Positions 1 to 64,000 of a stretch of DNA of 64,000 nucleotides are shown piece by piece. Position 1 is the first letter of the stretch, and every line of letters starts with the position of its first letter. The stretch lies in NCBI GenBank assembly GCA_964447765.1, contig CAYUTO010000004.1, positions 22,561-86,560 on the forward strand, written 5' to 3'. The translations under genes were made by a program, and so were the position numbers. Below the pieces are notes generated by a model. It was given only the letters and a program-made list of their open reading frames with translations. It was not told the origin of the DNA and did no database searches. The DNA comes from an uncultured Gammaproteobacteria bacterium (GTDB lineage: Bacteria; Patescibacteriota; Patescibacteriia; Magasanikbacterales; UBA922).

Positions 1-122
1 GGACAAAAACACAATCATCCCGACTACCAAGAGAATAACAAATTGCCGAGTAGTGATCGGCCCCAAAATTTTATCCTCTACTTCAATGAATTGTGGGACT
101 ATAAACTGTTGCACATTCCAAT

Positions 123-200
123 GGTAAAAGGTAAAAGGTAAAAGTAAAAAGAAAATACTCGCATTCACAAATCTTTTGCCTTTTTACTTTTTCGTTTTGC
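123..200. repeat. A/T-rich palindromic element with tandem GTAAAAG arms (family B), copy 1
   Basis: ggtaaaaggtaaaaggtaaaagtaaaaag, spacer aaaatactcgcattcacaaat, then cttttgcctttttactttttcgttttgcc. Spacer and arms align with 8441..8530. Confidence 0.6.
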
Positions 201-206
201 CTTATA

Positions 207-1475
207 TTAGTCCATCTGTCCTAATTTCTTATTTACTTCTGCAATCGCAAGATATTCTTCATACGTCAATTCACCACTCTGCAACACTGCAGTAATCGTT
301 AGATTTTTTTCTACTGCTTCAGTTGTTTTTTCAATATATAATTGAAACAATGGACTGGTTCTCCAGCTATCACGTACTTGTAAGTATAGCAAGTATGACT
401 CGTCTTTCCAACCACTAAACTTTGCAACCACCATCTCACCTGCAGTTTTTGGAACTCGTGAGAGTCTACGAAAATCCAGAATACTGAGAGATGCAGATTC
501 TTCAATAGGACCCATCACTGCAGTAACATCTCTGGTAGGTGCAATTTCACGAATAAGTGTCGTAGAATTTGGAATGTGATTGAGTTGTGGTTTTTTCTGT
601 GAGGGAGTAGAAAGTGAAGAACTGAGTGGCGCAGCACTAGGCACCGACGCAGGTCGATGTTGTGGTCGTGGTGCACCGAGTGTAGTAGAATGTGAAATCT
701 CTTCAAATAATTTCATTGCATCCACTTTGGTAAGTCCCAATCCTCCTTCTGACGCGGGTCTCTCTGCATACTGAATAAATTGATACTGATCTCTAATCCC
801 CTTTTTCCATGACAAAATCAACGCATCGGTGCGCGCTTTCAAATCTTTTGGAATTATGACTGAACTAGAGAATGATACCGAAGCAGCCGGAGTATGACTT
901 ACCATCTGTCCTTTTTTTTCACCTATTGCCCGAATCTCAGAATCATCTTCGTCGAGAAGCGACTGGTGATCAGAAGCTTTTCCTCGTGCAGTATCAGCTA
1001 ATTTTGGAGTAATCGGATGCTCAAACACCTTGATTACCGGCGTCGTATTCGTTATATGCGTCTCAGTTTGAACCACAGGAGTGGTTGGTACTACTTTGGG
1101 AGCTACCGATGGTTTTACCATTTCCACCTCTTCTACTAGCGGAATTACACGGCGAGGAGGCTGTGATACTACAGGCTTAGGTGCCTGTGCCATCGGACGC
1201 GCAACTTCCTCTTCTTCAACCAGAGGAATCACTCTGCGCGCAGACTGTTTTAGATCAGATTCAATATTTATCGATTTTTGATTAGTATTTCGAGTCTCTA
1301 ACACCTGAGCAGGTGTTACTTCTTGCTTTTGAGATTCCCTTTGTTCGTTGTTCTTTGTTCGTTGTTCATTGTTCGCCTGTTTTCTTTTTCGAAATTCCTG
1401 AAGAGTAATACGCTCAGTCGTACCATCAGCTTTTTTCACGAGAATCGTAGGTTGTGGTTTCTGTGTATCTGCCAT
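207..1475 (-). CDS. Hypothetical protein (422 aa), Pro/Glu-rich, with an internal duplicated RRVIPLVEE motif; last gene of a three-gene operon
   Basis: Long uninterrupted ORF that abuts the upstream gene; no recognisable catalytic motif. Internal tandem peptide repeat ARRVIPLVEEEEVARP.../PRRVIPLVEEVEMVKP.... Confidence 0.5.
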   Translation of the reverse strand: MADTQKPQPTILVKKADGTTERITLQEFRKRKQANNEQRTKNNEQRESQKQEVTPAQVLETRNTNQKSINIESDLKQSARRVIPLVEEEEVARPMAQAPKPVVSQPPRRVIPLVEEVEMVKPSVAPKVVPTTPVVQTETHITNTTPVIKVFEHPITPKLADTARGKASDHQSLLDEDDSEIRAIGEKKGQMVSHTPAASVSFSSSVIIPKDLKARTDALILSWKKGIRDQYQFIQYAERPASEGGLGLTKVDAMKLFEEISHSTTLGAPRPQHRPASVPSAAPLSSSLSTPSQKKPQLNHIPNSTTLIREIAPTRDVTAVMGPIEESASLSILDFRRLSRVPKTAGEMVVAKFSGWKDESYLLYLQVRDSWRTSPLFQLYIEKTTEAVEKNLTITAVLQSGELTYEEYLAIAEVNKKLGQMD

Positions 1476-1483
1476 AGTACAAA

Positions 1484-2458
1484 CTATTCTTCATTAAGTA
1501 ATTCATCATTCCACACAAATTTTTCCAAATTTTCATCGTAATAATAGAGGTCAAGAATACGAGAATCGTTGTACTCCTCTGAATAATTCTGGAGAATGTC
1601 AAAAACTTCTGCTTCATCTACCATTTTCCCACTCGAAAGATCATCTTGTATTTTATTTTTAATCTCAACAAAATAATTGGTACTAATTTCTGGTTCCGAT
1701 TCCTGTTCTTGTTCTACCTCTCTATCAATTTCCGCATTTTGAATAGTATCACTCGATTGAGATTCTGAAGCTGCTATCGCCATTTTATCAGCATTCAAAG
1801 CCTCTTCAACCAGTCCATAAATATACTCTGGCTTAACACCAATAAGAAAATGAACAAATGAGAAAAATGTGGCAACCGATTCTCGTTTATCAATATCCAA
1901 ACGATCGATATATGCAGGATCAGGTAGTTCTGAAAAAAATATAGTTTCCAATTTTGCCTTGAATTCAGCGACCTCAAGCGAAGGATTATTCATTTGATTG
2001 AGACGTACAATTTCTTGCACAATACTCCGTACTGTCTGAGGTTGATTTTTATATGACCCTACTACCACCTCTGATTCAAATACTGCTTTTCGTATACGAC
2101 CATATTCGGTAATAGCATCAGTCTTATCAGGAAAGCGAAGCCCAAGATACCACAGAGTCTCATCAATCGGTTCAAATTTGAGAATACAAGCCATTACGAG
2201 TTGTTTAGCAAACACATGATTTACCACATCATCAGCATACAACACCCGCACCCGATCACACGCTAATTCAGTAAAAAACCGATACTCCCTCCACCAATAG
2301 CGGTGTATAGTTTCATTCGTTGCATCCTTAAAATTCGCATACAACAATCTCCATAACCCATCTTTGCCAGCAGGATCAAGCATAATCTCCCGAAGTCGCT
2401 CTTCAGTGGTTTTAAAATCATCTTCTTGGAAGATTGTATTTTTCTGAATGGATCGCAT
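1484..2458 (-). CDS. Hypothetical acidic soluble protein (324 aa)
   Basis: ORF tightly packed between the large membrane-protein gene (stop 2462) and the gene at 207..1475. A YADD tetrapeptide is present, but no other reverse-transcriptase motifs. Confidence 0.5.
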   Translation of the reverse strand: MRSIQKNTIFQEDDFKTTEERLREIMLDPAGKDGLWRLLYANFKDATNETIHRYWWREYRFFTELACDRVRVLYADDVVNHVFAKQLVMACILKFEPIDETLWYLGLRFPDKTDAITEYGRIRKAVFESEVVVGSYKNQPQTVRSIVQEIVRLNQMNNPSLEVAEFKAKLETIFFSELPDPAYIDRLDIDKRESVATFFSFVHFLIGVKPEYIYGLVEEALNADKMAIAASESQSSDTIQNAEIDREVEQEQESEPEISTNYFVEIKNKIQDDLSSGKMVDEAEVFDILQNYSEEYNDSRILDLYYYDENLEKFVWNDELLNEE

Positions 2459-2461
2459 ATT

Positions 2462-5400
2462 CTAAGGAATATTCAAAGCTTGAAGTTGCTGATTTAAAAC
2501 TGGGTCATTAGATTGGCGCACCACATCCCTTACATTTGTAACAAAATCCCTCATAGCAATAGAAATTGAATTAAAACCATCTGTTTTCATCGTATTTTGC
2601 ATCTGCTCAAGCGCAGCAAGATACGACCTAATATTATTTGAAGTAACAGAGGCACTATTCCAAGAAGCATGTACAGATTTCATTTTGTCATTTGACATTG
2701 CCCGACCATCCATATTGCGATAAAATTCAGCAATAGAGGGTAATTCATGATCGGAAAAACCATTCATCACCATCTTTCCTGTAGCGTCACGCCTAAGATC
2801 AGCATAACCAGAAATACTATCTGCACTAGAACGAGACGCGAACCAAGCAGTAAGTGTAGGATCGTTATTAGCAACAGAACGCCACTTATACTTCATCTTA
2901 CCAGTAGCCACATCTTCATCAGCATCAATAAGTCCGAGACCACTCGAATCACCCTTCATTGCAGCACTCTTAAGAGCACCTGAAAGGTCTTTAAGAGCCG
3001 ACTGGCGCTGATTATCATCAGTATACATATCATTAAATCGTTGTATTAATACCTTAACAAGCTCCTCTTCACGCTGATCATTGTTCAAAGCTGGAAATTG
3101 TTGTGCCACTTGCTGTCTCAAATCATTAACAACTGCATTATCTAAACCAGTGTGCATCTGTAATCTAACTAATAAACGATTTTTAGCATTGAACTCCTGG
3201 ACACCAAGCTCGTCCATTGCACTAACCTTGGTATCACGCACTGTATCTCCATCTGCTTTTGCAACAAGAGTAGAAAATGCATTTTTCTGTTGTCTTAATT
3301 TAGTTAATTTTTCTGTCTCAGATTGGGAGACAGAACCCCCCGCTCGAATCACTTGTGCCTGTCTAGCTTCCTCATTACTTATTTGTCTAATGAGATATTT
3401 CTCCAATACTTTTTTATCATCATATTGCACATCACCAAACGATTCAGTCAATTTTTTTTCTTTTTCCGCAGCAGCTTTTCTGAGAATTGCCTCAGCTCGA
3501 GGATGATCACCTTGACTTTCATAAACCTGAGCACGTTGCTGTGCTGTCGCGTCGATCTGATCAAGTTCTAGCATTCCTTTAACACTTTCTAATTCTGCCT
3601 TCGCTTTTAATGAGGCTGTGAGTCCCCCAGATGCTAATAATTTCGCAATTTCTCCTAAAAGCAAAATTTCTTTCTCTGAATTTCTCGTATCCTCGATATC
3701 CTTCATCCGAGCCTTACTTTCAGCAATAATACCCTCTCTCTGTCCAAAAGCATAGGATGTTCTCGCTAATCGAGCCTCTGTTTCAGCAGCCCCTTGATCC
3801 AACTGAGCCTTATTTGAACCTTTCACATTTTCCAATTTCTTTTCTGCTGTGGTAGCAAGTTCATTGTACTTCTGGTACTCATCTCTCTCTGCAATGTCTT
3901 TTGTTAAATCTTCATCCCCCACAGCAGCAGCACGTTCTGCAGCAGTAATTGGTCTAAGCAATTCTTCAATTCTTTTCTCTTCATGATAATGATGATCACC
4001 TGCAACTTTTTGCTCAATTTGTTCCGTAATTGGCTTAAGTGTTGCCAATCTTTCTCGTATCTTATGAAATTCATCACTACCTTTATCACGATGCTCCTCC
4101 AAATCATCAGTCTTTTTTGCGATAGCCTGTTTCTCCTCAGTTTTTACAAGTTCCTCAAGATCATGACTTTTTGCTTTGGCACCAGCCAAAACCTTTCTAG
4201 ATTCTGTAAAAGACTTGTCACCTTTCTCCTGCAACCTAAGCCACTCTTCAGCCATTTTTTGTGGCCCCTTCGCAGATTTTGCTTTTTCTGCCTCATCAGC
4301 TTTTACACGTGCTGTTAATTTAATTTCACCACCCTTTGATCGACTTGTTGAAATCTTTGCCTCATGTTCTCGATCAGCCGCTGCTGCAATCTCCGACCAA
4401 TTTTCAGCTCGAGCATCCTTTCGTTTGTCAGACTCAAATATACTGCCATAAAGAGTTTTAGCTGCCCACCACCCAACTTTTCCTGCAACACCCTTTGCCT
4501 CTTCTTGTTTTTTCTCCATATCCTGTATCCTCTCATCACGACGCTGACCACTCTTTGTCTTGAGTGTTTTATACATACCAGCAATTTTTTCACCTTTTCT
4601 CGCCAACGACTTACCACCAATAATAGGGAAATCTGATTTCACTTTATCTACTGCACCACCTACGAGCCATCTACCTGCAGCATATCCCGTCGCGATAGTC
4701 GCTACATTCTTGGTAAAATCAATTGCACCACCCACGAGCCCCGCTCCTGTGGCCCCAGTCTCCTCAGTCTTCTTGATACCTACCCACAAAAAACCAATTC
4801 CAAGAAGGAAACTAGCAAAATTCTCCCAGGTAGAGATTTCAAGTACGGTGACTGATTGTTTCTCACCAGAAGAATTCAATTGAATTACATTCGGACCACT
4901 CTGAATTTCAGAGATAATCTGCCCAGTACCTAGCGTTGCAAATGCCAACCACAAGAAAAAAACCATGATTGGAGCAACAATCACATGCTTACTAAACTCA
5001 CTCCACCATTCAGTAGCATACTTCTCTCCCTTGGGAATCGCGTACAACATGAAAGCAAGAGGTGAGAGAACGATCAATGCCCACAAAACCACGATACGGA
5101 AAATCATGACGACCATGTACGCACCAATGGTGAGCGCTGCCAGAAGAGCAAATATAAAGGCAAGCACAGCTCCAGCAAAGAGTGTGAGACTAGCTACCTC
5201 CCGAGTAGCACCGAGCTCACTCGGAGAATTCTGAGCAAGCTCAAGAATCTTATCCATCTGAAACAAGGTAATCAGATTACCGCCCGCAGTTGCAGAAACT
5301 GCATTGAGGAAGGTAATCGTAAAGATATGAGCAACATCAATCACGAGCTGAGCTATCAAATTACTAAAATTAATCAAAATTGCCATGAGGACAATCTTTA

Positions 5401-5827
5401 CCAATCCATGTTTCCATTCATAACTCTCAAAACCTAAGATGGTCGCAAATGCAATAACAAGTAGACCAACGATAAAGAACATATTCGCAACATCCCGAAC
5501 CATTACCCACCCGAGCTTCACTACACTCACATCAATAAAATTGTTATAACTCGCAAGTGTAATAAATGCACGCAAGAAAAATATCGTCAAAAATATACAA
5601 AGCTTGGATAGTTCAATAAGAATGGTTGCAATCATATCTACCAGACCATTCAATACAGTCTCAACAACAACTGCTTGACTACTTACAAACCCCACACTCA
5701 ATACAGCAACCAATAACACACCAACGCCAAAAACCGGCCACCAAGTCCGTTTTTTGAGCGTATTCGGAAACAGTTTTGTATACGCTTGGCCGACACGAGC
5801 AGATACCCGTGCAAAAAAGCGCGTCAT
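2462..5827 (-). CDS. Large polytopic membrane protein (1121 aa): N-terminal domain with about 7 TM helices, then a roughly 600-aa K/E-rich coiled-coil region and a C-terminal globular domain; VirB6/TrbL-like topology (tentative)
   Basis: Hydrophobic segments in the first roughly 350 aa. A long charged heptad-like region follows (KADEAEKAKSAKG...EELVKTEEKQAIAKK...). No Walker motifs. Confidence 0.55.
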   Translation of the reverse strand: MTRFFARVSARVGQAYTKLFPNTLKKRTWWPVFGVGVLLVAVLSVGFVSSQAVVVETVLNGLVDMIATILIELSKLCIFLTIFFLRAFITLASYNNFIDVSVVKLGWVMVRDVANMFFIVGLLVIAFATILGFESYEWKHGLVKIVLMAILINFSNLIAQLVIDVAHIFTITFLNAVSATAGGNLITLFQMDKILELAQNSPSELGATREVASLTLFAGAVLAFIFALLAALTIGAYMVVMIFRIVVLWALIVLSPLAFMLYAIPKGEKYATEWWSEFSKHVIVAPIMVFFLWLAFATLGTGQIISEIQSGPNVIQLNSSGEKQSVTVLEISTWENFASFLLGIGFLWVGIKKTEETGATGAGLVGGAIDFTKNVATIATGYAAGRWLVGGAVDKVKSDFPIIGGKSLARKGEKIAGMYKTLKTKSGQRRDERIQDMEKKQEEAKGVAGKVGWWAAKTLYGSIFESDKRKDARAENWSEIAAAADREHEAKISTSRSKGGEIKLTARVKADEAEKAKSAKGPQKMAEEWLRLQEKGDKSFTESRKVLAGAKAKSHDLEELVKTEEKQAIAKKTDDLEEHRDKGSDEFHKIRERLATLKPITEQIEQKVAGDHHYHEEKRIEELLRPITAAERAAAVGDEDLTKDIAERDEYQKYNELATTAEKKLENVKGSNKAQLDQGAAETEARLARTSYAFGQREGIIAESKARMKDIEDTRNSEKEILLLGEIAKLLASGGLTASLKAKAELESVKGMLELDQIDATAQQRAQVYESQGDHPRAEAILRKAAAEKEKKLTESFGDVQYDDKKVLEKYLIRQISNEEARQAQVIRAGGSVSQSETEKLTKLRQQKNAFSTLVAKADGDTVRDTKVSAMDELGVQEFNAKNRLLVRLQMHTGLDNAVVNDLRQQVAQQFPALNNDQREEELVKVLIQRFNDMYTDDNQRQSALKDLSGALKSAAMKGDSSGLGLIDADEDVATGKMKYKWRSVANNDPTLTAWFASRSSADSISGYADLRRDATGKMVMNGFSDHELPSIAEFYRNMDGRAMSNDKMKSVHASWNSASVTSNNIRSYLAALEQMQNTMKTDGFNSISIAMRDFVTNVRDVVRQSNDPVLNQQLQALNIP

Positions 5828-5864
5828 GTAGTAAATATTAGAAATACTAAGCGATAGCTAGTAT

Positions 5865-5900
5865 ACCATAAATAAAAACCACACGCTATAAAAACGTGTG
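5865..5900 (-). terminator. Hairpin cacacg/cgtgtg followed by a U-rich tail on the minus strand, downstream of the rsmB-like gene
   Basis: Inverted repeat ccacacgctataaaaacgtgtg with tttttatttatgg on the minus-strand side. Confidence 0.5.
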
Positions 5901-5928
5901 TATGATATATAATTCACTTTTTAAAAGC

Positions 5929-7062
5929 CTATTCAACGACTTTTTTTGTTATTTTAGCAACAAAAAATCCTTCGATCTGGCTATTTGGTAAAATTCTCAA
6001 TACATTTTTTCTAATTGATTCACTAATCACGATATTCTTGAAAGAAGTTGCAATTGGTGCCACTTGAAGCTGAGGTAATACAATAGGTAAAAGCTCTGCC
6101 TCAGGAATCCGCTCAATAAATTTTTGTAACTGGACTTCATTTTCCTCAGGAGCAAAGGTACATGTAGAATACACTAGTACACCGCCCGGTTTCAGCATGT
6201 GCCATGCAGCTCGAAGCAAAATTCGTTGCGTATACGCCATTTCTTTAATTTTTCGTTCACTCCAGTACCCAAAACTCTTGGGATCTGTCGTATCAAACCG
6301 AGCTTCAGCGCTACAAGGTGCATCAAGTAGAATTTTATCAAAATAATTCTCATACTCTCGTGAAAGCTGAGCCCCATGCTCCATCCTAAGTGTGAATTTC
6401 CACCCTCCTGTGTCATTTCGAGCGACCGAGTCTCCGAGGGAGTCGAGAAATCCCTTGTTTAACGTAGAATTGCGGTTATGCAAGGGATCCCTCGATTCGT
6501 CGTGTGCCTCCTCACTCGGGATGACACTGCACGTCACCCCCAAAAGCTCCATATTATGCTTCAGCTTGAAAAAACGGACTTTATTCTTATCATTAGCGAC
6601 CAATTCACCTTTTTTCTCCATCATGGCAGTAATCTGGCTAGTTTTACTCCCAGGAGCTGCAGTAAGATCAAGAACTCTCTCCCCAGGTTTCGGATCCAGC
6701 ACTACCGGCGGAACCATACTAGCAAGGCTCTGAATATACAATTTTCCTTCAGAATAAAGCGACAAATCAGTTAGCTCTCGTTTTGATTTGTTGAGCAATA
6801 CAAAAGCACCGGGGTACCATGCAATTTTTTGAACTTTAAAGCCATTTTGCGACAATATAGGTAAGACCTCCGCTGAATTTGATTTGAGACTATTAATTCG
6901 AAACGTGGTTGGTCTACCAACAAACGTTTTCTCGATTTCACGAAAACGAGAAACACCAAAAATAAGAGAAGCCCGTTCAATAAATTTCTCAGGAAGATCT
7001 TTTCTAAATCCGTTTTTTCCTTTTTTCTTTCTTTTCATAATGCAATAGAACACGGATGACAC
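5929..7062 (-). CDS. rsmB: RNA m5C methyltransferase, NOL1/NOP2/Sun (RsmB/RsmF) family, carrying an in-frame insertion of about 40 aa
   Basis: SAM-binding motif VLDLTAAPGSKT; catalytic motifs DKILLDAPCS and PGGVLVYSTCT. A segment of about 120 nt between conserved motifs corresponds to a palindromic repeat element. Confidence 0.8.
   Translation of the reverse strand: MSSVFYCIMKRKKKGKNGFRKDLPEKFIERASLIFGVSRFREIEKTFVGRPTTFRINSLKSNSAEVLPILSQNGFKVQKIAWYPGAFVLLNKSKRELTDLSLYSEGKLYIQSLASMVPPVVLDPKPGERVLDLTAAPGSKTSQITAMMEKKGELVANDKNKVRFFKLKHNMELLGVTCSVIPSEEAHDESRDPLHNRNSTLNKGFLDSLGDSVARNDTGGWKFTLRMEHGAQLSREYENYFDKILLDAPCSAEARFDTTDPKSFGYWSERKIKEMAYTQRILLRAAWHMLKPGGVLVYSTCTFAPEENEVQLQKFIERIPEAELLPIVLPQLQVAPIATSFKNIVISESIRKNVLRILPNSQIEGFFVAKITKKVVE
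6409..6528. repeat. Structured palindromic element, copy 1 (family A), inserted in frame inside the rsmB-like CDS
   Basis: Nested inverted repeats: tgtgtcatttcgagcga...cgggatgacac (outer) and gagaaatcccttg...caagggatccctc (inner). Homologous to 48675..48791. Visibly G+C-richer than the flanking CDS. Confidence 0.75.
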
Positions 7063-7142
7063 GGAATTGTACAGAATGAAAACAGAATTAATTCGGTCTT
7101 TATTCCGTCAAATTCGTTCAATCCGCGTTCCATTATTAATAT

Positions 7143-8438
7143 TTACGGACGTACACGATTTACCAATCGAGGAAATGGAATACATTCACGGATATGCTCA
7201 ACCCCACTCATCCAGCGGACCATACGTTCAACTCCAATTCCAAATCCAGAATGCGGTACACTGCCATATTTTCGAAGATCGGTATACCATGCGTATTCAC
7301 TCTCAGGTAATTGTTCTTCACGTATTCGCTCAAGCAATAAATCAAAATTATCTTCACGCTGAGATCCTCCAATAATTTCACCAGACCCTTCAATTCCAAT
7401 CAAATCATTATTCAATACTCTGGTCGGGTCGGTTGGGTCAAGCTTCATGTAAAATGGCTTAATACTCTTTGGCCATTTGTGAATAAACACAGGAACCAGA
7501 CTATCTTTGGTAAGTAGTGCTTCGTCATCATTACCCAAATCTTCACCATGTTTGATATCACTCCCCCGTTCTTGTAGCCATGGAATCGATTCTTCGTAAG
7601 TAAGTTTTACAAACGGTAACTCTACCATTTTACGAATTGGTTCTGGATCTCTTTCAAGAATAGCAAACTCTTCCGTGCATTTCTCTAAACATGCGCGAGC
7701 AATAAATTTCACCAGACCTTCCTGAATATTCATATTTTCCTCATGTTCAACAAATGCAGCTTCAGCATCCATCATCCAAAATTCAGTGAGGTGGCGTTTG
7801 GTAACAGATTTTTCTGCACGAAACACCGGCCCAAAATCATAGCAGCGACCCACACTCGCAATCGCAGCTTCAATATAGAGCTGACCCGATTGTGACAAAT
7901 ACGCTTCACCCAAATCAAAATACGGAACCGGGAAAAGTGTAGTTGTTCCTTCACACGCATTGGGAGTAAAAATCGGTGAATCTGTTCGTATAAATTTTTC
8001 TTGATGTAGATACTCATTAATCGCCGTTTCTACTACATCTCGGATACGAAGTATTGCCCATTGTTTTTTGCTTCTAATCCACAAATGTCTATTTTCAAGA
8101 AGAAAATCAGGACCATGTTCTTTGTGGGCAATAGGATATTCCACTGCTTTATGAATGAGTGTAGCATTCTCAATTGCGAGCTCATACACACCTGGTTTTT
8201 TTGGGTGTTCTTTTACCATTCCAATAACATCAACTGACGACTCCTGAGTTGCATCAGTAAGTGCTTTCCATGATGTAGTATCAACATCTTTTTCTGAAGC
8301 CACACACTGAATAAATCCCGTACCATCACGTACTTCAACGAATGTTATCGAACCTGAAGAACGACTGTTATACACCCAACCTTTTATTTGAACAGATTGA
8401 CCGACATGTGCTTTGGCATCAGAAATGAAAATTTTCAT
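7143..8438 (-). CDS. asnS: Asparaginyl-tRNA synthetase (class II aaRS)
   Basis: N-terminal OB-fold anticodon-binding region. Class II motifs FRAE..., GSGEIIGGSQRE and GFGIGVERMVRWM. The start was trimmed to the ATG at 8438; the ORF-track N-terminal extension begins at a TTG. Confidence 0.8.
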   Translation of the reverse strand: MKIFISDAKAHVGQSVQIKGWVYNSRSSGSITFVEVRDGTGFIQCVASEKDVDTTSWKALTDATQESSVDVIGMVKEHPKKPGVYELAIENATLIHKAVEYPIAHKEHGPDFLLENRHLWIRSKKQWAILRIRDVVETAINEYLHQEKFIRTDSPIFTPNACEGTTTLFPVPYFDLGEAYLSQSGQLYIEAAIASVGRCYDFGPVFRAEKSVTKRHLTEFWMMDAEAAFVEHEENMNIQEGLVKFIARACLEKCTEEFAILERDPEPIRKMVELPFVKLTYEESIPWLQERGSDIKHGEDLGNDDEALLTKDSLVPVFIHKWPKSIKPFYMKLDPTDPTRVLNNDLIGIEGSGEIIGGSQREDNFDLLLERIREEQLPESEYAWYTDLRKYGSVPHSGFGIGVERMVRWMSGVEHIRECIPFPRLVNRVRP

Positions 8439-8440
8439 AG

Positions 8441-8530
8441 ATAAAGTAAAAAGTAAAAACGAAAAAGTAAAAAGAAAAATGCTCAATCCACGTATTTTCT
8501 TTTTACTTTTGAGCTTTACCCTTTGACTTC
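8441..8530. repeat. A/T-rich palindromic element with tandem GTAAAAA-type arms (family B), copy 2
   Basis: Arm aagtaaaaagtaaaaacgaaaaagtaaaaag, spacer aaaaatgctcaatccacgtatt, inverted arm tttctttttacttttga. Homologous to 123..200. Confidence 0.6.
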
Positions 8531-8557
8531 AGGACTATCCTACTTCATTTTAAGCCT

Positions 8558-9313
8558 CTACGCAAGCTTACCCGAGGTGACTTCTTCCTGAAGGCACGTA
8601 TGCGCCCAATTCCCTATTTTTGCCTCAGCCTGGTACTGGAGATGACCTACCAAAAGACTATGTACCCCAGGAGTAAACGGGGTGCCTTCTCCGAGCACGA
8701 GGGGACTCCCCGATGAAAGACGAGCCAAATCATGGATCGTTTGAGGGGTAACACGAAATAAAGTCTCACCCTCAATATTCTTCGCGGAACACGAAGAACA
8801 TACTACTCCCCCACCTGAAAAAGACCAAAAACCTAGATTATCAACACTTCCACACCTGATGCATACGGAATACGTAGGCTCAAATCCAATAGCGCCCATA
8901 AGTTTCAACATAAACCAATCAAGGAAACGGCAATCAAAAACATCAGTGGCACTATCAAACATCTGTAACCATTCGGAAAATAAATCAAAAACTCCATGTT
9001 CTAAATTTCCAGGTCGTGTGAGACGATAAAGCGCATGTGACGCAAATTCTGCCTGAAGACTTTTGACATAGTGAGTTCGTACATGAGGAAAAAATTCAAT
9101 TGCACTCACCGTAGTCAAAATCATCATTTCCTTCCCTTGTACGGAATCAAATGACACATGGGAAAAAGGTTCTAAATGAGGAGAAAGTTTACTCGTAATT
9201 TTTTTGACACTTTTTGCAAGTACATCGACCCGACCGAAATCTCTGGTAATAAAAGATATTACTTCATCATGTTCACGTAATGAAGTTCGGGTAAGCACGA
9301 TCCCCTCGGGCAT
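8558..9313 (-). CDS. recO: DNA repair protein RecO
   Basis: N-terminal OB-fold region. C-terminal Cys4 zinc motif CIRCG...CSSC typical of RecO. Length 251 aa. Confidence 0.8.
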   Translation of the reverse strand: MPEGIVLTRTSLREHDEVISFITRDFGRVDVLAKSVKKITSKLSPHLEPFSHVSFDSVQGKEMMILTTVSAIEFFPHVRTHYVKSLQAEFASHALYRLTRPGNLEHGVFDLFSEWLQMFDSATDVFDCRFLDWFMLKLMGAIGFEPTYSVCIRCGSVDNLGFWSFSGGGVVCSSCSAKNIEGETLFRVTPQTIHDLARLSSGSPLVLGEGTPFTPGVHSLLVGHLQYQAEAKIGNWAHTCLQEEVTSGKLA

Positions 9314-9321
9314 AGTAGAAA

Positions 9322-9384
9322 AAATTGAAGATTGAAGATTAAAAATAGCTATAAATGAACAATCTTTAATCTTTTATCTTCAAT
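9322..9384. repeat. Palindromic element with tandem GAAGATT arms between recO and ruvX
   Basis: ttgaagattgaagatt, spacer of about 20 nt, then atctttaatcttttatcttcaa. Confidence 0.5.
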
Positions 9385-9403
9385 AGTAAGTATTCCTAAT
9401 ACA

Positions 9404-9778
9404 CTACATGTGTTGTTTTAGATAATCACTCAAAATAAGCATTGCCGCTTTTTCATCCAATGATGCATCCCCTTCCATAGACTGGGCTTCCCTGGTAGTA
9501 AAACTTTCATCAATCGTTTCAATAGGCACTGAAACGAGTAGCGCAAGTTCTCTAATAAACGAACGGACACGTTCTGAATTTTTCGTCTCTTCACCATCTG
9601 GACCATACGGAATTCCTACAAGAACGGTCCCAATTTTTTCTTCTAAAATCAATTTCGGCAATTCAGTTTTCCAATTTTTTGCTTCTACACGTCCATAGGG
9701 CAATACTACATCAACTCCCGACCCTACCCATGCAAGGCCGAGATTTTTGGTACCAAAATCAATCGCTAAAATATTCAT
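9404..9778 (-). CDS. ruvX: Putative pre-16S rRNA nuclease / Holliday-junction resolvase-like YqgF (RuvX)
   Basis: N-terminal ILAIDFGTKNLGLA motif of the RNase H-like YqgF family; 124 aa. Confidence 0.8.
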   Translation of the reverse strand: MNILAIDFGTKNLGLAWVGSGVDVVLPYGRVEAKNWKTELPKLILEEKIGTVLVGIPYGPDGEETKNSERVRSFIRELALLVSVPIETIDESFTTREAQSMEGDASLDEKAAMLILSDYLKQHM

Positions 9779-10590
9779 AATTTTTCACTTGGTCTCTTCG
9801 TCGCAACAATAGGCTTTCCCTCAGTTACAATAACCGTATGCTCAAAATGAGCACTCATCGACTGATCGACCGTACTAATACCCCACCCATCTGGAGCTGT
9901 TTCCACTTTATAGCTCCCGAGAGTAATCATAGGTTCAATTGCGAGTACCATTCCTGGTACAAGCTTAATACCCTCCAAACTCGCATCATAATAATTGGGC
10001 ACACGTGGTTCCTCGTGAACCTGATATCCAACTCCATGACCAACCAAATCTCTCACAATCCCGTATTTGAAAGGTTTGATATATTCTTCGACCGCTTTAC
10101 CAATAGACGCCACAGTATTTCCAACTACCGCAGCAGCAATTCCCCTCTTCAATGATTCGTACGTTCGTTCAAAAAGTAATGTAGTATCAGGTGTTGCTTT
10201 CCCGACCAAGACCGTAAGCGCAGTATCTGTAAAAAATCCATTTCCAAATCGCCCAAGTCCACTTTTGACCGGGTATTCCATTCCAATATCAATAGTAAAA
10301 ATATCTCCATTTTTAAGAACTTTTGTTTTGGTTGCAATACCATGAACCACTTCTTCATTCAGTGAAGCACAAATGGTCGAAGGAAACGGAGGATCACTTC
10401 TTCTCGATCGATAGCCTTTAAAAGAAGGTCTCCCACCTGCTTTCTTGATACGTGCCTCAGCTTCACCATCAATCTCATATGCCGTTGCCCCAGATACAGC
10501 TAGGGTACCCAAATATTCAAGGATTTCTCCTATGACATGACCCCCTTCTTCTATCCATGATTGTTCTTCCTTAGTTTTGGTATATGACAT
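9775..10590 (-). CDS. map: Methionine aminopeptidase type I
   Basis: Metal-binding motifs GDIFTIDIG, HGVGYQVHE, GMVLAIEPM and HFEHTVIV. Confidence 0.9.
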   Translation of the reverse strand: MSYTKTKEEQSWIEEGGHVIGEILEYLGTLAVSGATAYEIDGEAEARIKKAGGRPSFKGYRSRRSDPPFPSTICASLNEEVVHGIATKTKVLKNGDIFTIDIGMEYPVKSGLGRFGNGFFTDTALTVLVGKATPDTTLLFERTYESLKRGIAAAVVGNTVASIGKAVEEYIKPFKYGIVRDLVGHGVGYQVHEEPRVPNYYDASLEGIKLVPGMVLAIEPMITLGSYKVETAPDGWGISTVDQSMSAHFEHTVIVTEGKPIVATKRPSEKL

Positions 10591-10630
10591 AGAGAGTATC
10601 CTAGCAAGATTGTGTTAATTTGTGAAGCAC

Positions 10631-11809
10631 CTATACAATGACCAAAAGGGTGAGGAAACCTATAAGCGTTAGGGCAGACGCAATGACATGGTAGTGCTGG
10701 CGTCGAATTTGAATAACAATTTTAAGTATCAAAGCGCAAGAAAAGAATATAATAAGCCCAAAAAGCACTCCTCGAGACACTGGGGAGATAGTACCGAGTA
10801 CCGCAGGAACTTGTTTTGAAAGTTCATATTTCTGAATAGCACCCATTGGAATTGCAGGAATGGTCTGCCATTCAATCGAAGAATTGGTGACTTCCCCATC
10901 TTCCCACTTAATCACCATTTCCGCAGGCACGACTGATGCAAAAAAATCTTCAAGTGATTCAGAGACAGTAATAGTCCCAACCCATACACCGTCTTCACGA
11001 GTATCGTATAATTCAAATCCATACCCTTGTGTAGTAACGGTCACCTGACTCGCCGATCCTACAATTCGTGCAAATGCTTGAAGTATAATTTTTTCACCTT
11101 CTTTTTTCCACGACAAATATGATGTTCCAAAATCATAATATTGAGTAGCAATCTGAGTATCTTCAGTATTCTCAATAATTCCTCGCACTCGTTCACGAGA
11201 GTCAAAAGCAACAGCGAGCTGATTCGATGGTTGCCCAAAATGTTGCGCAACATACACTGCAATATTCTCGCCGTACATACCAACCGATGAACCAATGCCA
11301 ATATCCTTGAAATCAGGATCAATAATATTCGCAAAATGCGTCGGACTCTCCACCCATGCCTCTACCATAGCTTCAGGTGAAGAAAATCCCACCGCAAGGT
11401 TTTCGCCAGCAACCGAATAACTATATCCTGCTTCAGAGAGAAAATCTCGCAATCGTTTACCATGAGGATTGATATGTTCAAAATACCCAAGCTCAGTCAT
11501 GTCGAGAGCTTTATTCCAAGATGACTCCGCCAAAGGTTCAGTATATTCTAACAATGGAACACCCTCGCGGCTACGGATTTCATTGGTCAGCTCAATAACC
11601 CTCTCCTGTTGTGCGACCAAAACTTCAGGGACAACATATGCTTGAACAGGTAAAAGCAAGGCAGTGACAACAACAATCATCTTTACCGCAATACCAAGGA
11701 AACCATAAAAAAGCACTCGCCCATGGTGAAGTGCATGCGGGTGATAATTATTTTCTTCGTGAGGAATGAAAAAATGTTTTAAGCCTGCAGACATACAAAA
11801 ATATGCCAT
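10631..11809 (-). CDS. Membrane-anchored CAP/SCP (PR-1-like, YkwD-type) domain protein
   Basis: N-terminal TM helix; central CAP-domain signature (NEIRSREGVPLLEY...GENLAVGFSSPEAMVEAWVESPTHFANI); C-terminal TM helix. Confidence 0.6.
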   Translation of the reverse strand: MAYFCMSAGLKHFFIPHEENNYHPHALHHGRVLFYGFLGIAVKMIVVVTALLLPVQAYVVPEVLVAQQERVIELTNEIRSREGVPLLEYTEPLAESSWNKALDMTELGYFEHINPHGKRLRDFLSEAGYSYSVAGENLAVGFSSPEAMVEAWVESPTHFANIIDPDFKDIGIGSSVGMYGENIAVYVAQHFGQPSNQLAVAFDSRERVRGIIENTEDTQIATQYYDFGTSYLSWKKEGEKIILQAFARIVGSASQVTVTTQGYGFELYDTREDGVWVGTITVSESLEDFFASVVPAEMVIKWEDGEVTNSSIEWQTIPAIPMGAIQKYELSKQVPAVLGTISPVSRGVLFGLIIFFSCALILKIVIQIRRQHYHVIASALTLIGFLTLLVIV

Positions 11810-11860
11810 TAGTATAGCATATTTTAAATAAAAAAGTTAACGAAATTCTACAATAGAATA

Positions 11861-12523
11861 TTATTCAGAAACGATTACTGCTATTTCTTTTTCAACTTCA
11901 TCAATACCCTGATTACCATCAACAATACGAAGCAAGCCTTTCTCCTCATAATATTCACGCACCGGTGCGACAGCTTCATTACCCTGCTCTCTCATACGTT
12001 TCTCTACCGTTTCAGGTGTATCATCACTTCGTCGTACCAATGTACCACCACACTTTTCGCAATGAGTCAGCGTATCATTATGCGGAGTATACGGAATAAT
12101 AAAGCCACATTGTTCACACACTTTTCGCTTAAGAATACGGAGTGCACCTTCCTCATCAGTTAGTTTAATTTCAATTGCAACTAATTCCGGTATCAATTTT
12201 TTTGAATCAAAATAGTCCTCATATCCATACGCCTGACTCTTTGTTCTGATTGCCCCATCAAGCACTACCCCCTGCCCATCTGCAAGATAAGTATCAATGG
12301 CCTGAAATGCCAGTTTATAAATCAACTCATCTGAAACTAATTTACCTTCTTTCATTTCGAGAAGAAGTGCCTTATCATCAGCTGATGCATGAGGATTTTT
12401 TTCAAATGTACGAAGTAAATCTCCGGTCGAAATATGTCCATAACCAAAGTGCTGAGCCAAGCGTTTTGCTTGAGTACCTTTTCCACTACCTGGAATTCCG
12501 AGGAGAATAATTACTTTCTTCAT
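11861..12523 (-). CDS. adk: Adenylate kinase with a Zn-finger lid
   Basis: P-loop GIPGSGKGTQA; lid CxxC...CxxC (CEQCG...CEKCG). Confidence 0.9.
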   Translation of the reverse strand: MKKVIILLGIPGSGKGTQAKRLAQHFGYGHISTGDLLRTFEKNPHASADDKALLLEMKEGKLVSDELIYKLAFQAIDTYLADGQGVVLDGAIRTKSQAYGYEDYFDSKKLIPELVAIEIKLTDEEGALRILKRKVCEQCGFIIPYTPHNDTLTHCEKCGGTLVRRSDDTPETVEKRMREQGNEAVAPVREYYEEKGLLRIVDGNQGIDEVEKEIAVIVSE

Positions 12524-12630
12524 AATATATTAGTCAATTGGTTTAGTGAGGATTAAACAGAAATAAATAAGATTGTAAGATTATAAATTTTGTATTTCAC
12601 GCTCAATCTTATAACTTAGTAATCTTTCCC

Positions 12631-12675
12631 ACTTGAACTAAAAACACGCCTCTGAAGTATAGCAGAAGGCGTGTT
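12631..12675 (-). terminator. Hairpin plus U-tract between secY and adk
   Basis: aacacgcct...aggcgtgtt inverted repeat with ttttagttcaagt on the minus-strand side. Confidence 0.5.
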
Positions 12676-12689
12676 CAAAGATAAATAAA

Positions 12690-13961
12690 TTACACATGGT
12701 CGTATTCATGCATCTTGAGTTGTGACTGAATCTGTTTCGTAGTTTCAACCGCAACTGAAACAACAATCAGAAGACTCGTACCACCAATTACCAACCCTTG
12801 TGAACCAGTGAAACCTTGTGCAATAAGTGGAAGGATGGCAATAATACCCAAGAACAACGCACCTGAAAACAAAAGCTTGGTCATGGTTTTTTGCAAATAT
12901 TCTTCTGTTTGTTTTCCTGGTCGAATACCCAAGATAAATGCACCTTGACGCTGTAAATTTTCAGCCATCTTGTCTGGATTGAAAACAACTGAAGTATAGA
13001 AGTAGGTAAAGCCAAACACTAAGACAAAATACACAATTCCGTAAAACCACTGGTTATTAAAAACCGTAATGATCGTATTTGCCGCAGATCCAATAAATCC
13101 TCCGCTATTCACAAAAAATTGTGCAACCATTGGTGGAAAAAGTACCATGGAGATAGCAAAGATAATTGGAATTACTCCTGCCATATTGATTCGAAGCGGT
13201 AAAAAGTTGGTCATACCGCCAAACGAACGAGTTCCTTGATTTTGTCGCGCGTAACTTACCGGAATATTCCTTTGACCTTCATTTACATACACCACACCGA
13301 TAATTGTCGCAATTGAAATAGCCACAAATAAAAGGTATAGATATAATTGTGAAGAATCATAATTAACAATCGCAGTCTGGATAGTAGTTGGAAGTGACGC
13401 AACGATACCTGCAAAAATAAGCAATGAAATTCCATTTCCGACATTTTTTTCAGTAATCAATTCACCAATCCACATGAGGAAAATACTTCCTGCAGTGATA
13501 GTAATCATGATCGAAACAAATTTGAATGTCGTCAAATCTCCCATGATAGCAAACTGTGACTGATGTAAAAGCTTAATAGTACCATACGCTTGAAGCAATC
13601 CGAGAGGAACTGCTGCAATTCTCGTATACATATTAATTTTCTGTCGACCACTCTCCCCTTCTTTTGAAAGTTCTTCAAAATAAGGAACTACCATTGTCAA
13701 AAGTTGGAAAATAATCGAAGCAGTAATGTATGGCGCAACACCAAGCATCACAATAGAAAAGTTTGCAATAGTGCCTCCTGAAAAAATATTAAGAAGACCC
13801 AAAATTTGATTTCCTGCTAAAAATTGTCGCAATCCTTCAACATTGACACCAGGAACCGGAATATGCGCTGCTAATCGAAATATGACCAACATGGCGAATA
13901 CAAAAAGTACACGGTTGCGGATATCAGGAATAGTCCAAATTCGACGTATTTTATTCCACAT
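12690..13961 (-). CDS. secY: Preprotein translocase subunit SecY
   Basis: 10-TM protein of 423 aa with conserved SecY segments; sits after rplO as in spc operons. Confidence 0.9.
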   Translation of the reverse strand: MWNKIRRIWTIPDIRNRVLFVFAMLVIFRLAAHIPVPGVNVEGLRQFLAGNQILGLLNIFSGGTIANFSIVMLGVAPYITASIIFQLLTMVVPYFEELSKEGESGRQKINMYTRIAAVPLGLLQAYGTIKLLHQSQFAIMGDLTTFKFVSIMITITAGSIFLMWIGELITEKNVGNGISLLIFAGIVASLPTTIQTAIVNYDSSQLYLYLLFVAISIATIIGVVYVNEGQRNIPVSYARQNQGTRSFGGMTNFLPLRINMAGVIPIIFAISMVLFPPMVAQFFVNSGGFIGSAANTIITVFNNQWFYGIVYFVLVFGFTYFYTSVVFNPDKMAENLQRQGAFILGIRPGKQTEEYLQKTMTKLLFSGALFLGIIAILPLIAQGFTGSQGLVIGGTSLLIVVSVAVETTKQIQSQLKMHEYDHV

Positions 13962-14013
13962 ATAAATTACAAGTTACGTGGCTTAAAGACAATAATTCCG
14001 ACGGGTGTCGGAA

Positions 14014-14448
14014 TTACAGTACCAATTTTCCTCCAGCCTTTTCAATGGCTTGTAGCGCAGTTTTAGTAGCGAGACAATCGTGCAACACTACTTTTTGAGT
14101 GAGGACACCTGTAGCTACAATTTTTACTCCAGCACGTACATTATTGATGATACCATGAGCCTTGAGTACGTAAGGAGTGATTTCAGAAACAGTCGAAGCG
14201 AGCGTATTAAGCTGACTCAAAGATACGGTTTCAGGCTTAAGAGCACTTGAGGTAAAACCACGAGATTTTGGAACTTTCTGAAGCTGTGCTTTAAATGCAC
14301 GACGCATAATACCACCTGCGCCTGCTCGAGCTTTTTGCCCTTTAATACCACGGGTAGAATAGCTTCCCTTTCCGCTGGAATTACCACGACCCACACGTTT
14401 AACGTTTCGCTTGCGGCCTCGTGAACTGATTGTTGAAGGGGTTAACAT
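14014..14448 (-). CDS. rplO: 50S ribosomal protein L15
   Basis: Gly/Arg-rich N-terminus (RGRGNSSGKGSYSTRGIKGQKARAG); position between rpsE and secY. Confidence 0.85.
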   Translation of the reverse strand: MLTPSTISSRGRKRNVKRVGRGNSSGKGSYSTRGIKGQKARAGAGGIMRRAFKAQLQKVPKSRGFTSSALKPETVSLSQLNTLASTVSEITPYVLKAHGIINNVRAGVKIVATGVLTQKVVLHDCLATKTALQAIEKAGGKLVL

Positions 14449-14474
14449 ACAAAAAAATTTATAAATGCCTTATA

Positions 14475-15122
14475 CTAAGCTACTGATTCAGCAGCTTTCT
14501 TTGGCGCAGCTTTTTTTCCACCAGATGCTCGTGTTTTTCGTTTAGCACCATCTTCTTCCACCACAGAACTCACAGATTCAGAAGTTACTGAAGTAGAAGG
14601 AGCTTCTGCTGGACGACGATCTTGTGAAAGTGTTCGAATTGCTTGTTTTTTGAATTTTTTCAAAGCTTCAAAAGTGGCTTTTACGTTTACTACTTTATTA
14701 TTAGTTTTTCCTAAGATTTTTCCTGACGCATTTCCTACTCCTGCAAGATCAAGGACCATACGTACGGTACTTCCAGCAATAATTCCAGAACCTTTTGGAG
14801 CCGGCTTAATCATGATTTTTCCAGCTTTGAATTTTGCTTCCACCCGGTGAGGGATCGTGCCATTGAAAATAGGAACAGTCAAAATATTTTTCTTTGCCTG
14901 ATTTACAGCCTTATCAACTGCAATCTGAACGTCTTTTCCTTTTTCAATTCCATAAGCGACTCGTCCTTTGCGATCTCCAATAAGGACACATGCTCGAAAA
15001 CTCATGTGTTTTCCACCTTTGGTAACACGTGTTACGCGGGCAAGATCAACAATAGTCTGATCGAACTCAGGTTTTTCTTTAGGCATTCGGCTGCCACGTT
15101 CAGTGCGTTTTTGATTAGACAT
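14475..15122 (-). CDS. rpsE: 30S ribosomal protein S5 with a Lys/Ala-rich C-terminal tail
   Basis: Conserved S5 core (RVTKGGKHMSFRACVLIGD...KPAPKGSGIIAG). Start trimmed to the ATG at 15122; the track ORF overlaps rplR. Confidence 0.85.
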   Translation of the reverse strand: MSNQKRTERGSRMPKEKPEFDQTIVDLARVTRVTKGGKHMSFRACVLIGDRKGRVAYGIEKGKDVQIAVDKAVNQAKKNILTVPIFNGTIPHRVEAKFKAGKIMIKPAPKGSGIIAGSTVRMVLDLAGVGNASGKILGKTNNKVVNVKATFEALKKFKKQAIRTLSQDRRPAEAPSTSVTSESVSSVVEEDGAKRKTRASGGKKAAPKKAAESVA

Positions 15123-15141
15123 ATAGCTAGTCTTATAATGG

Positions 15142-15516
15142 TTAGAATGTGAGCCCGCCATCTCGTGCCCCATCAGCAAACGCAGCAATGCGTCCGTGAT
15201 AAGTGAATCCCCCACGATCAAATACTACCTCAGTAATATTTTTTTCTTTTGCTTTGAGTGCAATTTCGTGTCCGAGAAGATATGCAAGTTTTGTTTTTCC
15301 TTTTCGTTCTCCTGCATCAGCAGTGGTAGTAAGTGTACCAGTACTTGAAACACCCGCAATAGTAACGCTCTTACTGTCATCAATAAGTTGCCCATACATA
15401 CTAAGTAAACTTCGGTACACTGAAAGACGAGGTCTAAGAGCAGTACCAATTACCTGTTTGCGGATTCTTTTGTGTCGTCGCACGCGATATGCGCTGCGTG
15501 TATTAGCTTGTTTCAT
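15142..15516 (-). CDS. rplR: 50S ribosomal protein L18
   Basis: Basic N-terminus RVRRHKRIRKQVIGTALRPRLSVYRS; operon position. Confidence 0.85.
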   Translation of the reverse strand: MKQANTRSAYRVRRHKRIRKQVIGTALRPRLSVYRSLLSMYGQLIDDSKSVTIAGVSSTGTLTTTADAGERKGKTKLAYLLGHEIALKAKEKNITEVVFDRGGFTYHGRIAAFADGARDGGLTF

Positions 15517-15527
15517 ATACTAGAATA

Positions 15528-16076
15528 TTATTCTTTACCTGCGCTTGCAGTCTTACCTGCCTTGCGTCGAACTACTTCATCAAGATACTTAATACCCTTA
15601 CCTTTATAAGGCTCAGGTTTTTTCAAGGCGCGAATTTCAGATGCAGTTTTACCAAGCATTTCAACATCAGCGCTCACCAAGGTAATGATATTTTTTTCTA
15701 CCGTTGCAGTAACTTCAGGGGGCATCTTATATACCACTGAGTGTGAAAAGCCAATTTCAAGCTTAATATCCTTTCCTTGCATTGCAACTCGAAAACCCAC
15801 TCCATTTACTTCAAGTTTTTTTTCAAAACCTTTGGTTACGCCCTCAATCATGTTTTTGATATGAGCAGCAAAGGTGCCCCACAAAGAACGTTCATATTTT
15901 TCTTCAGGTCGCTTAACCGAAACACTAACTGTTCCGTTTTCAATCGTTACAGTAACCACTGAGTGAAGTGTTCTTTCAAGTGTTCCTTTTGGTCCTTTGA
16001 CCAACACTTTACCATTCTGTACATTCACTTCTACTCCCTGAGGAATGCTGAATTGTTGTTTTCCAATACGTGACAT
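15528..16076 (-). CDS. rplF: 50S ribosomal protein L6
   Basis: MSRIGKQ..IPQGVEV start; two L6 repeats; operon position. Confidence 0.9.
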   Translation of the reverse strand: MSRIGKQQFSIPQGVEVNVQNGKVLVKGPKGTLERTLHSVVTVTIENGTVSVSVKRPEEKYERSLWGTFAAHIKNMIEGVTKGFEKKLEVNGVGFRVAMQGKDIKLEIGFSHSVVYKMPPEVTATVEKNIITLVSADVEMLGKTASEIRALKKPEPYKGKGIKYLDEVVRRKAGKTASAGKE

Positions 16077-16096
16077 ATAAGTCTAAATAGTTGCTG

Positions 16097-16486
16097 TTAG
16101 TATACTGAGCAAAGTACTTCTCCGCCAACACCTTTCTTCTCCGCATCCTTTGCAGTCATAATTCCATGACTGGTTGAAACAATTGCAATACCAAATCCAT
16201 TCAATACCTTTGGTAATTCTCCCACTCCTCGATACATACGGTGTCCAGGAGTACTCTCACGAGTAATAGAAGTAATTGCAGGAGATCCTCCAGTATATTT
16301 CAAATCAAGCGCAAGCATTTTTGGCATTCCTTCTTCGGTAGAAACTGCGTCAACATAGCCCTGATCTTTGAGAATTTGAGCAATCGCAAATTTTACCCGA
16401 GAATAGGGTACGAGCACACGTTTCTTTCGCGATTGATGCGCGTTTCTGATTCGTGTGAGCATGTCTGCGATAGGGTCAGTCATCAT
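16097..16486 (-). CDS. rpsH: 30S ribosomal protein S8
   Basis: MMTDPIADMLTRIRNA start typical of S8. Confidence 0.9.
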   Translation of the reverse strand: MMTDPIADMLTRIRNAHQSRKKRVLVPYSRVKFAIAQILKDQGYVDAVSTEEGMPKMLALDLKYTGGSPAITSITRESTPGHRMYRGVGELPKVLNGFGIAIVSTSHGIMTAKDAEKKGVGGEVLCSVY

Positions 16487-16522
16487 ACGTAATTGATAAT
16501 TAGTTTAGGTATAGAGTCAGGC

Positions 16523-16708
16523 TTACCAGCTCGACTTTCGGACGCCAGGGAGCGCTGCTTTATTCGCAAGCTCTCGAAAACAGATTCTGCACAATTTAAA
16601 TTTGCGCATATATCCACGCTTGCGTCCACAATGCCAACATCTGCGTACAACGCGGGTGCTGAATTTTGGTGTTTTTGCTGATTTTGAGATTTGTGCCTGT
16701 GTTGCCAT
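16523..16708 (-). CDS. rpsZ: 30S ribosomal protein S14 type Z (zinc-binding, 61 aa)
   Basis: CxxC...CxxC ([10 protein letters not shown]...CRICFRE). Start trimmed to the ATG at 16708, just after the rplE stop. Confidence 0.85.
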
Positions 16709-16721
16709 AACCGTAAATAAT

Positions 16722-17273
16722 TTATTTCTTTCTGAAAGGGAACCCGAGCTCCTCAAGTAACGCGCGGCCTTCTTCATTCGTTGTAGCAGTGGTCGAAATC
16801 GTCATCTCAAGTCCGTGAATCTGGTCAGCTGAATCTCCTCCGATTTCAGGGAATGCGAGATGTTCCTTGAACCCAATCGTGTAATTTCCTTTTCCATCGA
16901 AACTTTTTGGATTAAGTCCTCGAAAATCTCGTACACGAGGGAGTGTCAAATGGATAAGCTTATACATAAAATCATACATGTGCTCTCCTCGAACGGTCAC
17001 CGATGATCCGATCTCAGTCCCTTCTCGAAGTTTAAAGTTCGAGATAGACTTCTTCGCTTTATTGCGAACCGGCTTTTGACCAGAAATTCTTCGAAGAGTT
17101 TCCTCAACTCGCTCAATGAATGCATTTTCTTTTGCGCGCTTACCATATCCGACATTAAGCACAACCTTCGTGATACGAGGAATCTGCATTACATTAGTAT
17201 ATCCCATTTTTTCTTTGAGTTTTGGGACTACTTGAGTTTTATAGAGTTGATACAGTGATGATTTCATATACAA
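16722..17273 (-). CDS. rplE: 50S ribosomal protein L5
   Basis: Conserved L5 segments ([16 protein letters not shown]...DFRGL); operon position. Confidence 0.9.
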
Positions 17274-17275
17274 AA

Positions 17276-17596
17276 TTATCCGATAATTTCATTACTTCCT
17301 TTTGCAACACGTTTTTTAGCGTCTCCTTCAATTCGATATCCTACACGTGTACCTTTATTAGTTTTAGGATCAATTACAGCCACGGCACTTGCATGTATTG
17401 GAGAAGGTAATTCAATAACCTGACCCTTTTCCCCCTGTCTTCCAGCTCGCAAATGTTTTTTGAGAACATTTACTCCTTCTACCACCACATACGACTGTGC
17501 AGTTGCCTTGTTGCGTAATACCTGAACAATCTTACCGGTTTTACCACGGTCTTTTCCTGATAATATTACTACATTGTCTCCTGTCTTTATTTTCAT
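17276..17596 (-). CDS. rplX: 50S ribosomal protein L24
   Basis: KOW motif MKIKTGDNVVILSGKDRGKTGKI. Confidence 0.85.
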   Translation of the reverse strand: MKIKTGDNVVILSGKDRGKTGKIVQVLRNKATAQSYVVVEGVNVLKKHLRAGRQGEKGQVIELPSPIHASAVAVIDPKTNKGTRVGYRIEGDAKKRVAKGSNEIIG

Positions 17597-17611
17597 ATAA
17601 TTTTTCTGAAT

Positions 17612-17983
17612 TTAGAGGACTTCTGGAGCAAGAGAAACAATACGCTGGTATCCTTTTTGACGAAGTTCACGAGCAATCGGTCCGAAAATACGTGTTCCTT
17701 TTGGTTCACCTGACGCTTTATCGATAATAACCACTGCATTCTCATCAAAACGAATATAGGTTCCGTCGCGGCGGCGTAATTCTTTTCTCTGGCGTACAAT
17801 AACAGCATGAACGACTTCACCTTTTTTCACCTGGGTACGAGGAAGTGCTTCTTTTACACTACAGGTAATGATATCACCAATTTGTGCAAAACGTTTTCTG
17901 TAACCGCCGAGTACGCGAATACACATGAGCTTTTTAGCTCCGCTATTATCCGCTACACTTAGCATACTTCTATGTTGAATCAT
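17612..17983 (-). CDS. rplN: 50S ribosomal protein L14
   Basis: [27 protein letters not shown]. Confidence 0.9.
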
Positions 17984-18003
17984 ATATACAGATTACGTTT
18001 GTG

Positions 18004-18279
18004 TTATGAGCGTGCACGCACGAGAACTTTAACCAATGTCCATCGTTTCGTCTTACTCAATGGACGACATTCTTCAAATAATACCGTATCCCCAACATGC
18101 GCCTGAGCATTTTCATCGTGCACTGGATATTTTTTATCTCGGCTGTACTGCTTGTCGTACTTAGGATGAGTTTTAATACTCTTAACCTTCACGTGGATAG
18201 TTTTATTTTCTTTGGTAGAAACTACTTCGCCTTCAAAACGTCGGCGTTGTGCAGTTTGTTTGGTTGGTACAGTAGTCAT
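18004..18279 (-). CDS. rpsQ: 30S ribosomal protein S17
   Basis: GEVVSTKENKTIHVKV...HPKYDK OB-fold signature. Confidence 0.85.
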   Translation of the reverse strand: MTTVPTKQTAQRRRFEGEVVSTKENKTIHVKVKSIKTHPKYDKQYSRDKKYPVHDENAQAHVGDTVLFEECRPLSKTKRWTLVKVLVRARS

Positions 18280-18293
18280 AATCTAAAATGATA

Positions 18294-18500
18294 TTATTTT
18301 TTCACGTTGTCAGTATTCTTTGCGCTAATCGCACCAAGAATGCGGGCAATGTCAGTTCGTACTTCACGAATAGATCGTACATCCTTCAATTGATTACCAC
18401 TCACTGAAAAACGGAGCGTACGTAATTCTTCCCGTTTCGAAGAAAGGCTCTCATGTAGTTCCTGTACACTTTGTGATTGTAGATCTTTCGCATTAACCAT
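18294..18500 (-). CDS. rpmC: 50S ribosomal protein L29
   Basis: 68-aa helical protein (LQSQSVQELHESLSSKREELRTLRF) between rplP and rpsQ. Confidence 0.75.
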   Translation of the reverse strand: MVNAKDLQSQSVQELHESLSSKREELRTLRFSVSGNQLKDVRSIREVRTDIARILGAISAKNTDNVKK

Positions 18501-18526
18501 ACTAACGAGAATAAATAATCAAGTAA

Positions 18527-18937
18527 TTATCGTTTAACAAATAGCGCTGTAACCGGAAGCTTGTATGCTGCCTGTGTCAGTGCCTCACGTGCTTCAACCT
18601 CTGTTACCCCTTCCATTTCAAACATGACAACTCCTGGCTTGATGGTGCACACATAGTGATCAGGAGATCCTTTTCCTCCACCCATCGGTACTTCGCTTCC
18701 TTTTCTGGTCACTGGTCGATCTGGGAAAATACGAATCCAGATTTTTCCTCCACGTTTCACATATCGAGTCATGACACGGCGAGCTGCTTCAATCTGTCGA
18801 CTTGATACCCATGCATGTGAAGTTGACTTCAAGCCAAAACTTCCAAACGCAACAGTAGTCATGCGTGAAGCAACACCCTTATTCATGCGTCGTGGTTTAT
18901 GCCACTTTCTATGTTTTACTTTTTTAGGGACTAACAT
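18527..18937 (-). CDS. rplP: 50S ribosomal protein L16
   Basis: [16 protein letters not shown] start. Trimmed to the ATG at 18937, which is 1 nt after the rpsC stop. Confidence 0.9.
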
Positions 18938-18938
18938 A

Positions 18939-19625
18939 TTATTTCTTTTTGCGTTTAATTGACTCAGTTTTCTCGGCCAATTTATCAATCTCTACAAATG
19001 ATTCACCAAGATAAATCCAGACTTTAACTCCAATCGCTCCGTAAATAGTGCGTGCAGTATAATTGGTATAATCAACATTACTTCGGAGAGTTGCCAAAGG
19101 AATTTTTCCAGAAGACAATGTTTCTCGGCGTGCAATTTCAGCTCCATTAAGTCGTCCTGATACTGAAATTTTTACCCCTTGCGCTCCAGCTTTCATGACA
19201 CGTTCAATAGTCTGCTTCATGATTCTTCTAAATGGGATACGATTTTCAATATCTTTTGCAATCATTTCAGCAACAATTGGAGCTGAGAGTGATGGACTAC
19301 GAACTTCCTGCACATTGAGCTTGACCACAACTGCCATTTTCAAAAATTTGCGCTCAATATCTTTTTTCAAAACTTCGAGCCCTTGTCCACCTCGTCCAAT
19401 TACTACTCCAGGCTTACCTGCAAAAATAGTAATAGTGATATTTTTTGGGCCACGTTCAATAAATACAGAATCAATCTGTGCATCTTTGAACTTTCCTGCT
19501 AAGTACTCACGAATTCTAATGTCTTGTTCCAAATACTGAGGGTACTTCGAAATAGAGACCCAGCGGGAGACCCAAGGGAATAGAATTCCTGTTCGAAAGA
19601 TTTTGGGGTGGACTTTGTGACCCAT
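18939..19625 (-). CDS. rpsC: 30S ribosomal protein S3
   Basis: [14 protein letters not shown] start, KH domain, [10 protein letters not shown] motif. Confidence 0.9.
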
Positions 19626-19656
19626 ACGAATGAAATAAATCGTTATCTAGATATGA

Positions 19657-20154
19657 TTATGAAACTTTTGTGTCAGTCTTTTTTGCTCGAGGCTTTTTTG
19701 CAGCAGTTGTCTTTTTTGTCGTCTTTTTCGTGGTAGATTTTTTAGTATCTACTGGAGCATCTGTTGCAACCACCTCTTCTGAGGGAGTTACCACTTCAAC
19801 TGGAGCATTACCTGATCCTTCGCCCGTAAGCACGAGAGTAATGTGCGAACTTCTCTTGCGGAGAGGTGTCGCGCGTCCCTGTGCTCGAGGCATCCATCGT
19901 TTAAGCACTGTGCCTTCGTTTACAAAAATTGATGAAATAACTAATGTGGTCGTATCCATGCGATGGTTGTGAACCGCATTTGCAATTGCTGACTGCAATA
20001 GAGTATACAGTGGTTTCGCAGCAGCTTTCCTCGAAAACTGAAGCTGAGCTGACGCATCCTGCACATGCATTCCCCTGATCAAATCAACCACTAGTCGTAC
20101 TTTCTGAGGACTCATGCGTAAACTATTCAATTGTGCTTTTGATTCAAGCTTCAT
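19657..20154 (-). CDS. rplV: 50S ribosomal protein L22 with a Lys/Thr-rich C-terminal extension
   Basis: L22 core (SPQKVRLVVDLIRG...); tail KKSTTKKTTKKTTAAKKPRAKK. Confidence 0.85.
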   Translation of the reverse strand: MKLESKAQLNSLRMSPQKVRLVVDLIRGMHVQDASAQLQFSRKAAAKPLYTLLQSAIANAVHNHRMDTTTLVISSIFVNEGTVLKRWMPRAQGRATPLRKRSSHITLVLTGEGSGNAPVEVVTPSEEVVATDAPVDTKKSTTKKTTKKTTAAKKPRAKKTDTKVS

Positions 20155-20165
20155 ATATCGCTAAA

Positions 20166-20489
20166 TTATTTTGCTGGAGCCGCTGCTGCAGGTTTTGCTG
20201 GAGCCGCTGCTTTAGTTTCTTCTTTTGCCATCTTTCCCCCATGGCTCACAAATTTACGAGTCAAAGAAAATTCTCCCAGTTTGTGTCCTACCATATTTTC
20301 ATCAATCAATACTTCAGGAAAATCTTTACCATTATGAACCTGAAATTTCATACCTACCATTATAGGAGTGATCGTTGAGGCTCGCGCCCAAGTCTTAATT
20401 GGTTTTTTTTCTCCACTCTTAAGAGCCTTCTCTACTTTTTCCATGAGCTTGGCATCAGTATATGGTCCTTTTTTCAAACTTCGTGACAT
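20166..20489 (-). CDS. rpsS: 30S ribosomal protein S19 with a C-terminal Ala/Pro/Lys tail
   Basis: [12 protein letters not shown]...NGKDF; tail [13 protein letters not shown]. Confidence 0.9.
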
Positions 20490-20535
20490 AGGGTATCTTT
20501 ATTCGTAAATTCGATTTATTCGGGTGAAACTTATA

Positions 20536-21381
20536 TTACTTTTTCTTCTTTGAACCCCTTCTCGATACAATAAACTTATCACTTGCTTTCTTCAATCGAG
20601 TCTTCACACCACGGGCTGCTTTTCCCCATGGAGTTCGAGGTCCTCGTCTCTGTCCAATTGGAGAATGTCCTTCTCCTCCACCGTGTGGATGGTCAACCGG
20701 GTTCATATTTTTACCAATAACGGTTGGTCGGATTCCACGAAAACGCATACGTCCAGCTTTTCCCCAGCGAATCAGCTTGTAATCTGCATTTCCCAATTGT
20801 CCTACAGACGCAATACATTCTTTTTTAACCAATCGAACTTCAGAAGATGGCATTTTCAGCTGTGCATATTTTCCTTCAATAACCATGAGTTGTACTCCAA
20901 TACCTGCTCCACGTCCGAGTTGTCCACCTTTTCCTGGTTCCAATTCTACGTTATAGACAAACATTCCGGCAGGGATATGTTCAAGAGGCATTCGATTTCC
21001 AATTTTTGGTTCAAGTTTTTCTTTTGAAGAAACAATAACATCTCCGACTTTGATTCCTTCGTATCCAAGAACATATGACTTCTTTCCACCTGCATATTCA
21101 ATGAGAGCAACGCGTGGTCCACGGTTTGGATCGTACTCAATTGCAATAACAGTCGCTGGTATATCAAACACCTGTTGTTTGAAATCAACCATTCGATAAT
21201 ATCTCTTTACTCCACCACCCTGATGTCGTACGGTAATTTTTCCCGTATTGTTTCGACCAGAATGTTTTTTCAATGGAATAATCAATGATTTTTCTGGATT
21301 ATGCTTAGTGATATCAGAAAAATCCTGAACACTTGAGTTCCGTCGCCCTGCACTGGTTGGTTTATGGATTTTGATTGGCAT
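20536..21381 (-). CDS. rplB: 50S ribosomal protein L2
   Basis: Conserved GRRNSSV...HPHGGGEGHSPIGQRRGP. Confidence 0.95.
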   Translation of the reverse strand: MPIKIHKPTSAGRRNSSVQDFSDITKHNPEKSLIIPLKKHSGRNNTGKITVRHQGGGVKRYYRMVDFKQQVFDIPATVIAIEYDPNRGPRVALIEYAGGKKSYVLGYEGIKVGDVIVSSKEKLEPKIGNRMPLEHIPAGMFVYNVELEPGKGGQLGRGAGIGVQLMVIEGKYAQLKMPSSEVRLVKKECIASVGQLGNADYKLIRWGKAGRMRFRGIRPTVIGKNMNPVDHPHGGGEGHSPIGQRRGPRTPWGKAARGVKTRLKKASDKFIVSRRGSKKKK

Positions 21382-21414
21382 ACGTAATGGATTCTTCTAA
21401 AAAATTGTTTAGGT

Positions 21415-21822
21415 TTATACCCCTTCGTGTATACGGATAGAGTCTCCTTCTTTGAGAATAACGACTGCTTTCTTATAACCTGCTCGTCTTCCGTTGAAAG
21501 TTCCGAATCGTACGCTCTTTCCTTCTACTCTACTCGTACGAATTTTATATGGAGCCACACCATAGACTTGTGTCACTGCGCGTCTAATGTCTGCTTTGGT
21601 AGCACGTGTACTTACGATAAAACTATATGAACGACGTGATTCAAGAAGTGCAGCTTTCTCACTCGTAATTGGTCGGATGAGAACTCGGAATGCTGCCCCA
21701 GTCTGCTTTCCACCTGCTGCGCTTACAGCCTTTGATTCAGCTTTTTTAGCACGTGCTTTTGGAGCACTTTTCACTTCAGAAGCCTCTGCAGGTTTTTTTG
21801 AAAATTTGTTAAGCAAACTCAT
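21415..21822 (-). CDS. rplW: 50S ribosomal protein L23 with a roughly 40-aa basic N-terminal extension
   Basis: C-terminal L23 core (RVLIRPITSEKA...YSFIV...); position between rplD and rplB. Confidence 0.8.
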   Translation of the reverse strand: MSLLNKFSKKPAEASEVKSAPKARAKKAESKAVSAAGGKQTGAAFRVLIRPITSEKAALLESRRSYSFIVSTRATKADIRRAVTQVYGVAPYKIRTSRVEGKSVRFGTFNGRRAGYKKAVVILKEGDSIRIHEGV

Positions 21823-21826
21823 ATAA

Positions 21827-22456
21827 TTATTTTACAAATCGTTTTTCAAGTACTGATACAGCATCCTTTGATGCAATGACATACTGATGATGCATTAAAT
21901 CAATCACACTCACGTCCTGTGCGCGAACAACATCAAGATTATGAACGTTGCGTGTAGCATTAGTCAATTCAGGAGTAAACTCTGACACCAAAAGCATCGT
22001 AGTTCTTCCACTTCCTGGAAGTACACTTCGGAATTGTGAAGCAGTCTGAGATTTACCTTTGAAGTCGTATGCTTCAACCACGATCAATCGATCATTCTGA
22101 ACTTTATCTGAAAGACATGATTTTACTGCACCTGCTTTCATTTTTTTATTGATTTTTTGTGTATAACTTCGTTCACTCAAAGGTCCAAAAGTGATACCTC
22201 CACCTCTCCACAAAGGAGATCGGATAGAACCGTGTCTCGCACGTCCAGTACCTTTTTGCTTCCATGGTTTTTTTCCACCACCACGAACATCTCCTCGCAT
22301 CTTGGTATGTGCAAAAGGCTGACGAGCATTAGCGCGCATTGCGACATATACCTGATGAATCAGAGATGAGTTTGAAGCTACTCCAAACACAGCTTCATTC
22401 ACCTGAAGTTCAGATTGTTTTTCTCCTGATTGGTTGTATACAGCTACCTTAGTCAT
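21827..22456 (-). CDS. rplD: 50S ribosomal protein L4
   Basis: GGGKKPWKQKGTGRARHGSIRSPLWRGGG motif. Confidence 0.85.
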   Translation of the reverse strand: MTKVAVYNQSGEKQSELQVNEAVFGVASNSSLIHQVYVAMRANARQPFAHTKMRGDVRGGGKKPWKQKGTGRARHGSIRSPLWRGGGITFGPLSERSYTQKINKKMKAGAVKSCLSDKVQNDRLIVVEAYDFKGKSQTASQFRSVLPGSGRTTMLLVSEFTPELTNATRNVHNLDVVRAQDVSVIDLMHHQYVIASKDAVSVLEKRFVK

Positions 22457-22480
22457 ACAATTATAAATGGCTCTAAAAAA

Positions 22481-23191
22481 TTATGCCGTAACTGTCTCTC
22501 CGGCTGACGTATCAGCTACTGGTTCGAGAACTGGTGCTTCCACTACTGACTCTTTGATTTCTTCAATAGTAATACTTCCGTCATTCGTAGAAATATAGAG
22601 GAGTCCATTTCGTGCTCCAGGAACCGCTCCTTTAATGAAGAGTTCATGTGCCTCAGGATGTACTTCAACCACTTCCAAATTTTTGACAGTTACCTGATCA
22701 GCTCCCATATGTCCTCCCATGCGCATGTTCTTGAAGACTCTCTGTACACCACCAGCTCCAATACTTCCAGGCATACGAAGGTTGTCTTTGTGTCCATGAC
22801 TTGCAGGACCTCCGGCAAATCCATGGCGTTTTACTACACCTTGGAAACCTTTTCCTTTTGACATACCAGTAACCTGCACTTTCTCGCCTGCAGCAAAAAT
22901 ACTTGCATTGAATTGATCACCTTTCTTAAGATTCTCTGATTCAGCTCTAAAATCCTTGAGGAATCGAACAGTTGCCTGTGGATCATTGTGTGCAGAAATT
23001 CCTTTGAGGTGACCTTTTTCAGATTTGCTCAAGCGGAATAATTTTTGACTTCCAAAGCCAATCTGAACTGCGCCTGGTTTTACCTGGGTTACTACACATG
23101 GACCTGCCTGAACACGAGTAACAGGAACTACCGTTCCATCAGCTCGAAACACCTGTGTCATTCCAATTTTTTTACCAATGATGAATTTCAT
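22481..23191 (-). CDS. rplC: 50S ribosomal protein L3
   Basis: MKFIIGKKIGMTQVF...; conserved L3 segments. Confidence 0.9.
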   Translation of the reverse strand: MKFIIGKKIGMTQVFRADGTVVPVTRVQAGPCVVTQVKPGAVQIGFGSQKLFRLSKSEKGHLKGISAHNDPQATVRFLKDFRAESENLKKGDQFNASIFAAGEKVQVTGMSKGKGFQGVVKRHGFAGGPASHGHKDNLRMPGSIGAGGVQRVFKNMRMGGHMGADQVTVKNLEVVEVHPEAHELFIKGAVPGARNGLLYISTNDGSITIEEIKESVVEAPVLEPVADTSAGETVTA

Positions 23192-23239
23192 ACCAGTTGT
23201 TGATTTTGTGAAAACTTCCTAGTTATTTCTATTAAAAAA

Positions 23240-23296
23240 CTAGAAGTAGCGGCGCCACCTAATACACATGTGTATAAGTGACAATGCTGCTTCTAG
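23240..23296 (-). promoter_or_regulatory. Attenuator-like hairpin plus U-tract in the rplC leader
   Basis: 57-nt imperfect inverted repeat ctagaagtagcg...tgctgcttctag, followed on the minus strand by UUUUUUAAU about 45 nt upstream of the rplC ATG. Confidence 0.45.
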
Positions 23297-23445
23297 CCTC
23301 TAAAAACCATAGTACCTATGGAGTTATCTAAGGCGTTGTAGTGAATATGTAATGAATACTAACCTCATGTATACATCTTGTCTCGGTCCAGATGTTTTCC
23401 TTTTATATGGATCTTATCTGTGCAAAACCAATGTATGTGGGCTCT

Positions 23446-23474
23446 AGTGTAACCTATCTTTATACATCTGTCAA
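23446..23474 (-). promoter_or_regulatory. Sigma70-like promoter inside the rpsJ-rplC spacer
   Basis: On the minus strand: TTGACA, 17 nt spacer, TACACT. The TTGACAGATGT motif is shared with the 16S promoter. Confidence 0.5.
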
Positions 23475-23565
23475 GGGCTACTTCGAGCCGTAAAATACGT
23501 AATTTTTTTGTGAATGTTGACCTCTCGTTTACAGTCCCTAGAAAAGGGTAATTACACCCTTATAG

Positions 23566-23910
23566 TTACATCATTTTGATCTCCACATCAACTCCACTTG
23601 GCAAATTAAGGTTCATGAGAGCATCAATTGCCTTAGGACTTGGAGAATGGATATCAAGCAAACGTTTGTGCGTGCGCATTTCAAACTGTTCTTGTGCAGT
23701 CTTGTGCACAAATGTTGCACGGTTCACACTATACTTCTGAATGTGCGTTGGAAGTGGAACTGGACCTACTACTTTAGCGCCATTGCGCTCTGCAGTATCA
23801 ATAATAGTCTTTGTAGCACCATCAATGATCTTATGATCATACGCTTTAATTTTTACTCGAACGCGTGGACCGACTTCTTCTGTTTTTTTTACGGGTGTTG
23901 GAGTGACCAT
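23566..23910 (-). CDS. rpsJ: 30S ribosomal protein S10
   Basis: [40 protein letters not shown], canonical S10. Confidence 0.9.
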
Positions 23911-23921
23911 ATAAATGAGCT

Positions 23922-23961
23922 AATAAAAAGGGCAACCCAGCCCTCCGATCGGAGGGCTGGG
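23922..23961 (-). terminator. Intrinsic terminator after tuf
   Basis: Hairpin cccagccctccgatcggagggctggg followed on the minus strand by uugcccuuuuua. Confidence 0.7.
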
Positions 23962-23971
23962 TATATTAAAG

Positions 23972-25162
23972 TTAGACAAGAATCTTAGTTACAACTCCTG
24001 CTCCTACAGTTCGTCCACCTTCGCGGATAGCAAATCGCATTTGCTCTTCGATAGCTACAGGAACAATAAGTTTGATTTTAACATTAACCGTATCTCCAGG
24101 CATTACCATTTCAGTTCCCTCAGGAAGGGTTACTTCTCCAGTAACGTCAGTAGTTCGGATATAGAACTGAGGTTTGTATCCATTGAAGAAAGGTTTGTGT
24201 CGTCCACCTTCTTCTTTGGTAAGTGCATATACTTCAGCTTCTACTTCAGTATGAGGTTTGATAGTACCAATCTTTGCAAGTACCATTCCGCGCTCTACTT
24301 CTTCTTTCTTGGTACCACGAAGAAGGATACCAGCGTTGTCTCCAGCCTGCCCTTGTCCCAATGATTTGTTGAACATTTCAACTCCAGTTACGGTAGTCTT
24401 CATAGGTTCAGCGCGCATACCAACAATTTCGATTTCGTCACCGATTTTGATGATACCACGTTCAATACGACCAGTAACTACAGTTCCACGTCCTTCAATT
24501 GAGAACACATCTTCTACGGGCATGAAGAAATTCTTATCAAGATCACGAATTGGATCTGGAATATAATCATCAAGAGTCTTCAAGAGATCAAGAATTGGCT
24601 TAGCTGCTTCAGGATCATTTGGGTTCTCAAGCGCTTTGAGTGATGAACCACGAACAATTGGAGTAGTGTCTCCAGGGAAATTGTATTTCTTCAAAAGATC
24701 ACGAACTTCCTCTTCAACGAGGTCGATAAGTTCAGGATCACTTACCTGATCAACTTTGTTGAGATATACCACGATATAAGGTACACCTACTTGTCTTGCA
24801 AGCAAGATGTGCTCACGTGTCTGAGGCATCGGACCGTCTGCTGCTGAAACTACGAGAATAGCTCCATCCATCTGAGCCGCACCAGTGATCATGTTTTTAA
24901 CATAATCAGCGTGACCTGGACAATCTACGTGTGCATAGTGTCGTTTTTCAGTTTCGTATTCTACGTGTGCAGTAGCAATCGTGATCCCACGAGCTTTTTC
25001 TTCAGGAGCTGCATCGATTTCATCAACACCTTTTGATTGAGCTGTCAAACCATGAGCTGCGGCAACCTTAAGGATTGCAGCGGTCGTAGTAGTCTTACCG
25101 TGGTCAACGTGACCAATGGTTCCCACATTCACATGCGGTTTGTTTCTTAGAAATTCTGCCAT
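23972..25162 (-). CDS. tuf: Elongation factor Tu
   Basis: [17 protein letters not shown] and NKVD G-motifs; 396 aa. Confidence 0.95.
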
Positions 25163-25269
25163 ATATTACTATGGTGTTCCCCGCACTACTTCTGAGTGGT
25201 CAGAGTAGATTTGTATCCAGCGGTTATTATGATAAATATATAAAAAAGTTGCTTCGATTTGCGAGGGTG

Positions 25270-25298
25270 ATTATACGTCAAGTCGTAAAATTCGTCAA
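25270..25298 (-). promoter_or_regulatory. Sigma70-like promoter for tuf
   Basis: On the minus strand: TTGACG, 17 nt spacer, TATAAT, about 100 nt upstream of the tuf ATG. Confidence 0.55.
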
Positions 25299-25347
25299 GA
25301 GGGCGTACCTGGGGATTACCTGGGGAAAAATAGACCAACTACTAAAC

Positions 25348-25977
25348 TTACGAAGCAGGCTCTTCAAAGAACACCACCTCATCATCCTCCCCATCAAGAC
25401 CTGGTTCATTTTCAAGCAATGGCTGAGCACTAATTTCTTCAGGAGATACAGACGAAAAATTAGAAGTAAAAGATGGTTTCGTAAAGCCAACAGTGGGCGC
25501 AAGTGGCTGTTCCGGCACCGGAACATACGTATGTATCGGCTCACTAGCATCGTCTTCTTCTGGTAAATCTGTAGGAGTATCTTGTTTTACCAGAGCACTT
25601 CTCCTGTCAGTAATGAGATCACTCACTCGATGCCAATCAGTGTGATGAGCATAATCCTCTTCAAATGGATCAGACAATGGTTCATCTACAAGCTGATCTT
25701 CGATAAGCGCGGCCTGCTTGTCTTGGGAATTTAACTCTTGATAGGATCTCCAGATCGCAATATCACGATTAATCTTATCAATCAATTCTCGCTCTGACAT
25801 CTCCTCAAGTAAATATTCATCAAAGTCACTATGAGAAACCTTATCAGAAGCCCTAAATTCTTCGTACTGATCAAAGGGTAATACAACCAAATCATGAGCT
25901 TCGGTTGGGTCATGTATAATAACGGTATCCCCTGTTTTTTTGGAAAGCGAAAGTATCCGGTTGAGTCTATCAATCAT
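25348..25977 (-). CDS. Hypothetical acidic protein (209 aa)
   Basis: Uninterrupted ORF with a plausible upstream promoter (TTGACA, 18 nt, TATAAT at 26026..26055); no recognisable domain. Confidence 0.5.
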   Translation of the reverse strand: MIDRLNRILSLSKKTGDTVIIHDPTEAHDLVVLPFDQYEEFRASDKVSHSDFDEYLLEEMSERELIDKINRDIAIWRSYQELNSQDKQAALIEDQLVDEPLSDPFEEDYAHHTDWHRVSDLITDRRSALVKQDTPTDLPEEDDASEPIHTYVPVPEQPLAPTVGFTKPSFTSNFSSVSPEEISAQPLLENEPGLDGEDDEVVFFEEPAS

Positions 25978-26025
25978 AGGATATATTAATAATAAATGGG
26001 GAGGGATATATGGTGATTATACCTA

Positions 26026-26055
26026 TAGAAAAGTCAGAGTGTCAAACAGGGTATT
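26026..26055 (-). promoter_or_regulatory. Sigma70-like promoter upstream of the hypothetical gene at 25348..25977
   Basis: On the minus strand: TTGACA, 18 nt spacer, TATAAT. Confidence 0.45.
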
Positions 26056-26160
26056 TTTCAAAAAATTAACAATGAGCAGCTAACAATTAACAAATGTAAA
26101 TTTTTACTAATTATTTATTGTTAATTGCTATTTGGTAGTGGTATTTATCCACCAAAATTA

Positions 26161-26195
26161 TTGACGGGTGTACAAATAAATTATACAATGATCGT
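26161..26195 (+). promoter_or_regulatory. Sigma70-like promoter for the small G+C-rich ORF
   Basis: TTGACG, 17 nt spacer, TACAAT on the plus strand, preceded by the palindrome caattaacaa...ttgttaattg. Confidence 0.45.
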
Positions 26196-26364
26196 CTGTT
26201 CTTTTTTTGGTAAGAGATGTACTGCATGGAAAACTAGTCCGATGAGGAGCAAGTGCTGGTGAATTATTCACCACCCTTTCTCCTGACCGGACTTCTCTGT
26301 CCACCAGGTAGATCGCGAGTGCGATCTAGCGTCTTTTACCGTCACAACAAGGAGTATATCAGCC

Positions 26365-26613
26365 ATGCTGAACACCACCGAACAACGAATCCGTGCCCAC
26401 ATCACCGTTCGCGAGGAGAATATCCGTAAGACGCAGCCGAAGATAAGAGCTGTACCCATGGAGCCCGCAGACGAGATGTCTCCGACCAACAAGCAGGAAG
26501 AGGTGTCCGCATCGACGAAGCCCAACTCCCCGAAAAGGAACAAGTACATACTCATGTACATTCTACTCACCGTGGGAGCTGGTGTCGCAGTAGGTCTTCT
26601 GTTCATGCGCTGA
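26365..26613 (+). CDS. Small tail-anchored membrane protein (82 aa) in a G+C-rich islet
   Basis: Strong SD AAGGAG 8 nt upstream of the ATG. Hydrophilic N-terminus and a single C-terminal TM helix (YILMYILLTVGAGVAVGLLF). Strong hairpin terminator downstream. Confidence 0.5.
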   Translation: MLNTTEQRIRAHITVREENIRKTQPKIRAVPMEPADEMSPTNKQEEVSASTKPNSPKRNKYILMYILLTVGAGVAVGLLFMR

Positions 26614-26616
26614 GCT

Positions 26617-26708
26617 TCGTCCGATCTTAGGCCCCCTTTCCTTCGGGAAGGGGGCCTCTCGGACGAAAAAAACAAACACAAAAAGAAAACGCGTAACTGC
26701 GTTTTTTT
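26617..26708 (+). terminator. Two successive hairpins after the small ORF
   Basis: GC-rich 49-nt hairpin cgtccga...ggccccctttccttcgggaagggggcc...tcggacg, then acgcgtaactgcgt followed by ttttttt. Confidence 0.6.
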
Positions 26709-26804
26709 GTTTATCAAATTAACGAACAATAAGTGTATACAAAATAATGTTAATTATCTGAATTTTAAATTATAAAATTTCTAAATTTCGAACAATGGGG
26801 GTTC

Positions 26805-26885
26805 GGGGGTCAAAACTGTTCGAGCTCCGAGTGAAGAATAGATAGTGATACTTAGTGAGGCGAGTTTTTTGACCCCCGAAACTTT
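26805..26885. repeat. Stem-loop with a perfect 14-bp inverted repeat
   Basis: ttcgggggtcaaaa...(about 50 nt)...ttttgacccccgaa. Confidence 0.5.
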
Positions 26886-26924
26886 TTGTAAAACTTTTTA
26901 GTTATAAAAAGTTTTAGATAATGT

Positions 26925-26964
26925 ATTTAAAAAAATAAAACAAAAACCGCCCGATTAAGGGCGG
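26925..26964 (-). terminator. Intrinsic terminator downstream of the 16S rRNA
   Basis: ccgcccgattaagggcgg hairpin with a long U-rich tail on the minus strand. Confidence 0.65.
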
Positions 26965-27107
26965 CTTGTTATTGAAGATGATTCACTTAATACATGTGGC
27001 AAAAACACGATTGAACGTTTTCTTATACTTAGAACTGGCCAGATCATACTCTTGCGAGTGTAATACTGACTTTGGATATATTCTAACTTTCATTAGAATT
27101 GACTCCA

Positions 27108-28613
<1,506 letters not shown>

Positions 28614-29041
28614 TGAGTGATTTTCTCCGAAGAGAAAATTAGTGTTTGATTGTAATCAACATATTTACTCAAAAATATGTGTGATTCTCATATACTAGAT
28701 TAAGCATATGAGTTAGCTCTAAGAAAATAGACGATCAATCGGTTTTTGCCACGTGTATTACGTGAACTTATTGCGCATCCTCCGTAGAGCCTGGCGCAAC
28801 ACCGTATTAATCATTTTTGCTGTATTGTTGTTTCACATCTTCAAATTGTAAAGATCGTATCCTTTTTTTTCTTCGCTAAAAGAAAAAAGAGAAACTCTGT
28901 TGCTTTTCCAATAATGTGAATTAGGGGAAAAGCAAATATAGTCGCTCTTTTCTTAGTATCTCGGTCCAGTGACATGCTCGCCTAAGTTAAGGCTAGTAGA
29001 CTTGAGAAAAGGATAAGTTATAAATATCAGATAGCTCGCAT

Positions 29042-29070
29042 ATAGTATAAAACTCTAAGACATCTGTCAA
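29042..29070 (-). promoter_or_regulatory. Sigma70-like promoter for the 16S rRNA
   Basis: On the minus strand: TTGACA, 17 nt spacer, TACTAT, about 420 nt upstream of the 16S 5' end. Confidence 0.55.
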
Positions 29071-29118
29071 GTACCATGACAAGTCCCAATTGTTCACATA
29101 TTGGGGATAAGTCTGGAA

Positions 29119-29220
29119 TAGTCAAAAAGTCGAAAGCTAAAAGTCGAAAGTCGAGAGAGAAAAAACCTACATTACAACAAGACTTTATGGACTTTTGACT
29201 TTAAGACTTTATAGACTTTC
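29119..29220. repeat. Palindromic element with AAAGTC/GACTTT hexamer-array arms (family C), copy 1
   Basis: agtcaaaaagtcgaaagctaaaagtcgaaagtcgagag, spacer, then gactttatggacttttgactttaagactttatagacttt. Homologous to 38962..39056. Confidence 0.6.
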
Positions 29221-29947
29221 CTTTCCTCCATTCAGCGATTTTTTTATGATCCCCACTGAGAAGCACCTCGGGCACCTTCCACCCCTTAAAATCAACTGGT
29301 TTCGTATACTGTGGATACTCAACCTCAATTTCTCCCTCTCCTATACCACCTTTTTCCTTTTGCGTTTTGACATTATTAAACGTTTCATCAGTAAGAGATT
29401 CCGCATTACCTAAAACTCCTGGCACCAGTCGCGACACCGCCTCAACAATTGCTAAAGCTCCCAATTCACCACCCGCCAAAACATATGGACCAATAGAGAT
29501 TTCCTCATCAATCATATGATCTACTACGCGCTGGTCCACGCCTTCATACCGACCACAAATCAAAATAAGTTCATCAAGCTTTGCCCATGATGTGGCAGTT
29601 GATTGATCGAACTGTCTTCCACGTGGAGAAAGCAATACCGTACGTTTTTTCTGCCCAACAGTTCCCGTGGCCAGACGTTTTAATTTGGTAAGTCCAGGAG
29701 CTTTTTTGAAAGGCAATCCGTCAATTGACATAAGCGCCTCATAAATCGGATCAGGTTTCATAAGCATTCCCGCTCCCCCACCACAGAGAGTATCATCCAC
29801 CGTCTTATGTTTGTCATGCGTAAAATCACGAATATACAAAGCCCGAACGTCAATCAATTTCTTTTTTTGCGCACGACCAAGAATCGTCTCATTAGCATAT
29901 GACGTAATAATTTTTGGAAAAAGCGTGAGGACTGAAAATCGAATCAT
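29201..29947 (-). CDS. trmD: tRNA (guanine37-N1)-methyltransferase TrmD
   Basis: SPOUT/TrmD motifs: FSVLTLFP..., LLSPRGRQFDQ, ILICGRYEGVDQRV and GPYVLAGGELGAL. Confidence 0.85.
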   Translation of the reverse strand: MIRFSVLTLFPKIITSYANETILGRAQKKKLIDVRALYIRDFTHDKHKTVDDTLCGGGAGMLMKPDPIYEALMSIDGLPFKKAPGLTKLKRLATGTVGQKKRTVLLSPRGRQFDQSTATSWAKLDELILICGRYEGVDQRVVDHMIDEEISIGPYVLAGGELGALAIVEAVSRLVPGVLGNAESLTDETFNNVKTQKEKGGIGEGEIEVEYPQYTKPVDFKGWKVPEVLLSGDHKKIAEWRKGKSIKS

Positions 29948-30059
29948 AATGTTTTATAGTATACCAGGAACCAGCCTATTAAAAAATCCTCGCAACGAGG
30001 AATTCAGTCGTCCGCACCCATCAACCACACGAAGTGGAGATGGACGCGGACGTCGATAG

Positions 30060-30497
30060 TCAGCTCATCGGAATGACGTCGATATCACCGAAAAGCGACT
30101 TGATCTCCTCGGGCGTGCCAAAGAGTTTTTTGTCCTCATCCGACAGGTAGACCCGCAGATACCCGGAACGCTGTAGAATCGCGTCGTGTACCAAGTAGAA
30201 CACCACCACCTCGTAGAATCGATCCACGATCTGATTGTGGATCTGCCCGATCAGGAGCATGGCACGAGGCTTCTCCTCATAGTACGCAATACTGCGCACG
30301 TACAGAGGGAGTTTATCAGGGAAGACACCTCGCCCGTCGACGTAGAGCGGGGCAGGCTGACGATCCGACGGATCGTAGTAACTGCGATTGGACGCGTACA
30401 CATCCCAGATATTTGGGTTGTGCTCACTCGTAACGATCGGAAGGGTGATAAAATCTTTCCCTTCCTCACCAACAGACACCGTAAACGTAGCTTCCAT
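30060..30497 (-). CDS. Hypothetical protein (145 aa) in a G+C-rich islet
   Basis: ORF with SD GAGAGGA 6-7 nt upstream of the ATG at 30497. The ORF-track N-terminal extension was not used. Confidence 0.45.
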   Translation of the reverse strand: MEATFTVSVGEEGKDFITLPIVTSEHNPNIWDVYASNRSYYDPSDRQPAPLYVDGRGVFPDKLPLYVRSIAYYEEKPRAMLLIGQIHNQIVDRFYEVVVFYLVHDAILQRSGYLRVYLSDEDKKLFGTPEEIKSLFGDIDVIPMS

Positions 30498-30683
30498 GAC
30501 GATCCTCTCACGGCTTGGTAAAAACACGATGCTGGCACCGTAAACCAGACAAGAAAAAATATCATATACGATAAAAAATGTCAATAATAAAATTCCTCTG
30601 TATTAAGGAATTTTGACTCTATCGCATCTGCCGAAGCCTAAAAGCCCCGACAGATGCGATCACCGATACAGAAATCACGATGC

Positions 30684-30977
30684 TCACCGATCCAGAACGA
30701 ATGTGTACGTCACCGCTCGCACCCAGAAATGAAGGAACTTCTCCGAAGGTTTGTAGTACCGATCGATCAAGACGATTCCGTCGTAATTGATAGTACCAAA
30801 CCATACCGTTGGTTCAAGCACCACCTCTTCCTGCGTACCACACTCAGGTTTCCAGTTGAGATAAAAATTACTACCCTGGAGACCCGCGAAAAAAACACGC
30901 CCCTTCCGTGTTCTTCCGTTTGAAAAATGCTCGGTAACCGAAACACCAACAAAATCAATATCACAGAGATCTTCCAT
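30684..30977 (-). CDS. Hypothetical protein (97 aa) in a G+C-rich islet, upstream partner of 30060..30497
   Basis: SD GAGGAGG 9 nt upstream of the ATG at 30977. A hairpin separates the two genes. Confidence 0.45.
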   Translation of the reverse strand: MEDLCDIDFVGVSVTEHFSNGRTRKGRVFFAGLQGSNFYLNWKPECGTQEEVVLEPTVWFGTINYDGIVLIDRYYKPSEKFLHFWVRAVTYTFVLDR

Positions 30978-31102
30978 CCTAGACCCTCCTCAATCTATGT
31001 TGTTTCTGCATATATTTTTTACAATATTTTATATCCAAAGTCAATAAAAGTATTTTACAAATAAACATGCGTCTAGTATGATAAAAAAATAATAAAAATA
31101 CT

Positions 31103-31546
31103 ATGCCCGAACGACACACCATTATCCCCGCGTCATACCTCGTACTCAAAAAAGAAAACAGTGTACTTCTCACTCGTCGCTATAATACTGGCTTTGAAGA
31201 TGGAAACTATAGTATGATCGCAGGGCACGTCGACCAAGGTGAAACATTTACCGAAGGCATGATTCGTGAAGCACACGAAGAAGCTGGTATCACACTTTCA
31301 CCAAATGATATACAATTGGTACATATAATGCACCGAAAATCACATGTCAACGCTGAAGAAAGAATCGACGCATTTTTTCTTGCAAGTACCTGGTCAGGAA
31401 ATCTGGAAAATAAAGAACCACACAAATGTGATGATTTCTCATGGTGTGATATAAATAACTTACCAGAAAATACGATCCCCTACATCAAAGCTGCTGTGGA
31501 ATGCGTAAAACAAAATATACTGTATAGTGAATACGGCTGGAAATAA
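31103..31546 (+). CDS. NUDIX hydrolase
   Basis: Nudix box GHVDQGETFTEGMIREAHEEAGI. Confidence 0.8.
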   Translation: MPERHTIIPASYLVLKKENSVLLTRRYNTGFEDGNYSMIAGHVDQGETFTEGMIREAHEEAGITLSPNDIQLVHIMHRKSHVNAEERIDAFFLASTWSGNLENKEPHKCDDFSWCDINNLPENTIPYIKAAVECVKQNILYSEYGWK

Positions 31547-31557
31547 AAAATATTAAT

Positions 31558-32130
31558 ATGAAAATCGCAATTGACATTGACGACGTACTCGCAAATTTTA
31601 TACCCACCCTCATCCAATTTCACAATACAGTTTATGGAACAAACTATAGACTTACCGACATTGACCGATATCATCTGTGGGAAATTTGGGGCGGTACCAG
31701 AGAAGAAGCAATTGACGAAGTATACACATTTTATAATACTCCCGAATTCAAAAATCTACCCGTAATCCACGGAGCACAAAATGGAATAGGGCAACTCAAA
31801 GAAAAACACAATCTCATAGCCATGACCGCACGTCCCGAAGAAATCAGAAATAAAACCGAAGAATGGATCAGCACGCACTTTCCCGGAATTTTTTCAGAAC
31901 TACACATCGCCAATCGATTTGCAAAATCAGGCCCATCTACTACCAAAGCAGAACTCTGTGAAAAACATGGAGTAGATATGTTGATAGATGACAATCTCGA
32001 GTACGCACTGGAATGCGTTACCTCACAAAGAAAAATTTTACTGTTCAACAATCCCTGGAACCAACATCCTGAATTACCCGTAGGTATCACTCGAGTGCAT
32101 TCATGGGAAGAAATACCAAAGCACATATAG
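31558..32130 (+). CDS. HAD-superfamily 5'(3')-deoxyribonucleotidase-like protein
   Basis: N-terminal DIDDVL (HAD motif I); a length of about 190 aa and overall pattern resemble NT5C/YqfW-type nucleotidases. Confidence 0.65.
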   Translation: MKIAIDIDDVLANFIPTLIQFHNTVYGTNYRLTDIDRYHLWEIWGGTREEAIDEVYTFYNTPEFKNLPVIHGAQNGIGQLKEKHNLIAMTARPEEIRNKTEEWISTHFPGIFSELHIANRFAKSGPSTTKAELCEKHGVDMLIDDNLEYALECVTSQRKILLFNNPWNQHPELPVGITRVHSWEEIPKHI

Positions 32131-32133
32131 CTT

Positions 32134-32622
32134 ATGGAAATTCTAGACATTGTAAATCAATATGATGAAGTGATCGGAAAAGCTTCTCGAGATGAGGTAT
32201 ACGAAAAATTATTACCCCATCGCATCGTGCATGTACTTATTTTTAATGACAACAAAGAAATGGCACTACAACTCCGAAGCAAGACCGTATCCTTTTGTCC
32301 GAACCATTGGTCGACTGCGGTTGGCGGACATGTGCAATCTGGAGAAAACTATGAAGAAGCTGCAATGAGAGAATATGAAGAAGAATTAGGAATAAAAAAT
32401 GCGCTTACCTTCTTCGGTAAAGACATCTATGAAATAGAGAATAGACCAAAAAAATTCTTAACTATATTTACCAGTACATTTAACGGACCATTTTCCAAAG
32501 ATCCCACAGAAGTAGAAAAAGTTGAATTCTTCCCTCTTGAAACCATTAGAGCCATGATACAAAATGAAGAAAAATTTCACCCCGAGTTACTATTTTTACT
32601 TCAAAAATATTTTGCACACTAA
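32134..32622 (+). CDS. NUDIX hydrolase (second copy)
   Basis: Nudix box GGHVQSGENYEEAAMREYEEELGI. Confidence 0.75.
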   Translation: MEILDIVNQYDEVIGKASRDEVYEKLLPHRIVHVLIFNDNKEMALQLRSKTVSFCPNHWSTAVGGHVQSGENYEEAAMREYEEELGIKNALTFFGKDIYEIENRPKKFLTIFTSTFNGPFSKDPTEVEKVEFFPLETIRAMIQNEEKFHPELLFLLQKYFAH

Positions 32623-32658
32623 AAAAAACACCCCGCTTTCACAGGGTGTTTTTTAATC
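32620..32658. terminator. Bidirectional hairpin terminator between the convergent nudix and fusA genes
   Basis: aacaccccgctttcacagggtgtt flanked by A-run and T-run. Confidence 0.65.
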
Positions 32659-32672
32659 TTTCAATGTTTGAA

Positions 32673-34772
32673 TTACTTCATCTTTCCACTTGCAACAAGC
32701 GCTTCAATATTTTTTGGACATTCTGCATACTTAGAAAATTCCATAGCATACGTTGCTCGTCCTTGGGTCATAGAGCGGAGTCCAGTTGCATAGCCAAACA
32801 TACTTGCAAGTGGTACCAACGCACGAATAACTTTTGCAGTTCCTCGTTGAGTCATCTCTTCGATCTGTCCACGCTTTGAAGACAAATCTCCGATTACGTC
32901 TCCCATATATTCTTCAGGAGTCGTGACTTCTACTTTCATAATAGGCTCAAGAAGTACAGGATGTGCTTTGTGTGCAGCTGCTACAAATCCCATAGATCCC
33001 GCGAGTTTGAACGCGATTTCACTTGAGTCGACTTCGTGATAACTTCCATCAAACACCGTAACTTTTACATCAAGGATTGGGTATCCTGCAACGATTCCTT
33101 TACCCACTGCTTCTTTCACACCTTTTTCAATAGCAGGGATATATTCACGTGGGATCAATCCTCCCTTGATATCATCAACGAATACCAAATTTTGCCCTGG
33201 ATATTCTACTTTGTCTTCATCTGAAAGTGGTTCCACGCGGAGCCAGCAGTGTCCGTATTGTCCACGTCCACCCGACTGCTTCACATGTTTTCCTTCAGCC
33301 TCAGCACTCTGACGAATCGTTTCTTTATATGCCACCTGTGGAGCACCTACTTGCGCTTCCACTTTGAATTCACGTCGCATACGATCCACGATAATGTCGA
33401 GATGCAATTCCCCCATTCCCGCAATAATAGTCTGAAGTGTTTCAGGATCACTTGATACTCTGAATGTTGGATCTTCTTCAGCAAGTTTCTGTAATGCCAT
33501 ACTCATTTTTTCAGCATCACCCTTGGTATTAGGTTCAATAGCAACAGAAATAACTGGCTCTGGAAATGTTGGGCGAGCCAAAAGTACTGGTCGTGATTCA
33601 TCACAAAGTGTATCTCCAGTCGTTGTATTTTTGAGTCCAATTGCCGCAGCGATTTCCCCAGCAAATACCTGATCTACATCTTCACGAGTATTTGCATGCA
33701 ATCGCACGATACGACCAATACGTTCTTTGTTACCATTCGTACTATTCAATACATAACTTCCCGCTTTGATATTTCCCGAATACACGCGGAAGAAAGTAAG
33801 GCGTCCAACAAAAGGATCTGTTGCAACTTTAAATGCAAGACCAACAAATGGGTCAGCATCACTCGCTTTGACTTCAATCGTTTTAGCTTCATCATCAGGA
33901 TCGAGTGCTTCAATAACCGGCATATCAAGTGGAGTCGGCAAATACTCAACCACATTATCGAGTACCAATTGTACTCCAATATTTTGGAGAGCTGTTCCAC
34001 ACATGACCGGATAAATTTCATCTTTCAACACCATCAAGCGAATTGCTTTTTTCACTTCTTCAACTGAAAGTGTATTAGTTTCAAGATATTTACTCATGAG
34101 TTCATCAGTTGCCTCAGCTACTTTTTCAAGTAACAGAGCACGATATTCTGCAACCTGTGCTTTCATGTCTTCTGGAATTTCAAATTCAACTACATTGATT
34201 CCATGATCTCCTTCAAATCGGTACGCTTTCTCTTCAACAATATCAATAATTCCTTTAAACTCAGATTCCATACCAATAGGCAATTGGATTGCAAAAGCAT
34301 TTGGAGACAATCTGGTTCTAATTGAATTTAACGTCATGAAAAAGTCAGCGCCCGTCTTGTCCATTTTATTTGCAAAACAAATACGAGGCACGCGATATTT
34401 ATCTGCCTGGCGCCACACGGTTTCAGACTGTGGCTCTACTCCCTGTGAACCATCAAATACTGCAACAGCCCCATCAAGTACACGGAGTGATCGCTCTACT
34501 TCTACAGTAAAATCTACGTGACCTGGAGTATCGATCAAGTTGATACGATGATTTTTCCAGAAACAAGTAGTCGCAGCAGAAGTGATCGTAATACCACGTT
34601 CTTTTTCCTGTTCCATCCAGTCCATTTCAGCAGCTCCTTCATGTACTTCTCCGATTTTGTGTTTTTTTCCTGTGTAAAAAAGAATACGTTCAGAAACGGT
34701 CGTCTTTCCGGCATCAATATGCGCCATGATTCCAATATTTCGCACGCGCTCGAGTGGATAATCTCGTCCCAT
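32673..34772 (-). CDS. fusA: Elongation factor G
   Basis: [17 protein letters not shown] and NKMD G-motifs; 699 aa with EF-G domains III-V. Confidence 0.95.
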
Positions 34773-34800
34773 AAAAAAGTGGGTTAAAAGTAAAAATTAC

Positions 34801-35280
34801 TTAGCGACTAAAACGTGCGAAGTGTGCAAACGCTTTGTTTGCTTCAGCCATACGATGCATGTCATCACGCTTTTTGATTGCTCCTCCAGTTCCTTCGAGT
34901 ACGTCTAAACATTCTTGAGCAAGCTTTTCAGCCATCGTTCTTCCCTTTCGAGAATGTGCAGCAGTCACGATCCATCGGAATGCGAGTGCATTCTGTCTGG
35001 TTCCAGATACGGGCATTGGAACCTGGTAGTTAGCGCCACCCACGCGTCGTGAACGAACCTCTACTTGAGGTCGCACCGTTTCCAATGTTTGTTCAAATAC
35101 TTTAATTGGTTCAGTTTTCTTTTTTTCCTTCAAAATTTCGAGAGCTCCATACACAATATGTTCTGCAGTAGATTTCTTACCATCTTTCATTACAAAGTTG
35201 ATGAACTTTGCTAAGATCTCACTGTTATACAATGGGTCCGGTGTAGGAGTTCGCTTGAATCCTCGTTTTCCTCGTGGCAT
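34801..35280 (-). CDS. rpsG: 30S ribosomal protein S7
   Basis: [10 protein letters not shown]...; conserved S7 core. Confidence 0.9.
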
Positions 35281-35313
35281 ATATTCTTTGATGATTATCT
35301 AATGAAAGGTGAG

Positions 35314-35742
35314 TTATTTCTTTGCAGCTTTTGGACGTTTTGCTCCATAAATTGAGCGACTGCGTCTTCGAGCTTCTACTCCCTGTGTGTCATACACTCC
35401 ACGAACAATATGATAACGTACACCAGGTAAATCTTTTACACGTCCACCACGAATAAGCACGATTGAGTGTTCCTGCAAATTGTGTCCCTCGCCCGGAATA
35501 TAAGCGATAATTTCTGATCCATTAGAAAGACGAACTTTCGCTACTTTTCGAAGAGCTGAGTTAGGTTTCTTTGGAGTCATGGTATACACCTTGGTACACA
35601 CACCACGTTTAAATGGTGCTCCGCGACGAAGTTCAGTTCGTTTGCGGTGTAAACTGTCGAGCGTAAACTGGAGCGCTGGAGACTTGGATTTATTTTTCCG
35701 TGTGATCCGTCCCTTGCGCAAAATCTGATTCATCGTAGGCAT
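35314..35742 (-). CDS. rpsL: 30S ribosomal protein S12
   Basis: [12 protein letters not shown]...[12 protein letters not shown]...; conserved S12. Confidence 0.95.
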
Positions 35743-36033
35743 AGTCTGATTTGCTAAATTAAACTTATAAATAAATTAAAATGCCCCTGGTAGGGCACGT
35801 TCAGACAAACAAAATGAGTGTTTATCGAACGTTTGAGAGCTAATACAAGCTCTGAGACGCTTCACCCTCGAAAATTGAGGATTACTACGTTCTTATACGT
35901 CTTTAGGTGACGTAGGCAGAATATACCTGATATAAAGACATATGTCAAGACAAGAAGTCACCATCGTTGACCAATCCAGTCATACACTATACTATATCCG
36001 AAGTTCAACAGTTCTGTTCTTTCAGGGAGGAGT

Positions 36034-37014
36034 ATGGAAAAATTTCCGAAGCATGTTCTTAGCTCAGACCAGTTCAGTCCCGAAATGATCGAATACCTCT
36101 GCGGTCAGGCAGAAGACATCCGTGCGATCATGGAGACTGGCAAGAAACGCCAGCTTCTCGGAAAACTGCACGGAATGAGCATGTTCACAGTATTCTACGA
36201 GCCTTCGACTCGCACACGTTTTTCCTTCGAACAGGCAGGAAACGTGTGTGGTATGCACAAGTGCTCTACCGAGAATGCCGAGATAACCTCTTCAGTCTCC
36301 AAGGGTGAAAACCTAGAAGACACGGTGAAAACGCTCTCGGGATACTACCCAGATGTATTCGTGCTGCGGCACAAAGTGAAAGGAGCAGCAAAACGCGCAG
36401 CAGAAGTAATCGATGAGAAGAAAAAGAACGTGCACATCATCAACGCAGGTGATGGTAAAGGAGAACATCCTTCACAAGCACTCCTCGACTTCTACACGAT
36501 CTGGCAAGCCAAAGGAAGAAAGCTCGACAATATCCGAATCATGTTCGGAGGCGATCTGAAATACGGGCGTACTGTTCGTTCTCTCGCGCGTGTACTTGCC
36601 AAGTACCCGGGGATTACGATGACGTTCGTAGCGCCTGAAGCGCTCCAGGTCGCAGAAGACATCCGTGCAGACCTCGACACCCATCAGATACCCTACACGC
36701 TCGAATCAGATCCGATGAAGGCGTTCCCGGAAGCAGACGTGATCTATTGGACGCGACTGCAGAAAGAGAGAATCGAAGACGAACGTACACGTATCGAACT
36801 CGAGGAAATTGAACGAAAAGGAACGTACAATATCGGATCGCCACAGCTCTCAGTCATGAAGCCAACCGCGAATATCCTTCACCCACTTCCCCGTGTCGGA
36901 GAAATCCTGCACGAAGTGGACCAAGATCCACGGTCGTGGTACTTCACACAAGCTGAAAATGGGCTGTACATCCGTATAGCGCTCCTGCTGGAGCTGCTCC
37001 GCGAGTCGGAGTAA
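36034..37014 (+). CDS. pyrB: Aspartate carbamoyltransferase catalytic subunit (orphan; G+C-rich)
   Basis: STRTRFSFE, HPSQALLD, GDLKYGRTVRSL and HPLPRVGEI motifs closely match PyrB. SD GGGAGGAG upstream of the ATG. Confidence 0.85.
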   Translation: MEKFPKHVLSSDQFSPEMIEYLCGQAEDIRAIMETGKKRQLLGKLHGMSMFTVFYEPSTRTRFSFEQAGNVCGMHKCSTENAEITSSVSKGENLEDTVKTLSGYYPDVFVLRHKVKGAAKRAAEVIDEKKKNVHIINAGDGKGEHPSQALLDFYTIWQAKGRKLDNIRIMFGGDLKYGRTVRSLARVLAKYPGITMTFVAPEALQVAEDIRADLDTHQIPYTLESDPMKAFPEADVIYWTRLQKERIEDERTRIELEEIERKGTYNIGSPQLSVMKPTANILHPLPRVGEILHEVDQDPRSWYFTQAENGLYIRIALLLELLRESE

Positions 37015-37016
37015 CC

Positions 37017-37055
37017 AAAAGCCGGCCTCGAAAGAGGCCGGCATCTACATTTTTA
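37017..37055. terminator. Hairpin terminator between the convergent pyrB and M50-protease genes
   Basis: aaaagccggcctcgaaagaggccggc followed by a T-run. Confidence 0.6.
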
Positions 37056-37059
37056 GAGA

Positions 37060-37677
37060 CTACATAAGAACTTTACTTCCTACAAAAAGTTGAAAAATAT
37101 ATTGAATCACCGGACTCATAACCCCAGAAAAAAATAAAATAAACGCGATCAGAATCATAAAACCATATCGCTCAAGTATTTCTTTGACCTTCCACATTGA
37201 ATCTGGAAGTATTGCGTACAACACTTTTGATCCATCAAGCGGAGGAATCGGCAGAAGATTGAATACAGCAAGACCAATATTTGCGTATACAATAATCGAA
37301 AAAAACAACGTCATGTCACTAATCGGAAGCACACGAATAACAATGCTAAACAAAAACGCAAGAAATAGATTAGACAAGGGACCCGCAAGCGCCACCCACA
37401 TCGGACCGGTTTTCTGATTTTTCAAATTATAGGGATTGTATGGGACTGGTTTTGCATAGGCAAACAAAAATCTACCCCCGGTCGAAAGATACAAAAAAAT
37501 AGGCAAAATAATCGTTCCCCAGAGATCAATATGGGATTTTGGGTTGAGAGTTAGTCTCCCTGCATAGCGGGCCGTAGGGTCCCCCATTCGATCTGCAACC
37601 CATCCATGCATATATTCATGGATAATGGCTGAAGGGATAATAACGAGAAGATAAAAGAATGCAATAAGATTATCCAT
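37060..37677 (-). CDS. Site-2 protease / peptidase M50 family membrane metalloprotease
   Basis: HEYMH (HExxH) within a TM helix, LTLNPKSHIDLWGT, and several TM segments. Start set at the ATG at 37677 so that the CDS does not overlap rpmB; it remains uncertain. Confidence 0.65.
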   Translation of the reverse strand: MDNLIAFFYLLVIIPSAIIHEYMHGWVADRMGDPTARYAGRLTLNPKSHIDLWGTIILPIFLYLSTGGRFLFAYAKPVPYNPYNLKNQKTGPMWVALAGPLSNLFLAFLFSIVIRVLPISDMTLFFSIIVYANIGLAVFNLLPIPPLDGSKVLYAILPDSMWKVKEILERYGFMILIAFILFFSGVMSPVIQYIFQLFVGSKVLM

Positions 37678-37772
37678 AGGATCCTGACTTGACAAAAAGA
37701 GAATAATAGAATACACTTCTGCGCATAACGCCGTATCAGTATATCCTCTATTCTCTTCTAACGTCAACCAGT

Positions 37773-37979
37773 ATGCGAAAATGCGAACTATGTAAAAAAG
37801 GCTCAGTAAGTGCAGCAAATCGAAGTCATTCAAAAGTGAAGACACTTCGCAAACAACATGCAAACCTCCAGAAATTTATGGGGCTCATGCTCTGCAGTTC
37901 ATGCCGACGAACGATCCAAAAAAGAGTAACCGAAGCTGCTACTCCAAAAAAAGCAGTGAAAGTAGCTCAAACAAAGTAA
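37773..37979 (+). CDS. rpmB: 50S ribosomal protein L28
   Basis: MRKCELCKKGSVSAANRSHS...NLQK matches the L28 family pattern; 68 aa; strong downstream terminator. Confidence 0.75.
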   Translation: MRKCELCKKGSVSAANRSHSKVKTLRKQHANLQKFMGLMLCSSCRRTIQKRVTEAATPKKAVKVAQTK

Positions 37980-37994
37980 TCATTTCAAAAAATA

Positions 37995-38028
37995 AAAATA
38001 CTCTCCAAATCGGAGAGTATTTTTTTAT
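37995..38028. terminator. Bidirectional hairpin terminator after rpmB and trhO
   Basis: aatactctccaaatcggagagtatt followed by ttttttt. Confidence 0.7.
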
Positions 38029-38039
38029 CATCACAGTTA

Positions 38040-38966
38040 TTATTCAAACCGAGCTGGAGGCCGCTTCATACTATCATCACTTTCTACAATCTTTTTACAT
38101 TCAGGAGAACATGCACCGTTGAATTTTTCAACACAGCCATCACAGCCAATAAATAATCTATTACACTCTTTGTACACACAATTGCGATACGTGTCACACA
38201 AAACTCCACAAAGTAAACACTTCCCCACAATCTCTTCAGTATCAGTATGATTCACACGCAAAGCAATTCGATCATCAAACGTAAAGCATTTTCCTTCAAA
38301 AAAACCTTCATTACCATATTTCTCAGCATACGTTACGATTCCCCCATCCAACTGATAAACCTGACTTTTATCAAATCCATAAGCAACGAATAGTGCTGAA
38401 GCCGGTTCACAACGCACTCCCCCAGTACAATACATTACAATCTTTTTTCCCTTGAACTGACCATAAAAATCCATCACGTCTTTCAGATCACGAAAATATG
38501 ATACAGGCGGACGGATAGCATTTTTGAAACGACCGATATCGTATTCATAATCATTCCGCATATCAATAAGAATCATCTCTTCTCCGCGACTAAGCCATTT
38601 ATGGAATGTATCACGATCCACATGTTTTCCACGCTTGGTCCAATCAATAGCATCTTTAATTTCAGTCGTAATAATTTCGTCGCGATGTCGTACACGAAGT
38701 TTCGGAAATGGAAGAAAATCAGCAGTATGTTCTTTCCAGTCAATTTTTTTATATAACCGATGCTGATTCATGTACGCTTTATAGAGCTCAATACTTTCTT
38801 TGGTTCCACCAACATTTCCATTAATACCATAATCACCAATAAGAATTCGTCCTTTGATACCCAAAGCAAGACAAATCTCTTTGTGCATTTCAACTTCTTT
38901 CGCTGGATTCTTGATGTTTACAATTTTGTAATACAGTAAGGTATGGAACATATAAAAGTCTATCAA
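38040..38966 (-). CDS. trhO: Rhodanese-domain protein of the TrhO/YceA (tRNA U34 hydroxylase) family with a Cys-rich C-terminus
   Basis: Rhodanese active-site region MYCTGGVRCE; C-terminal CxxC clusters. Confidence 0.75.
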   Translation of the reverse strand: MIDFYMFHTLLYYKIVNIKNPAKEVEMHKEICLALGIKGRILIGDYGINGNVGGTKESIELYKAYMNQHRLYKKIDWKEHTADFLPFPKLRVRHRDEIITTEIKDAIDWTKRGKHVDRDTFHKWLSRGEEMILIDMRNDYEYDIGRFKNAIRPPVSYFRDLKDVMDFYGQFKGKKIVMYCTGGVRCEPASALFVAYGFDKSQVYQLDGGIVTYAEKYGNEGFFEGKCFTFDDRIALRVNHTDTEEIVGKCLLCGVLCDTYRNCVYKECNRLFIGCDGCVEKFNGACSPECKKIVESDDSMKRPPARFE

Positions 38967-39056
38967 GTTAAAAAGTCAAAAAGTCCATAATGTCTAAAAA
39001 TCTGATTAGTAATATATATTACTTTCAACTTTATGACTTTCAGACTTTTGACTAAC
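38962..39056. repeat. Palindromic element with AAAGTC/GACTTT arms (family C), copy 2
   Basis: aagtcaaaaagtccataatgtc..., central perfect palindrome agtaatatatattact, then actttatgactttcagacttttgac. Confidence 0.6.
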
Positions 39057-39061
39057 ATTCG

Positions 39062-39134
39062 TCGGGCTGACACGACTTGAACGTGCGGCCTCATGACCCC
39101 CAGCCATGCGCTCTACCAACTGAGCTACAGCCCG
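39062..39134 (-). tRNA. tRNA-Pro (anticodon GGG)
   Basis: Manual fold of the reverse complement: acceptor CGGGCTG/CAGCCCG, D-arm GCTC-AGTTGGTA-GAGC, anticodon stem CATGG/TCATG with loop CTGGGGG, T-arm GCACG-TTCAAGT-CGTGT, discriminator A, no encoded CCA. Confidence 0.8.
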
Positions 39135-40126
39135 ATTTAAGCCAATTACCAATAAAACAATTATCAACTAACAAATTGCATAAAATTGTATTTTTGTTAG
39201 TTGTTCCTTGCTCATTGTTCCTTATCCCCAGCATATTAAAACAAAAAACCCTTTTTTTCAAGAGTTCCTTGTATGACCCCAGAGAGGTGCAGTACGAAAT
39301 ACTACTCCTGAATGAAACAGGTGGGTAGCCGCACTTCTAGCCCACGGGCTAGAAAAATATAGGCCTCCCTATGTAGTATATTTGTAGAATAGTATATGTA
39401 CTGTACCACTAGAACCAGGGTCAATTCAAATATACCAAGACGTTCAAAATTGTGCAAATGTGACTCATCCACTACTTAGAACTCTCTAAATACTGGAGGA
39501 GAGACGACCAGGTGAAACAGGTCGCCGAGAAACAAAAGAACAATATACAGCCATGAAAGATCAAGCGCGATAACGCATAAGTCGAGATACCAACTCACAC
39601 GTTACCACTCGATTCTACTCTGACCTCACCTAAGAGTCGTGATTACCTCGCTGCCGTTTGACAGGAGTCGAGACAGGCGCCACTTGTGCCTCAGGGAGGA
39701 AGCGATGTCGACATCCGCGAAGGGAAGCAGGCTCGGGACGAGCCATCTCACTGCTTCGCGGAGGAACCGCTGACTTTTTCTTGAACTTGGCCAAATTCTT
39801 GGCCCACACTTGATACACAGAACCTTCAGGCATGATTACCCTAACGAGCATGCTCGATTGAATATTCTCAAACTTTGAGAAAACTCGCACAAAGCGGAAT
39901 TCAGTCTAAATAAAAATCTTTTTACACCAACACCAACTTACTCTAAAGACATTGAATAAGAATACAAAAATAAAAAAAACTTGTAAAGAATAGTACTACT
40001 AATTCCTTACAAGTTATTCACAGATACATACCACTGTATTCCTATGATGAAAAACAATGGCATATGGGCGATCGATGAGTGGAGTACTCATCGATCGCCC
40101 GGGAAAAAAGAACAAAAACTCGAGAA

Positions 40127-40345
40127 TCAGGCCGCACTAGCGACCTCAGGGACAGGTGGATACGCCGGCGTGTAAGCGCCCGTCCTCGTAACCGCGATGG
40201 TCCGCTTGCACTCACAACCGACGCGATAATCACCATTGCTGCATGGCTCCACGGTATCGATCTTACCGGCACCGCACGAACACTGGAAGTGCTCGCCTTT
40301 CTTGAGATGCTCAATCCGCACCACTCCTTTAATTCCCATAAACAT
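40127..40345 (-). CDS. Small Cys-rich protein (72 aa) in a G+C-rich islet
   Basis: SD AAGGAGAG 7 nt upstream of the ATG at 40345; six Cys (QCSCG...C...GCEC). Several overlapping frames are also open in this GC-rich DNA. Confidence 0.35.
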   Translation of the reverse strand: MFMGIKGVVRIEHLKKGEHFQCSCGAGKIDTVEPCSNGDYRVGCECKRTIAVTRTGAYTPAYPPVPEVASAA

Positions 40346-40459
40346 ACACACTCTCCTTGTGTGAAATAAAGACAAGAGAAACGAAAGATGGGTTGACGAG
40401 TGCGACAACGTGAGAGCTGGAGTTTCCAACTAAGCACGTTGCCGCTCTCAAACGATCGA

Positions 40460-40669
40460 TCAGTCGCCGAACTTGTACCGCAACTCCGAGCGGTCGCGAG
40501 AAGCGATCTCACGATCCCAGACCGCAGCGATCCGGTCGTCGAGGAGGACGGGCGCGGTATTCTTGCGCTCCTTCTTACGCGAAGGGGCGAGAACCGCCTC
40601 CGAGGACTTGATGGACTTGGCGTCGAGGTTCAGCTGCTGTGACGGCAGCTTGGAATTATCTCCAGACAT
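40460..40669 (-). CDS. Small basic protein (69 aa) in a G+C-rich islet
   Basis: ATG at 40669 preceded by GGGGGA; the choice of frame is uncertain. Confidence 0.3.
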   Translation of the reverse strand: MSGDNSKLPSQQLNLDAKSIKSSEAVLAPSRKKERKNTAPVLLDDRIAAVWDREIASRDRSELRYKFGD

Positions 40670-41171
40670 AGCATTCCCCCGAAATTCTCTCGCATGGCAT
40701 TGCAAGAGCAAAGTCGCTCATACAGGCTTCCCCACCGCGGGTAGACTTGTTCAAGCGAGTTTTATATATACACCACAATGTACAAATAACACTCGCCGAT
40801 CAAAGTCTACAAACGTAAATTTCAATATAAACTTTTGAAAGAACTATTTCCCGATATGCGGGAAGAAGAATGTACAAAAGGATACACACTCTTCTTCACG
40901 TATATTTTCCAGAAAAAAAGACCCCAAACACTTGATTGTGCATGGGGCCTAGAAGGTTTAAGGTTACATGAATCTATTTCATCTCAAACCACTTCTTACC
41001 CCATGCGTATAATCCACCATTGCAAAACAAAAGTTCACCTTGCAAAGGCGGTTGAGAATGAGAGTAATAATTGTATGAGAAAATAATTTCATAAGTTTGT
41101 TACAACACATATCTGACTATAACTCTGAATTTTTACGCGGTCAAGTTTTTTGAAGTTACTTATCCACAAGT

Positions 41172-41211
41172 AAAAAATAAAAAAGTCCCGCTTATAGCGA
41201 GACTTTTTTTC
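41172..41211. terminator. Bidirectional hairpin terminator downstream of ndk
   Basis: gtcccgcttatagcgagac flanked by an A-run and ttttttt. Confidence 0.65.
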
Positions 41212-41220
41212 TCTAAAACA

Positions 41221-41703
41221 TTACACTCTCTCATCTTCAGTATACACATGGAGATAATCACTCTTCTCATATCCATGCAATTCATCCGCTTTGAAAAAGC
41301 GTTGTACTTCGGCTTGCGCAGCTTCGACAGAATCTGATGCATGAATCACGTTACATGCGACACTCATAGCATAATCTCCTCGGATAGACCCAGCTTCAGC
41401 AGTCCGAGCTTTGGTAATTCCAGTAATGAGCCGTATTGCATTCACTACTTCAAGCCCTTCCCATACTTGCACAATCACGGGTGAGCTCATCATAAATCGC
41501 TCCACTCCAGGATAAAAAGGTTTTTCAGCAATATGAGAATAATGCTCACGAAGAACTGCTTCTTCGAGCCTCATCATTTTCATACCTACCAATTTCAAAC
41601 CCTTCTGTTCGAATCGATCGGTAATCTTACCTACCAACCCGCGCTGGATTGCGTCTGGCTTAATAATTACAAGTGTTTTTTCTTCTAATCCTTCAAATTT
41701 CAT
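41221..41703 (-). CDS. ndk: Nucleoside diphosphate kinase
   Basis: Conserved NDK block KTLVIIKPDA...NVIHASD. Confidence 0.9.
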   Translation of the reverse strand: MKFEGLEEKTLVIIKPDAIQRGLVGKITDRFEQKGLKLVGMKMMRLEEAVLREHYSHIAEKPFYPGVERFMMSSPVIVQVWEGLEVVNAIRLITGITKARTAEAGSIRGDYAMSVACNVIHASDSVEAAQAEVQRFFKADELHGYEKSDYLHVYTEDERV

Positions 41704-41843
41704 AGAGATTTTTGATTAGATGAATTAATGGGGAGCATTATAGCCGGAAATATGCTTACTGTCAAGCAAGTTGATGACAAAAAAAATATGCTGAAAATAT
41801 AAAAAATGCTATAATACGTCAATCTATAATTTTATTCTTCTAT

Positions 41844-42740
41844 ATGGCACTTGCTTTTGAACGAAATCTTGATGGTCTAAAAAACCATGAACCAAAAAAA
41901 AGGAAAAAGCGTGAGATAAAATTAAAAGAAATACCAGATGCAGAGATGGTTCTTGAACCAGAAGAAGAAAACAAATATGAAGGATTTCATAAATTAATTC
42001 AAGATACATCTGAATCTGATGAAATTCTAGAAAAAATTGAAAAACATCCTGAAGTTAAAAAAGCATTTGATCAGTGGAAAGATGTATCGGAAGACGTTAT
42101 TGGAAATAGTATTTCAAAAGAAGAAGCAATTCATTTCCTTGACTGGGCAATGGACAATAAAAAAATTGATTTCTCTGAATATGATGATGCATGGGAGCTC
42201 TATCTCAAACTCAATGCGCATAATGCATCAAAAAAATCCCACAACATAGACCAACAATCTATCAAAAGAATTTCAGATACTATTGCTTCTCTACCAGATA
42301 AAGCAGAAGGATTTACTCCCACAGAAGACAACCGAAAGCTTGTACTTTACCGTCAACGATTCGAAGAAGTCTATGGCATATTACTAAACGACGAGGGTAA
42401 TCCAGCATCACAGTCAGATGAAGATAAAGTATCAAAAATGATGAGCCTCGTTGATGCAGATGTAAAAAAAATTCAACGCTCTGGAATCCTTGGAAAAATT
42501 AAAGGATTGGTGAGCGATCTCATGGCGTCAGACCAAGACCGACTCCAGGCGCAAGCATTTCAAAGAGATTTCAGTGAATACAATAGATTGTCACAAGAAG
42601 TTTCTGCTGCACGATATAACCCAGATGACTTTGAAGAAACTAGTAACACAGAGGTAGAAGAAGTGGAAAATAAAAAAACAAGAAAGACAAAACCTGCAGC
42701 ACGACGCACCAAGAGACCTCGAAAAGAAAAACTATCCTAA
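41844..42740 (+). CDS. Hypothetical Lys/Glu/Asp-rich protein (298 aa)
   Basis: ORF with an extended -10 region (tgctataat) about 30 nt upstream and a terminator downstream; no recognisable domain. Confidence 0.5.
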   Translation: MALAFERNLDGLKNHEPKKRKKREIKLKEIPDAEMVLEPEEENKYEGFHKLIQDTSESDEILEKIEKHPEVKKAFDQWKDVSEDVIGNSISKEEAIHFLDWAMDNKKIDFSEYDDAWELYLKLNAHNASKKSHNIDQQSIKRISDTIASLPDKAEGFTPTEDNRKLVLYRQRFEEVYGILLNDEGNPASQSDEDKVSKMMSLVDADVKKIQRSGILGKIKGLVSDLMASDQDRLQAQAFQRDFSEYNRLSQEVSAARYNPDDFEETSNTEVEEVENKKTRKTKPAARRTKRPRKEKLS

Positions 42741-42743
42741 CAT

Positions 42744-42776
42744 AAAAACTCTCCCTATATTCGGGAGAGTTTTTAA
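42744..42776. terminator. Bidirectional terminator between convergent genes
   Basis: aaaaactctccctatattcgggagagttttt. Confidence 0.65.
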
Positions 42777-42780
42777 TTCT

Positions 42781-44826
42781 TCAGAGTTCATCCAATGACT
42801 TCAAAAAACTTCGAACCGGCTTATTACTATCATCTGCCTCATAGGTAATATCATCAACATCATCACTCGGATCAGAAAACACGAGCGTACTCGATCCCTG
42901 ACTTCGCTCATGAAGAATAAGACTCCGATCAATCTCTTCGATAAATCTACTCGGTCCCTGAAGGACGCTAAATGAACTCGCGAGCAATGGATATGAGAGG
43001 TATAAAAACTTTTTTGCACGAGTAATTGCAACATAGAATAATCGCCTCTCTTCTTCGACACCATCCACTTCCCTCATCGATCGCTCACTCGGAAATTGAC
43101 CAGCAGAAACATGGAGGATAAATACAGCTTCCCACTCCAGTCCTTTGGCTTGGTGAATAGTAGAAAGTACAATTTTTTCAGTATCTTCTTCTGCATTTTT
43201 TGCAACTTTACCCGAATAACTCTCCTGCAAACTTGCTTCAGCAAGAAATTCTGATAATCGTGATTCTCCAGATTCTGTAATATATTGATCCGCAAATAAG
43301 GCAAGTTGTTCAATATCTTGTAATCGTTCACGATAATCTGGATATTCTGCTTCCAGATAGTCTTTGTAGGGCGAAGCCAAAATTCCACGAATCATTTCTC
43401 CAGGACCCCGAGTCTCAGACGCAATAACTTCATTCCAAATTCGAATAAACTCTCCCCAACCCAATTGTCCACGTACAGAAAGAATACTACCTACATGGTC
43501 AATTGGGTCGTTCGGTGCCAGTCCACGAACCATATCAATAACTTTTTCAGCACCCGACGGACCAATACCAGTCTGCATGGTAAGTACCCGCATCCACGCA
43601 ATAGAGTCTCCTCGGTTCGCAAATATACGCAAATATGCGAGTGTGTCCTTCACGTGTGCGCGTTCAAAAAATCGCACACCTCCACGGTAGTCATAAGGAA
43701 TTTGTCTCCGTGTAAGTTCAATTTCAAGTGATTGTGAATGGAATGCCGCACGAAATAACACAGCGATTTCAGACAGCGGAACTCCCTCTTCTGATAATTC
43801 AAGAATTCGGTCGGCGATAAATCGAGCTTCTTCAAATGCATCGACAAATGCATGTACTTCGGGCTTGGTAAAACTCTCCCGGATACTTCGCAATTCTTTT
43901 TTATACTGTTTTTTATTCTGTGCAATTACTTCATTAGCAACTCCGAGAATATCTGGAGTGGAGCGATAATTCGTTTCAAGTCGAAAAATTTTTGCATCGG
44001 TGTGTGTATGTTCGAAATCAAGAATGTTCGTTATATCAGCAGCACGGAATGAATAAATGCTCTGAGCATCATCCCCCACTACCAATAGGTTCTGATGAAC
44101 AATAGCAAAAAACCGAATAATAGACGCCTGAATCTTATTCGTATCCTGATACTCGTCTACTAAAATATACTGAAACTGTGTTGCGTATTTTTTTCGCACC
44201 TGTTCTGATGATGAAAGTAATAAAAATAAATTCACCAGTAAATCATCAAAATCCATGACATTGCTTTCTCGCTTTCTTCTGCCATAATCTTCTGCAATGC
44301 GGGATAATGCATCAGCAAAATCTACCCACTGTGGATGTTTTTCGAGGAGCACGTCCCCGACCGTGCGCTCTGCATTTCGTGCAAAACTTAAGAGTGATGC
44401 AACCACTGCTGGTGACGGAAATTTTTTATGTGATCGCTGCACCCCTTCACTCCCAATACAAAGTTTGATCATGTCACGCGCATCTTCTGAATCAAGAATA
44501 TTAAACGTATTTGCATAACCAAGTAATGGCGCATACTGTTTGAGTATGCGATACGCAATATGATGGAATGTTCCAGACCACGGTAATTTCACTCCACCCT
44601 CTGTAAACGATTCGACGCGATGAAGCATTTCTCGTGCAGCTTTATTGGTAAAAGTGAGCAACAAAATTGAAGAAGGATCAATACCCTTCTCCAATAAATA
44701 TGCAACTCGATAGGTAATTGCGCGTGTCTTCCCACTCCCGGCTCCCGCAAGTACAAGACACGGTCCATCACCATGCAACACGACATCCAGTTGTTCTGTA
44801 TTTAATTCTTTTTGAAAATCGATCAT
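42781..44826 (-). CDS. pcrA: ATP-dependent DNA helicase, UvrD/PcrA/Rep family
   Basis: N-terminal LNTEQLDVV...LVLAGAGSGKTRAITYRVAYLL (Walker A), DEYQDTN (motif II), and a C-terminal UvrD-like region. Confidence 0.85.
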   Translation of the reverse strand: MIDFQKELNTEQLDVVLHGDGPCLVLAGAGSGKTRAITYRVAYLLEKGIDPSSILLLTFTNKAAREMLHRVESFTEGGVKLPWSGTFHHIAYRILKQYAPLLGYANTFNILDSEDARDMIKLCIGSEGVQRSHKKFPSPAVVASLLSFARNAERTVGDVLLEKHPQWVDFADALSRIAEDYGRRKRESNVMDFDDLLVNLFLLLSSSEQVRKKYATQFQYILVDEYQDTNKIQASIIRFFAIVHQNLLVVGDDAQSIYSFRAADITNILDFEHTHTDAKIFRLETNYRSTPDILGVANEVIAQNKKQYKKELRSIRESFTKPEVHAFVDAFEEARFIADRILELSEEGVPLSEIAVLFRAAFHSQSLEIELTRRQIPYDYRGGVRFFERAHVKDTLAYLRIFANRGDSIAWMRVLTMQTGIGPSGAEKVIDMVRGLAPNDPIDHVGSILSVRGQLGWGEFIRIWNEVIASETRGPGEMIRGILASPYKDYLEAEYPDYRERLQDIEQLALFADQYITESGESRLSEFLAEASLQESYSGKVAKNAEEDTEKIVLSTIHQAKGLEWEAVFILHVSAGQFPSERSMREVDGVEEERRLFYVAITRAKKFLYLSYPLLASSFSVLQGPSRFIEEIDRSLILHERSQGSSTLVFSDPSDDVDDITYEADDSNKPVRSFLKSLDEL

Positions 44827-44948
44827 AGATATAATCTCGTAATATAAACTCGTAAGCTACGTAACCAGGTACGTAGCTTTGTTGTCTCCTTGCGGCGGTA
44901 AGAATAGTACATTCCTCCCGCCGCTCTTGAGTTATCCCCCCACTCTAC

Positions 44949-45251
44949 TCACCCAGCGAGATTGGTTTCTTCCGGAACCTTCAACTTGCTCTGCCTACGC
45001 ATAGCCTTTTTGGAGAGCTTGGACTCGAACGGCACCACCTTTCGATCAGATGAGCCATTCTCGGCATCAGACTCTGCGCTTCGCAAAGACACTTCTTTGG
45101 AATGGTGAGGACACTTAGTGTAATCACCTCCATTGCGATAGCAGCCAGTACATTCACTCGCCACTGTATTGATGACTGTATGATCCTCCGGATCGCCGAC
45201 TGTAATTTTGGCACAAACACAGCCACACCCGCATTGAGCGATCACGTACAT
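44949..45251 (-). CDS. Small Cys-rich protein (about 100 aa) in a G+C-rich islet
   Basis: CGCGCVC...CTGC...NGGDYTKCPHH. Start chosen at the ATG at 45251 without a clear SD; the NG(G)DY-x-C motif resembles the one in 40127..40345. Confidence 0.35.
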   Translation of the reverse strand: MYVIAQCGCGCVCAKITVGDPEDHTVINTVASECTGCYRNGGDYTKCPHHSKEVSLRSAESDAENGSSDRKVVPFESKLSKKAMRRQSKLKVPEETNLAG

Positions 45252-45399
45252 AGGGCCCCGCACTGTAATGAGAAAGGGTAAAGGACAAAAAATTAAATGA
45301 ACGATAAATCGATACAACCTCCTTTACTAAAGAAATACACTGATTCAAATCATAGCCCCAATTGAAAAAAAACACAACTTCTGTTAGTGTTAGCACTAT

Positions 45400-46563
45400 A
45401 TGTTTTGGAAGACAATAAAAAAATCTAGTGAATGTGGTGCACGTGCTGGCATCATTCACACTGACCATGGAGATATTGAAACTCCTATTTTTATGCCTGT
45501 TGGAACTCAGGCAAGTGTCAAAACATTAGATACTCATGACATCAAAAATACGGGCGCAGAAATAATCTTAGCCAATACCTATCACCTCCATCTCCGCCCA
45601 GGAGAAGATTTAATTGATACAGCAGGTGGTCTCCACAAATTCATGGGTTGGGATAAACCAATGCTTACTGATAGTGGCGGATTCCAAGTACTATCACTCG
45701 GAGCACAAAAAACTCGAAATAAAGGCGGAGAGGCGTTATCAAAAATTGATGACAATGGAGTAACGTTCAAAAGCCATATCGACGGATCTACTCATCGCTT
45801 TACTCCAGAAATCGCAATTGATATTCAGCATAAACTTGGCGCTGACATTATTATGGTGTTCGACGAATGCACTCCAGACGATGCAAATGAAGAATATGCA
45901 AAAAAAGCGCTTGAACGAACTCATCGCTGGGCGAAAGAATCACTCGAGGCACACAAAAAAGAAACCAATCGCCATGGTTACAACCAATTCTTATTTGGAA
46001 TTATTCAAGGTGGAGTTCATAAAGACTTACGAATCGAAAGTGCCAAAGCTATTTGCAACATGGACTTTGACGGAATTGCGGTTGGAGGAGAATCAGTCGG
46101 GTACAATATGCCAATAACCCGTGAAATCTTGCAATGGGTAGCTCCACACTTACCAGAAAATAAACCACACTACACCATGGGTGTCGGTTATTCACCTATG
46201 GATTTATTTGATGTAGTAGAACATGGAATTGATATGTTCGACTGTGTTGCTCCGACTAGGGTTGCGAGAAACGGTACATTATTTGATCAGTCAGCAAAAG
46301 ATTCTAACTTTAGAATCTCAATTACTAATGCAAAATATAGAGAAGATTTTTCTCCCATCGATCCAACAAACACCCTTCCTCCACATCTCAACGTTACACG
46401 AGCATACCTTCATCACCTCTTCAAAGCAGAAGAGCTCGCAGCCTATCGAATTGCAACTATGCACAATCTTACCTTCCTTCTCAAACTGATGAAAGAAATG
46501 CGTGTGGCAATTATCGAAGACAGATTTTTTGAATTTAAAAAATCATGGATTGAAGGAAATTAG
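45400..46563 (+). CDS. tgt: Queuine tRNA-ribosyltransferase
   Basis: Conserved TGT blocks (PIFMPVGTQASVK, LTDSGGFQV, zinc-subdomain region); 387 aa. Confidence 0.9.
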   Translation: MFWKTIKKSSECGARAGIIHTDHGDIETPIFMPVGTQASVKTLDTHDIKNTGAEIILANTYHLHLRPGEDLIDTAGGLHKFMGWDKPMLTDSGGFQVLSLGAQKTRNKGGEALSKIDDNGVTFKSHIDGSTHRFTPEIAIDIQHKLGADIIMVFDECTPDDANEEYAKKALERTHRWAKESLEAHKKETNRHGYNQFLFGIIQGGVHKDLRIESAKAICNMDFDGIAVGGESVGYNMPITREILQWVAPHLPENKPHYTMGVGYSPMDLFDVVEHGIDMFDCVAPTRVARNGTLFDQSAKDSNFRISITNAKYREDFSPIDPTNTLPPHLNVTRAYLHHLFKAEELAAYRIATMHNLTFLLKLMKEMRVAIIEDRFFEFKKSWIEGN

Positions 46564-46675
46564 ATTCCGCCTTAATTCTGTTAAATTAGTTCGATTCCGT
46601 GTTCCATTAAGCGAATGTTTAATAGAACACGGATTGGACAGAATCACACGGAATAAAAAACGGATAAAATACCAT

Positions 46676-47146
46676 ATGATGCGAATTACCATAATATCAA
46701 TCGGCAAACTCAAAGAGTCATACTGGAAAGATGCAGAAAGTGAATATCTGAAACGGCTTTCCGCCTTTGCAAAAGTTGAAATTATAGAACACAAAGAAAT
46801 TGGTTTTTCGGAAAAAGATACTATTGAATCAATAAAAGAAAAAGAAGTTGAGATAATATTCAACTCTATTCCAGCGTCTTCGTACATAATTGCGCTTGAC
46901 CCACACGGAAAAGAATTATCATCTGAATCACTTTCAAAAAATATAAGTGACCTTGAACACACGACTTCTCACCTCACCTTCATCATCGGCGGACCACTTG
47001 GAATTCACGAATCAGTTTTCAAAAAAACTAACCTCAAACTTTCACTCTCTCTGCTCACTTTTACCCACCAAATGACCCGTATCATTCTCCTCGAACAAAT
47101 TTACCGAGTGTACATGATCAAAACAGGAAAATCATATCACCACTAA
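46676..47146 (+). CDS. rlmH: 23S rRNA (pseudouridine1915-N3)-methyltransferase RlmH
   Basis: SPOUT-class sequence of about 155 aa (MMRITIISIGKLK...FIIGGPLG...ILLEQIYR). The ORF-track N-terminal extension overlaps tgt and was trimmed to the ATG at 46676. Confidence 0.8.
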   Translation: MMRITIISIGKLKESYWKDAESEYLKRLSAFAKVEIIEHKEIGFSEKDTIESIKEKEVEIIFNSIPASSYIIALDPHGKELSSESLSKNISDLEHTTSHLTFIIGGPLGIHESVFKKTNLKLSLSLLTFTHQMTRIILLEQIYRVYMIKTGKSYHH

Positions 47147-47241
47147 ACCTTGACAAATACGCTCACGTGGAGTAAACTGTCCCGGTCTCTAAACAAACGT
47201 ATACGAGAAGTATACGTTTTGTGTTCCAAAGGAGGAACCAC

Positions 47242-47430
47242 ATGCAAGACATCATCAAGTCGTCCCAGAATCAGATCATCCCAGCCGCCGACCTGTCACG
47301 ACTCGTTCGTAACCAGATCCGTCTGCGGATCAAGAACTTCGGGATGCAGCTCGGTTCCCGAGCCATCGCTACCATGATGGGAAGCTCGCTCTCCGTCGGC
47401 CTCAGCGACAGGAGGAAGTCCAAGAAGTGA
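47242..47430 (+). CDS. Small basic protein (62 aa) in a G+C-rich islet
   Basis: SD AAGGAGG 6 nt upstream of the ATG at 47242; a hairpin with a U-tract lies downstream (about 47440..47545). Confidence 0.4.
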   Translation: MQDIIKSSQNQIIPAADLSRLVRNQIRLRIKNFGMQLGSRAIATMMGSSLSVGLSDRRKSKK

Positions 47431-47581
47431 CAGATGTTGGAGCGGGAGGACAGAGATACAATCAAAAACCACCCGCTACCACAAGATATTCTAAATAGAT
47501 TGGAATACGTTGTGGGAGAATCCGGGTGGTTTTTTGTTTAATTAGCCAATAGGAAAATACAAATTTGTATTTTCCTATGAA

Positions 47582-48664
47582 CTAATAAATAAACATCGCA
47601 TCACCAAAACTATAAAATCGATATTCTTTTTCTACTGCTGTTTTGTAACAATTCAAAATAAATTCTCGATCCCCTGCTAAAGCTGACACAAGCATAAGAA
47701 GCGTTGATTTTGGAAGATGAAAATTAGTAATCATTGCATCAACAATACTGAATTCAAATCCAGGTGTAATAAAAATATTAATATCTCCTGTGTATGCACT
47801 CATTGTCCCATGATGAAGCAAAGCAACACCTTCGAGCGTCCGTGCAGTCGTCGTACCAATAGCAATCACTCGTCTTCCCTCTTTTTTTGCAGCAGTAATA
47901 ATTTCTGAAGTTTCTTCTATTACTTCCACCCACTCACTATGCATCGTATGATCTTCAATTCTCTCAGACTTTACTGGAAGAAAAGTTCCGAGCCCCACAT
48001 GCAAAGTTACTTCTGCAAATATAATCCCTTTTTGTTTTAACTTTTCTATTAATTCAGGGGTAAAATGAAATCCAGCAGTAGGCGCTGCAACTGATCCTTC
48101 AGGCTTTGCATACACGGTCTGATAACTCTCAAGCTCATGTGGTTCATCTTTGACATACGGAGGAATAGGAATTGATCCATATTGATTTGCTTTTCTTCGC
48201 ACCTCATCATCAGTATCAGAAAACTGCACAAGGATTGTTCCATCTTTTTCTTTAAACATCACTTCACAATAAAAATCCGGAGCAAATCGTACCACCATAC
48301 CAGTCTGAATTCTCCGACCTGGTTTTCCAAGTACTTTCCACACACCACTATTTTCCATGGAGCGCACCAAAAATATTTCCACTTCTTTCTGGTTCAATAA
48401 CGCATGGTCGGGAACTCCATCCTGATTCGCATCAGTATTTCCTGCTTCCAATTTTCCAATTAAGCGTGCTTTAAACACTTTGGAATTATTCCAGACAAGC
48501 ACATCACCAGATTGTAAGTAATCAATAATATCATAAAAATGACGATCAACCGTCGTCTTATTTTCCCGGTCAATCACCATGAGTCGTGAATGATCTCGTG
48601 GTTCGACAGATTGCTGAGCAATCCGTTCGTCAGGGAGGATATAGTCAAAGTCTTTGGTATGCAT
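47582..48664 (-). CDS. queA: S-adenosylmethionine:tRNA ribosyltransferase-isomerase
   Basis: N-terminal FDYILPDERIAQ and the overall QueA pattern; 360 aa. Confidence 0.9.
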   Translation of the reverse strand: MHTKDFDYILPDERIAQQSVEPRDHSRLMVIDRENKTTVDRHFYDIIDYLQSGDVLVWNNSKVFKARLIGKLEAGNTDANQDGVPDHALLNQKEVEIFLVRSMENSGVWKVLGKPGRRIQTGMVVRFAPDFYCEVMFKEKDGTILVQFSDTDDEVRRKANQYGSIPIPPYVKDEPHELESYQTVYAKPEGSVAAPTAGFHFTPELIEKLKQKGIIFAEVTLHVGLGTFLPVKSERIEDHTMHSEWVEVIEETSEIITAAKKEGRRVIAIGTTTARTLEGVALLHHGTMSAYTGDINIFITPGFEFSIVDAMITNFHLPKSTLLMLVSALAGDREFILNCYKTAVEKEYRFYSFGDAMFIY

Positions 48665-48674
48665 AGATTAGTAT

Positions 48675-48791
48675 TGTGTCATTCCGAGCGAAGCGTAGCG
48701 AAGTCGAGGAATCCCTTGTTTAAAGTAATATTAACTTAATGCAAGGGATTCCTCGACTCCCCTCAAAGACTCGGGTCGCTCGGAATGACAC
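48675..48791. repeat. Structured palindromic element, copy 2 (family A), intergenic, 11 nt upstream of the queA start codon
   Basis: Perfect nested inverted repeats: gtcattccgagcg/cgctcggaatgac (outer) and gtcgaggaatcccttg/caagggattcctcgac (inner). Homologous to 6409..6528. Confidence 0.75.
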
Positions 48792-48829
48792 CGAGCGTAG
48801 AAAAACTCTACCTTAGAGTAAGCATTTTT

Positions 48830-50158
48830 TCAACTCTTATTTTTAGTCACAAACGCATGTACTGCCGGATCAGTCCAGACATGCTCACGTTTGAGCGGAC
48901 GACGAAGATGAAGCCCTTCAAACGTAGTACAGCGAGATAATGCGACATACACCTGGCCAGATACAAAAGTTCCGCTACCAATATCAAGCAATACTCGATC
49001 AAACGTTTTTCCTTGAGCTTTATGAATGGTGACCGCCCATGCAAGCTTCAGCGGATACTGTATAAATGAACCGACTGTTTCTGATTCCACCTGTTTGGTA
49101 GATGGATCAAAATAAAATCGATACATGTCCCAGGTGTACATCCCAATCAATACCTCATCACCTGAATCAAGAGTAACTTTAATCATTTCATCTTCACCTT
49201 CCACTTTAGAAAAACCTTTTACCACACCCATACTTCCATTATGCCATTTTCCCCACGGATCATTATGAAGGACCATCACTCTCGCACCAATTTTTAATTT
49301 GAGTTCAGCGTCAGTCGGAAACGCTCCCCGATCAAATTTATGCTCTACTCTACCAGTGAACACACGTTCTTTCTCTTCTAGAGCCTGCAGTTGCCCCTGA
49401 TTCACCGCAGACGCAAGTGCATTGGTCGTCGTGACCCACACACCATCATATGCAGCATGATCAAAATCTTCATCTACACAACGCTGATTGAGTACTTGTA
49501 GTTGTTCGGAAGTAAGTGTCATATCTCGCACTGCATTCAAGAGTGATATAAAATCTGTATCTGTCTGGCGATACATTTTTTCAAGCTCAATTATTTCTAA
49601 TTCAAAAATTTCTTCTTCGAGCATTTTTTTCTGCTTATTTCCCCCACACACATGCGCGGCAAAAAAATACGGAGAATCATATCGTTCAGAAAAAAACTGC
49701 TGTTCGCCTCTCGTGACCACGGGCGGCAATTGATAGAGGTCACCAATCAGAATCATTTGCACGCCACCAAATGGTTTTCGTTTATCTCTACCAGCTTTCC
49801 TGAGGAATATATCAATACAATCAAATAAGTCAGCCCGAACCATAGAAATCTCATCAATGACAATTGCATCCAGTTCGCGATAAATCTTTTTCTGCTCATC
49901 ATCTCCTCGAGGATTCTTAATAGTGTCAGGCGTAGTCTCTGGGGTAAACCCAAAAAAAGAATGAATCGTCTGCCCTTCCACATTCACTGCCGCAACCCCA
50001 GTCGGCGCCAATACTACAATCTTTTTCTTGGTATGATGACGAAAATAAGTAAGCAAAGTTGATTTTCCAGTCCCCGCGCGACCGGTAATAAAAAGATTCG
50101 TATGGGTGTTCTCCATACGATCGAGGGCTTTTTTGAACTGTACATTTTTATCAATCAT
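48830..50158 (-). CDS. PIF1/RecD-like ATP-dependent DNA helicase
   Basis: Walker A GRAGTGKST, motif II DEISMV, and LIGDLYQLPPV, typical of the PIF1 family. Confidence 0.8.
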   Translation of the reverse strand: MIDKNVQFKKALDRMENTHTNLFITGRAGTGKSTLLTYFRHHTKKKIVVLAPTGVAAVNVEGQTIHSFFGFTPETTPDTIKNPRGDDEQKKIYRELDAIVIDEISMVRADLFDCIDIFLRKAGRDKRKPFGGVQMILIGDLYQLPPVVTRGEQQFFSERYDSPYFFAAHVCGGNKQKKMLEEEIFELEIIELEKMYRQTDTDFISLLNAVRDMTLTSEQLQVLNQRCVDEDFDHAAYDGVWVTTTNALASAVNQGQLQALEEKERVFTGRVEHKFDRGAFPTDAELKLKIGARVMVLHNDPWGKWHNGSMGVVKGFSKVEGEDEMIKVTLDSGDEVLIGMYTWDMYRFYFDPSTKQVESETVGSFIQYPLKLAWAVTIHKAQGKTFDRVLLDIGSGTFVSGQVYVALSRCTTFEGLHLRRPLKREHVWTDPAVHAFVTKNKS

Positions 50159-50176
50159 AGCATCGTCAACTGTACC

Positions 50177-50704
50177 TTATAAGTGATACTTTTTCAATTC
50201 CCGCTCACGTACTCGATAATCCGGTAAAATAGTACCAACCTCTGCCCAGAATTTTGCTGAATGATTATGATGTCTCAGGTGGCAGAGCTCATGCACAACA
50301 ACATAATCAAGCAATGCTTCAGACAAAAAAATTAGTTTATAATTAAAATTCAAATTTTCTTTAGTAGAACAACTCCCCCAGCGACTCGAGGTATTTTTAA
50401 TTGAAATCCGCTTGAAGGTAAATCCATGGACATGCGCAAAATGCTTTACACGCTCAGTAATTATTTTCTTTGCACGGGCTTTATTCGCATGATATGAAAA
50501 CTTCGGACCAGAAAACTCAGATTTTTTGACTGTTTTTAATTTTTGCAACACCCCATCAATCCAATCATGCTTAGTTTTTACAAATTTTTCAATCACTGAT
50601 TTTGAAACGCTCTTAGGAGCAGTTACTCGCACTTTTCCTTTGGAATTTACGGATAACGTAATACGTCGCAGTCGTGCGCGTCTATGTAAACTAAAATCAT
50701 GCAT
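50177..50704 (-). CDS. YgjP-like (DUF45 / WLM-type) zinc metallohydrolase
   Basis: HELCHLRHHNHSAKFW (HExxH...H) near the C-terminus; about 175 aa. Confidence 0.75.
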   Translation of the reverse strand: MHDFSLHRRARLRRITLSVNSKGKVRVTAPKSVSKSVIEKFVKTKHDWIDGVLQKLKTVKKSEFSGPKFSYHANKARAKKIITERVKHFAHVHGFTFKRISIKNTSSRWGSCSTKENLNFNYKLIFLSEALLDYVVVHELCHLRHHNHSAKFWAEVGTILPDYRVRERELKKYHL

Positions 50705-50708
50705 AATA

Positions 50709-51836
50709 CTAAGCGTTTTTCACTGCCTCGGCAACTCGCTCTGCAACTCGCTTATCAAACACATCAGGAATGATGTTCTCTTCAGAAGGATTTTCAACGC
50801 ACGAAGCAATCGCTCTCGCTGCTGCAAGTTTCATTTCAGTCGTGACTGTTCGTATTCGAGCATCGAGAAGCCCTCGAAAAATTCCAGGAAACGCGAGTAC
50901 GTTATTAATTTGATTTGGAAAATCACTTCTGCCCGTTGCAACAATTCGAGCTCCTCCGAGCTTAGCCTCATCTGGCATAATTTCAGGAGTTGGATTTGCA
51001 AGCGCACATACGATTGCATCACTGCTCATAGTACGAACCATTTCAGTACTCAAGACTCCAGCTTTACTTACGCCAATAAAAACATCAGCACCCTGTATTG
51101 ATTCAGCTAGCTTTCCACGAACCATTTCTCGATTCGTAATACGCGCCATTTCAATTTTCTCATCATTCAAATCTTCCCTGCCTTCATAAATAGTTCCCGT
51201 AGAATCAACAAGGATAATTGAAGTGGCTCCAGCGGCAATAAGTAATTTTGCAATTGCAATTCCAGCCGCACCCGCACCATTAATAACTATTTTTGCAGTC
51301 TCAATTGATTTGTTAGTGACTTTAAACGCATTAATCAACCCAGCTAGAACAACAATAGCTGTACCATGTTGGTCATCATGAAAAACAGGAATATCCAGTC
51401 GCTCACTCAATTTTCGCTCTACCTCAAAACAGCGAGGAGCCGCAATGTCTTCGAGATTGATTCCACCAAATCCTGGAGAAATACGAACTACAGTTTCAAC
51501 AATCTCATCCACATCCTGTGTATTCAAGATAATCGGAAAAGCATCTACTCCACCAAATTCTTTGAACAAAATACATTTACCTTCCATTACCGGTAACCCC
51601 GCCTCTGGGCCAATATTCCCTAATCCTAATACTGCGCTCCCGTCAGAAACTACGGCAACCAAGTTTCCTTTTCGTGTATAGTCATAGACTTTACTCACAT
51701 CCTTCGCTATCTCCTTACACGGTTCAGCAACGCCCGGGGTATACGCAAGACTTAGCTCCTCCCGATTGGTAACTGGAACACGAGAAACTACTTCTATTTT
51801 ACCGTTATATTTTTTGTGAAATTCTAATGAATCCAT
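50709..51836 (-). CDS. NAD(P)-dependent malic enzyme (short form)
   Basis: Malic-enzyme N-terminal block (LSLAYTPGVA...VVSDGSAVLGLGNIGP) and Rossmann segment GAGAAGIAIAKLL. Confidence 0.85.
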   Translation of the reverse strand: MDSLEFHKKYNGKIEVVSRVPVTNREELSLAYTPGVAEPCKEIAKDVSKVYDYTRKGNLVAVVSDGSAVLGLGNIGPEAGLPVMEGKCILFKEFGGVDAFPIILNTQDVDEIVETVVRISPGFGGINLEDIAAPRCFEVERKLSERLDIPVFHDDQHGTAIVVLAGLINAFKVTNKSIETAKIVINGAGAAGIAIAKLLIAAGATSIILVDSTGTIYEGREDLNDEKIEMARITNREMVRGKLAESIQGADVFIGVSKAGVLSTEMVRTMSSDAIVCALANPTPEIMPDEAKLGGARIVATGRSDFPNQINNVLAFPGIFRGLLDARIRTVTTEMKLAAARAIASCVENPSEENIIPDVFDKRVAERVAEAVKNA

Positions 51837-51838
51837 AG

Positions 51839-52876
51839 TTATCTCAAATATTTCGCCACATTCATATTATGTTCATCAAGCGTACGTCCATACTTTACTT
51901 CTCCCGTATCAAGAGTAGTCAAAAAATACCAATAACTATTAGGAGTTGGATGGAGCACTGCCTCAATTGAAGAAACACTCGGAGCTGAAATAGGACCAGC
52001 AGGAAGTCCGGGATATTTATACGTATTCCATGGTGAATCAGTATCCCGGTCCTTTGCAGTAGTAAATACACTATCAGGAGTACCTACAATATAGTGCACC
52101 GTGGAGTCAGCTTGCAGAGCCCAGCCAGACTTAAGTCTTCTCCAAAAAATATCAGCAACAATTTTTCGATCTTCCAAACTTCGTACTTCCCGCTCAAGTA
52201 CACTCGCAAGTGTCAAAATTTCAAACACACTCCGACCCGATTTTTCGATATCAGACCTAAATTTTTCAATCTGATCCTCTCGTTCGTTAATAAATTTATT
52301 CACTACTTCAAGTAGTGTTGCTTGTGCAAATACATTAAATGTCTCGGGAGCAAGATACCCTTCCAAACTTACATTTTCAGACTTACCATGAAATAAAAAA
52401 CGATTCACATCAATATCCAATTCAGGTTTTTGTAATTTCACTGGGGTACCGAGCAATGTATACACCTCAGCACTCGTCGCTATTCCCTGCTTTTCAAAAC
52501 TCTCCGCAATATCTCGTAAATTTGAACCCGGGATAATCGTCACTACACGCTCTGCCCCTGGTTTTTCCTCTGAAAGTAATTCAGCAACGCCAACAATCGT
52601 CAGAGCCTTATCAAAAATGATAGTACCATGTGTGATCGAACGGTCGAACTTTTTCCACGCAACATACTTTTGCAAAATTGATGCACTGGAAACAATATTC
52701 ATCTCCTCTAGACGCTTCGCAATTGAAGCGACGCTCTCCCCTTGCTCAATAGCAAAGGAGACTTCGGAAGTAAAATCAAACTTCGTAACATAGATTTTTC
52801 TATACAAAACAAAAACAACGATACCCAAAATAAGGACGATTAACAAAAATAATCGTTTCAGTAGTTTAAAACTCAT
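51839..52876 (-). CDS. mltG: Endolytic murein transglycosylase MltG (YceG-like)
   Basis: N-terminal TM anchor and the YceG-type C-terminal catalytic region (SPWNTYKYPGLPAGPI...YWYFLT). Confidence 0.8.
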   Translation of the reverse strand: MSFKLLKRLFLLIVLILGIVVFVLYRKIYVTKFDFTSEVSFAIEQGESVASIAKRLEEMNIVSSASILQKYVAWKKFDRSITHGTIIFDKALTIVGVAELLSEEKPGAERVVTIIPGSNLRDIAESFEKQGIATSAEVYTLLGTPVKLQKPELDIDVNRFLFHGKSENVSLEGYLAPETFNVFAQATLLEVVNKFINEREDQIEKFRSDIEKSGRSVFEILTLASVLEREVRSLEDRKIVADIFWRRLKSGWALQADSTVHYIVGTPDSVFTTAKDRDTDSPWNTYKYPGLPAGPISAPSVSSIEAVLHPTPNSYWYFLTTLDTGEVKYGRTLDEHNMNVAKYLR

Positions 52877-53925
52877 AAATAATTTTCTTTACCGTCTTCT
52901 TGAAGTTTAGATAACAACGCTTTGATTTCAGGAACCTGATCTTTATGAACCACCAAAAGTGCATCCTTGGTATTCACCACAACCATCCCTTTCAAACCAA
53001 TCACAGAAACTAATTTATCAGGCTCATCATTGAAAACAAAAGAATCACTCGAACCCATTTCATAAGTATTACCAATCGTAACAGTTTGATCAGGTCTACT
53101 CTGTAATGCTTCTTTGAGAGCATACAGTGTTCCTGGATCACTCCAACCCAAATCTACGGGCAATACAACTGCCTGTGATTGATCAATTTTTTCAATAATT
53201 GCATTATCAAAAGATGAAACCAGCACACTCGAATATTCTGTTTCAAGATTGCGAGATCCCTCAACCATTGCAGAGACTGCAGTATATAGGTCATGTTGAT
53301 GTTCCTGGTACAGTCCTAGTACAAAATCAATGTCTGCAACAAAATATCCCGGATTCCACTGCCACATACCCGAATCAAACATCTCTTCACATTCAACAAG
53401 ATCTGGTCGATATTTCCATCCCTCAAAAGTAAACACTCCTTCTCCAATCTCTTCACCAACTTGTATCCAACCTAAATTATGATTAGGAAATCGTGGTTTT
53501 TCTGCGAGAAAAATAAATCGATTACTATTTTCAGCAATCAATTCTTCTGCACGAACAAGAGCAGCGCGAAAATTGTCTGGTCGATCCATAAAATGATCTG
53601 CCCAGAGCAAGGCAACCGTGCCTGAAATCCCCTTCTGTTTGAGTCGCAAAAGTCCGAGCAATACTGCTGCAGCCAAATCTCTCCGCGCAGGCTCACTCAT
53701 AATATGGTCCACTGGTATTCCAGGGATCTGACCCTCGACCAATTCTACATATCGACTATTAGTTGAAATATAGACATGCTCAAGCCCAAACGGCGAGATT
53801 CGCTCGACCGCCATCTGAAGCGTAGACTTGTCATCTTTTAATTTTTCAAACTGTTTTGGAGACTGTGACCGGCTAATAGGCCACAATCGAGTGCCTGCTC
53901 CACCTGCAAAAATAAGAAAATTCAT
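52873..53925 (-). CDS. Mannose-1-phosphate guanylyltransferase-like nucleotidyltransferase
   Basis: N-terminal FAGGAGTRLWP sugar-nucleotidyltransferase motif; start trimmed to the ATG at 53925 (the track ORF starts at a GTG). Confidence 0.75.
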   Translation of the reverse strand: MNFLIFAGGAGTRLWPISRSQSPKQFEKLKDDKSTLQMAVERISPFGLEHVYISTNSRYVELVEGQIPGIPVDHIMSEPARRDLAAAVLLGLLRLKQKGISGTVALLWADHFMDRPDNFRAALVRAEELIAENSNRFIFLAEKPRFPNHNLGWIQVGEEIGEGVFTFEGWKYRPDLVECEEMFDSGMWQWNPGYFVADIDFVLGLYQEHQHDLYTAVSAMVEGSRNLETEYSSVLVSSFDNAIIEKIDQSQAVVLPVDLGWSDPGTLYALKEALQSRPDQTVTIGNTYEMGSSDSFVFNDEPDKLVSVIGLKGMVVVNTKDALLVVHKDQVPEIKALLSKLQEDGKENYL

Positions 53926-53936
53926 AGATACGTACC

Positions 53937-54503
53937 TTACCACAAGAAACTAAATGGTTCAATAATATAATACAAAGCCAGTGGTAACAGCGCCAAAATA
54001 GCACTAGCTACAATAAATCCCCCCACAATATCACGAGGATAATGCACTCCTACATATACCCGAGAAAATGAGACAAAAATAGCAGAAATATACATGATGG
54101 CCATTAACCATAGAGGCGTCGAGGGTAGGAACAGTAATACTCCCGCGAGAAGAAAAGCACCAATAGTATGATCAGAAGGAAACGATTTCCAGGTGCCCAC
54201 GGTATGTATGAGTTGTCTACTCTCAGGAAATTCAATTCGTGGACGAGGATGCTTGAATAAAACAGCAAAAAGATAACTAACCATCTCAGCACAAATAAAC
54301 GCAATAATAAATAACTCAAGATAAAGTTTTAACCAAGAACTGTTCCCCTGACTCCATACATACAATCCATAGACAGTAACCAAAACAAGCATGAGAAAAA
54401 CTAAAATATTGGCACAAAAAATCATAAATCGATCACGACGAGGATTTTTTCCAATAGACGCGTTAATCCTCAAAAATAATTTGTGGCTCCAAGATTGTTT
54501 CAT
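53937..54503 (-). CDS. PAP2-family membrane phosphatase
   Basis: KxxxxxxRP...PSDH...SRxxxxxHxxxD motifs (KHPRPR, FPSDHT, SRVYVGVHYPRD). Confidence 0.7.
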   Translation of the reverse strand: MKQSWSHKLFLRINASIGKNPRRDRFMIFCANILVFLMLVLVTVYGLYVWSQGNSSWLKLYLELFIIAFICAEMVSYLFAVLFKHPRPRIEFPESRQLIHTVGTWKSFPSDHTIGAFLLAGVLLFLPSTPLWLMAIMYISAIFVSFSRVYVGVHYPRDIVGGFIVASAILALLPLALYYIIEPFSFLW

Positions 54504-54512
54504 ACGAACCCT

Positions 54513-55622
54513 TTATTGTTTGGATTTAATAAACCTAAGATACGCTTCGACAAATTCATCTAATTCTCCATTCAAAATAGCGTCCGTATCTGCAGTCTCA
54601 TGTCTAGTGCGAACATCTTTCACCATTTTATAAGGCTGCAATACATAGGATCTAATTTGATTCCCCCATTCAGCGCTCTTATGTTCTCCACGAAGTTTCA
54701 GTCGTTCTTCCTCTTCTTTTTCATCCTGAAGCTTAAGCAACTTTGAAAGCAATACTTTCATTGCAGTTTCTTTGTTTTGTAATTGTGATCGTTCATTCTG
54801 ACATTGCACCGTAATCCCCGTAGGAATATGAACTAACCGCACAGCTGAATAAGTAGTATTTACGCTCTGCCCACCTTTTCCACCTGCCATGAATGTATCA
54901 ATACGAAGATCTTTGGGATCAATAGTGACCGCATCAGCACTTTCAACCTCAGGAATTACTTCAATCAAAGCAAAGGAGGTGTGTCGCATCTGTTCAGCAT
55001 CAAACGGTGAAATTCGTACCAGGCGATGGGTACCATGCTCACTTTTCAGATGACCGTAGGCGTAACGCCCTTCAACTCTAAAGGTTACTGATTTAATCCC
55101 CGCTTCATTCCCTCGTGATTCATCAATCATGATTGTATTCCAACTTTTTTTCTCAGCATAACGCATCACCATACGAAGAAGCATCTCCGCCCAATCTTGA
55201 GCTTCAGTCCCTCCGCTCCCCGCATGAATGGATACAATCGCACCAAGTTTATCATGCTTTCCACTCATCAAAACCAAAAATTCTAATTTTTCAAACTTCC
55301 TCTCCAACTCTTCTGTTTTTGTTATGACATCAACCTCGAGTGACTCATCCGGACTTTCCACCAAATCTTGTGCAAACGAAAAAAGCTCACGAGTTTCTTT
55401 CTGAAGAGTTTCCCATGTTTCAATTTCAGACGCCAAACTCTCTCGCTGTTTTGATACTTGTCCAGCTCGCTCTGAATCGGTCCAAAATGCAGGATCCTGC
55501 ATACTTTTTTCCAAATGTACCACCTGCTCTTTAAGCTCATCAATCCGAAGAAGTTTCCACGTATCAGTGATTTTAGTATCAAGCGTTTCTAGTCGTCCAA
55601 TTACGTCTTTAATAGTACTCAT
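54513..55622 (-). CDS. prfB: Peptide chain release factor 2 (single uninterrupted ORF)
   Basis: SPF tripeptide (RISPFDA) and GGQ region (GGKGGQSVNTT); QCQNERSQLQNK as in RF2. 369 aa. Confidence 0.9.
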   Translation of the reverse strand: MSTIKDVIGRLETLDTKITDTWKLLRIDELKEQVVHLEKSMQDPAFWTDSERAGQVSKQRESLASEIETWETLQKETRELFSFAQDLVESPDESLEVDVITKTEELERKFEKLEFLVLMSGKHDKLGAIVSIHAGSGGTEAQDWAEMLLRMVMRYAEKKSWNTIMIDESRGNEAGIKSVTFRVEGRYAYGHLKSEHGTHRLVRISPFDAEQMRHTSFALIEVIPEVESADAVTIDPKDLRIDTFMAGGKGGQSVNTTYSAVRLVHIPTGITVQCQNERSQLQNKETAMKVLLSKLLKLQDEKEEEERLKLRGEHKSAEWGNQIRSYVLQPYKMVKDVRTRHETADTDAILNGELDEFVEAYLRFIKSKQ

Positions 55623-55784
55623 AATAGAGCTAGTGTAACGAAAATAGAAGGATAATTCAAGTATAAAAATGAAGAAGCCCGGACCGTTGTTACACGATTC
55701 GGGCTTCGGTCATAGTCCGAGTCGCCACAGCAGACCGGGGTCTGAAATGATAGGATGTCGAACTAATGTTGTGTTGTAGTTCCG

Positions 55785-56534
55785 TCAGGTCGGGAGGTAT
55801 CCCGACGCAGAACCGTTGTACGGACTAGCTTCATCGATCCAGCGTGCACTGAAATACAGACAATCCATGTTCTGAATATTGAAGTTCGGGGCGCACATTT
55901 CTCGTCCAAGGAGATCCAACGGATCGTATGCATCTCCAGCACAATCGATATTCAAATCACTACGATGCTGCAGACGTTCAGGATGCGTCAGAAGCATGGT
56001 CCCGACCATGTATGAGTCGAGACCGAACTCATTTCGACCGAACATCTCACGCGCTCGACGGATCGAACGTCCGCGGTGACGGAGTCCGAATTGAGCAGGA
56101 ATGATGAGGATATCGCCCGACTGTTGTTCCGTGAGCCGCGTGAGCCATGTCCAGTGCAGAGACTTCGTGCGGTGTATCTGCTGCGGAACGAACTTGGAAT
56201 TTCCAAGACGCACGCCCGTGCCACGACTCAGACGAAGCGCTGCCAGCACATGAGCCAACTGATTTGTCTCTTTTTCAAACGTACGAGAGTCACTACCATC
56301 ATGGCAGTACAGATTCTTCGGTCGGACGAGAGCGAAGGGGTCCTCCACCCACCTGGGAATCTTGAGGTTCGGATACACCTCGCGCATGTACCGCAGAGCA
56401 GGATCAGGATCCAGATTCGACCAGTGAGACCGGATGATGTCGATCTGGTCCTCCACACTCTTCGGCTTCTCATAGCCAGAGTAATAACCCCACTTGGACA
56501 CCTTCTCTTCGTTAGCGAATCGGTTGCTCATCAC
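55785..56534 (-). CDS. Hypothetical protein (249 aa) in a G+C-rich islet
   Basis: Uninterrupted ORF, visibly GC-richer than its neighbours, with a hairpin downstream (gaagcccg...cgggcttc); no recognisable domain. Confidence 0.45.
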   Translation of the reverse strand: MMSNRFANEEKVSKWGYYSGYEKPKSVEDQIDIIRSHWSNLDPDPALRYMREVYPNLKIPRWVEDPFALVRPKNLYCHDGSDSRTFEKETNQLAHVLAALRLSRGTGVRLGNSKFVPQQIHRTKSLHWTWLTRLTEQQSGDILIIPAQFGLRHRGRSIRRAREMFGRNEFGLDSYMVGTMLLTHPERLQHRSDLNIDCAGDAYDPLDLLGREMCAPNFNIQNMDCLYFSARWIDEASPYNGSASGYLPT

Positions 56535-56673
56535 AGATCTCCTGATTGATTGTGGTTCGGTCTGACAATGTGCCAGATTCTAATACTAAACTTCTCAGAA
56601 CAAAGCAAACTACCATAATAAGTGCTTTTTGTCAATACAAAAACTCCCCGCTTTAGACGGAGAGTTTTTAAAA

Positions 56674-59600
56674 CTATTTCAACTCTTCACCATCCTCATA
56701 CACTTCATTCTCATCAATTACGATGATGCGATCTCCTCTAAAGTTAAGTTTAGTGAATGCATCTTCAGTTACGATCCATCGTTTGATGAGCTTAGATGAA
56801 TCAGTAGGATCTACTTCAAGACGATACACTTTGGGAGAAGTAGTATATTTGATGAGGGTGTAGGCAGGATGAACGTCGGTTCTCGTAATCTCTTCACCCA
56901 CCTTATATGCATCAAGAAGACGAGGGTCTACATCTTCAATCCAGTCTGAGCGATAGTTCAACTTGTTGAACACTTCTTCACTGGTAATCCAGTATTTCGT
57001 ATCATTAATGAGTACATAGACTTTAGGATCATAGGGAGTTTTAATGAGTGCTCCATAGGTTGGACGATACAGGGGTCCGAGAGGTAAGAATGACAGCGGA
57101 TCAAGAGGGACTGAAGTGAGGGTTACATTGGTAACCACACCTACATCACTCCATGATGAGAAGTAAGTAAAATACGTTCGTTCATTCGGAATTGGCCGCC
57201 TCGTACAGTCTGACGTGACATAGAATACTGAAGGAGAGCCTGATGATTTATATGGCTGCTCCGGAGTAAGTGGACATGCGTTTGAGGTAAGGGTAATCGT
57301 GTCTGAAAGAATGAGTTCTCCCCCTTCAGGAGTTCGTAATTTAACGTATACGGTCTTTTCTCCATTCCCAAGAGGGAGCGTGTACCAGAGTGGAGAGATG
57401 AGTGATTCAAATGATCCATTGGCGAATGTAGGGTCAGTAGAAACAGCAACCATGGAAGCATTAGGTGAAGTTATATGCAGAGACACCAAGCGACTGTTTG
57501 TTGAGAGTGCTCCCTGGTTGATCGTGAAGTGAGATGCTGAAGACGGAAGGGTGGGAGGAAGGTATGGGATACCGCCGTTTGAGGAAGATGTATCGTTAGA
57601 GTCACTGTCACCCTCCCCTTCTTCACCCATCAGAGCAAAAAGTGAGAATCCAGGAGTGTCACAGGTGACGGTAAAAAGACTCGTGTTAATTGTGCACGGA
57701 GAGAGTTCGGTCCATGTGCTAGTTGCATAACGATAAATAACTAAGGTAGTAGGGTCGAGACTCCCAAGTGTATCTGGATCGTAGGTCATGGTGAGTTCAA
57801 TTGGTTCATCGAATTCTGAGATGATAGTTGAGGTGTTTGCAATTGCTTTGAGATGAAAAACGAGAGAACCAACGACTGTTCTACCAGCAGGAATGCCTCC
57901 GTCTTCAATCACCGTTACAGTATCTACTTGTTTAATCTGGAACACAACATCAGTGGAAGTAGTAAATGCAGGAGGAATATCAAGAGCAATACTCTCAGCT
58001 ACCGTCTCAAGTTGAATAGTAGCACCTAAACTTGAAGAAACTGCAGAACTCTCTGAAGCAATTACCGGCGCTGAAAATGAACACCCTTGAGTCACAAACG
58101 TGCGATGAGAACTAGTTGCAACATCACCATCAGCTGTCACAGCACGAGGAGTGTAGTGATAAACCGTACAAGGTAGTAACCCAGTCATCAAAACTTCATG
58201 AGTAGTAACTCTGGAAGATGTATTACTCTCAGTAGTCGAAACTCCCAGTGATGCAACCAACCCATACAACACTCGAGATGAAGCAAGTCGATTAGTAGAC
58301 CACGAGATAGTAGCAGTTGAAGTGCTGATATTAGTTGAAGTGACACTAGAAATGCTTAATAGTGCGTTAGTGATAGTAGAAGTAACAGAAGAATACGCAC
58401 TCGAAGTCGATACGTTATCAGCGCGCACTTGAAATGAATAACTAGAATTAGGAGTGAGTCCAGTAAAAGTATAACTTGTCTCAGTAGTAGTAACGACTGA
58501 CCCCACAGTACTAGAGATAGAGTAGAATGTTGCACCTGCAGCAGAAGACCACGACAATTGAACTGAAGAAGTAGAAAAAGTACTTGTAGTAAATTCAGGA
58601 GAGGAAAGACTAGTCAATTCTGAAAATGTCAAAATATATGCAGCTCCTGAATTAGAACCATTTACATTTGTTTCACTTGGAGCACCTACAATCAACACAT
58701 CATTAGTTTTATCAAAAGAAACCTCAACACCAAACCATGAATCAATACTTGCATCAGATGCAACCAATTTTTCATTCTCTTCCCAATCTCCACTTTCTCG
58801 GTCAAAAATATATACGGCTCCAGTGTCAGTAGTATTACCAGATGCACCAATCGCAACTTTCTCACCTAGACCATCGATTGCAACAGCTTCACCAAAAAAG
58901 TTACTTGCTGCAGCATCACTTGCGACAACCTTTTGATCTAATGACCACGATACCCCACTCCGCACAAAAACATACCCCGAACCAGAAGCACTCCCAGCGT
59001 CATCATTTGAATAAGCTCCAACAACGACATACTCCCCTGAATCAGAAATGGAAACTGCATTACCAAAAAAATCACTAGCGGCAGGATCATTTGCATTTAG
59101 TTTTGCCTGTTGAGCCCAAGTACTGGTCGTACGATAAAACACATAGGCAGAACCAGAACTAAGAGCAGTATCATCATCATTCGGAGCTCCGACAAGTATA
59201 TAATCACCTGATTCTGAGATATCTACAGCTCGACCAAACCAATCGTCAGCCGCCCGGTCGGTAGGAACTATTTTTTGCTGTTGTGACCATACTCCACTTC
59301 CATCTCTTTTAAAAATATATGCAGAGCCTGCTGCACTCAATGTATTAGCACCCGCAGCATCCTGATCCTCGCGATATGCACCAATAATTGCATATTCACC
59401 CGCCATAGCAAGTTTATCACCAAAAAAATCTTGATTTGCAAGATCACTTGAAACAAGTCTTTGATGAAGATCCCATGAGGAGCCCGTACGTTTATAGACA
59501 AACACCGCACCAGCCTGCGACCCATCATTATGGTCGGTCACCATAGCATAATCACCCGCAATCGCTACATTTTCCGCAAAAAAAGTAGAACCAGTCGATG

Positions 59601-59868
59601 TGGTAATCATCGCCTGCTGAATCCAAGAACCATCCTCAAAATGAAAAATATAAGCTTTCTTTTGATTATCAACTCCAACTATTGCATAGTCGCCAGAGAC
59701 ATCAACTGAGTATCCAAATCCCTGACTAGCCACTCCATCTGAAGGAAGAATTTTAGCATCTTCTACCCAAGCGGCCCGAATAAAATCAAAATGAATATAA
59801 AAAGATAAAAAACCAAAAGCAATAATGCTTAAAATCCAAAAAGATTTGTTAAAAAGAAATTTTTGCAT
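56674..59868 (-). CDS. Giant secreted or surface-anchored protein (1064 aa): N-terminal signal/anchor, FG-GAP-like beta-propeller repeats, two FN3-like domains, conserved C-terminal module of about 450 aa
   Basis: N-terminal hydrophobic segment. Repeats of the type DFFGxAVxIxxxGDYxxVGAP. FN3-like segments (LSWSSAAGATFYSIS...SYSFQVRADN). The C-terminal region is nearly identical to its downstream paralog. Confidence 0.7.
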   Translation of the reverse strand: MQKFLFNKSFWILSIIAFGFLSFYIHFDFIRAAWVEDAKILPSDGVASQGFGYSVDVSGDYAIVGVDNQKKAYIFHFEDGSWIQQAMITTSTGSTFFAENVAIAGDYAMVTDHNDGSQAGAVFVYKRTGSSWDLHQRLVSSDLANQDFFGDKLAMAGEYAIIGAYREDQDAAGANTLSAAGSAYIFKRDGSGVWSQQQKIVPTDRAADDWFGRAVDISESGDYILVGAPNDDDTALSSGSAYVFYRTTSTWAQQAKLNANDPAASDFFGNAVSISDSGEYVVVGAYSNDDAGSASGSGYVFVRSGVSWSLDQKVVASDAAASNFFGEAVAIDGLGEKVAIGASGNTTDTGAVYIFDRESGDWEENEKLVASDASIDSWFGVEVSFDKTNDVLIVGAPSETNVNGSNSGAAYILTFSELTSLSSPEFTTSTFSTSSVQLSWSSAAGATFYSISSTVGSVVTTTETSYTFTGLTPNSSYSFQVRADNVSTSSAYSSVTSTITNALLSISSVTSTNISTSTATISWSTNRLASSRVLYGLVASLGVSTTESNTSSRVTTHEVLMTGLLPCTVYHYTPRAVTADGDVATSSHRTFVTQGCSFSAPVIASESSAVSSSLGATIQLETVAESIALDIPPAFTTSTDVVFQIKQVDTVTVIEDGGIPAGRTVVGSLVFHLKAIANTSTIISEFDEPIELTMTYDPDTLGSLDPTTLVIYRYATSTWTELSPCTINTSLFTVTCDTPGFSLFALMGEEGEGDSDSNDTSSSNGGIPYLPPTLPSSASHFTINQGALSTNSRLVSLHITSPNASMVAVSTDPTFANGSFESLISPLWYTLPLGNGEKTVYVKLRTPEGGELILSDTITLTSNACPLTPEQPYKSSGSPSVFYVTSDCTRRPIPNERTYFTYFSSWSDVGVVTNVTLTSVPLDPLSFLPLGPLYRPTYGALIKTPYDPKVYVLINDTKYWITSEEVFNKLNYRSDWIEDVDPRLLDAYKVGEEITRTDVHPAYTLIKYTTSPKVYRLEVDPTDSSKLIKRWIVTEDAFTKLNFRGDRIIVIDENEVYEDGEELK

Positions 59869-59929
59869 AGTCCTATAATAAAGTATAGTGATAGTATATC
59901 ATATCAAAAAATAAAAATTTTAACCTTCT

Positions 59930-62900
59930 TTATTCCAAACTTTCACCATCTTCATACACTTCACTCTCACCAATCACGATGATTCGATCTCCTCTGAAGT
60001 TGAGTTTCTTGAACGCGTCCTCAGTTACAATCCAGCGCTTGATAAGTTTGGTTGCATCAGTAAGATCAACTTCAAGACGATAGACCTTGGGGGAATTTTG
60101 GTACTTAATCAGAGTGAACGCAGGATGAACGTCAGTTCGAGTTATTTCTTCTCCTACATTATATGCATCAAGAAGACGAGAATCTACATCCTCGATCCAG
60201 TCTGAGCGATAGTTAAGTTTAGCGAATACTATCTCATCCGTGACCCAATATTTGGTGTCGTTAATCAAAACGTATACTTTGGGATCTCCCGGTGTCTTGA
60301 TGAGTGCTCCATAGGTAGGACGGTACAAAGGACCAAGAGGAAGGAAAGAGAAAGCATCGAGAGGCACTGAAGTAAGAGTAGCAAGAGATACAACACCTAC
60401 ATCGCTCCATGATGAAAAGTAAGTAAAATACGTTCTTTCATTCGGAATTGGCCGTCTCGTACAGTCTGACGTGACGTAGAATACTGAGGAAGAACTCAAT
60501 GTTTTGTAGGGACGCTCTGGTGTAAGTGGGCATGCGTTTGAGGTTAGAGTAATAGTATCTGAGAGGATGAGCTCTCCCCCTTCAGAGGTTCGTAATTTGA
60601 TATAAACCGTCTTTTCTCCATTCCCGAGAGGGAGTGTATACCAGAGTGGAGAAATCAGTGATTCAAATGATCCATTGGTAAATGTAGAATCAGAAGAGAC
60701 AGCAACCATCGAAGCATTAGGTGAAGTTATATGCAGAGACACCAAGCGACTGTTTGTTGAGAGCGCTCCTTGATTAATAGTAAATTGAGATACCGAAGAC
60801 GGAGGGGCGGGAGGGATATATGGGATACCACCGTTTAAGGGAGATGTATCACCAGCACCACCCTCATCATCCCCTTCTTCTCCCATAAGAGCAAAAAGTG
60901 AGAATCCAGGGGTGTCACAAGTAACGGTAAAGGCGTTCGTATTTACAGTGCAAGGAGAAAGTTGTGTCCATTCGTCATCAGTATATCTAAAGATTGACAA
61001 CGTCGTTGTATCAATCCCCTCAAGGTCACTTGGATCATACGTCATAGTAACCTCAACCGGTTCATCAAAAGTTGAGATAATAGTTGAAGTGTCTGAAATA
61101 GCTTTAAAATCAAAAACAAGAGACCCGATAATATTTTTACCCGCAGGCAACCCTCCATCAGTCGTAACAATATCCTTCTCAAGTCGCTTGAGCTGAAAAG
61201 CGGCGGCAGTCGTACTTGTAAATCCAGTTGGCACAGTAAGGGAAACCCCGTTACCTGATTCCAAAAACGTAATCGACCCTCCAGACGAAGAAGACACTAC
61301 GGAAGCTTCATGAGATATAATTGGTGCAGAAAATTGACACCCCCGAGTAGCAAAGGTGCGTTTAGAACTCGTAGTAAAATCTCCTGATCCTGCAACCGCT
61401 CGAGGTGTATAATTATAAACCGTACAAGGAACAAGATTAGTAAGAGAAACCTCATGATCAAGAACTCGAGTGAGTGTATTGATTTCTGTAGTAGACACAC
61501 CGAGGGAAGTAATAAATCCGTATAAAATTCGAGAAGACGCAGGGCGGTTCGTAATCCAAGAGATAGTTGCAGTCGAAGTTCCAACGTTAGTTGAAGTCAC
61601 ATTTGAAATAACAAGAGTTGGTTGTGTTGAGGTGGTAAAAACAGAAGAATAAGAACTTGAAGTTGATAAATTATTTGCTCGTACTTGGAACGAATAACTC
61701 GTATTAGGATTAAGTCCAGAAAAAGTATAATTAGTTGCAGCAGTAGTAACTGGAGAAGTCGCAGTTGAAGAAACAGTATATGAGGTTGCACCAGAAACAG
61801 GTGACCATGAAAATGGTATAGAAGCTGCCGCAGCGGTAAAAGAAACAAACGAAGGAACTCCAAGAGAACTTCCCTCGGAGAGGGTGAACATCATAATTCG
61901 AGAATTCCCATTATCAGCCACATATAACCGATCATTATTAGAATCATAGGTTACCCCCTTAGGTGTTGCAAATTTTGATTGCGAAGCAGAGCCTGCTGCA
62001 CCCGTAAAATCAGTCTGCCCAAGAACATAACTTGCATTCATGCCATTTGAAATTGTGGTTGTTGAAAAGTCATATACTACCACTCGATCACTATCATTAT
62101 CTCCCACAAATAAACGTTGATTTTCTGCATCATACGCAAGACCTTGCGGATCATCTAATCCCGATTGTGTTGCAGCTGCAGAACTCCCTGTAAACGTTGA
62201 CTGACCAAGAACATAACTCGCACTTGGAAAATCAACTTCAGTCGTATTTGCAGGCGAAGCATCAAAAATAGATATTCTGTGAGCTGTAGTTTGAGTAACA
62301 TACAGACGTTCATTATCAACATCATAGGTCACGCCTCGCGTGCTAGGTAATGATGAAGTACTGATACCTGAATAGCCATTATCGAAATCCGGTGCACCAA
62401 AAATATATTTAGCATTCATACCATTTGAAATGGTACTCGTTGCAACATCGAACACAATAACTACTGCACCGCCCACAAAAAGTCGCTGATGTACAGGGTT
62501 ATAAGCCAACCCTGCTGGACTTGATAAACCTGCTTGTGTACCTAAAGCACTACCGTTCGTAAATAGAATCTGTCCAAGAACATAATTAGCAGGCATGCCG
62601 TTCGAAATTGTCGTTGTAGAAAAATCGTATACCTTAACACGATTATTACCTGTATCAGAGACAAACAAACGATTACTCACCAGATCATATGCAAGTCCGT
62701 CAGTATTATTGAAACCTACTTGGGTAGTCGCCGAACTATTGCCAGTAAATAAAGCTTGTCCAAGAATATGTAACGCAGGCTTACCATTTGAAATAGTCGT
62801 TGTGGAAAAATCAAAAATACTTACACGATTCGAATTAGACACAAAAAGTCGGCTATTATTTGAATCATACACGAGACCGTCAGGTGAAACCAATCCTACC

Positions 62901-64000
62901 TGAGTACTACCACTACTACCTACAGTAAAAGTGGTTTGTCCAAGCACATAGCTTGCACTCATACCATTCGTAATGGATATTGAAAGATCAAATACTAACA
63001 CTCGATTATTACCACCATCCGTAACAAAAAGATAATCATTTTCATAGTCATAGGCAAGACCCTGAGGAGCACTCATACCACTTTGAGTAGTAGCTTGCGT
63101 CTTAGTATTAAAATTAGACTGGCCCAATACATAATCAGCCTCATAATCAATTAAATCATTATTACTATCAAGAGTATGGACCAACACTCGATGATTCTGA
63201 TCATCCGACACAAACAACCGATGATTCACCGTATCAAGAAAAGTATAGTAAGGAAAATCAAACCCAATTCGTGTAGGACCATTATTGTAGCCAACTCTCG
63301 TATAAACTGGCACCAACTGATCACTGTCATTATAGTCAAAATGTCCAAGTAAATCAGTTGCGTTCATCCCATTAGTAATAGTTGATGTAGCCGCATTAAA
63401 AATACTCACTCGATTAGTACTATCTTGGACTACATACAATTTACCAGTCGTCTCATTATAAGCAAGCCCCCCTGACCCAAGAGTACTCGACTGTGTCGTA
63501 GCAAACGTAGAAGTAGTAAAATTCGGTTGACCTAACTGATAAGTAGCATTTTCTCCATTAGTAATAGACGCAACATCATATACTACAACTCGTCGATTAG
63601 AAGAATCATTTACAAATAAACGATTACTTATAGAATCATATGCGATACCACTAGGTGCACTCAATCCCGATTGAGTTGTAGCAGCAGTACTACCGGTAAA
63701 CGTAGTTTGTCCCAACACATAATTAGCAGGCATACCGTTCGAAATTGTCGTTGTAGAAAAATCATAGACGCTAACACGATTCGCATTTCCACCTTGCGCA
63801 ACAAATAAACGGTTATAAACCGAATCATAAGCAAGTCCCGTAGGGCCCCGAGTACTAGTTTGAGTCGTAACACCAGTGCTGGCCGTGAATGTAAGTTGTC
63901 CCAACACATAATTAGCAGGCATACCGTTCGAAATTGTCGTTGTAGAAAAATCATAGACGCTAACACGATTATTACCTGTCTGTCCAACAAATAATCGACT
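59930..64000 (-). CDS. Giant surface protein, paralog (more than 1356 aa; N-terminus lies beyond the window): NHL-type beta-propeller repeats, FN3-like domains, shared C-terminal module
   Basis: The frame stays open from the first in-window ATG (63922) up to the window edge. The repeat unit is LAYDxxxNRLFVxDxxNNRVxVYD. The C-terminal 450 aa are about 90% identical at the DNA level to 56674..58200. Confidence 0.7.
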   Translation of the reverse strand, partial: SRLFVGQTGNNRVSVYDFSTTTISNGMPANYVLGQLTFTASTGVTTQTSTRGPTGLAYDSVYNRLFVAQGGNANRVSVYDFSTTTISNGMPANYVLGQTTFTGSTAATTQSGLSAPSGIAYDSISNRLFVNDSSNRRVVVYDVASITNGENATYQLGQPNFTTSTFATTQSSTLGSGGLAYNETTGKLYVVQDSTNRVSIFNAATSTITNGMNATDLLGHFDYNDSDQLVPVYTRVGYNNGPTRIGFDFPYYTFLDTVNHRLFVSDDQNHRVLVHTLDSNNDLIDYEADYVLGQSNFNTKTQATTQSGMSAPQGLAYDYENDYLFVTDGGNNRVLVFDLSISITNGMSASYVLGQTTFTVGSSGSTQVGLVSPDGLVYDSNNSRLFVSNSNRVSIFDFSTTTISNGKPALHILGQALFTGNSSATTQVGFNNTDGLAYDLVSNRLFVSDTGNNRVKVYDFSTTTISNGMPANYVLGQILFTNGSALGTQAGLSSPAGLAYNPVHQRLFVGGAVVIVFDVATSTISNGMNAKYIFGAPDFDNGYSGISTSSLPSTRGVTYDVDNERLYVTQTTAHRISIFDASPANTTEVDFPSASYVLGQSTFTGSSAAATQSGLDDPQGLAYDAENQRLFVGDNDSDRVVVYDFSTTTISNGMNASYVLGQTDFTGAAGSASQSKFATPKGVTYDSNNDRLYVADNGNSRIMMFTLSEGSSLGVPSFVSFTAAAASIPFSWSPVSGATSYTVSSTATSPVTTAATNYTFSGLNPNTSYSFQVRANNLSTSSSYSSVFTTSTQPTLVISNVTSTNVGTSTATISWITNRPASSRILYGFITSLGVSTTEINTLTRVLDHEVSLTNLVPCTVYNYTPRAVAGSGDFTTSSKRTFATRGCQFSAPIISHEASVVSSSSGGSITFLESGNGVSLTVPTGFTSTTAAAFQLKRLEKDIVTTDGGLPAGKNIIGSLVFDFKAISDTSTIISTFDEPVEVTMTYDPSDLEGIDTTTLSIFRYTDDEWTQLSPCTVNTNAFTVTCDTPGFSLFALMGEEGDDEGGAGDTSPLNGGIPYIPPAPPSSVSQFTINQGALSTNSRLVSLHITSPNASMVAVSSDSTFTNGSFESLISPLWYTLPLGNGEKTVYIKLRTSEGGELILSDTITLTSNACPLTPERPYKTLSSSSVFYVTSDCTRRPIPNERTYFTYFSSWSDVGVVSLATLTSVPLDAFSFLPLGPLYRPTYGALIKTPGDPKVYVLINDTKYWVTDEIVFAKLNYRSDWIEDVDSRLLDAYNVGEEITRTDVHPAFTLIKYQNSPKVYRLEVDLTDATKLIKRWIVTEDAFKKLNFRGDRIIVIGESEVYEDGESLE

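Follow-up and report, generated by a model that had tools for sequence, protein, structure and literature searches.

The Rickettsia palindromic elements (RPEs) were reportedly described by Ogata et al. in 2000. They occur in Alphaproteobacteria, where they sit in frame in housekeeping genes that stay functional, with the insert in a surface loop, and are also found between genes. The CGTC REPs, with their dimers and intragenic copies, were described by Di Nocera et al. 2013 (PMC3733652), who equated RPE-4 and RPE-6 with CGTC REPs and documented in-frame palindromic repeats outside Rickettsia, in Opitutus, Thauera and Thioalkalivibrio. No RAYT was found flanked by CGTC repeats in that study, and no associated enzyme was known to its authors. 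The Ssn proteins are ssDNA-specific nucleases that bind hairpins of the Ssn-related-motif (SRM) type (PMC11893778, Chenal et al. 2025). For SsnA, cutting and binding depend critically on the GTC that precedes the palindrome and on the C that follows it. Ssn cuts ssDNA and modulates transformation; that paper does not demonstrate transposition of the repeats by Ssn, and it mentions neither Patescibacteria nor intragenic copies (PMC11893778). Neisseria NTS/dRS3 and Rickettsia RPE-4/-6 are already counted among the members of the CGTC-REP/SRM superfamily.

Here, we describe an element present in two copies in the window (the whole 64-kb stretch of DNA that was analysed), which comes from a Magasanikbacteria genome. 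Its anatomy and context show it to be an extended variant of the CGTC-tagged REP/SRM superfamily. The kind of element is thus known; the extended unit, the setting in the Candidate Phyla Radiation (CPR) and the hotspot loop that holds one of the copies are new. The original prediction had regarded in-frame insertion of such an element in a CPR-like genome as notable. The novelty of the CPR setting stands, and a literature search for palindromic elements or intragenic selfish DNA in CPR or Patescibacteria returned nothing relevant. The in-frame insertion itself is less of a surprise, because in-frame palindromic repeats were already known from the three genera named above.

Anatomy of the two element copies

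Copy 1 is a nested palindrome of 118 nt (GTGTCAT...ATGACAC; 6410..6527, minus strand) that lies in frame in a methyltransferase gene. Copy 2 (116 nt, 48676..48791) is intergenic, placed 39 nt past the stop of a PIF1-like helicase gene (48830..50158, minus strand) and 12 nt ahead of the start of its downstream neighbour queA (PF02547; 47582..48664, minus strand). The two align over 94 of 118 positions (80%), in both orientations. The terminal inverted repeat of copy 2 is perfect over 16 nt, and its inner stem measures 18 bp; copy 1 is more degenerate. The 16-mer of the inner stem occurs four times against 0.44 expected, a count reached in none of 100 shuffles. Folded as DNA or as RNA, both copies gave z-scores well below zero, −4 to −7 for copy 1 and −10 to −12 for copy 2. 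The GC content peaks at 0.56 over the insert, compared to 0.40–0.45 nearby. The original prediction of a GC-richer, nested palindromic element of about 120 nt, in frame in an rsmB-like gene and accompanied by a second, better-preserved intergenic copy, is borne out by these results.

The 118-nt segment was shown to be a gene-less inverted dimer of two hairpin units of about 45 nt, with their tags facing outward. Unit 1a, at the head in the sense of the gene (6481..6528, minus strand), has a TGTC tag, the closing stem ATCCC/GGGAT and a linker of type Y (60.5 bits, E = 6.5e-18 with a covariance model of the unit). It is followed by an AT-rich central spacer of 23 nt (6458..6480) that has no stop in the frame of the gene (..HNRNSTLN..), and by unit 1b (6409..6457, plus strand), with a TGTC tag, the closing stem ATTTC/GAAAT and a linker of type X (65.4 bits, E = 1.5e-19). 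Both units of copy 2 have a TGTC tag and the closing stem ATTCC/GGAAT; unit 2a (48675..48718, plus strand; 53.8 bits) carries a linker of type Z with a GCGAAGC-like mini-hairpin sequence, and unit 2b (48742..48792, minus strand; 68.1 bits) a linker of type X. In all four window units, GTC stands right before the palindrome and C right behind it. The units of copy 1 keep their own closing stems by compensatory changes, while the long hairpin is weakened.

The four half-units scored between E = 1e-15 and 1e-20, the next best match in the window had E = 0.055, and the model found two elements in total in the 64 kb. Beyond the window, the family has seven intergenic copies in four related MAGs. 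The site of copy 2 is positionally conserved in a related MAG (L011), where it is occupied by an element that is 96% identical. Rfam had no family at the gathering score, and relaxing the search to E = 10 gave generic miRNA-hairpin matches far below threshold. BLAST searches of phage and plasmid collections had no match to the element, and a literature search with its terminal sequence returned primers only. We also considered copy 2 as an intrinsic terminator, but it has no T-run and is not called by a terminator scan.

Across the family, the unit consists, in order, of a (T/C)GTC tag, a 5-bp closing stem that starts with A-T (ATYYC...GRRAT), tandem G·A/A·G pairs, one covarying pair, a variable insert of 8–60 nt and a tail that begins with C; the window units total 44–51 nt. 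The unit statistics were taken from 105 units that were not picked by the search pattern. Of these, 75% have the tag TGTC and 15% CGTC, and all four window units have TGTC, with the reservation that GTC itself was fixed by the pattern, so that its conservation is not independent. The closing stem is complementary in 91 of the 105 units and shows four covarying states, among which those of units 1a and 1b are ordinary variants; at N3:N3′, 56 units have C:G and 34 have G:C. The tail begins with C in at least 95 units (CCC in 61, CTC in 19). The observed pairing was reached by none of 10,000 shuffles. A proposal that the variable linker is itself a significantly stable hairpin was dropped, as its median z was only −0.35.

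Like the SRM repeats, the window units combine a (C/T)GTC tag with a palindrome that opens with AT (ATTCC...GGAAT) and is directly followed by C, and in both cases some genomes hold hundreds of dispersed copies. However, the window units contain 20–30 nt extra inside the hairpin, made up of the tandem G·A and the variable insert, and fail the SRM pattern (HGTCWYN(0-2)YYVSBRHN(0-5)WNVSBRGN(0-2)RNCYNB), which has no match in the window. With CGTC REP families 1–4 they share the CGTC tag (often TGTC), the A-T stem start, the short unpaired tail, the arrangement as mostly inverted dimers, commonly heterodimers, whose units can fold separately or together into one long hairpin, and intragenic in-frame copies, with uvrA among the hosts. 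The REP stems are 8–9 bp with a 4–5 nt loop, whereas the 5-bp stem of the window type encloses a structured interior of 20–60 nt, and the tail is CCC rather than the REP consensus CCA. The comparison with RPEs made in the original prediction proved to be more than an analogy, given the TGTC/CGTC tag, the AT-first stem, the C tail and the placement of RPE-4/-6 in the same tag-defined superfamily; the relation to RPEs is drawn by way of the CGTC-REP classification (PMC3733652). The two differ in phylum, unit architecture and length, and the window element has only one coding copy in 64 kb, which is too few to indicate high-frequency proliferation in this genome.

The in-frame insert and its host gene

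The host gene (5929..7062, minus strand) belongs to the RsmB/RsmF-type (NOL1/NOP2/Sun) m5C RNA methyltransferases (PF01189, E = 3e-43), with intact catalytic motifs and a likely start at the ATG at 7038, which gives a protein of 369 aa. Copy 1 stays in frame on the minus strand and adds 39–40 residues, SVIPSEEAHDESRDPLHNRNSTLNKGFLDSLGDSVARNDT, with the junction peptides ...LLGVTCSVIPSEE... and ...VARNDTGGWK... in the predicted protein. With motif I (DLTAAPGSKT) on one side and motif IV (DAPCS) on the other, the insert splits the PF01189 match in two, in agreement with the placement between SAM-binding and catalytic motifs proposed earlier. The DAPCS and STCT motifs, with the cysteines of motif IV (PC) and motif VI (TC), are invariant in the orthologue alignment. 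Intergenic copies of the family have stops in 44 of 48 frames, and copy 1 is open in the frame of the gene; we infer from this open frame and from the selection on the gene that the insert is translated.

The protein was predicted with a confident RsmF fold (pTM 0.81), for which Foldseek gave T. thermophilus RsmF, Nop2 and Fmu as best matches, at a TM of about 0.7. In the model, the insert (pLDDT < 50) forms a surface loop, anchored at about residues 176 and 217 and predicted to be disordered, between the helix at 161–173 and strand β3 of the Rossmann fold. Judged from the topology of class I methyltransferases rather than from measured distances, this loop would lie on an edge of the sheet remote from the SAM and catalytic loops.

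The same gene, with an identical sequence, is present in two further assemblies made from independent read sets (L009 and L010), and therefore the insert is not an assembly artefact. A relative that is 91% identical (L001) has the insert in frame in spite of an extra 24 nt. Relative to the other insert-bearing lineage, the dN/dS of the host gene is 0.038 over a dS of about 0.96. Together with the intact motifs and fold, this indicates a functional gene that has stayed under strong purifying selection while carrying the insert. Hairpin repeats can misassemble, and copy 1 is the more degenerate of the two, but the evidence from separate assemblies, from the in-frame relative and from selection makes it very improbable that we are dealing with a pseudogene or a chimera with an accidentally open frame.

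Among orthologues, the loop that holds the insert has a modal length of seven residues, consistent with the earlier claim that about 40 residues had been added where the loop is normally short. In the orthologue alignment, an insert of the identical type was seen only in the window genome and the 91%-identical relative, and is not an ancestral feature. However, 49 of the 93 orthologues have inserts of 16–74 aa in the same loop, and about half have none. The loop is a hotspot: about half of the orthologues carry other inserts there that derive from repeats, and in many of them the repeats are unrelated. The closest relatives have a different repeat at the same site, and no clean pair of filled and empty sites was found. 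One repeat of the relatives' loops, a GC-rich hairpin (CCTCCCC..GGGGAGG), is absent from the window.

The wide variation in loop length might suggest that the extra 40 residues, rather than deriving from repeat DNA, are a lineage-specific loop of the usual kind or go back to an ancestral feature of the methyltransferase domain. This idea is practically refuted by alignment, since the same DNA occurs between genes in the window and at the seven intergenic sites in relatives. Furthermore, the insert peptide had no match at E up to 0.001 in a full HMMER search of 1.84 billion representative proteins, a word-indexed search with the peptide gave no candidate, and palindromy and covariation of the units at the nucleotide level cannot stem from constraints on a protein. 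Nor is in-frame placement peculiar to this gene: all ten metagenomic ORFs with in-frame units that were tested are conserved genes (UvrA, MetRS, ThiI, MnmA, DnaX, Lpd, ComEC, a MiaB-like protein, an RMKL-type methyltransferase and an amine oxidase).

It is also conceivable that the insert has been co-opted, whether in the methyltransferase mRNA, as a hairpin that governs its expression or stability, or in the protein, as a functional peptide loop. Each unit retains its closing stem through compensatory changes while the long hairpin weakens, the insert is more conserved than the host gene at synonymous sites, and an influence of REPs on mRNA stability is known (PMC3733652). Yet both unit variants are ordinary for the family, other orthologues have unrelated repeats in the same loop or, in about half of cases, none, the loop is predicted to be disordered, and RNA is not acted on by Ssn (PMC11893778). 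We consider co-option improbable.

Association with small GIY-YIG nuclease genes

Among 11 relatives that were tested or inspected, a small GIY-YIG gene lies exactly between two units in seven; in the remaining four, at least the unit upstream of the gene is present. In three loci (L041, L043 and L094), the gene is flanked by inverted extended units, and in three others (L114, L023 and L085), one extended unit is found 13–30 nt upstream of the GIY-YIG ATG, although the link with extended units rests mostly on loci that were selected because they hold the unit. A set of six GIY-YIG loci was assembled blind to the repeat. All six have tagged hairpins immediately upstream of the ATG, and five also have an inverted unit at or past the stop. 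In the sixth (L174), which is the one repeat-blind locus with an extended-loop unit, the first unit past the gene is in direct orientation, and an inverted one follows farther on. The published SRM motif matches the units at three of the six (L003, L148 and L164); thus, the short units beside the GIY-YIG genes of relatives fit the motif, and inverted copies surround a gene like the GIY-YIG gene of about 94 aa in the SRM/Ssn system. Related Magasanikbacteria encode an Ssn homologue (L003 and L172), and NCBIfam has no specific model for these GIY-YIG proteins.

At the level of gene neighbourhoods, units of the superfamily, extended ones included, were thus shown to bracket putative small GIY-YIG (Ssn-type) genes as unit–gene–unit cassettes. 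The window element has the architecture of such a cassette, as shown by its anatomy and context, with the 23-nt AT-rich spacer instead of the gene. Unlike the SRM cassettes, the window units form tight gene-less dimers with no Ssn gene nearby; tblastn found no GIY-YIG gene in the 64 kb of the window, nor in the 56 kb that surround the seven related copies (L011–L017).

This lack of a nuclease gene near the element would also fit an element of the classical MITE or REPIN type whose movement depends on a conventional transposase or on a RAYT (IS200/IS605 type) rather than on an Ssn-type nuclease. The element is less than 300 bp, has terminal inverted repeats and no coding capacity, and is multi-copy; bacterial MITEs such as ERIC, Nezha and Correia (PMC10969869) are likewise small, bounded by TIRs, present in multiple copies and occasionally translated in host proteins. 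REPINs share with it the hairpin structure and the inverted-dimer design, that is, a non-autonomous inverted pair of hairpin units that mirrors a single-gene cassette with the same units on either side, and no target-site duplication. However, we found 72 full inverted dimers, and at no boundary offset do these show the enrichment of flanking direct repeats of 2–8 nt that would be expected for a MITE with a target-site duplication. The tag is TGTC or CGTC and not GTAG, and the associated gene encodes a GIY-YIG nuclease and not a Y1 HUH transposase. The ORFs bracketed by units are GIY-YIG genes and host genes, with no transposase-like ORF among them, no related IS with a classical transposase accompanies the window element, and the absence of RAYTs flanked by CGTC repeats (PMC3733652) points the same way. 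Movement by a conventional transposase or RAYT is therefore quite unlikely.

Origin of the insert and its significance

The distribution of inserts conflicts with the tree of the host gene. At third positions over the whole gene, the window sequence is closer to L002, which has a different insert (distance 0.23), than to L001, which has the same insert (0.35). Forty quartet sites join the window with L002 and 14 join it with L001, and nine of these 14 are within 17 codons of the insert. The synonymous difference between the window and L001 is 0.11 in the insert and 0.54 in the host gene. These values suggest that, rather than arising by de novo insertion, the loop allele with the insert may have been gained or swapped through homologous recombination with another, related lineage of Magasanikbacteria. 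The comparison took in only seven sequences, some of the shared flank states also occur in outgroups and may be ancestral, and independent insertion at the hotspot or a constraint on the element at the nucleotide level would look similar. We regard such an exchange as a serious possibility, at somewhat less than an even chance.

Our preferred explanation, which we think is probably correct as a whole, is that an extended SRM/CGTC-REP dimer lies in frame in the disordered loop of an RsmF-like gene and would have spread in the following manner. Copies would arise when single-strand DNA hairpins are processed by a cognate Ssn-type nuclease acting in trans, a step to which we would give slightly less than even odds. 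They may also pass between related lineages through homologous recombination. Inside genes, presumably only the rare stop-free copies with a length of 3n in permissive loops survive, which would explain why one loop collects repeats in many orthologues.

A more far-reaching version, which we put forward as a speculation that is doubtful at present, holds that extended SRM dimers are non-autonomous offspring of unit–ssn–unit cassettes copied by Ssn-type GIY-YIG nucleases, that they are a main source of lineage-specific insertions in the proteins of CPR and other environmental bacteria, and that certain permissive loops are colonised repeatedly. Intragenic copies would then be Ssn-dependent recombination breakpoints, from which mosaic ancestry around the insert would follow.

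The finding ties together three bodies of work, on the old puzzle of intragenic Rickettsia palindromic elements, on the CGTC REPs as an orphan class and on the Ssn nucleases, which were discovered in 2025, and extends each of them to the Candidate Phyla Radiation. Hairpin repeats that lie in frame make CPR proteins longer and more diverse and can mislead alignments, domain calls and phylogenies; the covariance model of the unit can be used to flag them. The RsmF loop, with inserts in about half of the orthologues, constitutes a natural experiment on the tolerance of a protein to random additions of 30–70 residues. If Ssn does spread the units, the extended units would represent new substrates and specificities for this family of nucleases.

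The two copies and their host gene

Copy 1 of the element occupies plus-strand positions 6410–6527 (GTGTCATTTCGAGCG...CACTCGGGATGACAC) and copy 2 plus-strand positions 48676–48791 (GTGTCATTCCGAGCG...CGCTCGGAATGACAC). The second copy had been predicted from the sequence at about 48675..48791, and alignment reproduced the similarity. The two copies align over their full length with 94/118 identities, in both orientations because the element is palindromic, and the invariant blocks are the termini and the inner stem. The nested inverted repeats of the original prediction were recovered by the repeat finder, which grouped the copies in direct family D12 and in the inverted pairs I1, I11 and I13. 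The higher GC content was also confirmed, with a peak of 0.56 across copy 1 compared to 41% for the whole window. Folded as DNA, copy 2 gave −40 kcal/mol (z about −11) and copy 1 −26 to −27 kcal/mol (z −4 to −5), values equaled by no shuffle. The units of copy 1 (ATCCC/GGGAT and ATTTC/GAAAT) carry changes that are each compensated internally, so that the long hairpin is weaker and the individual unit hairpins are retained. With up to three mismatches, the terminal 15-mer and inner 16-mer are confined to the two copies, save for one chance-level match. A half-unit covariance model run with the filters off found exactly four units in the window, namely the two dimers.

Copy 1 is free of stops in the frame of the minus-strand ORF 5929..7062, where it encodes the same 40 residues that had been proposed as an in-frame palindromic insertion. 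Two other assemblies, built from separate read sets, contain the same gene sequence, which rules out an assembly chimera as the source of the insert. The ORF has a match to PF01189 (RsmB/F methyltransferase) in two parts separated by the insert, as well as a match to the RsmF N-terminal domain, and the nearest relatives of the protein carry the annotation of Candidatus Magasanikbacteria RsmB/NOP-family methyltransferases. In an AlphaFold model (pTM 0.81), pLDDT fell below 50 solely in the N-terminal tail and in residues 180–212, so that the insert appears as a low-confidence segment between the helix at 161–173 and the strands at 215–226. The best Foldseek matches in the PDB were T. thermophilus RsmF, archaeal and eukaryotic Nop2, E. 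coli Fmu/RsmB and YebU/RsmF. In the class I methyltransferase topology, helix-to-strand loops lie at the edge of the sheet opposite the SAM-binding and catalytic loops. The element sits in frame within a permissive loop of the host protein, and its translation is predicted from the gene sequence. Between the window and L001, the locus of the other insert-bearing lineage, dS was about 0.96 and dN/dS 0.038. The enzyme has therefore persisted with the insert present, under continued purifying selection on the gene.

The window has other repeats. A second small intergenic motif, AATAGAACACGGAT..., is shared between 7044–7115 and 46572–46668 (73% over 48 nt), within a local palindrome at both sites, one of them directly upstream of the methyltransferase gene. 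AT-rich inverted repeats of AAGTAAAAAG-like words are found in two intergenic regions (125–206 and 8443–8529). Two stretches 3,256 nt apart (56675–61824 and 61900–64000) are duplicated at 72–80% identity, and beyond them lies a long array with ≈186-nt periodic repeats, probably from genes for large repeat-domain proteins. The window also includes an insertion-free, full-length 16S rRNA gene (27109–28612) and a sole tRNA gene, Pro-GGG (39061–39134).

Unit anatomy and association with GIY-YIG genes

The anatomy statistics refer to 105 distinct units and all lie outside the search-pattern selection. GTC is preceded by T in 75% and by C in 15%. Full complementarity of the closing stem, ATYYC/GRRAT, was seen in 91 of the 105 units, through the four covarying states TC:GA (60), TT:AA (15), CC:GG (13) and CT:AG (3). 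The G·A/A·G step is followed by a C:G pair in 56 units and by a G:C pair in 34, and the tail begins with C in at least 95. This degree of pairing was reached by none of 10,000 shuffles, even at one unit per locus. The unit interior varies in both length and sequence and as a class has no significant structure, and no target-site duplication was detectable in 72 full elements.

CGTC-tagged REPs were described by Di Nocera et al. 2013 (PMC3733652) as having a CGTC, often TGTC, tag, stems that begin with A-T and a short tail. They occur mainly as inverted dimers, with in-frame intragenic copies in several bacteria; Rickettsia RPE-4 and RPE-6 and Neisseria dRS3 were equated with this class, and the authors found no dedicated transposase. 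Ssn proteins, which consist of a single GIY-YIG domain and are about 94 aa long, are flanked by NTS/SRM hairpins in an NTS-ssnA-NTS layout that resembles an insertion sequence (Chenal et al. 2025, PMC11893778). Ssn was reported to bind these hairpins only in single-stranded form, with cleavage a few nucleotides upstream, and the critical bases are GTC before the palindrome and C after it; intragenic copies and Patescibacteria are not mentioned in that paper.

The link to these genes was also found independently here: GIY-YIG genes sit exactly between two inverted extended units, that is, units with extra interior inside the hairpin, at L041 (unit, 11 nt, ATG...TAG, 2 nt, unit), L043 and, with a frameshift, L094, while at L114, L023 and L085 a unit lies 13–30 nt ahead of the GIY-YIG ATG. 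These six loci were not chosen independently of the repeat. We therefore took six GIY-YIG loci picked without regard to it, from Magasanikbacteria relatives, Moraniibacteria, another Patescibacteria genome, Phycisphaerae and Zixibacteria. A tagged hairpin was found 11–50 nt upstream of the start codon in 6/6, and an inverted unit at or overlapping the stop in 5/6; the exception, L174 from Zixibacteria, has a direct unit nearest downstream and an inverted one farther away. In three of these six loci, the short units match the published SRM motif, which matches neither the window units nor the extended units of L041, L043 and L094. Since the motif misses the window units, we file the window element as an extended variant of the CGTC-REP/SRM superfamily and not as a canonical SRM. 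We regard the identity, structure and family of the element, and the association of the family with GIY-YIG genes, as established. The original interpretation stands, with the identity of the element now firmer and more specific. No Ssn gene was found in the 64-kb window.

At L172 (880–912), the Ssn ORF extends into its own right-hand hairpin unit, giving a repeat-encoded C-terminus (..RSPLSRG*), and at L148 (440–560) three degenerate unit heads (TTGTCATCCTC...) lie in tandem upstream of an ssn cassette.

The methyltransferase loop among orthologues

The loop, bounded by ...HNMELLGV and W[KR]F.LRMEHG, could be parsed in 93 of 120 homologues. It has at most 13 residues in 44 of the 93 (mode 7 residues, n = 25) and 16–74 residues in the other 49. 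Among the homologues compared, the element was found only in the window protein and in P0002 (91% identical), where a further 24 nt (L001 1054–1077, ARPELLEG) within one inner-stem arm keep the frame; indels within the insert are thus tolerated if their length is a multiple of three. P0003–P0008 (80–88% identical), which share the asnS-rsmF-large-ORF synteny of the window, have a different GC-rich hairpin, CCTCCCCT..AGGGGAGG, at the identical point, read as PLQGRE or PLKGEG in translation. Other orthologues have loop peptides such as CHCEE...ARNDS, RHSEQ...TQDDK, RHPEQ...AQNDD and SFPCRGESS...RGNDR, and P0113 has four RDDK tails. Back-translation suggests that peptides of this type may represent further tagged-hairpin families (TGTC/CGTC DNA). 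The loop is a hotspot and not the site of a simple strain-specific insertion.

The same GC-rich hairpin also occurs directly after stop codons, terminator-like, in the same genomes (sites in the loop and after stops: L002 3560–3620; L004 3520–3570 and 4045–4063/4509–4527; L006 10540–10590; L008 3540–3580; L001 1642–1660), and was not found in the 64-kb window. The conserved downstream neighbor of the methyltransferase gene in all relatives is a 1,121-residue minus-strand ORF (window 2462–5827) without a Pfam match, followed in L006 by PrgI, TraC-like and VirB4-like genes. In one related MAG, an insert-free rsmF orthologue has directly downstream of it an ssn-type GIY-YIG gene (L003 4003–4345) with a canonical short unit on either side (TGTCATTCCCGCGAAAGCGGGAATC and its inverse).

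Over the whole gene, the window is nearest to L002, a relative with a different insert, at a third-position distance of 0.23, compared to 0.35 to L001. Quartet sites grouping the window with L002 number 40 and are distributed along the gene, whereas nine of the 14 grouping it with L001 lie within 17 codons of the insert. Synonymous-site difference between the window and L001 is 0.11 in the insert and 0.54 in the host gene. With seven sequences compared, the mosaic pattern is compatible with recombinational transfer of the loop allele, with insertion more than once or with constraint acting on the element.

Spread and proposed origin of the copies

When one genome per species was scanned with a pattern made of both inner arms, seven further copies, all intergenic and near gene ends, came up in four MAGs. 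Two of these are named Magasanikbacteria and two are labeled uncultured Gammaproteobacteria; one of the latter assemblies holds a Magasanikbacteria-like rsmF orthologue (P0004). L011 is a positional orthologue of copy 2 (96% identical). Of the 48 frames of intergenic copies, 44 contain one or more stops, while copy 1 is open in the frame of its gene; to survive within a gene, a copy must therefore be a rare variant or be repaired afterwards.

At least 120 loci matched in a scan of metagenomes for a single half-unit; they span many environments and a GC range of 0.28 to 0.68. The half-unit is the basic module: among the matches listed, many elements are inverted half-unit pairs of 77–186 nt, while others consist of one unit only. 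Many of the latter (L024, L025, L031, L044, L047, L092 and L101) have short tandem 6–8 nt repeats just 3′ (TTCACGG, TTCACAC, AATGCAA, GAAAATT), which suggests composite elements of another kind. Also among the matches listed were 31 long open frames spanning a unit. The ten clearest were all conserved genes with Pfam matches flanking or crossing the unit (MiaB-like enzyme, RMKL-type methyltransferase, UvrA, MetRS, dihydrolipoamide dehydrogenase, amine oxidase, ThiI, DnaX, ComEC and MnmA), and their domain matches exceed the Pfam profile length by approximately the length of the insert. In the dihydrolipoamide dehydrogenase gene (L107 9138–10664), three tandem partial unit heads (SVIPSNP SVISNDP SVISNDP) precede a full head, all in frame.

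In-frame palindromic repeats, the hairpin superfamily and its nuclease were already known. What is new is the extended unit, overlooked by the published motif, its presence and in-frame insertion in a CPR lineage, and the colonization, in about half of the orthologues, of a single methyltransferase loop by several unrelated repeat families. We found no report of in-frame repeat insertion in CPR in the literature searched, the coverage of which was incomplete. Because of the cassette geometry and the published biochemistry of related nucleases, we tentatively propose, at slightly less than an even chance, that copies are generated through single-stranded DNA hairpin processing by a cognate Ssn-type nuclease. 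Selection would eliminate all copies except stop-free ones with lengths in multiples of three in tolerant loops, and the loop allele may move by recombination.

What the first reader, a model, noticed from the sequence alone, without database searches (positions are those of the whole stretch)
23192..23565. 374-nt non-coding spacer between rpsJ and rplC carrying a promoter and an attenuator-like hairpin
rpsJ and rplC are normally adjacent. Here the spacer contains, on the minus strand, a good sigma70-type promoter (TTGACA, 17 nt, TACACT) and then a leader of about 190 nt. The leader ends in a 57-nt imperfect hairpin followed by UUUUUUAAU, about 45 nt before the rplC start codon. This mirrors the logic of the E. 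coli S10 leader, where L4 feedback acts through a transcription attenuator, but here it is placed after rpsJ. It would be a candidate autogenous-control element for the L3-L4-L23-L2 block.
Basis: partly seen in the sequence, partly recalled or inferred. Interest (0 to 1): 0.5.

Follow-up and report, generated by a model that had tools for sequence, protein, structure and literature searches.

The report
Conserved attenuator leader before rplC
The long gap between two ribosomal-protein genes in this candidate-phylum (Patescibacteria) bacterium holds a conserved, folded RNA leader with its own promoter and a built-in transcription stop signal, so it is very probably a previously undescribed control switch for the main ribosomal-protein operon, though what flips the switch is unknown.

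Summary
The window is from a Candidatus Magasanikiibacteriota (Patescibacteria) genome. rpsJ and rplC are 374 nt apart, against 32 nt in E. coli.

On the gene strand the spacer holds:
- a TTGACA-17-TACACT promoter
- a leader of about 205 nt
- a 57-nt hairpin followed by U6, ending 42 nt before the rplC ATG

This is a conserved RNA, not a chance feature. The same promoter, P1-P2 hairpin, P3 and P4 terminator occur in 29 related species genomes and 37 metagenome contigs, always between rpsJ and rplC on the sense strand. P2 carries an invariant AAGA/AAAC internal loop. P2 is 99% paired and P4 88% paired, both with compensatory changes. P1 covaries (permutation p<5e-5).

In 8 of 52 leaders the U-tract ends 2-8 nt before the rplC ATG. 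rplC must therefore be transcribed through the terminator, which makes this an attenuating leader rather than a separate sRNA gene.

It matches no Rfam family and is not homologous to the E. coli S10 leader. I found no leader peptide, no conserved antiterminator and no rRNA mimicry.

Autogenous control by a ribosomal protein is the most likely mechanism, but that step is inferred and the effector is unknown. I rate it a new member of a known kind, of moderate interest.

The parts
23566..23910 (-). rpsJ (ribosomal protein S10). It lies upstream of the element and directly follows tuf and its terminator.
   Evidence: ORF listing. NCBIfam rpsJ equivalog, 140.9 bits.
23544..23561 (-). Small hairpin AAGGGU-GUAAUU-ACCCUU followed by UUCU, just after the rpsJ stop codon. 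It is a weak terminator-like element and is not conserved beyond the closest relative.
   Evidence: Fold of the spacer. Spacer comparison: present in L002, absent where the -35 box lies 6-19 nt after the rpsJ stop.
23446..23474 (-). Sigma-70-type promoter: -35 TTGACA (23474-23469), 17-nt spacer, -10 TACACT (23451-23446). The likely transcription start is near 23439.
   Evidence: Promoter scan. The boxes are conserved with exactly 17-nt spacing in 30/30 leaders, while the spacer sequence between them varies. Also present in 35/37 metagenome copies.
23371..23436 (-). P1-P2 long 5' hairpin. P1a is AUACAUU/GAUGUAU, P1b is GUUUUG/CGAGAC, and they flank P2.
   Evidence: Minimum-free-energy folds. 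P1 cognate versus non-cognate flank duplex energies are -12.2 versus -7.4 kcal/mol, permutation p<5e-5. All 13 P1 pairs show changes on both sides.
23389..23420 (-). P2 core. The lower stem is CAGAU/AUCUG. The invariant 4x4 internal loop is AAGA (23415-23412) opposite AAAC (23397-23394). The upper stem is UCC/GGA, topped by a variable cap. This is the most conserved part and the candidate effector-binding site.
   Evidence: Invariant columns. Both stems are about 99% paired with compensatory changes in 54 leaders. The strict structural motif gives 27 hits in spacers against 3 elsewhere in 1.39 Mb counting both strands. A variant, GGAG-AAAGAUCN...NGAAAAC-CUCC, occurs in more distant Patescibacteria.
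23363..23366 (-). Conserved (G)GAGG(U) immediately 3' of P1. It looks like a Shine-Dalgarno sequence, in a genome whose genes lack Shine-Dalgarno sequences.
   Evidence: A GAGG-like motif is found in this linker in 50/52 leaders, although in a few the first match counted lies inside P1. Shine-Dalgarno-like motifs occur upstream of 5/50 genes against 7/50 for internal control positions, although the 16S rRNA ends in CACCUCCUUU.
23347..23358 (-). Single-stranded block UAUUCAUUACAU. It is conserved in about half of the leaders and its role is unknown.
   Evidence: Alignments. Present in 25/52 leaders. Not repeated in the rRNA leader.
23296..23334 (-). P3. GCCUU pairs with AGAGGC and encloses a small hairpin CCAUAG-GUA-CUAUGG. 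Its 3' strand runs straight into the terminator stem.
   Evidence: A GCC partner for the invariant GGC is found in 51/52 leaders. Compensatory variants are GCCAU/AUGGC, GCCAA/UUGGC and GCCUG/CAGGC.
23240..23296 (-). P4, the 57-nt imperfect hairpin that forms the intrinsic-terminator stem. The base CUAGA/UCUAG, preceded by GG, is invariant in sequence. The upper part covaries.
   Evidence: RNAalifold. 88.2% of cells are paired against 54% or less with slid partners, and 12 pairs show changes on both sides. Model R2 scores the sense strand at 98.8 bits and the antisense strand at 20.4 bits.
23234..23239 (-). U6 tract directly after P4, giving an intrinsic-terminator tail of UUUUUUAAU.
   Evidence: Sequence. 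At least 5 U are invariant in all leaders.
22481..23191 (-). rplC (L3), the first gene of the downstream ribosomal-protein cluster (rplD, rplW, rplB, rpsS, rplV...). This is the regulated target.
   Evidence: ORF listing. NCBIfam L3_bact at 214.2 bits and rplD_bact at 198.6 bits.

Best explanation
The spacer encodes a cis-acting 5' leader RNA of about 205 nt for the rplC-led ribosomal-protein operon.

Transcription starts at a conserved sigma-70-type promoter inside the rpsJ-rplC spacer. The nascent RNA folds into three parts:
- a long P1-P2 hairpin whose invariant AAGA/AAAC internal loop is the likely recognition site
- a short P3 hairpin
- P4, a long hairpin followed by a U-tract, which is an intrinsic terminator

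Because rplC and the genes behind it lie downstream of P4, their expression depends on read-through. The element is therefore a transcription attenuator. Where P4 abuts the start codon it probably also influences translation initiation.

The most likely control is autogenous. When a ribosomal protein of the operon is in excess over rRNA, it binds the leader (the P2 loop and/or the invariant P4 base) and increases termination. L4 is the candidate by precedent, and L3 is the first gene downstream. This would work like L4 on the E. coli S10 leader.

Shown here: the promoter, the fold, the terminator, their conservation and covariation, the exclusive linkage to rplC, and the need for read-through.
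Inferred: that termination is regulated at all, and that the effector is a ribosomal protein.
For: 1. Conservation. In all 79 Patescibacteria loci that carry both genes, the rpsJ-rplC spacer is 143-695 nt, median about 325. In E. coli it is 32 nt.

2. Location. Both leader domains are found by covariance models in 29 species-representative genomes plus the window. Each genome has one copy, on the sense strand, inside the spacer, and nowhere else in about 700 kb (R1, R2).

3. A scan that does not depend on rplC. Searching metagenomes for the P2 sequence pattern gave 61 matches. 37 lie next to rpsJ and/or rplC, nearly all with the promoter and terminator blocks. The other 24 lie mostly inside long ORFs (about 20 in an ORF of more than 100 codons, 4 not). 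They lack the upper stem and score low, so they are chance matches.

4. Structure.
- P2 is about 99% paired with compensatory changes.
- The whole 5' domain is 75.7% paired against 47.5% or less for slid controls, with 0/500 shuffles as high.
- P1 cognate flanks pair far better than non-cognate flanks, p<5e-5.
- P3 shows compensatory variants.
- P4 is 88% paired against 54% or less for slid controls, with 12 covarying pairs.
- The sense-strand fold has z = -3.08 and the antisense z = -0.92.

5. Promoter. TTGACA, 17 nt, TAnnnT is conserved in 30/30 leaders.

6. Read-through is required. The U-tract ends 2-8 nt before the rplC ATG in 8 of 52 unique leaders, which leaves no room for another promoter.

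7. Sequence invariance. The P2 loop, the P4 base GGCUAGA/UUCUAG and the U-tract are invariant while neighbouring stems covary. This suggests specific recognition beyond simple hairpin formation.

8. Precedent (established knowledge). L4 acts on the E. coli S10 leader. An L4 leader candidate lies upstream of rplC in Archaeoglobi (PMC7247131).
Against: - There is no expression or termination data.
- No effector was identified.
- No conserved antiterminator structure competes with P4.
- No significant resemblance to E. coli rRNA was found. The best PWM match to 23S is at positions 995/1025 with p of about 0.03 and lies in helix 41. From memory, that region is a binding site for L20, which is not encoded in this operon. 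Model R1 finds nothing in the E. coli rrn operon.
- The organism's own 23S rRNA was not available in any fetched locus.
- P4 looks like a strong terminator. If it is efficient, something must actively promote read-through.
- rpsJ also sits about 25 nt behind a strong terminator. Terminator hairpins in front of genes may therefore be a general, possibly unregulated, habit of this genome.
Confidence: 0.5

Rival explanations
1. A regulated attenuator whose effector is not a ribosomal protein of the operon. The leader would act as a riboswitch-like sensor of a small molecule such as a nucleotide or alarmone. Alternatively it would sense free 30S subunits through its conserved GGAGG, pairing with the otherwise unused anti-Shine-Dalgarno sequence. 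A third option is another trans factor such as the Nus proteins or S10.
For: - The conserved core is small and sits in an internal loop flanked by covarying helices, as in aptamers.
- The invariant P4 base could belong to a tertiary fold.
- (G)GAGG(U) is found in 50/52 leaders, although genes here do not use Shine-Dalgarno sequences and the 16S rRNA keeps CACCUCCUUU.
- No rRNA mimicry was found.
Against: - The motif is found only in front of rplC. It never precedes other genes in the rplC-independent metagenome scan or elsewhere in the 64-kb window. That pattern is typical of ribosomal-protein leaders and atypical of metabolite riboswitches.
- No Rfam riboswitch family matches.
- No conserved alternative pairing (antiterminator) was found.
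- No boxA-like copy occurs in the rRNA leader.
Confidence: 0.15
2. A constitutive, unregulated arrangement. An internal promoter boosts the rplC cluster. The 5' hairpin stabilises the mRNA. A leaky terminator or processing hairpin sets a fixed expression ratio between tuf-rpsJ and the downstream genes. No feedback is involved.
For: - rpsJ also lies about 25 nt behind a strong terminator hairpin with no promoter in between.
- A crude scan finds a terminator-like hairpin plus U-run upstream of rplC in 70 of the 80 spacers examined.
- No antiterminator and no effector were found.
Against: - The P2 internal loop and the P4 base are invariant across lineages whose RplC is only 55-65% identical, while adjacent stems covary. 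A mere stabiliser or terminator would not need this.
- The P2 loop persists in a second leader type whose stems and terminator are otherwise different.
Confidence: 0.2
3. An independent small RNA gene with its own promoter and terminator and a trans-acting or housekeeping function. It would merely be lodged between rpsJ and rplC.
For: - The promoter plus a structured RNA of about 205 nt plus a strong terminator has the shape of an sRNA gene.
- Prematurely terminated leaders can act as sRNAs (general knowledge).
Against: - The U-tract ends 2-8 nt before the rplC ATG in 8/52 leaders. rplC has no promoter of its own and must be transcribed through the element.
- Position and orientation relative to rplC are fixed in all 29 + 37 copies.
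- It matches no known RNA gene family. Rfam gives no match to any of its families, which include 6S, SRP and RNase P RNA, and ARAGORN finds no tmRNA.
Confidence: 0.1

Closest known systems
E. coli S10 operon leader (L4-mediated, NusA-dependent transcription attenuation plus translational control)
   Same: Both are 5' leaders of the S10-type ribosomal-protein gene block. Both are roughly 170-200 nt with several hairpins. In both, the last hairpin is an intrinsic terminator a few tens of nucleotides before the first regulated gene. Neither has an obvious antiterminator, and in E. coli the protein enhances termination.
   Different: - The E. coli leader lies upstream of rpsJ. Here rpsJ is outside the unit and coupled to tuf, and the leader precedes rplC.
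- There is no sequence or structure similarity. Model R1 finds nothing in the MG1655 S10 leader, and the folds differ.
- The E. coli leader is confined to Gammaproteobacteria (established knowledge).
- L4 binding was not tested here.
L4 ribosomal-leader candidate of Archaeoglobi (Eckert and Weinberg 2020, PMC7247131)
   Same: A conserved structured RNA directly upstream of rplC-rplD-rplW-rplB, proposed to be an autoregulatory leader.
   Different: It is archaeal. There is no Rfam match between the two. Its ligand was assigned only by precedent. The element here has an explicit bacterial promoter and an intrinsic terminator.
Terminator-containing ribosomal-protein leaders of Firmicutes (L10, L13, L19, L20, L21 leaders in Rfam)
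   Same: The same kind of device: a structured leader followed by an intrinsic terminator upstream of ribosomal-protein genes. The encoded protein is thought to bind an rRNA-like site.
   Different: They control different operons and have different folds. None matches here, even at E-values up to 10. No rRNA mimicry could be shown for this leader.

Membership tests
E. coli S10 leader (L4 attenuator) | Located immediately upstream of rpsJ, at the head of the S10 operon | tested here: not met
   The element lies downstream of rpsJ and upstream of rplC. rpsJ follows tuf and its terminator.
E. coli S10 leader (L4 attenuator) | Homologous hairpins HD/HE (sequence and structure) | tested here: not met
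   Model R1, run without filters on the MG1655 rpsJ upstream region, gives no hit in the leader. The fold of the E. coli leader is unrelated. Rfam 15 has no S10-leader model, so Rfam could not test this.
E. coli S10 leader (L4 attenuator) | L4 binding and L4/NusA-stimulated termination | not testable with these tools
   This needs in vitro transcription and binding assays.
Ribosomal-protein autoregulatory leader (generic kind) | A conserved structured RNA in the 5' UTR of a ribosomal-protein operon, on the sense strand, exclusively linked to that operon | tested here: met
   one copy per genome, always between rpsJ and rplC, on the sense strand, with covariation.
Ribosomal-protein autoregulatory leader (generic kind) | Mimicry of the effector protein's rRNA binding site | tested here: inconclusive
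   Only E. coli rRNA and the organism's own 16S could be compared. The best PWM match has p of about 0.03. The covariance model finds nothing in the E. coli rrn operon. The AAGAUC/GAAAAC core is not found in a comparable context. The organism's own 23S is not in any fetched locus.
Intrinsic (Rho-independent) terminator / attenuator | A stable hairpin with a G+C-containing base, directly followed by a U-tract, located between a promoter and the gene | tested here: met
   P4 is 23296-23240, followed by U6 at 23239-23234. It is conserved with covariation. The promoter lies upstream and rplC downstream.
Intrinsic (Rho-independent) terminator / attenuator | Actual premature termination, modulated by a signal | not testable with these tools
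   No transcriptome data are available.
Known riboswitch and other Rfam cis-regulatory families | A match to a curated covariance model | tested here: not met
   No family reaches its gathering score in the spacer. At E-values up to 10 there are only four weak, implausible hits.
Known housekeeping RNAs (tRNA, tmRNA and the RNA gene families in Rfam) | A match to Rfam or ARAGORN models | tested here: not met
   The window contains only 16S rRNA and one tRNA-Pro, both elsewhere.
Leader-peptide (ribosome-mediated) attenuator | A conserved short ORF with a start codon after a Shine-Dalgarno sequence, overlapping the control hairpins | tested here: not met
   No sense-strand ORF of 20 aa or more. 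The candidate mini-ORFs after GGAGG mostly start at AUU or AUA, and they differ in frame, length and sequence between leaders.

The most novel reading that the evidence does not exclude
The leader is not a ribosomal-protein operator. Instead it would be a direct sensor that sets production of the main ribosomal-protein operon in Patescibacteria. One form would be a riboswitch-like aptamer built around the AAGA/AAAC loop that binds a small molecule such as a nucleotide or alarmone. The other would be a sensor of free 30S subunits, acting through the conserved GGAGG in a lineage that keeps the anti-Shine-Dalgarno sequence but does not use Shine-Dalgarno sequences for initiation. The P2 loop persists in at least two leader types across distant Patescibacteria, which would make this an ancient, lineage-wide control of ribosome synthesis in ultra-small bacteria.
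Probability: 0.12. Interest if true: 0.8.

Novelty: new member of a known kind. Interest (0 to 1): 0.5.

Why it matters
Almost nothing is known about gene regulation in the Candidate Phyla Radiation (Patescibacteria). None of its members is genetically tractable and most have never been grown in pure culture.

This element is a clear, statistically supported cis-regulatory RNA in that group. It sits in front of the roughly 20-30-gene ribosomal-protein cluster, so it bears on how ultra-small cells balance ribosome synthesis.

It shows three things:
- In this lineage the classical S10 operon is split, with rpsJ coupled to tuf.
- An S10-leader-like attenuator logic has arisen independently in front of rplC.
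- A small internal-loop motif (AAGAUC/GAAAAC) is shared by leaders of distant Patescibacteria.

It is a ready candidate for a new Rfam family. It also gives a defined RNA for binding tests with recombinant L3, L4 and other proteins, without any need to culture the organism.

Tried and rejected
- **Known RNA families.** Rfam at gathering thresholds on the whole window, and at E-values up to 10 on the spacer, gave nothing credible. ARAGORN found no tRNA or tmRNA in the spacer.
- **Hidden protein gene or leader peptide.** There is no sense-strand ORF of 20 aa or more. Mini-ORFs after GGAGG are not conserved.
- **Independent sRNA gene.** Rejected as the main reading, because the U-tract abuts the rplC ATG in 8/52 leaders.
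- **rRNA mimicry.**
  - By eye, the leader's AGAUAAG...GAAAACAUCU resembles E. coli 23S helix 97, AGAUAAGUGCUGAAAGCAUCU. The shared bases are mostly the covarying P2 stem, which differs in type-II leaders. The PWM score there is within shuffle range.
  - The best PWM match, at 23S 995/1025, has p of about 0.03. From memory it lies in helix 41, near the L20 site, and L20 is not encoded in this operon.
  - GGCUUAGAAGCAGCC in 23S helix 43 resembles the window's P4 base, but only GGCUAGA is conserved among leaders.
  - Model R1 finds nothing in the E. coli rrn operon.
  - No 23S rRNA is present in the window or in the 13 largest related loci, so mimicry of the organism's own rRNA could not be tested.
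- **boxA/Nus-type element.** UAUUCAUUACAU is not enriched in the window (17 matches against 11 +/- 3 expected) and is absent from the 16S leader.
- **Conserved antiterminator.** Folding each leader's prefix shows only P3 (GCC/GGC) touching the 5' strand of P4. Longer alternative pairings are clade-specific.
- **P0 pairing of GAGG with the 5' GCC.** The GCC lies in the discriminator or transcription-start region, so it is probably not in the RNA.
- **K-turn reading of the P2 loop.** Rejected by inspection, because the strand opposite the bulge lacks the required GA.
- **Homology to the E. coli S10 leader.** None found.
- **Full-length covariance model.** Two domain models were used instead.
- **A loose regex scan for the P2 motif.** Useless in these AT-rich genomes. 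A structure-aware scan replaced it.

Full report
**What is in the window**

On the minus strand the order is:
- tuf (23972-25162)
- a strong terminator-like hairpin (23962-23935)
- rpsJ (23566-23910)
- a 374-nt spacer (23192-23565)
- rplC (22481-23191), then rplD, rplW, rplB, rpsS, rplV

NCBIfam confirms S10, L3, L4 and EF-Tu. The spacer has no sense-strand ORF of 20 aa or more. It contains no tRNA or tmRNA and no Rfam family, even at E-values up to 10. In E. coli MG1655 the rpsJ-rplC gap is 32 nt, so the spacer is unusually long.

The closest relatives by RplC are Candidatus Magasanikbacteria/Magasanikiibacteriota metagenome-assembled genomes, up to 98% identical. In the NCBI lineage this phylum sits in the Patescibacteria group, Parcubacteria group.

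**The observation**

- TTGACA (23474-23469), 17 nt, TACACT (23451-23446)
- a 57-nt imperfect hairpin at 23296-23240
- U6 at 23239-23234, followed by AAU
- 42 nt from the U-tract to the rplC ATG

The sense strand of the spacer folds better than dinucleotide shuffles (z = -3.08, 0/100 as good). The antisense strand does not (z = -0.92). A single promoter-consensus match is not significant on its own: 7 were found against 6.6 expected in 3 kb. The case rests on conservation.

**Conservation**

In all 79 Patescibacteria loci that carry both genes, the rpsJ-rplC spacer is 143-695 nt, median about 325.

In the Magasanikiibacteriota-like subset, the spacers share the same blocks in the same order:
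- the promoter, with exactly 17-nt spacing in 30/30 leaders while the spacer sequence between the boxes varies
- CAGAUAAGAUCC [variable cap] GGAAAACAUCUG
- (G)GAGG(U)
- often UCAUUACAU
- GCC...[hairpin]...AGGC
- GGCUAGAAG...CUUCUAG followed by U5-7

The distance from the -10 box to the end of the U-tract is 179-291 nt, median 222.

**Structure**

RNAalifold and explicit pair counts give the following.

*P2.* The lower stem is CAGAU/AUCUG and the upper stem is UCC/GGA. They surround an invariant 4x4 loop, AAGA/AAAC. In 23 sequences the stems are 97-99% paired, and in 54 sequences about 99%. Compensatory changes include CAAAU/AUUUG, UAGAU/AUCUA and UCU/AGA.

*P1.* This long stem closes P2 and differs completely in sequence between lineages. 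An alignment-free test shows that the 5' and 3' flanks of the same leader pair much better than flanks taken from different leaders: -12.2 against -7.4 kcal/mol, with 0 of 20,000 permutations as good. In a fixed register all 13 P1 pairs show changes on both sides. The whole 5' domain is 75.7% paired, against 47.5% or less for slid controls and 0/500 shuffles.

*P3.* GCC pairs with the invariant GGC in 51/52 leaders. Compensatory extensions include GCCAU/AUGGC, GCCAA/UUGGC and GCCUG/CAGGC.

*P4.* The terminator stem is 88% paired, against 54% or less when the partners are slid. Twelve pairs change on both sides. Its first five base pairs (CUAGA/UCUAG), the preceding GG and the U-tract never vary.

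**Specificity**

I built two domain models instead: R1 for P1-P2 and R2 for the linker, P3 and P4.

Across the window, 80 rplC loci and an E. coli rrn operon (about 700 kb), both models hit once per genome. The hits are on the sense strand, inside the spacer, in the window and 29 genomes. R2 scores the sense strand far above the antisense strand, for example 98.8 against 20.4 bits in the window.

Those loci had all been fetched through rplC, so I also ran a scan that ignores gene context. I searched the metagenome collection for CAGATAAGATYN{6,36}RAAAACATCTG and got 61 matches.
- 37 lie next to rpsJ and/or rplC, nearly all with the promoter, GGCTAGA and TCTAGTTTT blocks.
- The other 24 lie mostly inside long ORFs (about 20 in an ORF of more than 100 codons, 4 not). 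Only 1 of the 24 has a fully paired upper stem, and R1 scores them low. These are chance matches.

The structured motif is therefore tied exclusively to the position in front of rplC.

**A wider family**

Some more distant Patescibacteria carry a second leader type (L036, L038, L047, L052, L058, L064). It has the same loop in a different stem: GGAG-AAAGAUCN [cap] NGAAAAC-CUCC. A small hairpin and a different terminator follow.

The AAGAUC/GAAAAC loop is thus the deepest-conserved feature and the best candidate for the effector-binding site. A crude scan finds a hairpin plus U-run within 160 nt of the rplC ATG in 70 of the 80 spacers examined (79 loci plus the window). On the antisense strand it finds one anywhere in 35 of 80. 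This is rough, because the genomes are AT-rich.

**Leader or separate RNA gene?**

In 8 of 52 unique leaders the U-tract ends only 2-8 nt before the rplC ATG. That leaves no room for another promoter. Where the -35 box lies 6-19 nt after the rpsJ stop, there is also no terminator after rpsJ.

rplC and the cluster behind it must therefore be transcribed through P4. P4 is by position an attenuator, and the RNA is a 5' leader. This does not exclude that the terminated product has a function of its own.

**Mechanism**

I looked for what controls read-through and found none of the following:
- a conserved antiterminator; before the 3' strand of P4 is made, only P3 touches the 5' strand of P4
- a conserved leader peptide
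- a boxA-like repeat shared with the 16S leader

I found no convincing rRNA mimicry:
- The best PWM match to E. coli 23S has p of about 0.03. From memory it lies near an L20 site, and L20 is not encoded in this operon.
- A resemblance to helix 97 that I saw by eye involves mainly the covarying stem bases.
- R1 finds nothing in the E. coli rrn operon.
- The organism's own 23S is not in the window or in the related loci searched, so this test is incomplete.

The lack of an antiterminator, together with sequence-invariant elements in P2 and at the base of the terminator, fits the E. coli S10 precedent. There, L4 with NusA enhances termination at a leader hairpin (established knowledge). It also fits the L4 leader candidate upstream of rplC in Archaeoglobi (PMC7247131).

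I therefore favour autogenous feedback by a protein of the operon. I mark this step as inferred.

The element is not homologous to the E. coli S10 leader. Rfam has no model for that leader.

**An oddity**

The genome keeps the anti-Shine-Dalgarno sequence in 16S, yet its genes lack Shine-Dalgarno sequences: 5/50 upstream regions against 7/50 control positions. Nevertheless a (G)GAGG(U) motif is found right after P1 in 50/52 leaders, though in a few of them the first match counted lies inside P1. In type-II leaders GGAG/CUCC forms the P2 stem. This leaves open a less conventional sensor, such as 30S or anti-Shine-Dalgarno sensing or a small ligand.

**Verdict**

This is a real, conserved, structured attenuator-type leader of the rplC-led ribosomal-protein operon in Magasanikiibacteriota. 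Its core motif is shared more widely in Patescibacteria. It is absent from Rfam 15, and my literature searches did not turn it up.

The kind of element is known, but this family is new and its effector is unknown. I rate interest at about 0.5.

Noticed in passing
window 23935-23962 (-), with the rpsJ ATG at 23910: tuf is followed by a strong terminator-like hairpin (12 bp, 9 G-C, then U5). It ends about 25 nt before the rpsJ start codon, with no promoter-like site in between. rpsJ therefore also appears to be expressed by read-through of a terminator.
   Followed up: partly
window about 26250-26700: A GC-rich island (52-54% GC against about 38% around it) lies between the 16S gene (27109-28612, -) and the ORF at 25348-25977. 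It has no Rfam match even at E-values up to 1. The only ORF there is an implausible 153-aa one. It may be an unrecognised structured RNA.
   Followed up: partly
window 27109-28612 (-); also L107, L124 and L133: The 16S rRNA gene lies a few kb upstream of tuf-rpsJ, with no 23S rRNA anywhere in the 64-kb window. The same 16S-without-23S neighbourhood is seen in three related metagenome contigs.
   Followed up: partly
window about 29071-29043 (-), compared with 23475-23446 (-): The candidate 16S promoter (TTGACAGATGT..., 17-nt spacing, TACTAT) shares the string CTTGACAGATGT with the rplC-leader promoter. This may be a common extended promoter signature for ribosome-component genes, or it may be chance.
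   Followed up: no
whole window (ORFs of 150 aa or more) and the 16S 3' end near 27109: The 16S rRNA ends in the canonical anti-Shine-Dalgarno sequence GAUCACCUCCUUUCU. Yet Shine-Dalgarno-like motifs are no more frequent upstream of genes (5/50) than at internal control positions (7/50). This is an organism that does not use Shine-Dalgarno sequences, like Bacteroidetes.
   Followed up: partly
window about 29100-29240 (-): Short direct repeats (AAAGTC-type and CTTTCGACTTTT-type) lie just upstream of the candidate rRNA promoter.
   Followed up: no
window 25348-25977 (-): A 209-aa acidic ORF lies between the 16S region and tuf and matches no NCBIfam family. A near-consensus promoter (TTGACG-17-TATAAT, 25298-25270) lies between it and tuf.
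   Followed up: no
window 23201-23222 (-), between the U-tract and rplC: In the window's own subclade (L001-L009), the stretch after the terminator contains CUAGGAAG. This is a near-copy of the 5' strand of P4 (CUAGAAG). In read-through transcripts it could pair with the 3' strand of P4. It is absent from leaders whose U-tract abuts the ATG.
   Followed up: no

Follow-up and report, generated by a model that had tools for sequence, protein, structure and literature searches.

Integration hotspots and replacement-type flexible genomic islands are concepts that reportedly go back to Oliveira, Touchon and Rocha and to Rodriguez-Valera and colleagues, whilst the phage ‘morons’ are said to have been described by Hendrix and colleagues. 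GC-rich RNA genes in AT-rich genomes were reportedly the subject of work by Klein, Misulovin and Eddy in 2002, and RNA genes are the usual cause of GC peaks in such genomes. The genomes of CPR bacteria are tiny and highly syntenic, and to our knowledge little is known about where and how these bacteria gain new genes. The locus considered here lies in a 64-kb stretch of DNA, analysed at its full length (the window), from a member of the CPR, Candidatus Magasanikbacteria. It carries seven small GC-rich islets between core genes, and it is reasonably, if not strongly, probable that these are accessory cassettes swapped at fixed hotspots within a CPR-internal, not an actinobacterial, gene pool.

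Composition of the islets

The first-pass annotation had described seven GC-rich islets among AT-rich core genes, and windowed GC together with GC3 confirm all seven. The GC of the window is 41.3% overall; in 300-nt windows of the backbone, with the islets and the 16S rRNA gene masked, it has a mean of 0.405 (sd 0.035, maximum 0.500). The islets lie at 48-52% against 40.5% in the backbone, an excess of 8 to 11 points, and their 300-nt peaks stand 3.1-5.2 sd above it, with the lowest peak in islet 5 (z 3.1) and the lowest mean GC in islets 2 and 5:

Islet 1 (26230..26710, plus strand): mean GC 0.516, 300-nt peak 0.560
Islet 2: mean GC 0.483, 300-nt peak 0.560
Islet 3: mean GC 0.499, 300-nt peak 0.540
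Islet 4: mean GC 0.500, 300-nt peak 0.587
Islet 5: mean GC 0.483, 300-nt peak 0.513
Islet 6: mean GC 0.517, 300-nt peak 0.537
Islet 7: mean GC 0.519, 300-nt peak 0.573

Beyond the islets, the 300-nt scan found GC above 0.50 nowhere in the window except in the 16S rRNA gene (27109..28612, minus strand; Rfam RF00177, 1436 bits, full length; GC 0.512), an eighth GC-rich block that the original list had missed; the inverted repeat 26982-27006 / 28742-28766 is the 16S processing stem. GC3 ranges from 0.24 to 0.37 in 31 backbone genes, and the core genes tuf, fusA, rpsG and rpsL (0.29-0.34) are as AT-rich as had been stated; in the islet ORFs it is 0.49-0.81. The excess is confined to codon position 3, GC1 and GC2 being core-like: the islets are GC-rich because they favour codons ending in G or C, whatever the amino acid, and do so in a manner unlike that of highly expressed genes (CCG 0.36 versus 0.07; CTG 0.29 versus 0.03). 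The dinucleotide distance delta* is 0.106 for the islets versus 0.037 +/- 0.012 in 500 random backbone sets (z = 5.6), a signature that may follow simply from the high GC3 of coding sequence. The borders are sharp, GC3 being 0.347 in the 30 flanking codons versus 0.311 farther out. This deviation from the host in GC, GC3 and delta* is characteristic of DNA shaped by a compositional regime other than that of the AT-rich core.

Cargo and turnover at the islet sites

The islets contain about 10 ORFs of 62-326 aa, which are given here with the associated signals:

26365-26613, plus strand: candidate 82-aa ORF of islet 1, hydrophobic C-terminus, AAGGAG SD site
30060..30497, minus strand: islet 2 gene I2a (145 aa), GC3 0.66
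30684..30977, minus strand: islet 2 gene I2b (97 aa), GC3 0.49, GAGGAGG SD site
35950..37041, plus strand: islet 3, pyrB cassette (leader, SD, ORF, terminator)
36034-37014, plus strand: aspartate carbamoyltransferase ORF (pyrB), GC3 0.57
39630..39890, minus strand: islet 4 gene I4a (at most 86 aa, start codon uncertain), no SD site
40127..40345, minus strand: islet 4 gene I4b (72 aa), four-cysteine zinc-ribbon-like, GC3 0.62
40460..40669, minus strand: islet 4 gene I4c (69 aa), GC3 0.79-0.80
44892..45380, minus strand: islet 5 slot, between tgt and uvrD
44892-44924: conserved terminator stem of islet 5, GCGGCGG...CCGCCGC
44949-45251, minus strand: islet 5 gene I5 (100 aa), CxC...CxxC protein with basic tail, GC3 0.52
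~45345-45380: left border of islet 5, promoter-like, conserved
47150..47539, plus strand: islet 6 slot, between spout and queA
47150-47178, plus strand: islet 6 promoter, TTGACA-N17-TAAACT
47242-47430, plus strand: islet 6 gene I6 (62 aa), GC1/2/3 0.48/0.42/0.81
47460-47539: long conserved bidirectional terminator of islet 6
55785..56531, minus strand: islet 7 gene I7 (248 aa), CPR-wide DGR variable-protein family, C-type lectin fold

The SD sites and GC-rich hairpins attributed to these genes are indeed present: nine of the ten ORFs have their own SD site (the exception, I4a, is the one of uncertain start), a strong hairpin of -13 to -39 kcal/mol lies 3' of nearly all of them, and at least one cassette, that of islet 6, comes with a promoter. 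The description of the cargo as small orphan genes does not hold for every gene, as islet 7 has more than 1,300 homologues. For I2a, just two related clusters exist among 1.84 billion representative proteins. I2a shares 55% identity with the gene at the corresponding site of the relative L030, is without a match in Pfam, NCBIfam and PHROGs, and is a narrow, lineage-restricted family nearly unique to the clade. Its neighbour I2b has homologues at the corresponding site in L030 (74%) and in L008 and L033 (33%). The islet 1 ORF (GC1/2/3 = 0.54/0.40/0.68) is followed immediately by the -39 kcal/mol hairpin, and we infer that it is coding; it has no homologue at the corresponding site in L030 and L033, which hold other GC-rich cores of ~300 nt without a convincing ORF.

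The identification of pyrB in islet 3 stands, with TIGR00670 matching at 282.8 bits (cut-off 236.95), NF002032 at 272.7 (cut-off 263), and both carbamoyltransferase domains, PF02729 and PF00185, present. The gene is preceded by the SD site GGGAGGAG and the cassette ends in the terminator GCCGGCCTC-GAAA-GAGGCCGGC. Its limits were set by alignment to the empty site of L003, where it replaces 64 nt. At that site pyrB is found in two of 13 genomes and is missing in nine of the 12 relatives that cover it, where the gaps are too short for it (L003, L005-L008, L015, L030, L033 and L012); L032 has a gap of 879 nt with other content. The second copy, in L009, is only 55% identical at the amino acid level, and no other covering relative has a pyrB match. 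The closest homologues are 54-56% identical, the named ones belonging to Saccharibacteria, Sungbacteria and Acidobacteria.

Islet 4, between ndk and tRNA-Pro, is GC-rich as claimed but comprises three cassettes and not one islet, a conserved AT-rich spacer (39893-40023) parting the first from the other two. I4a adjoins a 6S-like RNA (a sub-threshold 6S match) and tRNA-Pro, beside which no att-like repeat was seen, and is 53-64% identical to ORFs of L003 and L005, with mismatches rising from codon position 2 through position 1 to position 3. I4b has the SD site AAGGAGAG and a 15-bp GC hairpin, and in its homologues (L003, L005 and L032) the cysteines C22, C24, C44 and C46 are invariant. I4c has homologues in L002, L003, L005 and L007, and its divergence at four-fold sites is 0.19-0.21 versus roughly 0.26-0.56 in adjacent core genes. 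The cargo sets at this site vary among relatives. Changes in the cargo are balanced (179 GC-to-AT versus 172 AT-to-GC), and its GC is 49.5-51.6% across three genomes, with no decay toward AT.

Turnover is most evident in islets 5 and 6. Between tgt and uvrD, three unrelated cargo families occupy the slot within the same promoter and terminator borders, in genomes whose helicases are 94-95% identical. The I5 alleles of L002 and L003 are 96% identical and that of the window is 38% identical to either, at ~95% helicase identity for all three; the gene tree of this one family is clearly at odds with the core genes. In islet 6, the promoter is followed by a conserved 5' UTR hairpin and SD site, and in L002 and L005 another ORF sits in the slot with promoter, UTR, SD site and terminator kept. 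GC3 is 0.82 in the I6 homologue of L008 and 0.77 in that of L009, so that the family lies at 0.77-0.82 versus 0.31-0.45 in the core genes of its hosts.

Islet 7 encodes a protein whose C-terminal ~40 residues correspond to the variable repeat (VR) and whose fold matches are to the C-type lectin fold. It is 40% identical, across 99% of the query, to P0042 of L034, a protein with a VR (6725-6856) and template repeat (TR, 7207-7338) in which 24 of the 26 mismatches fall at TR adenines, making it homologous to an adenine-mutagenised target. Relatives of 47-53% identity are CPR or without a name, and among the best 120 matches the named ones are almost all CPR, the exception being one of 38% identity labelled Candidatus Humimicrobiaceae. 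The 64-kb window contains no further copy of the I7 3' end (a cognate TR), and no reverse transcriptase or Avd was found among its scanned ORFs. Between the 87%-identical proteins P0001 and P0002 the differences lie mostly outside the C-terminal segment, with no hypervariability confined to the VR; only two or three VR residues differ, and there is therefore no sign of ongoing diversification. I7 would be a variable protein of the DGR type whose retroelement has been lost or lies elsewhere. The divergence of I7 at four-fold sites is 0.23 versus 0.48 in the adjacent prfB. In a host of 55% GC, homologues of I7 have a GC3 of 0.89 versus about 0.6 in their neighbours, and one homologue lies at the margin of an element of 55-58% GC that encodes a serine recombinase and a TrwB-like ATPase.

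Origin of the cassettes

When relatives are compared, the content of the islets varies, being absent or replaced by alternative cargo at the pyrB, tgt/uvrD, spout/queA and ndk/tRNA-Pro sites, whilst GC-richness at these sites is shared by all covering relatives, including those with as little as 62% helicase identity. The slots appear to be old and clade-wide, with content that turns over whilst flanking core genes are 94-95% identical. The four-fold-site divergence of I7 and I4c is unlike that of their neighbours, and these cassettes therefore coalesce at other times than their flanks. The I7 homologue at the margin of an element with a serine recombinase also speaks for exchange, and the CPR affiliation of almost all named I7 homologues for a pool within the CPR. 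The proposal of horizontal acquisition is upheld in that codon usage and dinucleotides look foreign, borders are sharp, content patchy and islet 5 incongruent with the core, and it is supported that the islets behave like horizontally exchanged accessory DNA. It fails as a series of seven independent recent imports, because the same sites are GC-rich in relatives and the islet 4 cargo shows no decay toward AT. Under the exchange reading, fixed intergenic slots among conserved Magasanikbacteria core genes would house small accessory cassettes; a cassette might first enter by illegitimate insertion or on a mobile element, and would later spread and be swapped between related genomes as the conserved flanks, made up of core genes together with shared promoters and terminators, recombine homologously, so that no integrase would be needed. 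In agreement with the first-pass annotation, no integrase or transposase was found at 25-57 kb; there is no mobility gene at any islet, no repeat among the islets or at the junctions flanking the pyrB cassette, and no sign of tRNA-linked integration.

Several observations count against exchange. The balanced changes in islet 4 are unlike those of ameliorating imported DNA, and the stable high GC3 of I6 and the GC3 excess of I7 in a 55% GC host point the same way. No vector was found that carries the signature of the islets (that of the L028 element is closer to the backbone than to the islets), and neither phage or PHROGs matches nor mobility genes or repeats accompany the islets. The relative with the 87%-identical I7 has a prfB of 84.5% identity, consistent with vertical descent. 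The islets might be vertically inherited, fast-evolving small genes whose GC3 is kept high in situ by silent-site selection, with the structure or stability of the mRNA as one possible target, or by a repair or conversion bias particular to the locus; this is a possible but rather unlikely account. It agrees with the balanced changes in islet 4, with the occurrence of the slots and of the families I2b, I4a-c, I5 and I6 at the same position clade-wide, with a cassette GC3 that is constant over hosts of differing GC, with GC3 enrichment of the I7 family in unrelated hosts of 40% and 55% GC, with the reduced synonymous divergence of I4c and I7, and with a fold stability of the islet ORFs somewhat above that of dinucleotide shuffles (mean z -1.4 versus -0.09 for backbone segments). 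The folding excess is modest and uneven, however, with z ~0 for I1 and I6; biased conversion over tracts should lift the GC3 of the flanks, which is not raised; and the 96% and 38% identities of I5 at equal core distance are impossible under clock-like divergence. Nor does vertical inheritance account for three unrelated cargo families in one slot of 94-95% identical genomes, or for the patchy pyrB.

Several independent recent imports from a high-GC donor outside the CPR, such as the actinobacterial host of an epibiont, would explain GC-rich codon usage and sharp borders, and the Humimicrobiaceae match of I7 could be cited in its favour. This origin is very improbable: the organism belongs to Magasanikbacteria and not to Saccharibacteria, with whose epibiont life a parallel had been drawn, and no islet gene points to the proposed actinobacterial donor, or to any identifiable one, since the best pyrB matches reach 54-56% with none of the named ones actinobacterial, the named I7 matches are almost all CPR among the best 120, I2a is nearly unique to the clade, and the islets recur at the same sites in distant relatives. 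Just as little probability attaches to the islets being GC-rich structured non-coding RNA genes. This holds for the eighth block; the ORFs first listed for islets 1, 4 and 6 seemed nonsense, and the islet 1 sites of L030 and L033 are GC-rich without a convincing ORF. In Rfam, however, islets 1, 4, 5 and 6 had no match at E <= 10, and no islet had one at gathering score; tmRNA was not found; the 16S gene, tRNA-Pro and the sub-threshold 6S match all lie outside the islets; and the three-base GC period, correctly spaced SD sites, protein-level conservation, codon-position-dependent mismatches and invariant cysteines argue for coding sequence. An assembly chimera or contamination is conceivable in a metagenome-assembled genome, and in one relative a slot adjoins a scaffold gap, but it is the most improbable account of all, as islets 4-6 and islet 7 recur unchanged in independent Logan contigs of another assembly, and more than 10 independent relatives carry islets at the same sites.

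Exchange within the CPR thus remains the preferred reading, in which gene flux would be concentrated in a few very small slots, with compositionally distinct cargo, within a core region that is otherwise rigid and takes in the neighbourhood of ribosomal protein genes, tuf and fusA. If this is general, GC3 peaks would be a cheap marker of accessory and host-interaction genes in AT-rich CPR genomes, including small proteins overlooked by gene callers. Simple import and subsequent amelioration do not account for the high GC3, which persists across the clade and is seen also where unrelated CPR hosts encode DGR variable proteins. It is a doubtful, speculative idea that Magasanikbacteria, and perhaps the CPR more widely, have chromosomal ‘expression slots’ with a conserved promoter, 5' UTR and terminator around hypervariable small ORFs (many zinc-ribbon-like, plus a DGR-type lectin), in which G- and C-ending codons would be an actively maintained second compositional equilibrium and not a remnant of import, reached through a mutational or fixation bias that is directed at these loci and linked to diversification.

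Comparison with known systems

The local GC peaks on an AT-rich background resemble those of GC-rich RNA genes, as the 16S gene illustrates here, but the seven islets have codon periodicity, protein-level conservation and no match to an RNA family. Islet 7 resembles the DGR variable proteins Mtd and TvpA in its homology to a protein with an adenine-specific VR/TR pair, its C-type lectin fold matches and its C-terminal VR-like segment; it differs from DGR systems in that TR, Avd and reverse transcriptase are missing from the 64-kb window and that the VR is near-invariant against the 87%-identical relative. The islets are, like integron cassettes, small, mostly single-gene, interchangeable at a site and provided with hairpin-forming 3' ends, whereas they are scattered singly and not arrayed, a promoter forms part of the unit in at least islet 6, no integrase was found at 25-57 kb, and their hairpins vary in sequence and length and share no attC-like consensus. 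Phage morons are likewise self-contained units of SD site, ORF and terminator (with an own promoter in at least islet 6), of deviating base composition and set between two genes in conserved order, yet the islets lie not in a prophage but in the chromosome of a cell, with ribosomal and housekeeping genes around them, and have no phage or PHROGs matches. With integration hotspots and flexible genomic islands, the islets share fixed positions between conserved core genes, cargo that is unrelated or deeply diverged in close relatives, and a plausible exchange by flank-based homologous recombination that makes a site integrase dispensable. They differ in their size (0.3-1.1 kb with one to three genes, as opposed to tens of kilobases), in the shared promoter, UTR and terminator that at least two slots keep around a variable ORF, and in a cargo with a higher GC content than the core, the opposite of what is usual in acquired DNA, which tends to be AT-richer.

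Base composition and coding content of the islets

Windowed GC analysis bears out the first-pass description of seven GC-rich islets (26230-26710, 30060-30980, 35900-37050, 39600-40720, 44940-45320, 47150-47470 and 55640-56560) within a backbone of about 40% GC. The GC content of the window is 41.3%, and 300-nt windows of the backbone, with the islets and the 16S rRNA gene masked, have a mean GC of 0.405 (sd 0.035, maximum 0.500). Mean GC in the islets ranges from 0.483 to 0.519, and their 300-nt peaks, at 0.513-0.587, stand 3.1-5.2 sd over the backbone; the lowest peak is that of islet 5, and the lowest means are those of islets 2 and 5. Windowed GC gave no comparable peak in 1-26 kb or 57-64 kb. 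An equally strong block, which the earlier list of seven had left out, lies at 27109-28612 and was identified with Rfam as the 16S rRNA gene (1436 bits). This gene (reverse strand) is solitary, with no 23S or 5S gene in the 64-kb window, and is bracketed by a processing-stem inverted repeat of 25 nt (26982-27006 and 28742-28766; 92% complementary).

The borders of the islets are sharp, and GC3 in the 30 core codons closest to an islet is 0.347 vs 0.311 farther off. In strand-symmetric dinucleotide signature, islets and backbone are separated by a delta* of 0.106, compared with 0.037 +/- 0.012 (maximum 0.094) for 500 random backbone sets. Within the islet set, one half resembles the other (delta* 0.045), and the islets of relatives lie within 0.03-0.04 of those of the window, also where their gene content (cargo) is non-homologous. 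This common signature may be partly due to the high GC3 of coding DNA, and is given little independent weight.

The longest mechanical ORFs of islets 1, 4 and 6 give nonsense translations, and for this reason non-coding RNA was tested first. It was rejected: a search of the whole window against Rfam at the gathering score gave no match in any islet, nothing was found in islets 1, 4, 5 and 6 at E <= 10, and ARAGORN detected no tmRNA in the window, its sole result being a tRNA-Pro at 39061-39134. Next to this tRNA, 39272-39424 (reverse strand) is likely to be a 6S RNA; it is ~80% conserved in all relatives and matches RF00013 over its full length at 36.4 bits, which is under the gathering score of 46.4 (E = 9.6e-6 in 661 nt). 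Shorter ATG-start ORFs with upstream Shine-Dalgarno (SD) sites were then considered, and ten islet ORFs were found to have a codon-like composition (named by islet number):

26365-26613, forward strand, I1, candidate ORF of 82 aa
30060-30497, reverse strand, I2a, ORF of 145 aa
30684-30977, reverse strand, I2b, ORF of 97 aa
36034-37014, forward strand, pyrB (islet 3), ORF of 326 aa
39630-39890, reverse strand, I4a, ORF of at most 86 aa
40127-40345, reverse strand, I4b, ORF of 72 aa
40460-40669, reverse strand, I4c, ORF of 69 aa
44949-45251, reverse strand, I5, ORF of 100 aa
47242-47430, forward strand, I6, ORF of 62 aa
55785-56531, reverse strand, I7, ORF of 248 aa

These ORFs have a GC3 of 0.49-0.81, with GC1 and GC2 like those of core genes. 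The GC3 of 31 backbone genes is 0.24-0.37, with tuf, fusA, rpsG and rpsL at 0.29-0.34. The strong SD sites and terminal hairpins noticed in the first-pass annotation were likewise recovered: nine of the ten ORFs have an SD site (e.g. AAGGAG, GAGGAGG and GGGAGGAG), the exception being I4a, whose start codon is uncertain, and a hairpin of -13 to -39 kcal/mol lies 3′ of nearly all ten. Conservation in relatives supports the reading of the islet ORFs as coding: mismatches in I4a, I4b and I6 are ordered position 2 < position 1 < position 3, the I4b and I5 families have invariant cysteines, and the I2a alignment shows good conservation. For I1, composition and signals suggest a coding ORF. The islet-3 gene, earlier named pyrB, is that of a genuine aspartate carbamoyltransferase, with a match to TIGR00670 of 282.8 bits (cut-off 236.95); the genome, as do most CPR genomes, probably lacks the other enzymes of pyrimidine synthesis. 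None of the nine other ORFs has a match in Pfam, NCBIfam or PHROGs. For I2a, AF2 gave an unusable model (pLDDT 47), a metagenome scan with I5 as query found no relatives, and the I5-family alignment is too divergent for use as a scan query.

Shared slots and variable cargo

Of the interpretation proposed from the sequence, horizontal acquisition finds support, as hotspot slots (intergenic sites, written here as x|y after the adjoining genes) with swappable cargo from a CPR-internal pool; the setting of Saccharibacteria living on Actinobacteria does not. When GTDB species representatives were scanned with the UvrD-like helicase (42781-44826), the matches formed a graded series of Candidatus Magasanikbacteria genomes, from 95% to 50% identity, and the organism is therefore not a Saccharibacterium. 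Several Magasanikbacteria records are wrongly labelled ‘uncultured Gammaproteobacteria’. Gene order is conserved among the relatives from fusA to prfB, as it is across trmD, the 16S gene and tuf on the other side (loci obtained via TrmD homologues). Both 39.7-47.3 kb and the islet-7 region recur without any difference in an independent Logan assembly, so that a local chimera is ruled out. On the reverse strand, 56674-59868 (1064 aa, FG-GAP repeats and fn3) and 59930-63922 (1330 aa, NHL repeats and fn3) encode two very large proteins of surface type, which are backbone-like in composition; neither is rpoB or rpoC.

GC-rich islets are found at the same intergenic sites in every relative, down to locus L012 (62% helicase identity); the sites in common are 16S|o209, trmD|nudix, rpsL|o267 (in some genomes only), tRNA-Pro|ndk, uvrD|tgt and spout|queA. 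Sequence comparison indicates that the cargo of these sites is not stable. At the pyrB site, relatives covering the site have no pyrB match, with the exception of L009, and the gap is merely 224-661 nt in nine relatives that lack the gene. The L009 pyrB, at the same site, has 55% amino acid identity, compared with 78-94% for neighbouring genes. An alignment to the empty L003 site sets the limits of the cassette (the GC-rich gene unit within a slot) at ~35950-37041, where it stands in place of 64 unrelated bases, with no repeat at either junction.

The tgt|uvrD slot, which holds islet 5, has three unrelated cargo types among the relatives: a CxC...CxxC family in the window, L002, L003, L007, L008, L015 and L009; a different small cysteine-rich protein in L004 and L006; and a protein of 155-171 aa with an HNH-like motif in L005 and L012, whose HNH identity was set aside as the motif lacks Pfam support (E = 0.2). 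The borders of the slot are conserved irrespective of the cargo between them, and consist of a promoter-like block ending in TATGAT or TATAGT and a terminator stem, GCGGCGG-loop-CCGCCGC. Movement of one family between slots was not supported, the I4b family and the L004/L006 zinc-ribbon proteins giving an hhalign probability of 5%. In L008, L009 and L015 a conserved hydrophobic 38-aa ORF (MKFMSDLLDSYLEIAAMIVWSVAGAYLLPVMCGMSIAE; e.g. L008 5489-5605) lies upstream of the CxC...CxxC protein, which suggests a two-gene cassette. In the helicase, the window, L002 and L003 share 94.6-95.4% identity with one another, whereas the I5 protein is 96% identical between L002 and L003 and 38% identical between the window and either; at equal helicase distance this is impossible under clock-like divergence, and the pattern is read from these alignments as allele replacement.

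At spout|queA, a promoter (TTGACA-N17-TAAACT), a 5′ UTR hairpin, an SD site and a long terminator are conserved in all genomes. The window, L008 and L009 have an I6-type ORF there, and L002 and L005 have an ORF of a different type. The initial reading that islet 6 is missing from L003 was downgraded, because a 100-N scaffold gap with duplicated flanks (L003 1334-1433) adjoins the queA|spout junction and makes the apparent absence uncertain.

The I4 genes at tRNA-Pro|ndk are common to the window, L002, L003 and L005 at 47-66% amino acid identity (82% for the partial L002 copy), compared with 89-98% for the adjoining core genes; in L006, L008/L033, L015 and L009 the site has different sets of GC-rich ORFs. 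Within islet 4, an AT-rich terminator/promoter spacer (39893-40023) splits this site into two slots, and is 94-97% identical to L008 and L015 over 34-36 nt, with non-homologous GC-rich cargo on either side. Three relatives carry at this site a 23S_rRNA_IVP/bAvd-like four-helix-bundle gene (L003 7047-7397, L009 14282-14632, L015 3422-3823) of backbone-like GC3 (0.25-0.26), which is absent from the window. A conserved AT-rich mini-gene lies 3′ of ndk (40912-41145, reverse strand), with a promoter (TTGACC-N17-TATAGT, 41116-41145), a hydrophobic 37-aa ORF (MKLFSHTIITLILNRLCKVNFCFAMVDYTHGVRSGLR, 40979-41092) and a terminator; it matches no Rfam family, and its changes between relatives are largely at synonymous third positions.

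Synonymous divergence of the cassettes is uncoupled from that of their flanks: it is 0.23 for I7 vs 0.48 for the adjacent prfB, and 0.19-0.21 for I4c vs roughly 0.26-0.56 for neighbouring core genes.

Donors and the islet-7 family

Nothing in the searches with pyrB, I2a or I7 points to the high-GC actinobacterial host that had been suggested as donor. The best non-self matches of pyrB among 5.8 billion proteins are 54-56% identical, with named matches at 48-50% in Saccharibacteria, Sungbacteria and Acidobacteria; two clusters among 1.84 billion representatives are related to I2a; and no match to I7 was returned by tblastn from 50,697 phage records. I7 has 1,351 homologues at E <= 0.001, none with a Pfam domain, and those with names belong to Andersen-, Sung-, Kaiser-, Lipton- and other CPR bacteria, apart from one labelled Candidatus Humimicrobiaceae. 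The form of I7 on record is the 248-aa ATG-start protein; the 249-aa GTG-start form has no exact-sequence match.

On an Andersenbacteria contig (L034), the I7 homologue adjoins a bAvd gene and a reverse transcriptase (RT). A 132-nt repeat links the 3′ end of the homologue (6725-6856) with an intergenic copy (7207-7338), and 24 of the 26 mismatches between the two fall at adenines of the intergenic copy, the pattern by which a diversity-generating retroelement (DGR) is defined. L034 6001-8799 comprises a complete DGR, namely a target gene with VR, a TR, a bAvd gene on the opposite strand and the RT, which is called as two overlapping ORFs (7739-8401 and 8332-8799). By homology I7 is a DGR-type variable protein. 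It shows no sign of current diversification, since the 64-kb window holds no template repeat for it, no RT or Avd was found among the window ORFs scanned, and its differences from an 87%-identical relative lie mainly outside the variable-repeat segment. Another homologue lies at the edge of a 55-58% GC element that adjoins 44-48% GC DNA (contig L028), and the family therefore does travel on mobile elements. This element (L028 1-10800; serine recombinase, TrwB-like ATPase, PD-(D/E)XK nuclease, RuvC and HTH protein, with the I7 homologue at its end) is probably an integrative mobile element.

Persistence of high GC3 and likeness to known systems

The codon shift of the islets is global, G- and C-ending codons being raised for every amino acid (AAG from 0.24 to 0.65, CTG from 0.07 to 0.29, CCG from 0.19 to 0.36 and ACG from 0.20 to 0.42). 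The codons preferred in islets are exactly those avoided by highly expressed genes, and translational selection was therefore rejected as the source of the high GC3. DGR-like mutagenesis across whole genes would be expected to deplete adenine specifically; A and T at third positions of the islet ORFs are reduced in equal proportion, and this explanation was likewise rejected. The lack of GC3 spill-over into flanking codons speaks against biased gene conversion over recombination tracts.

Imports that decay towards the composition of their host should show mostly GC-to-AT changes. For the islet-4 cargo, a three-way alignment (window, L003 and L005; 1,222 columns, about 25% divergence) gave 179 GC-to-AT vs 172 AT-to-GC changes, and the cargo has a GC content of 49.5-51.6% in all three. 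Three-taxon parsimony polarisation is biased, with an AT-to-GC excess at core third positions (227 GC-to-AT vs 367 AT-to-GC), so that the islet-4 counts indicate an absence of decay and not a precise equilibrium. Selection on silent sites that keeps the high GC3 in place is thus a possible rival explanation, and other observations agree with it: the GC3 of the I6 family is 0.81, 0.82 and 0.77 in hosts with a core GC3 of 0.31, 0.45 and 0.42, I7 homologues in unrelated hosts exceed their neighbours in GC3 (0.52 vs about 0.36, and 0.89 vs about 0.6), and the folding of islet ORFs is slightly more stable than that of dinucleotide shuffles (mean z -1.4, compared with -0.09 for backbone segments).

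The closest anatomy to the window cassettes is that of integration hotspots and replacement-type flexible islands, and likewise that of phage morons. Unlike these systems, the window cassettes are miniaturised and, unusually, GC-richer than the core.
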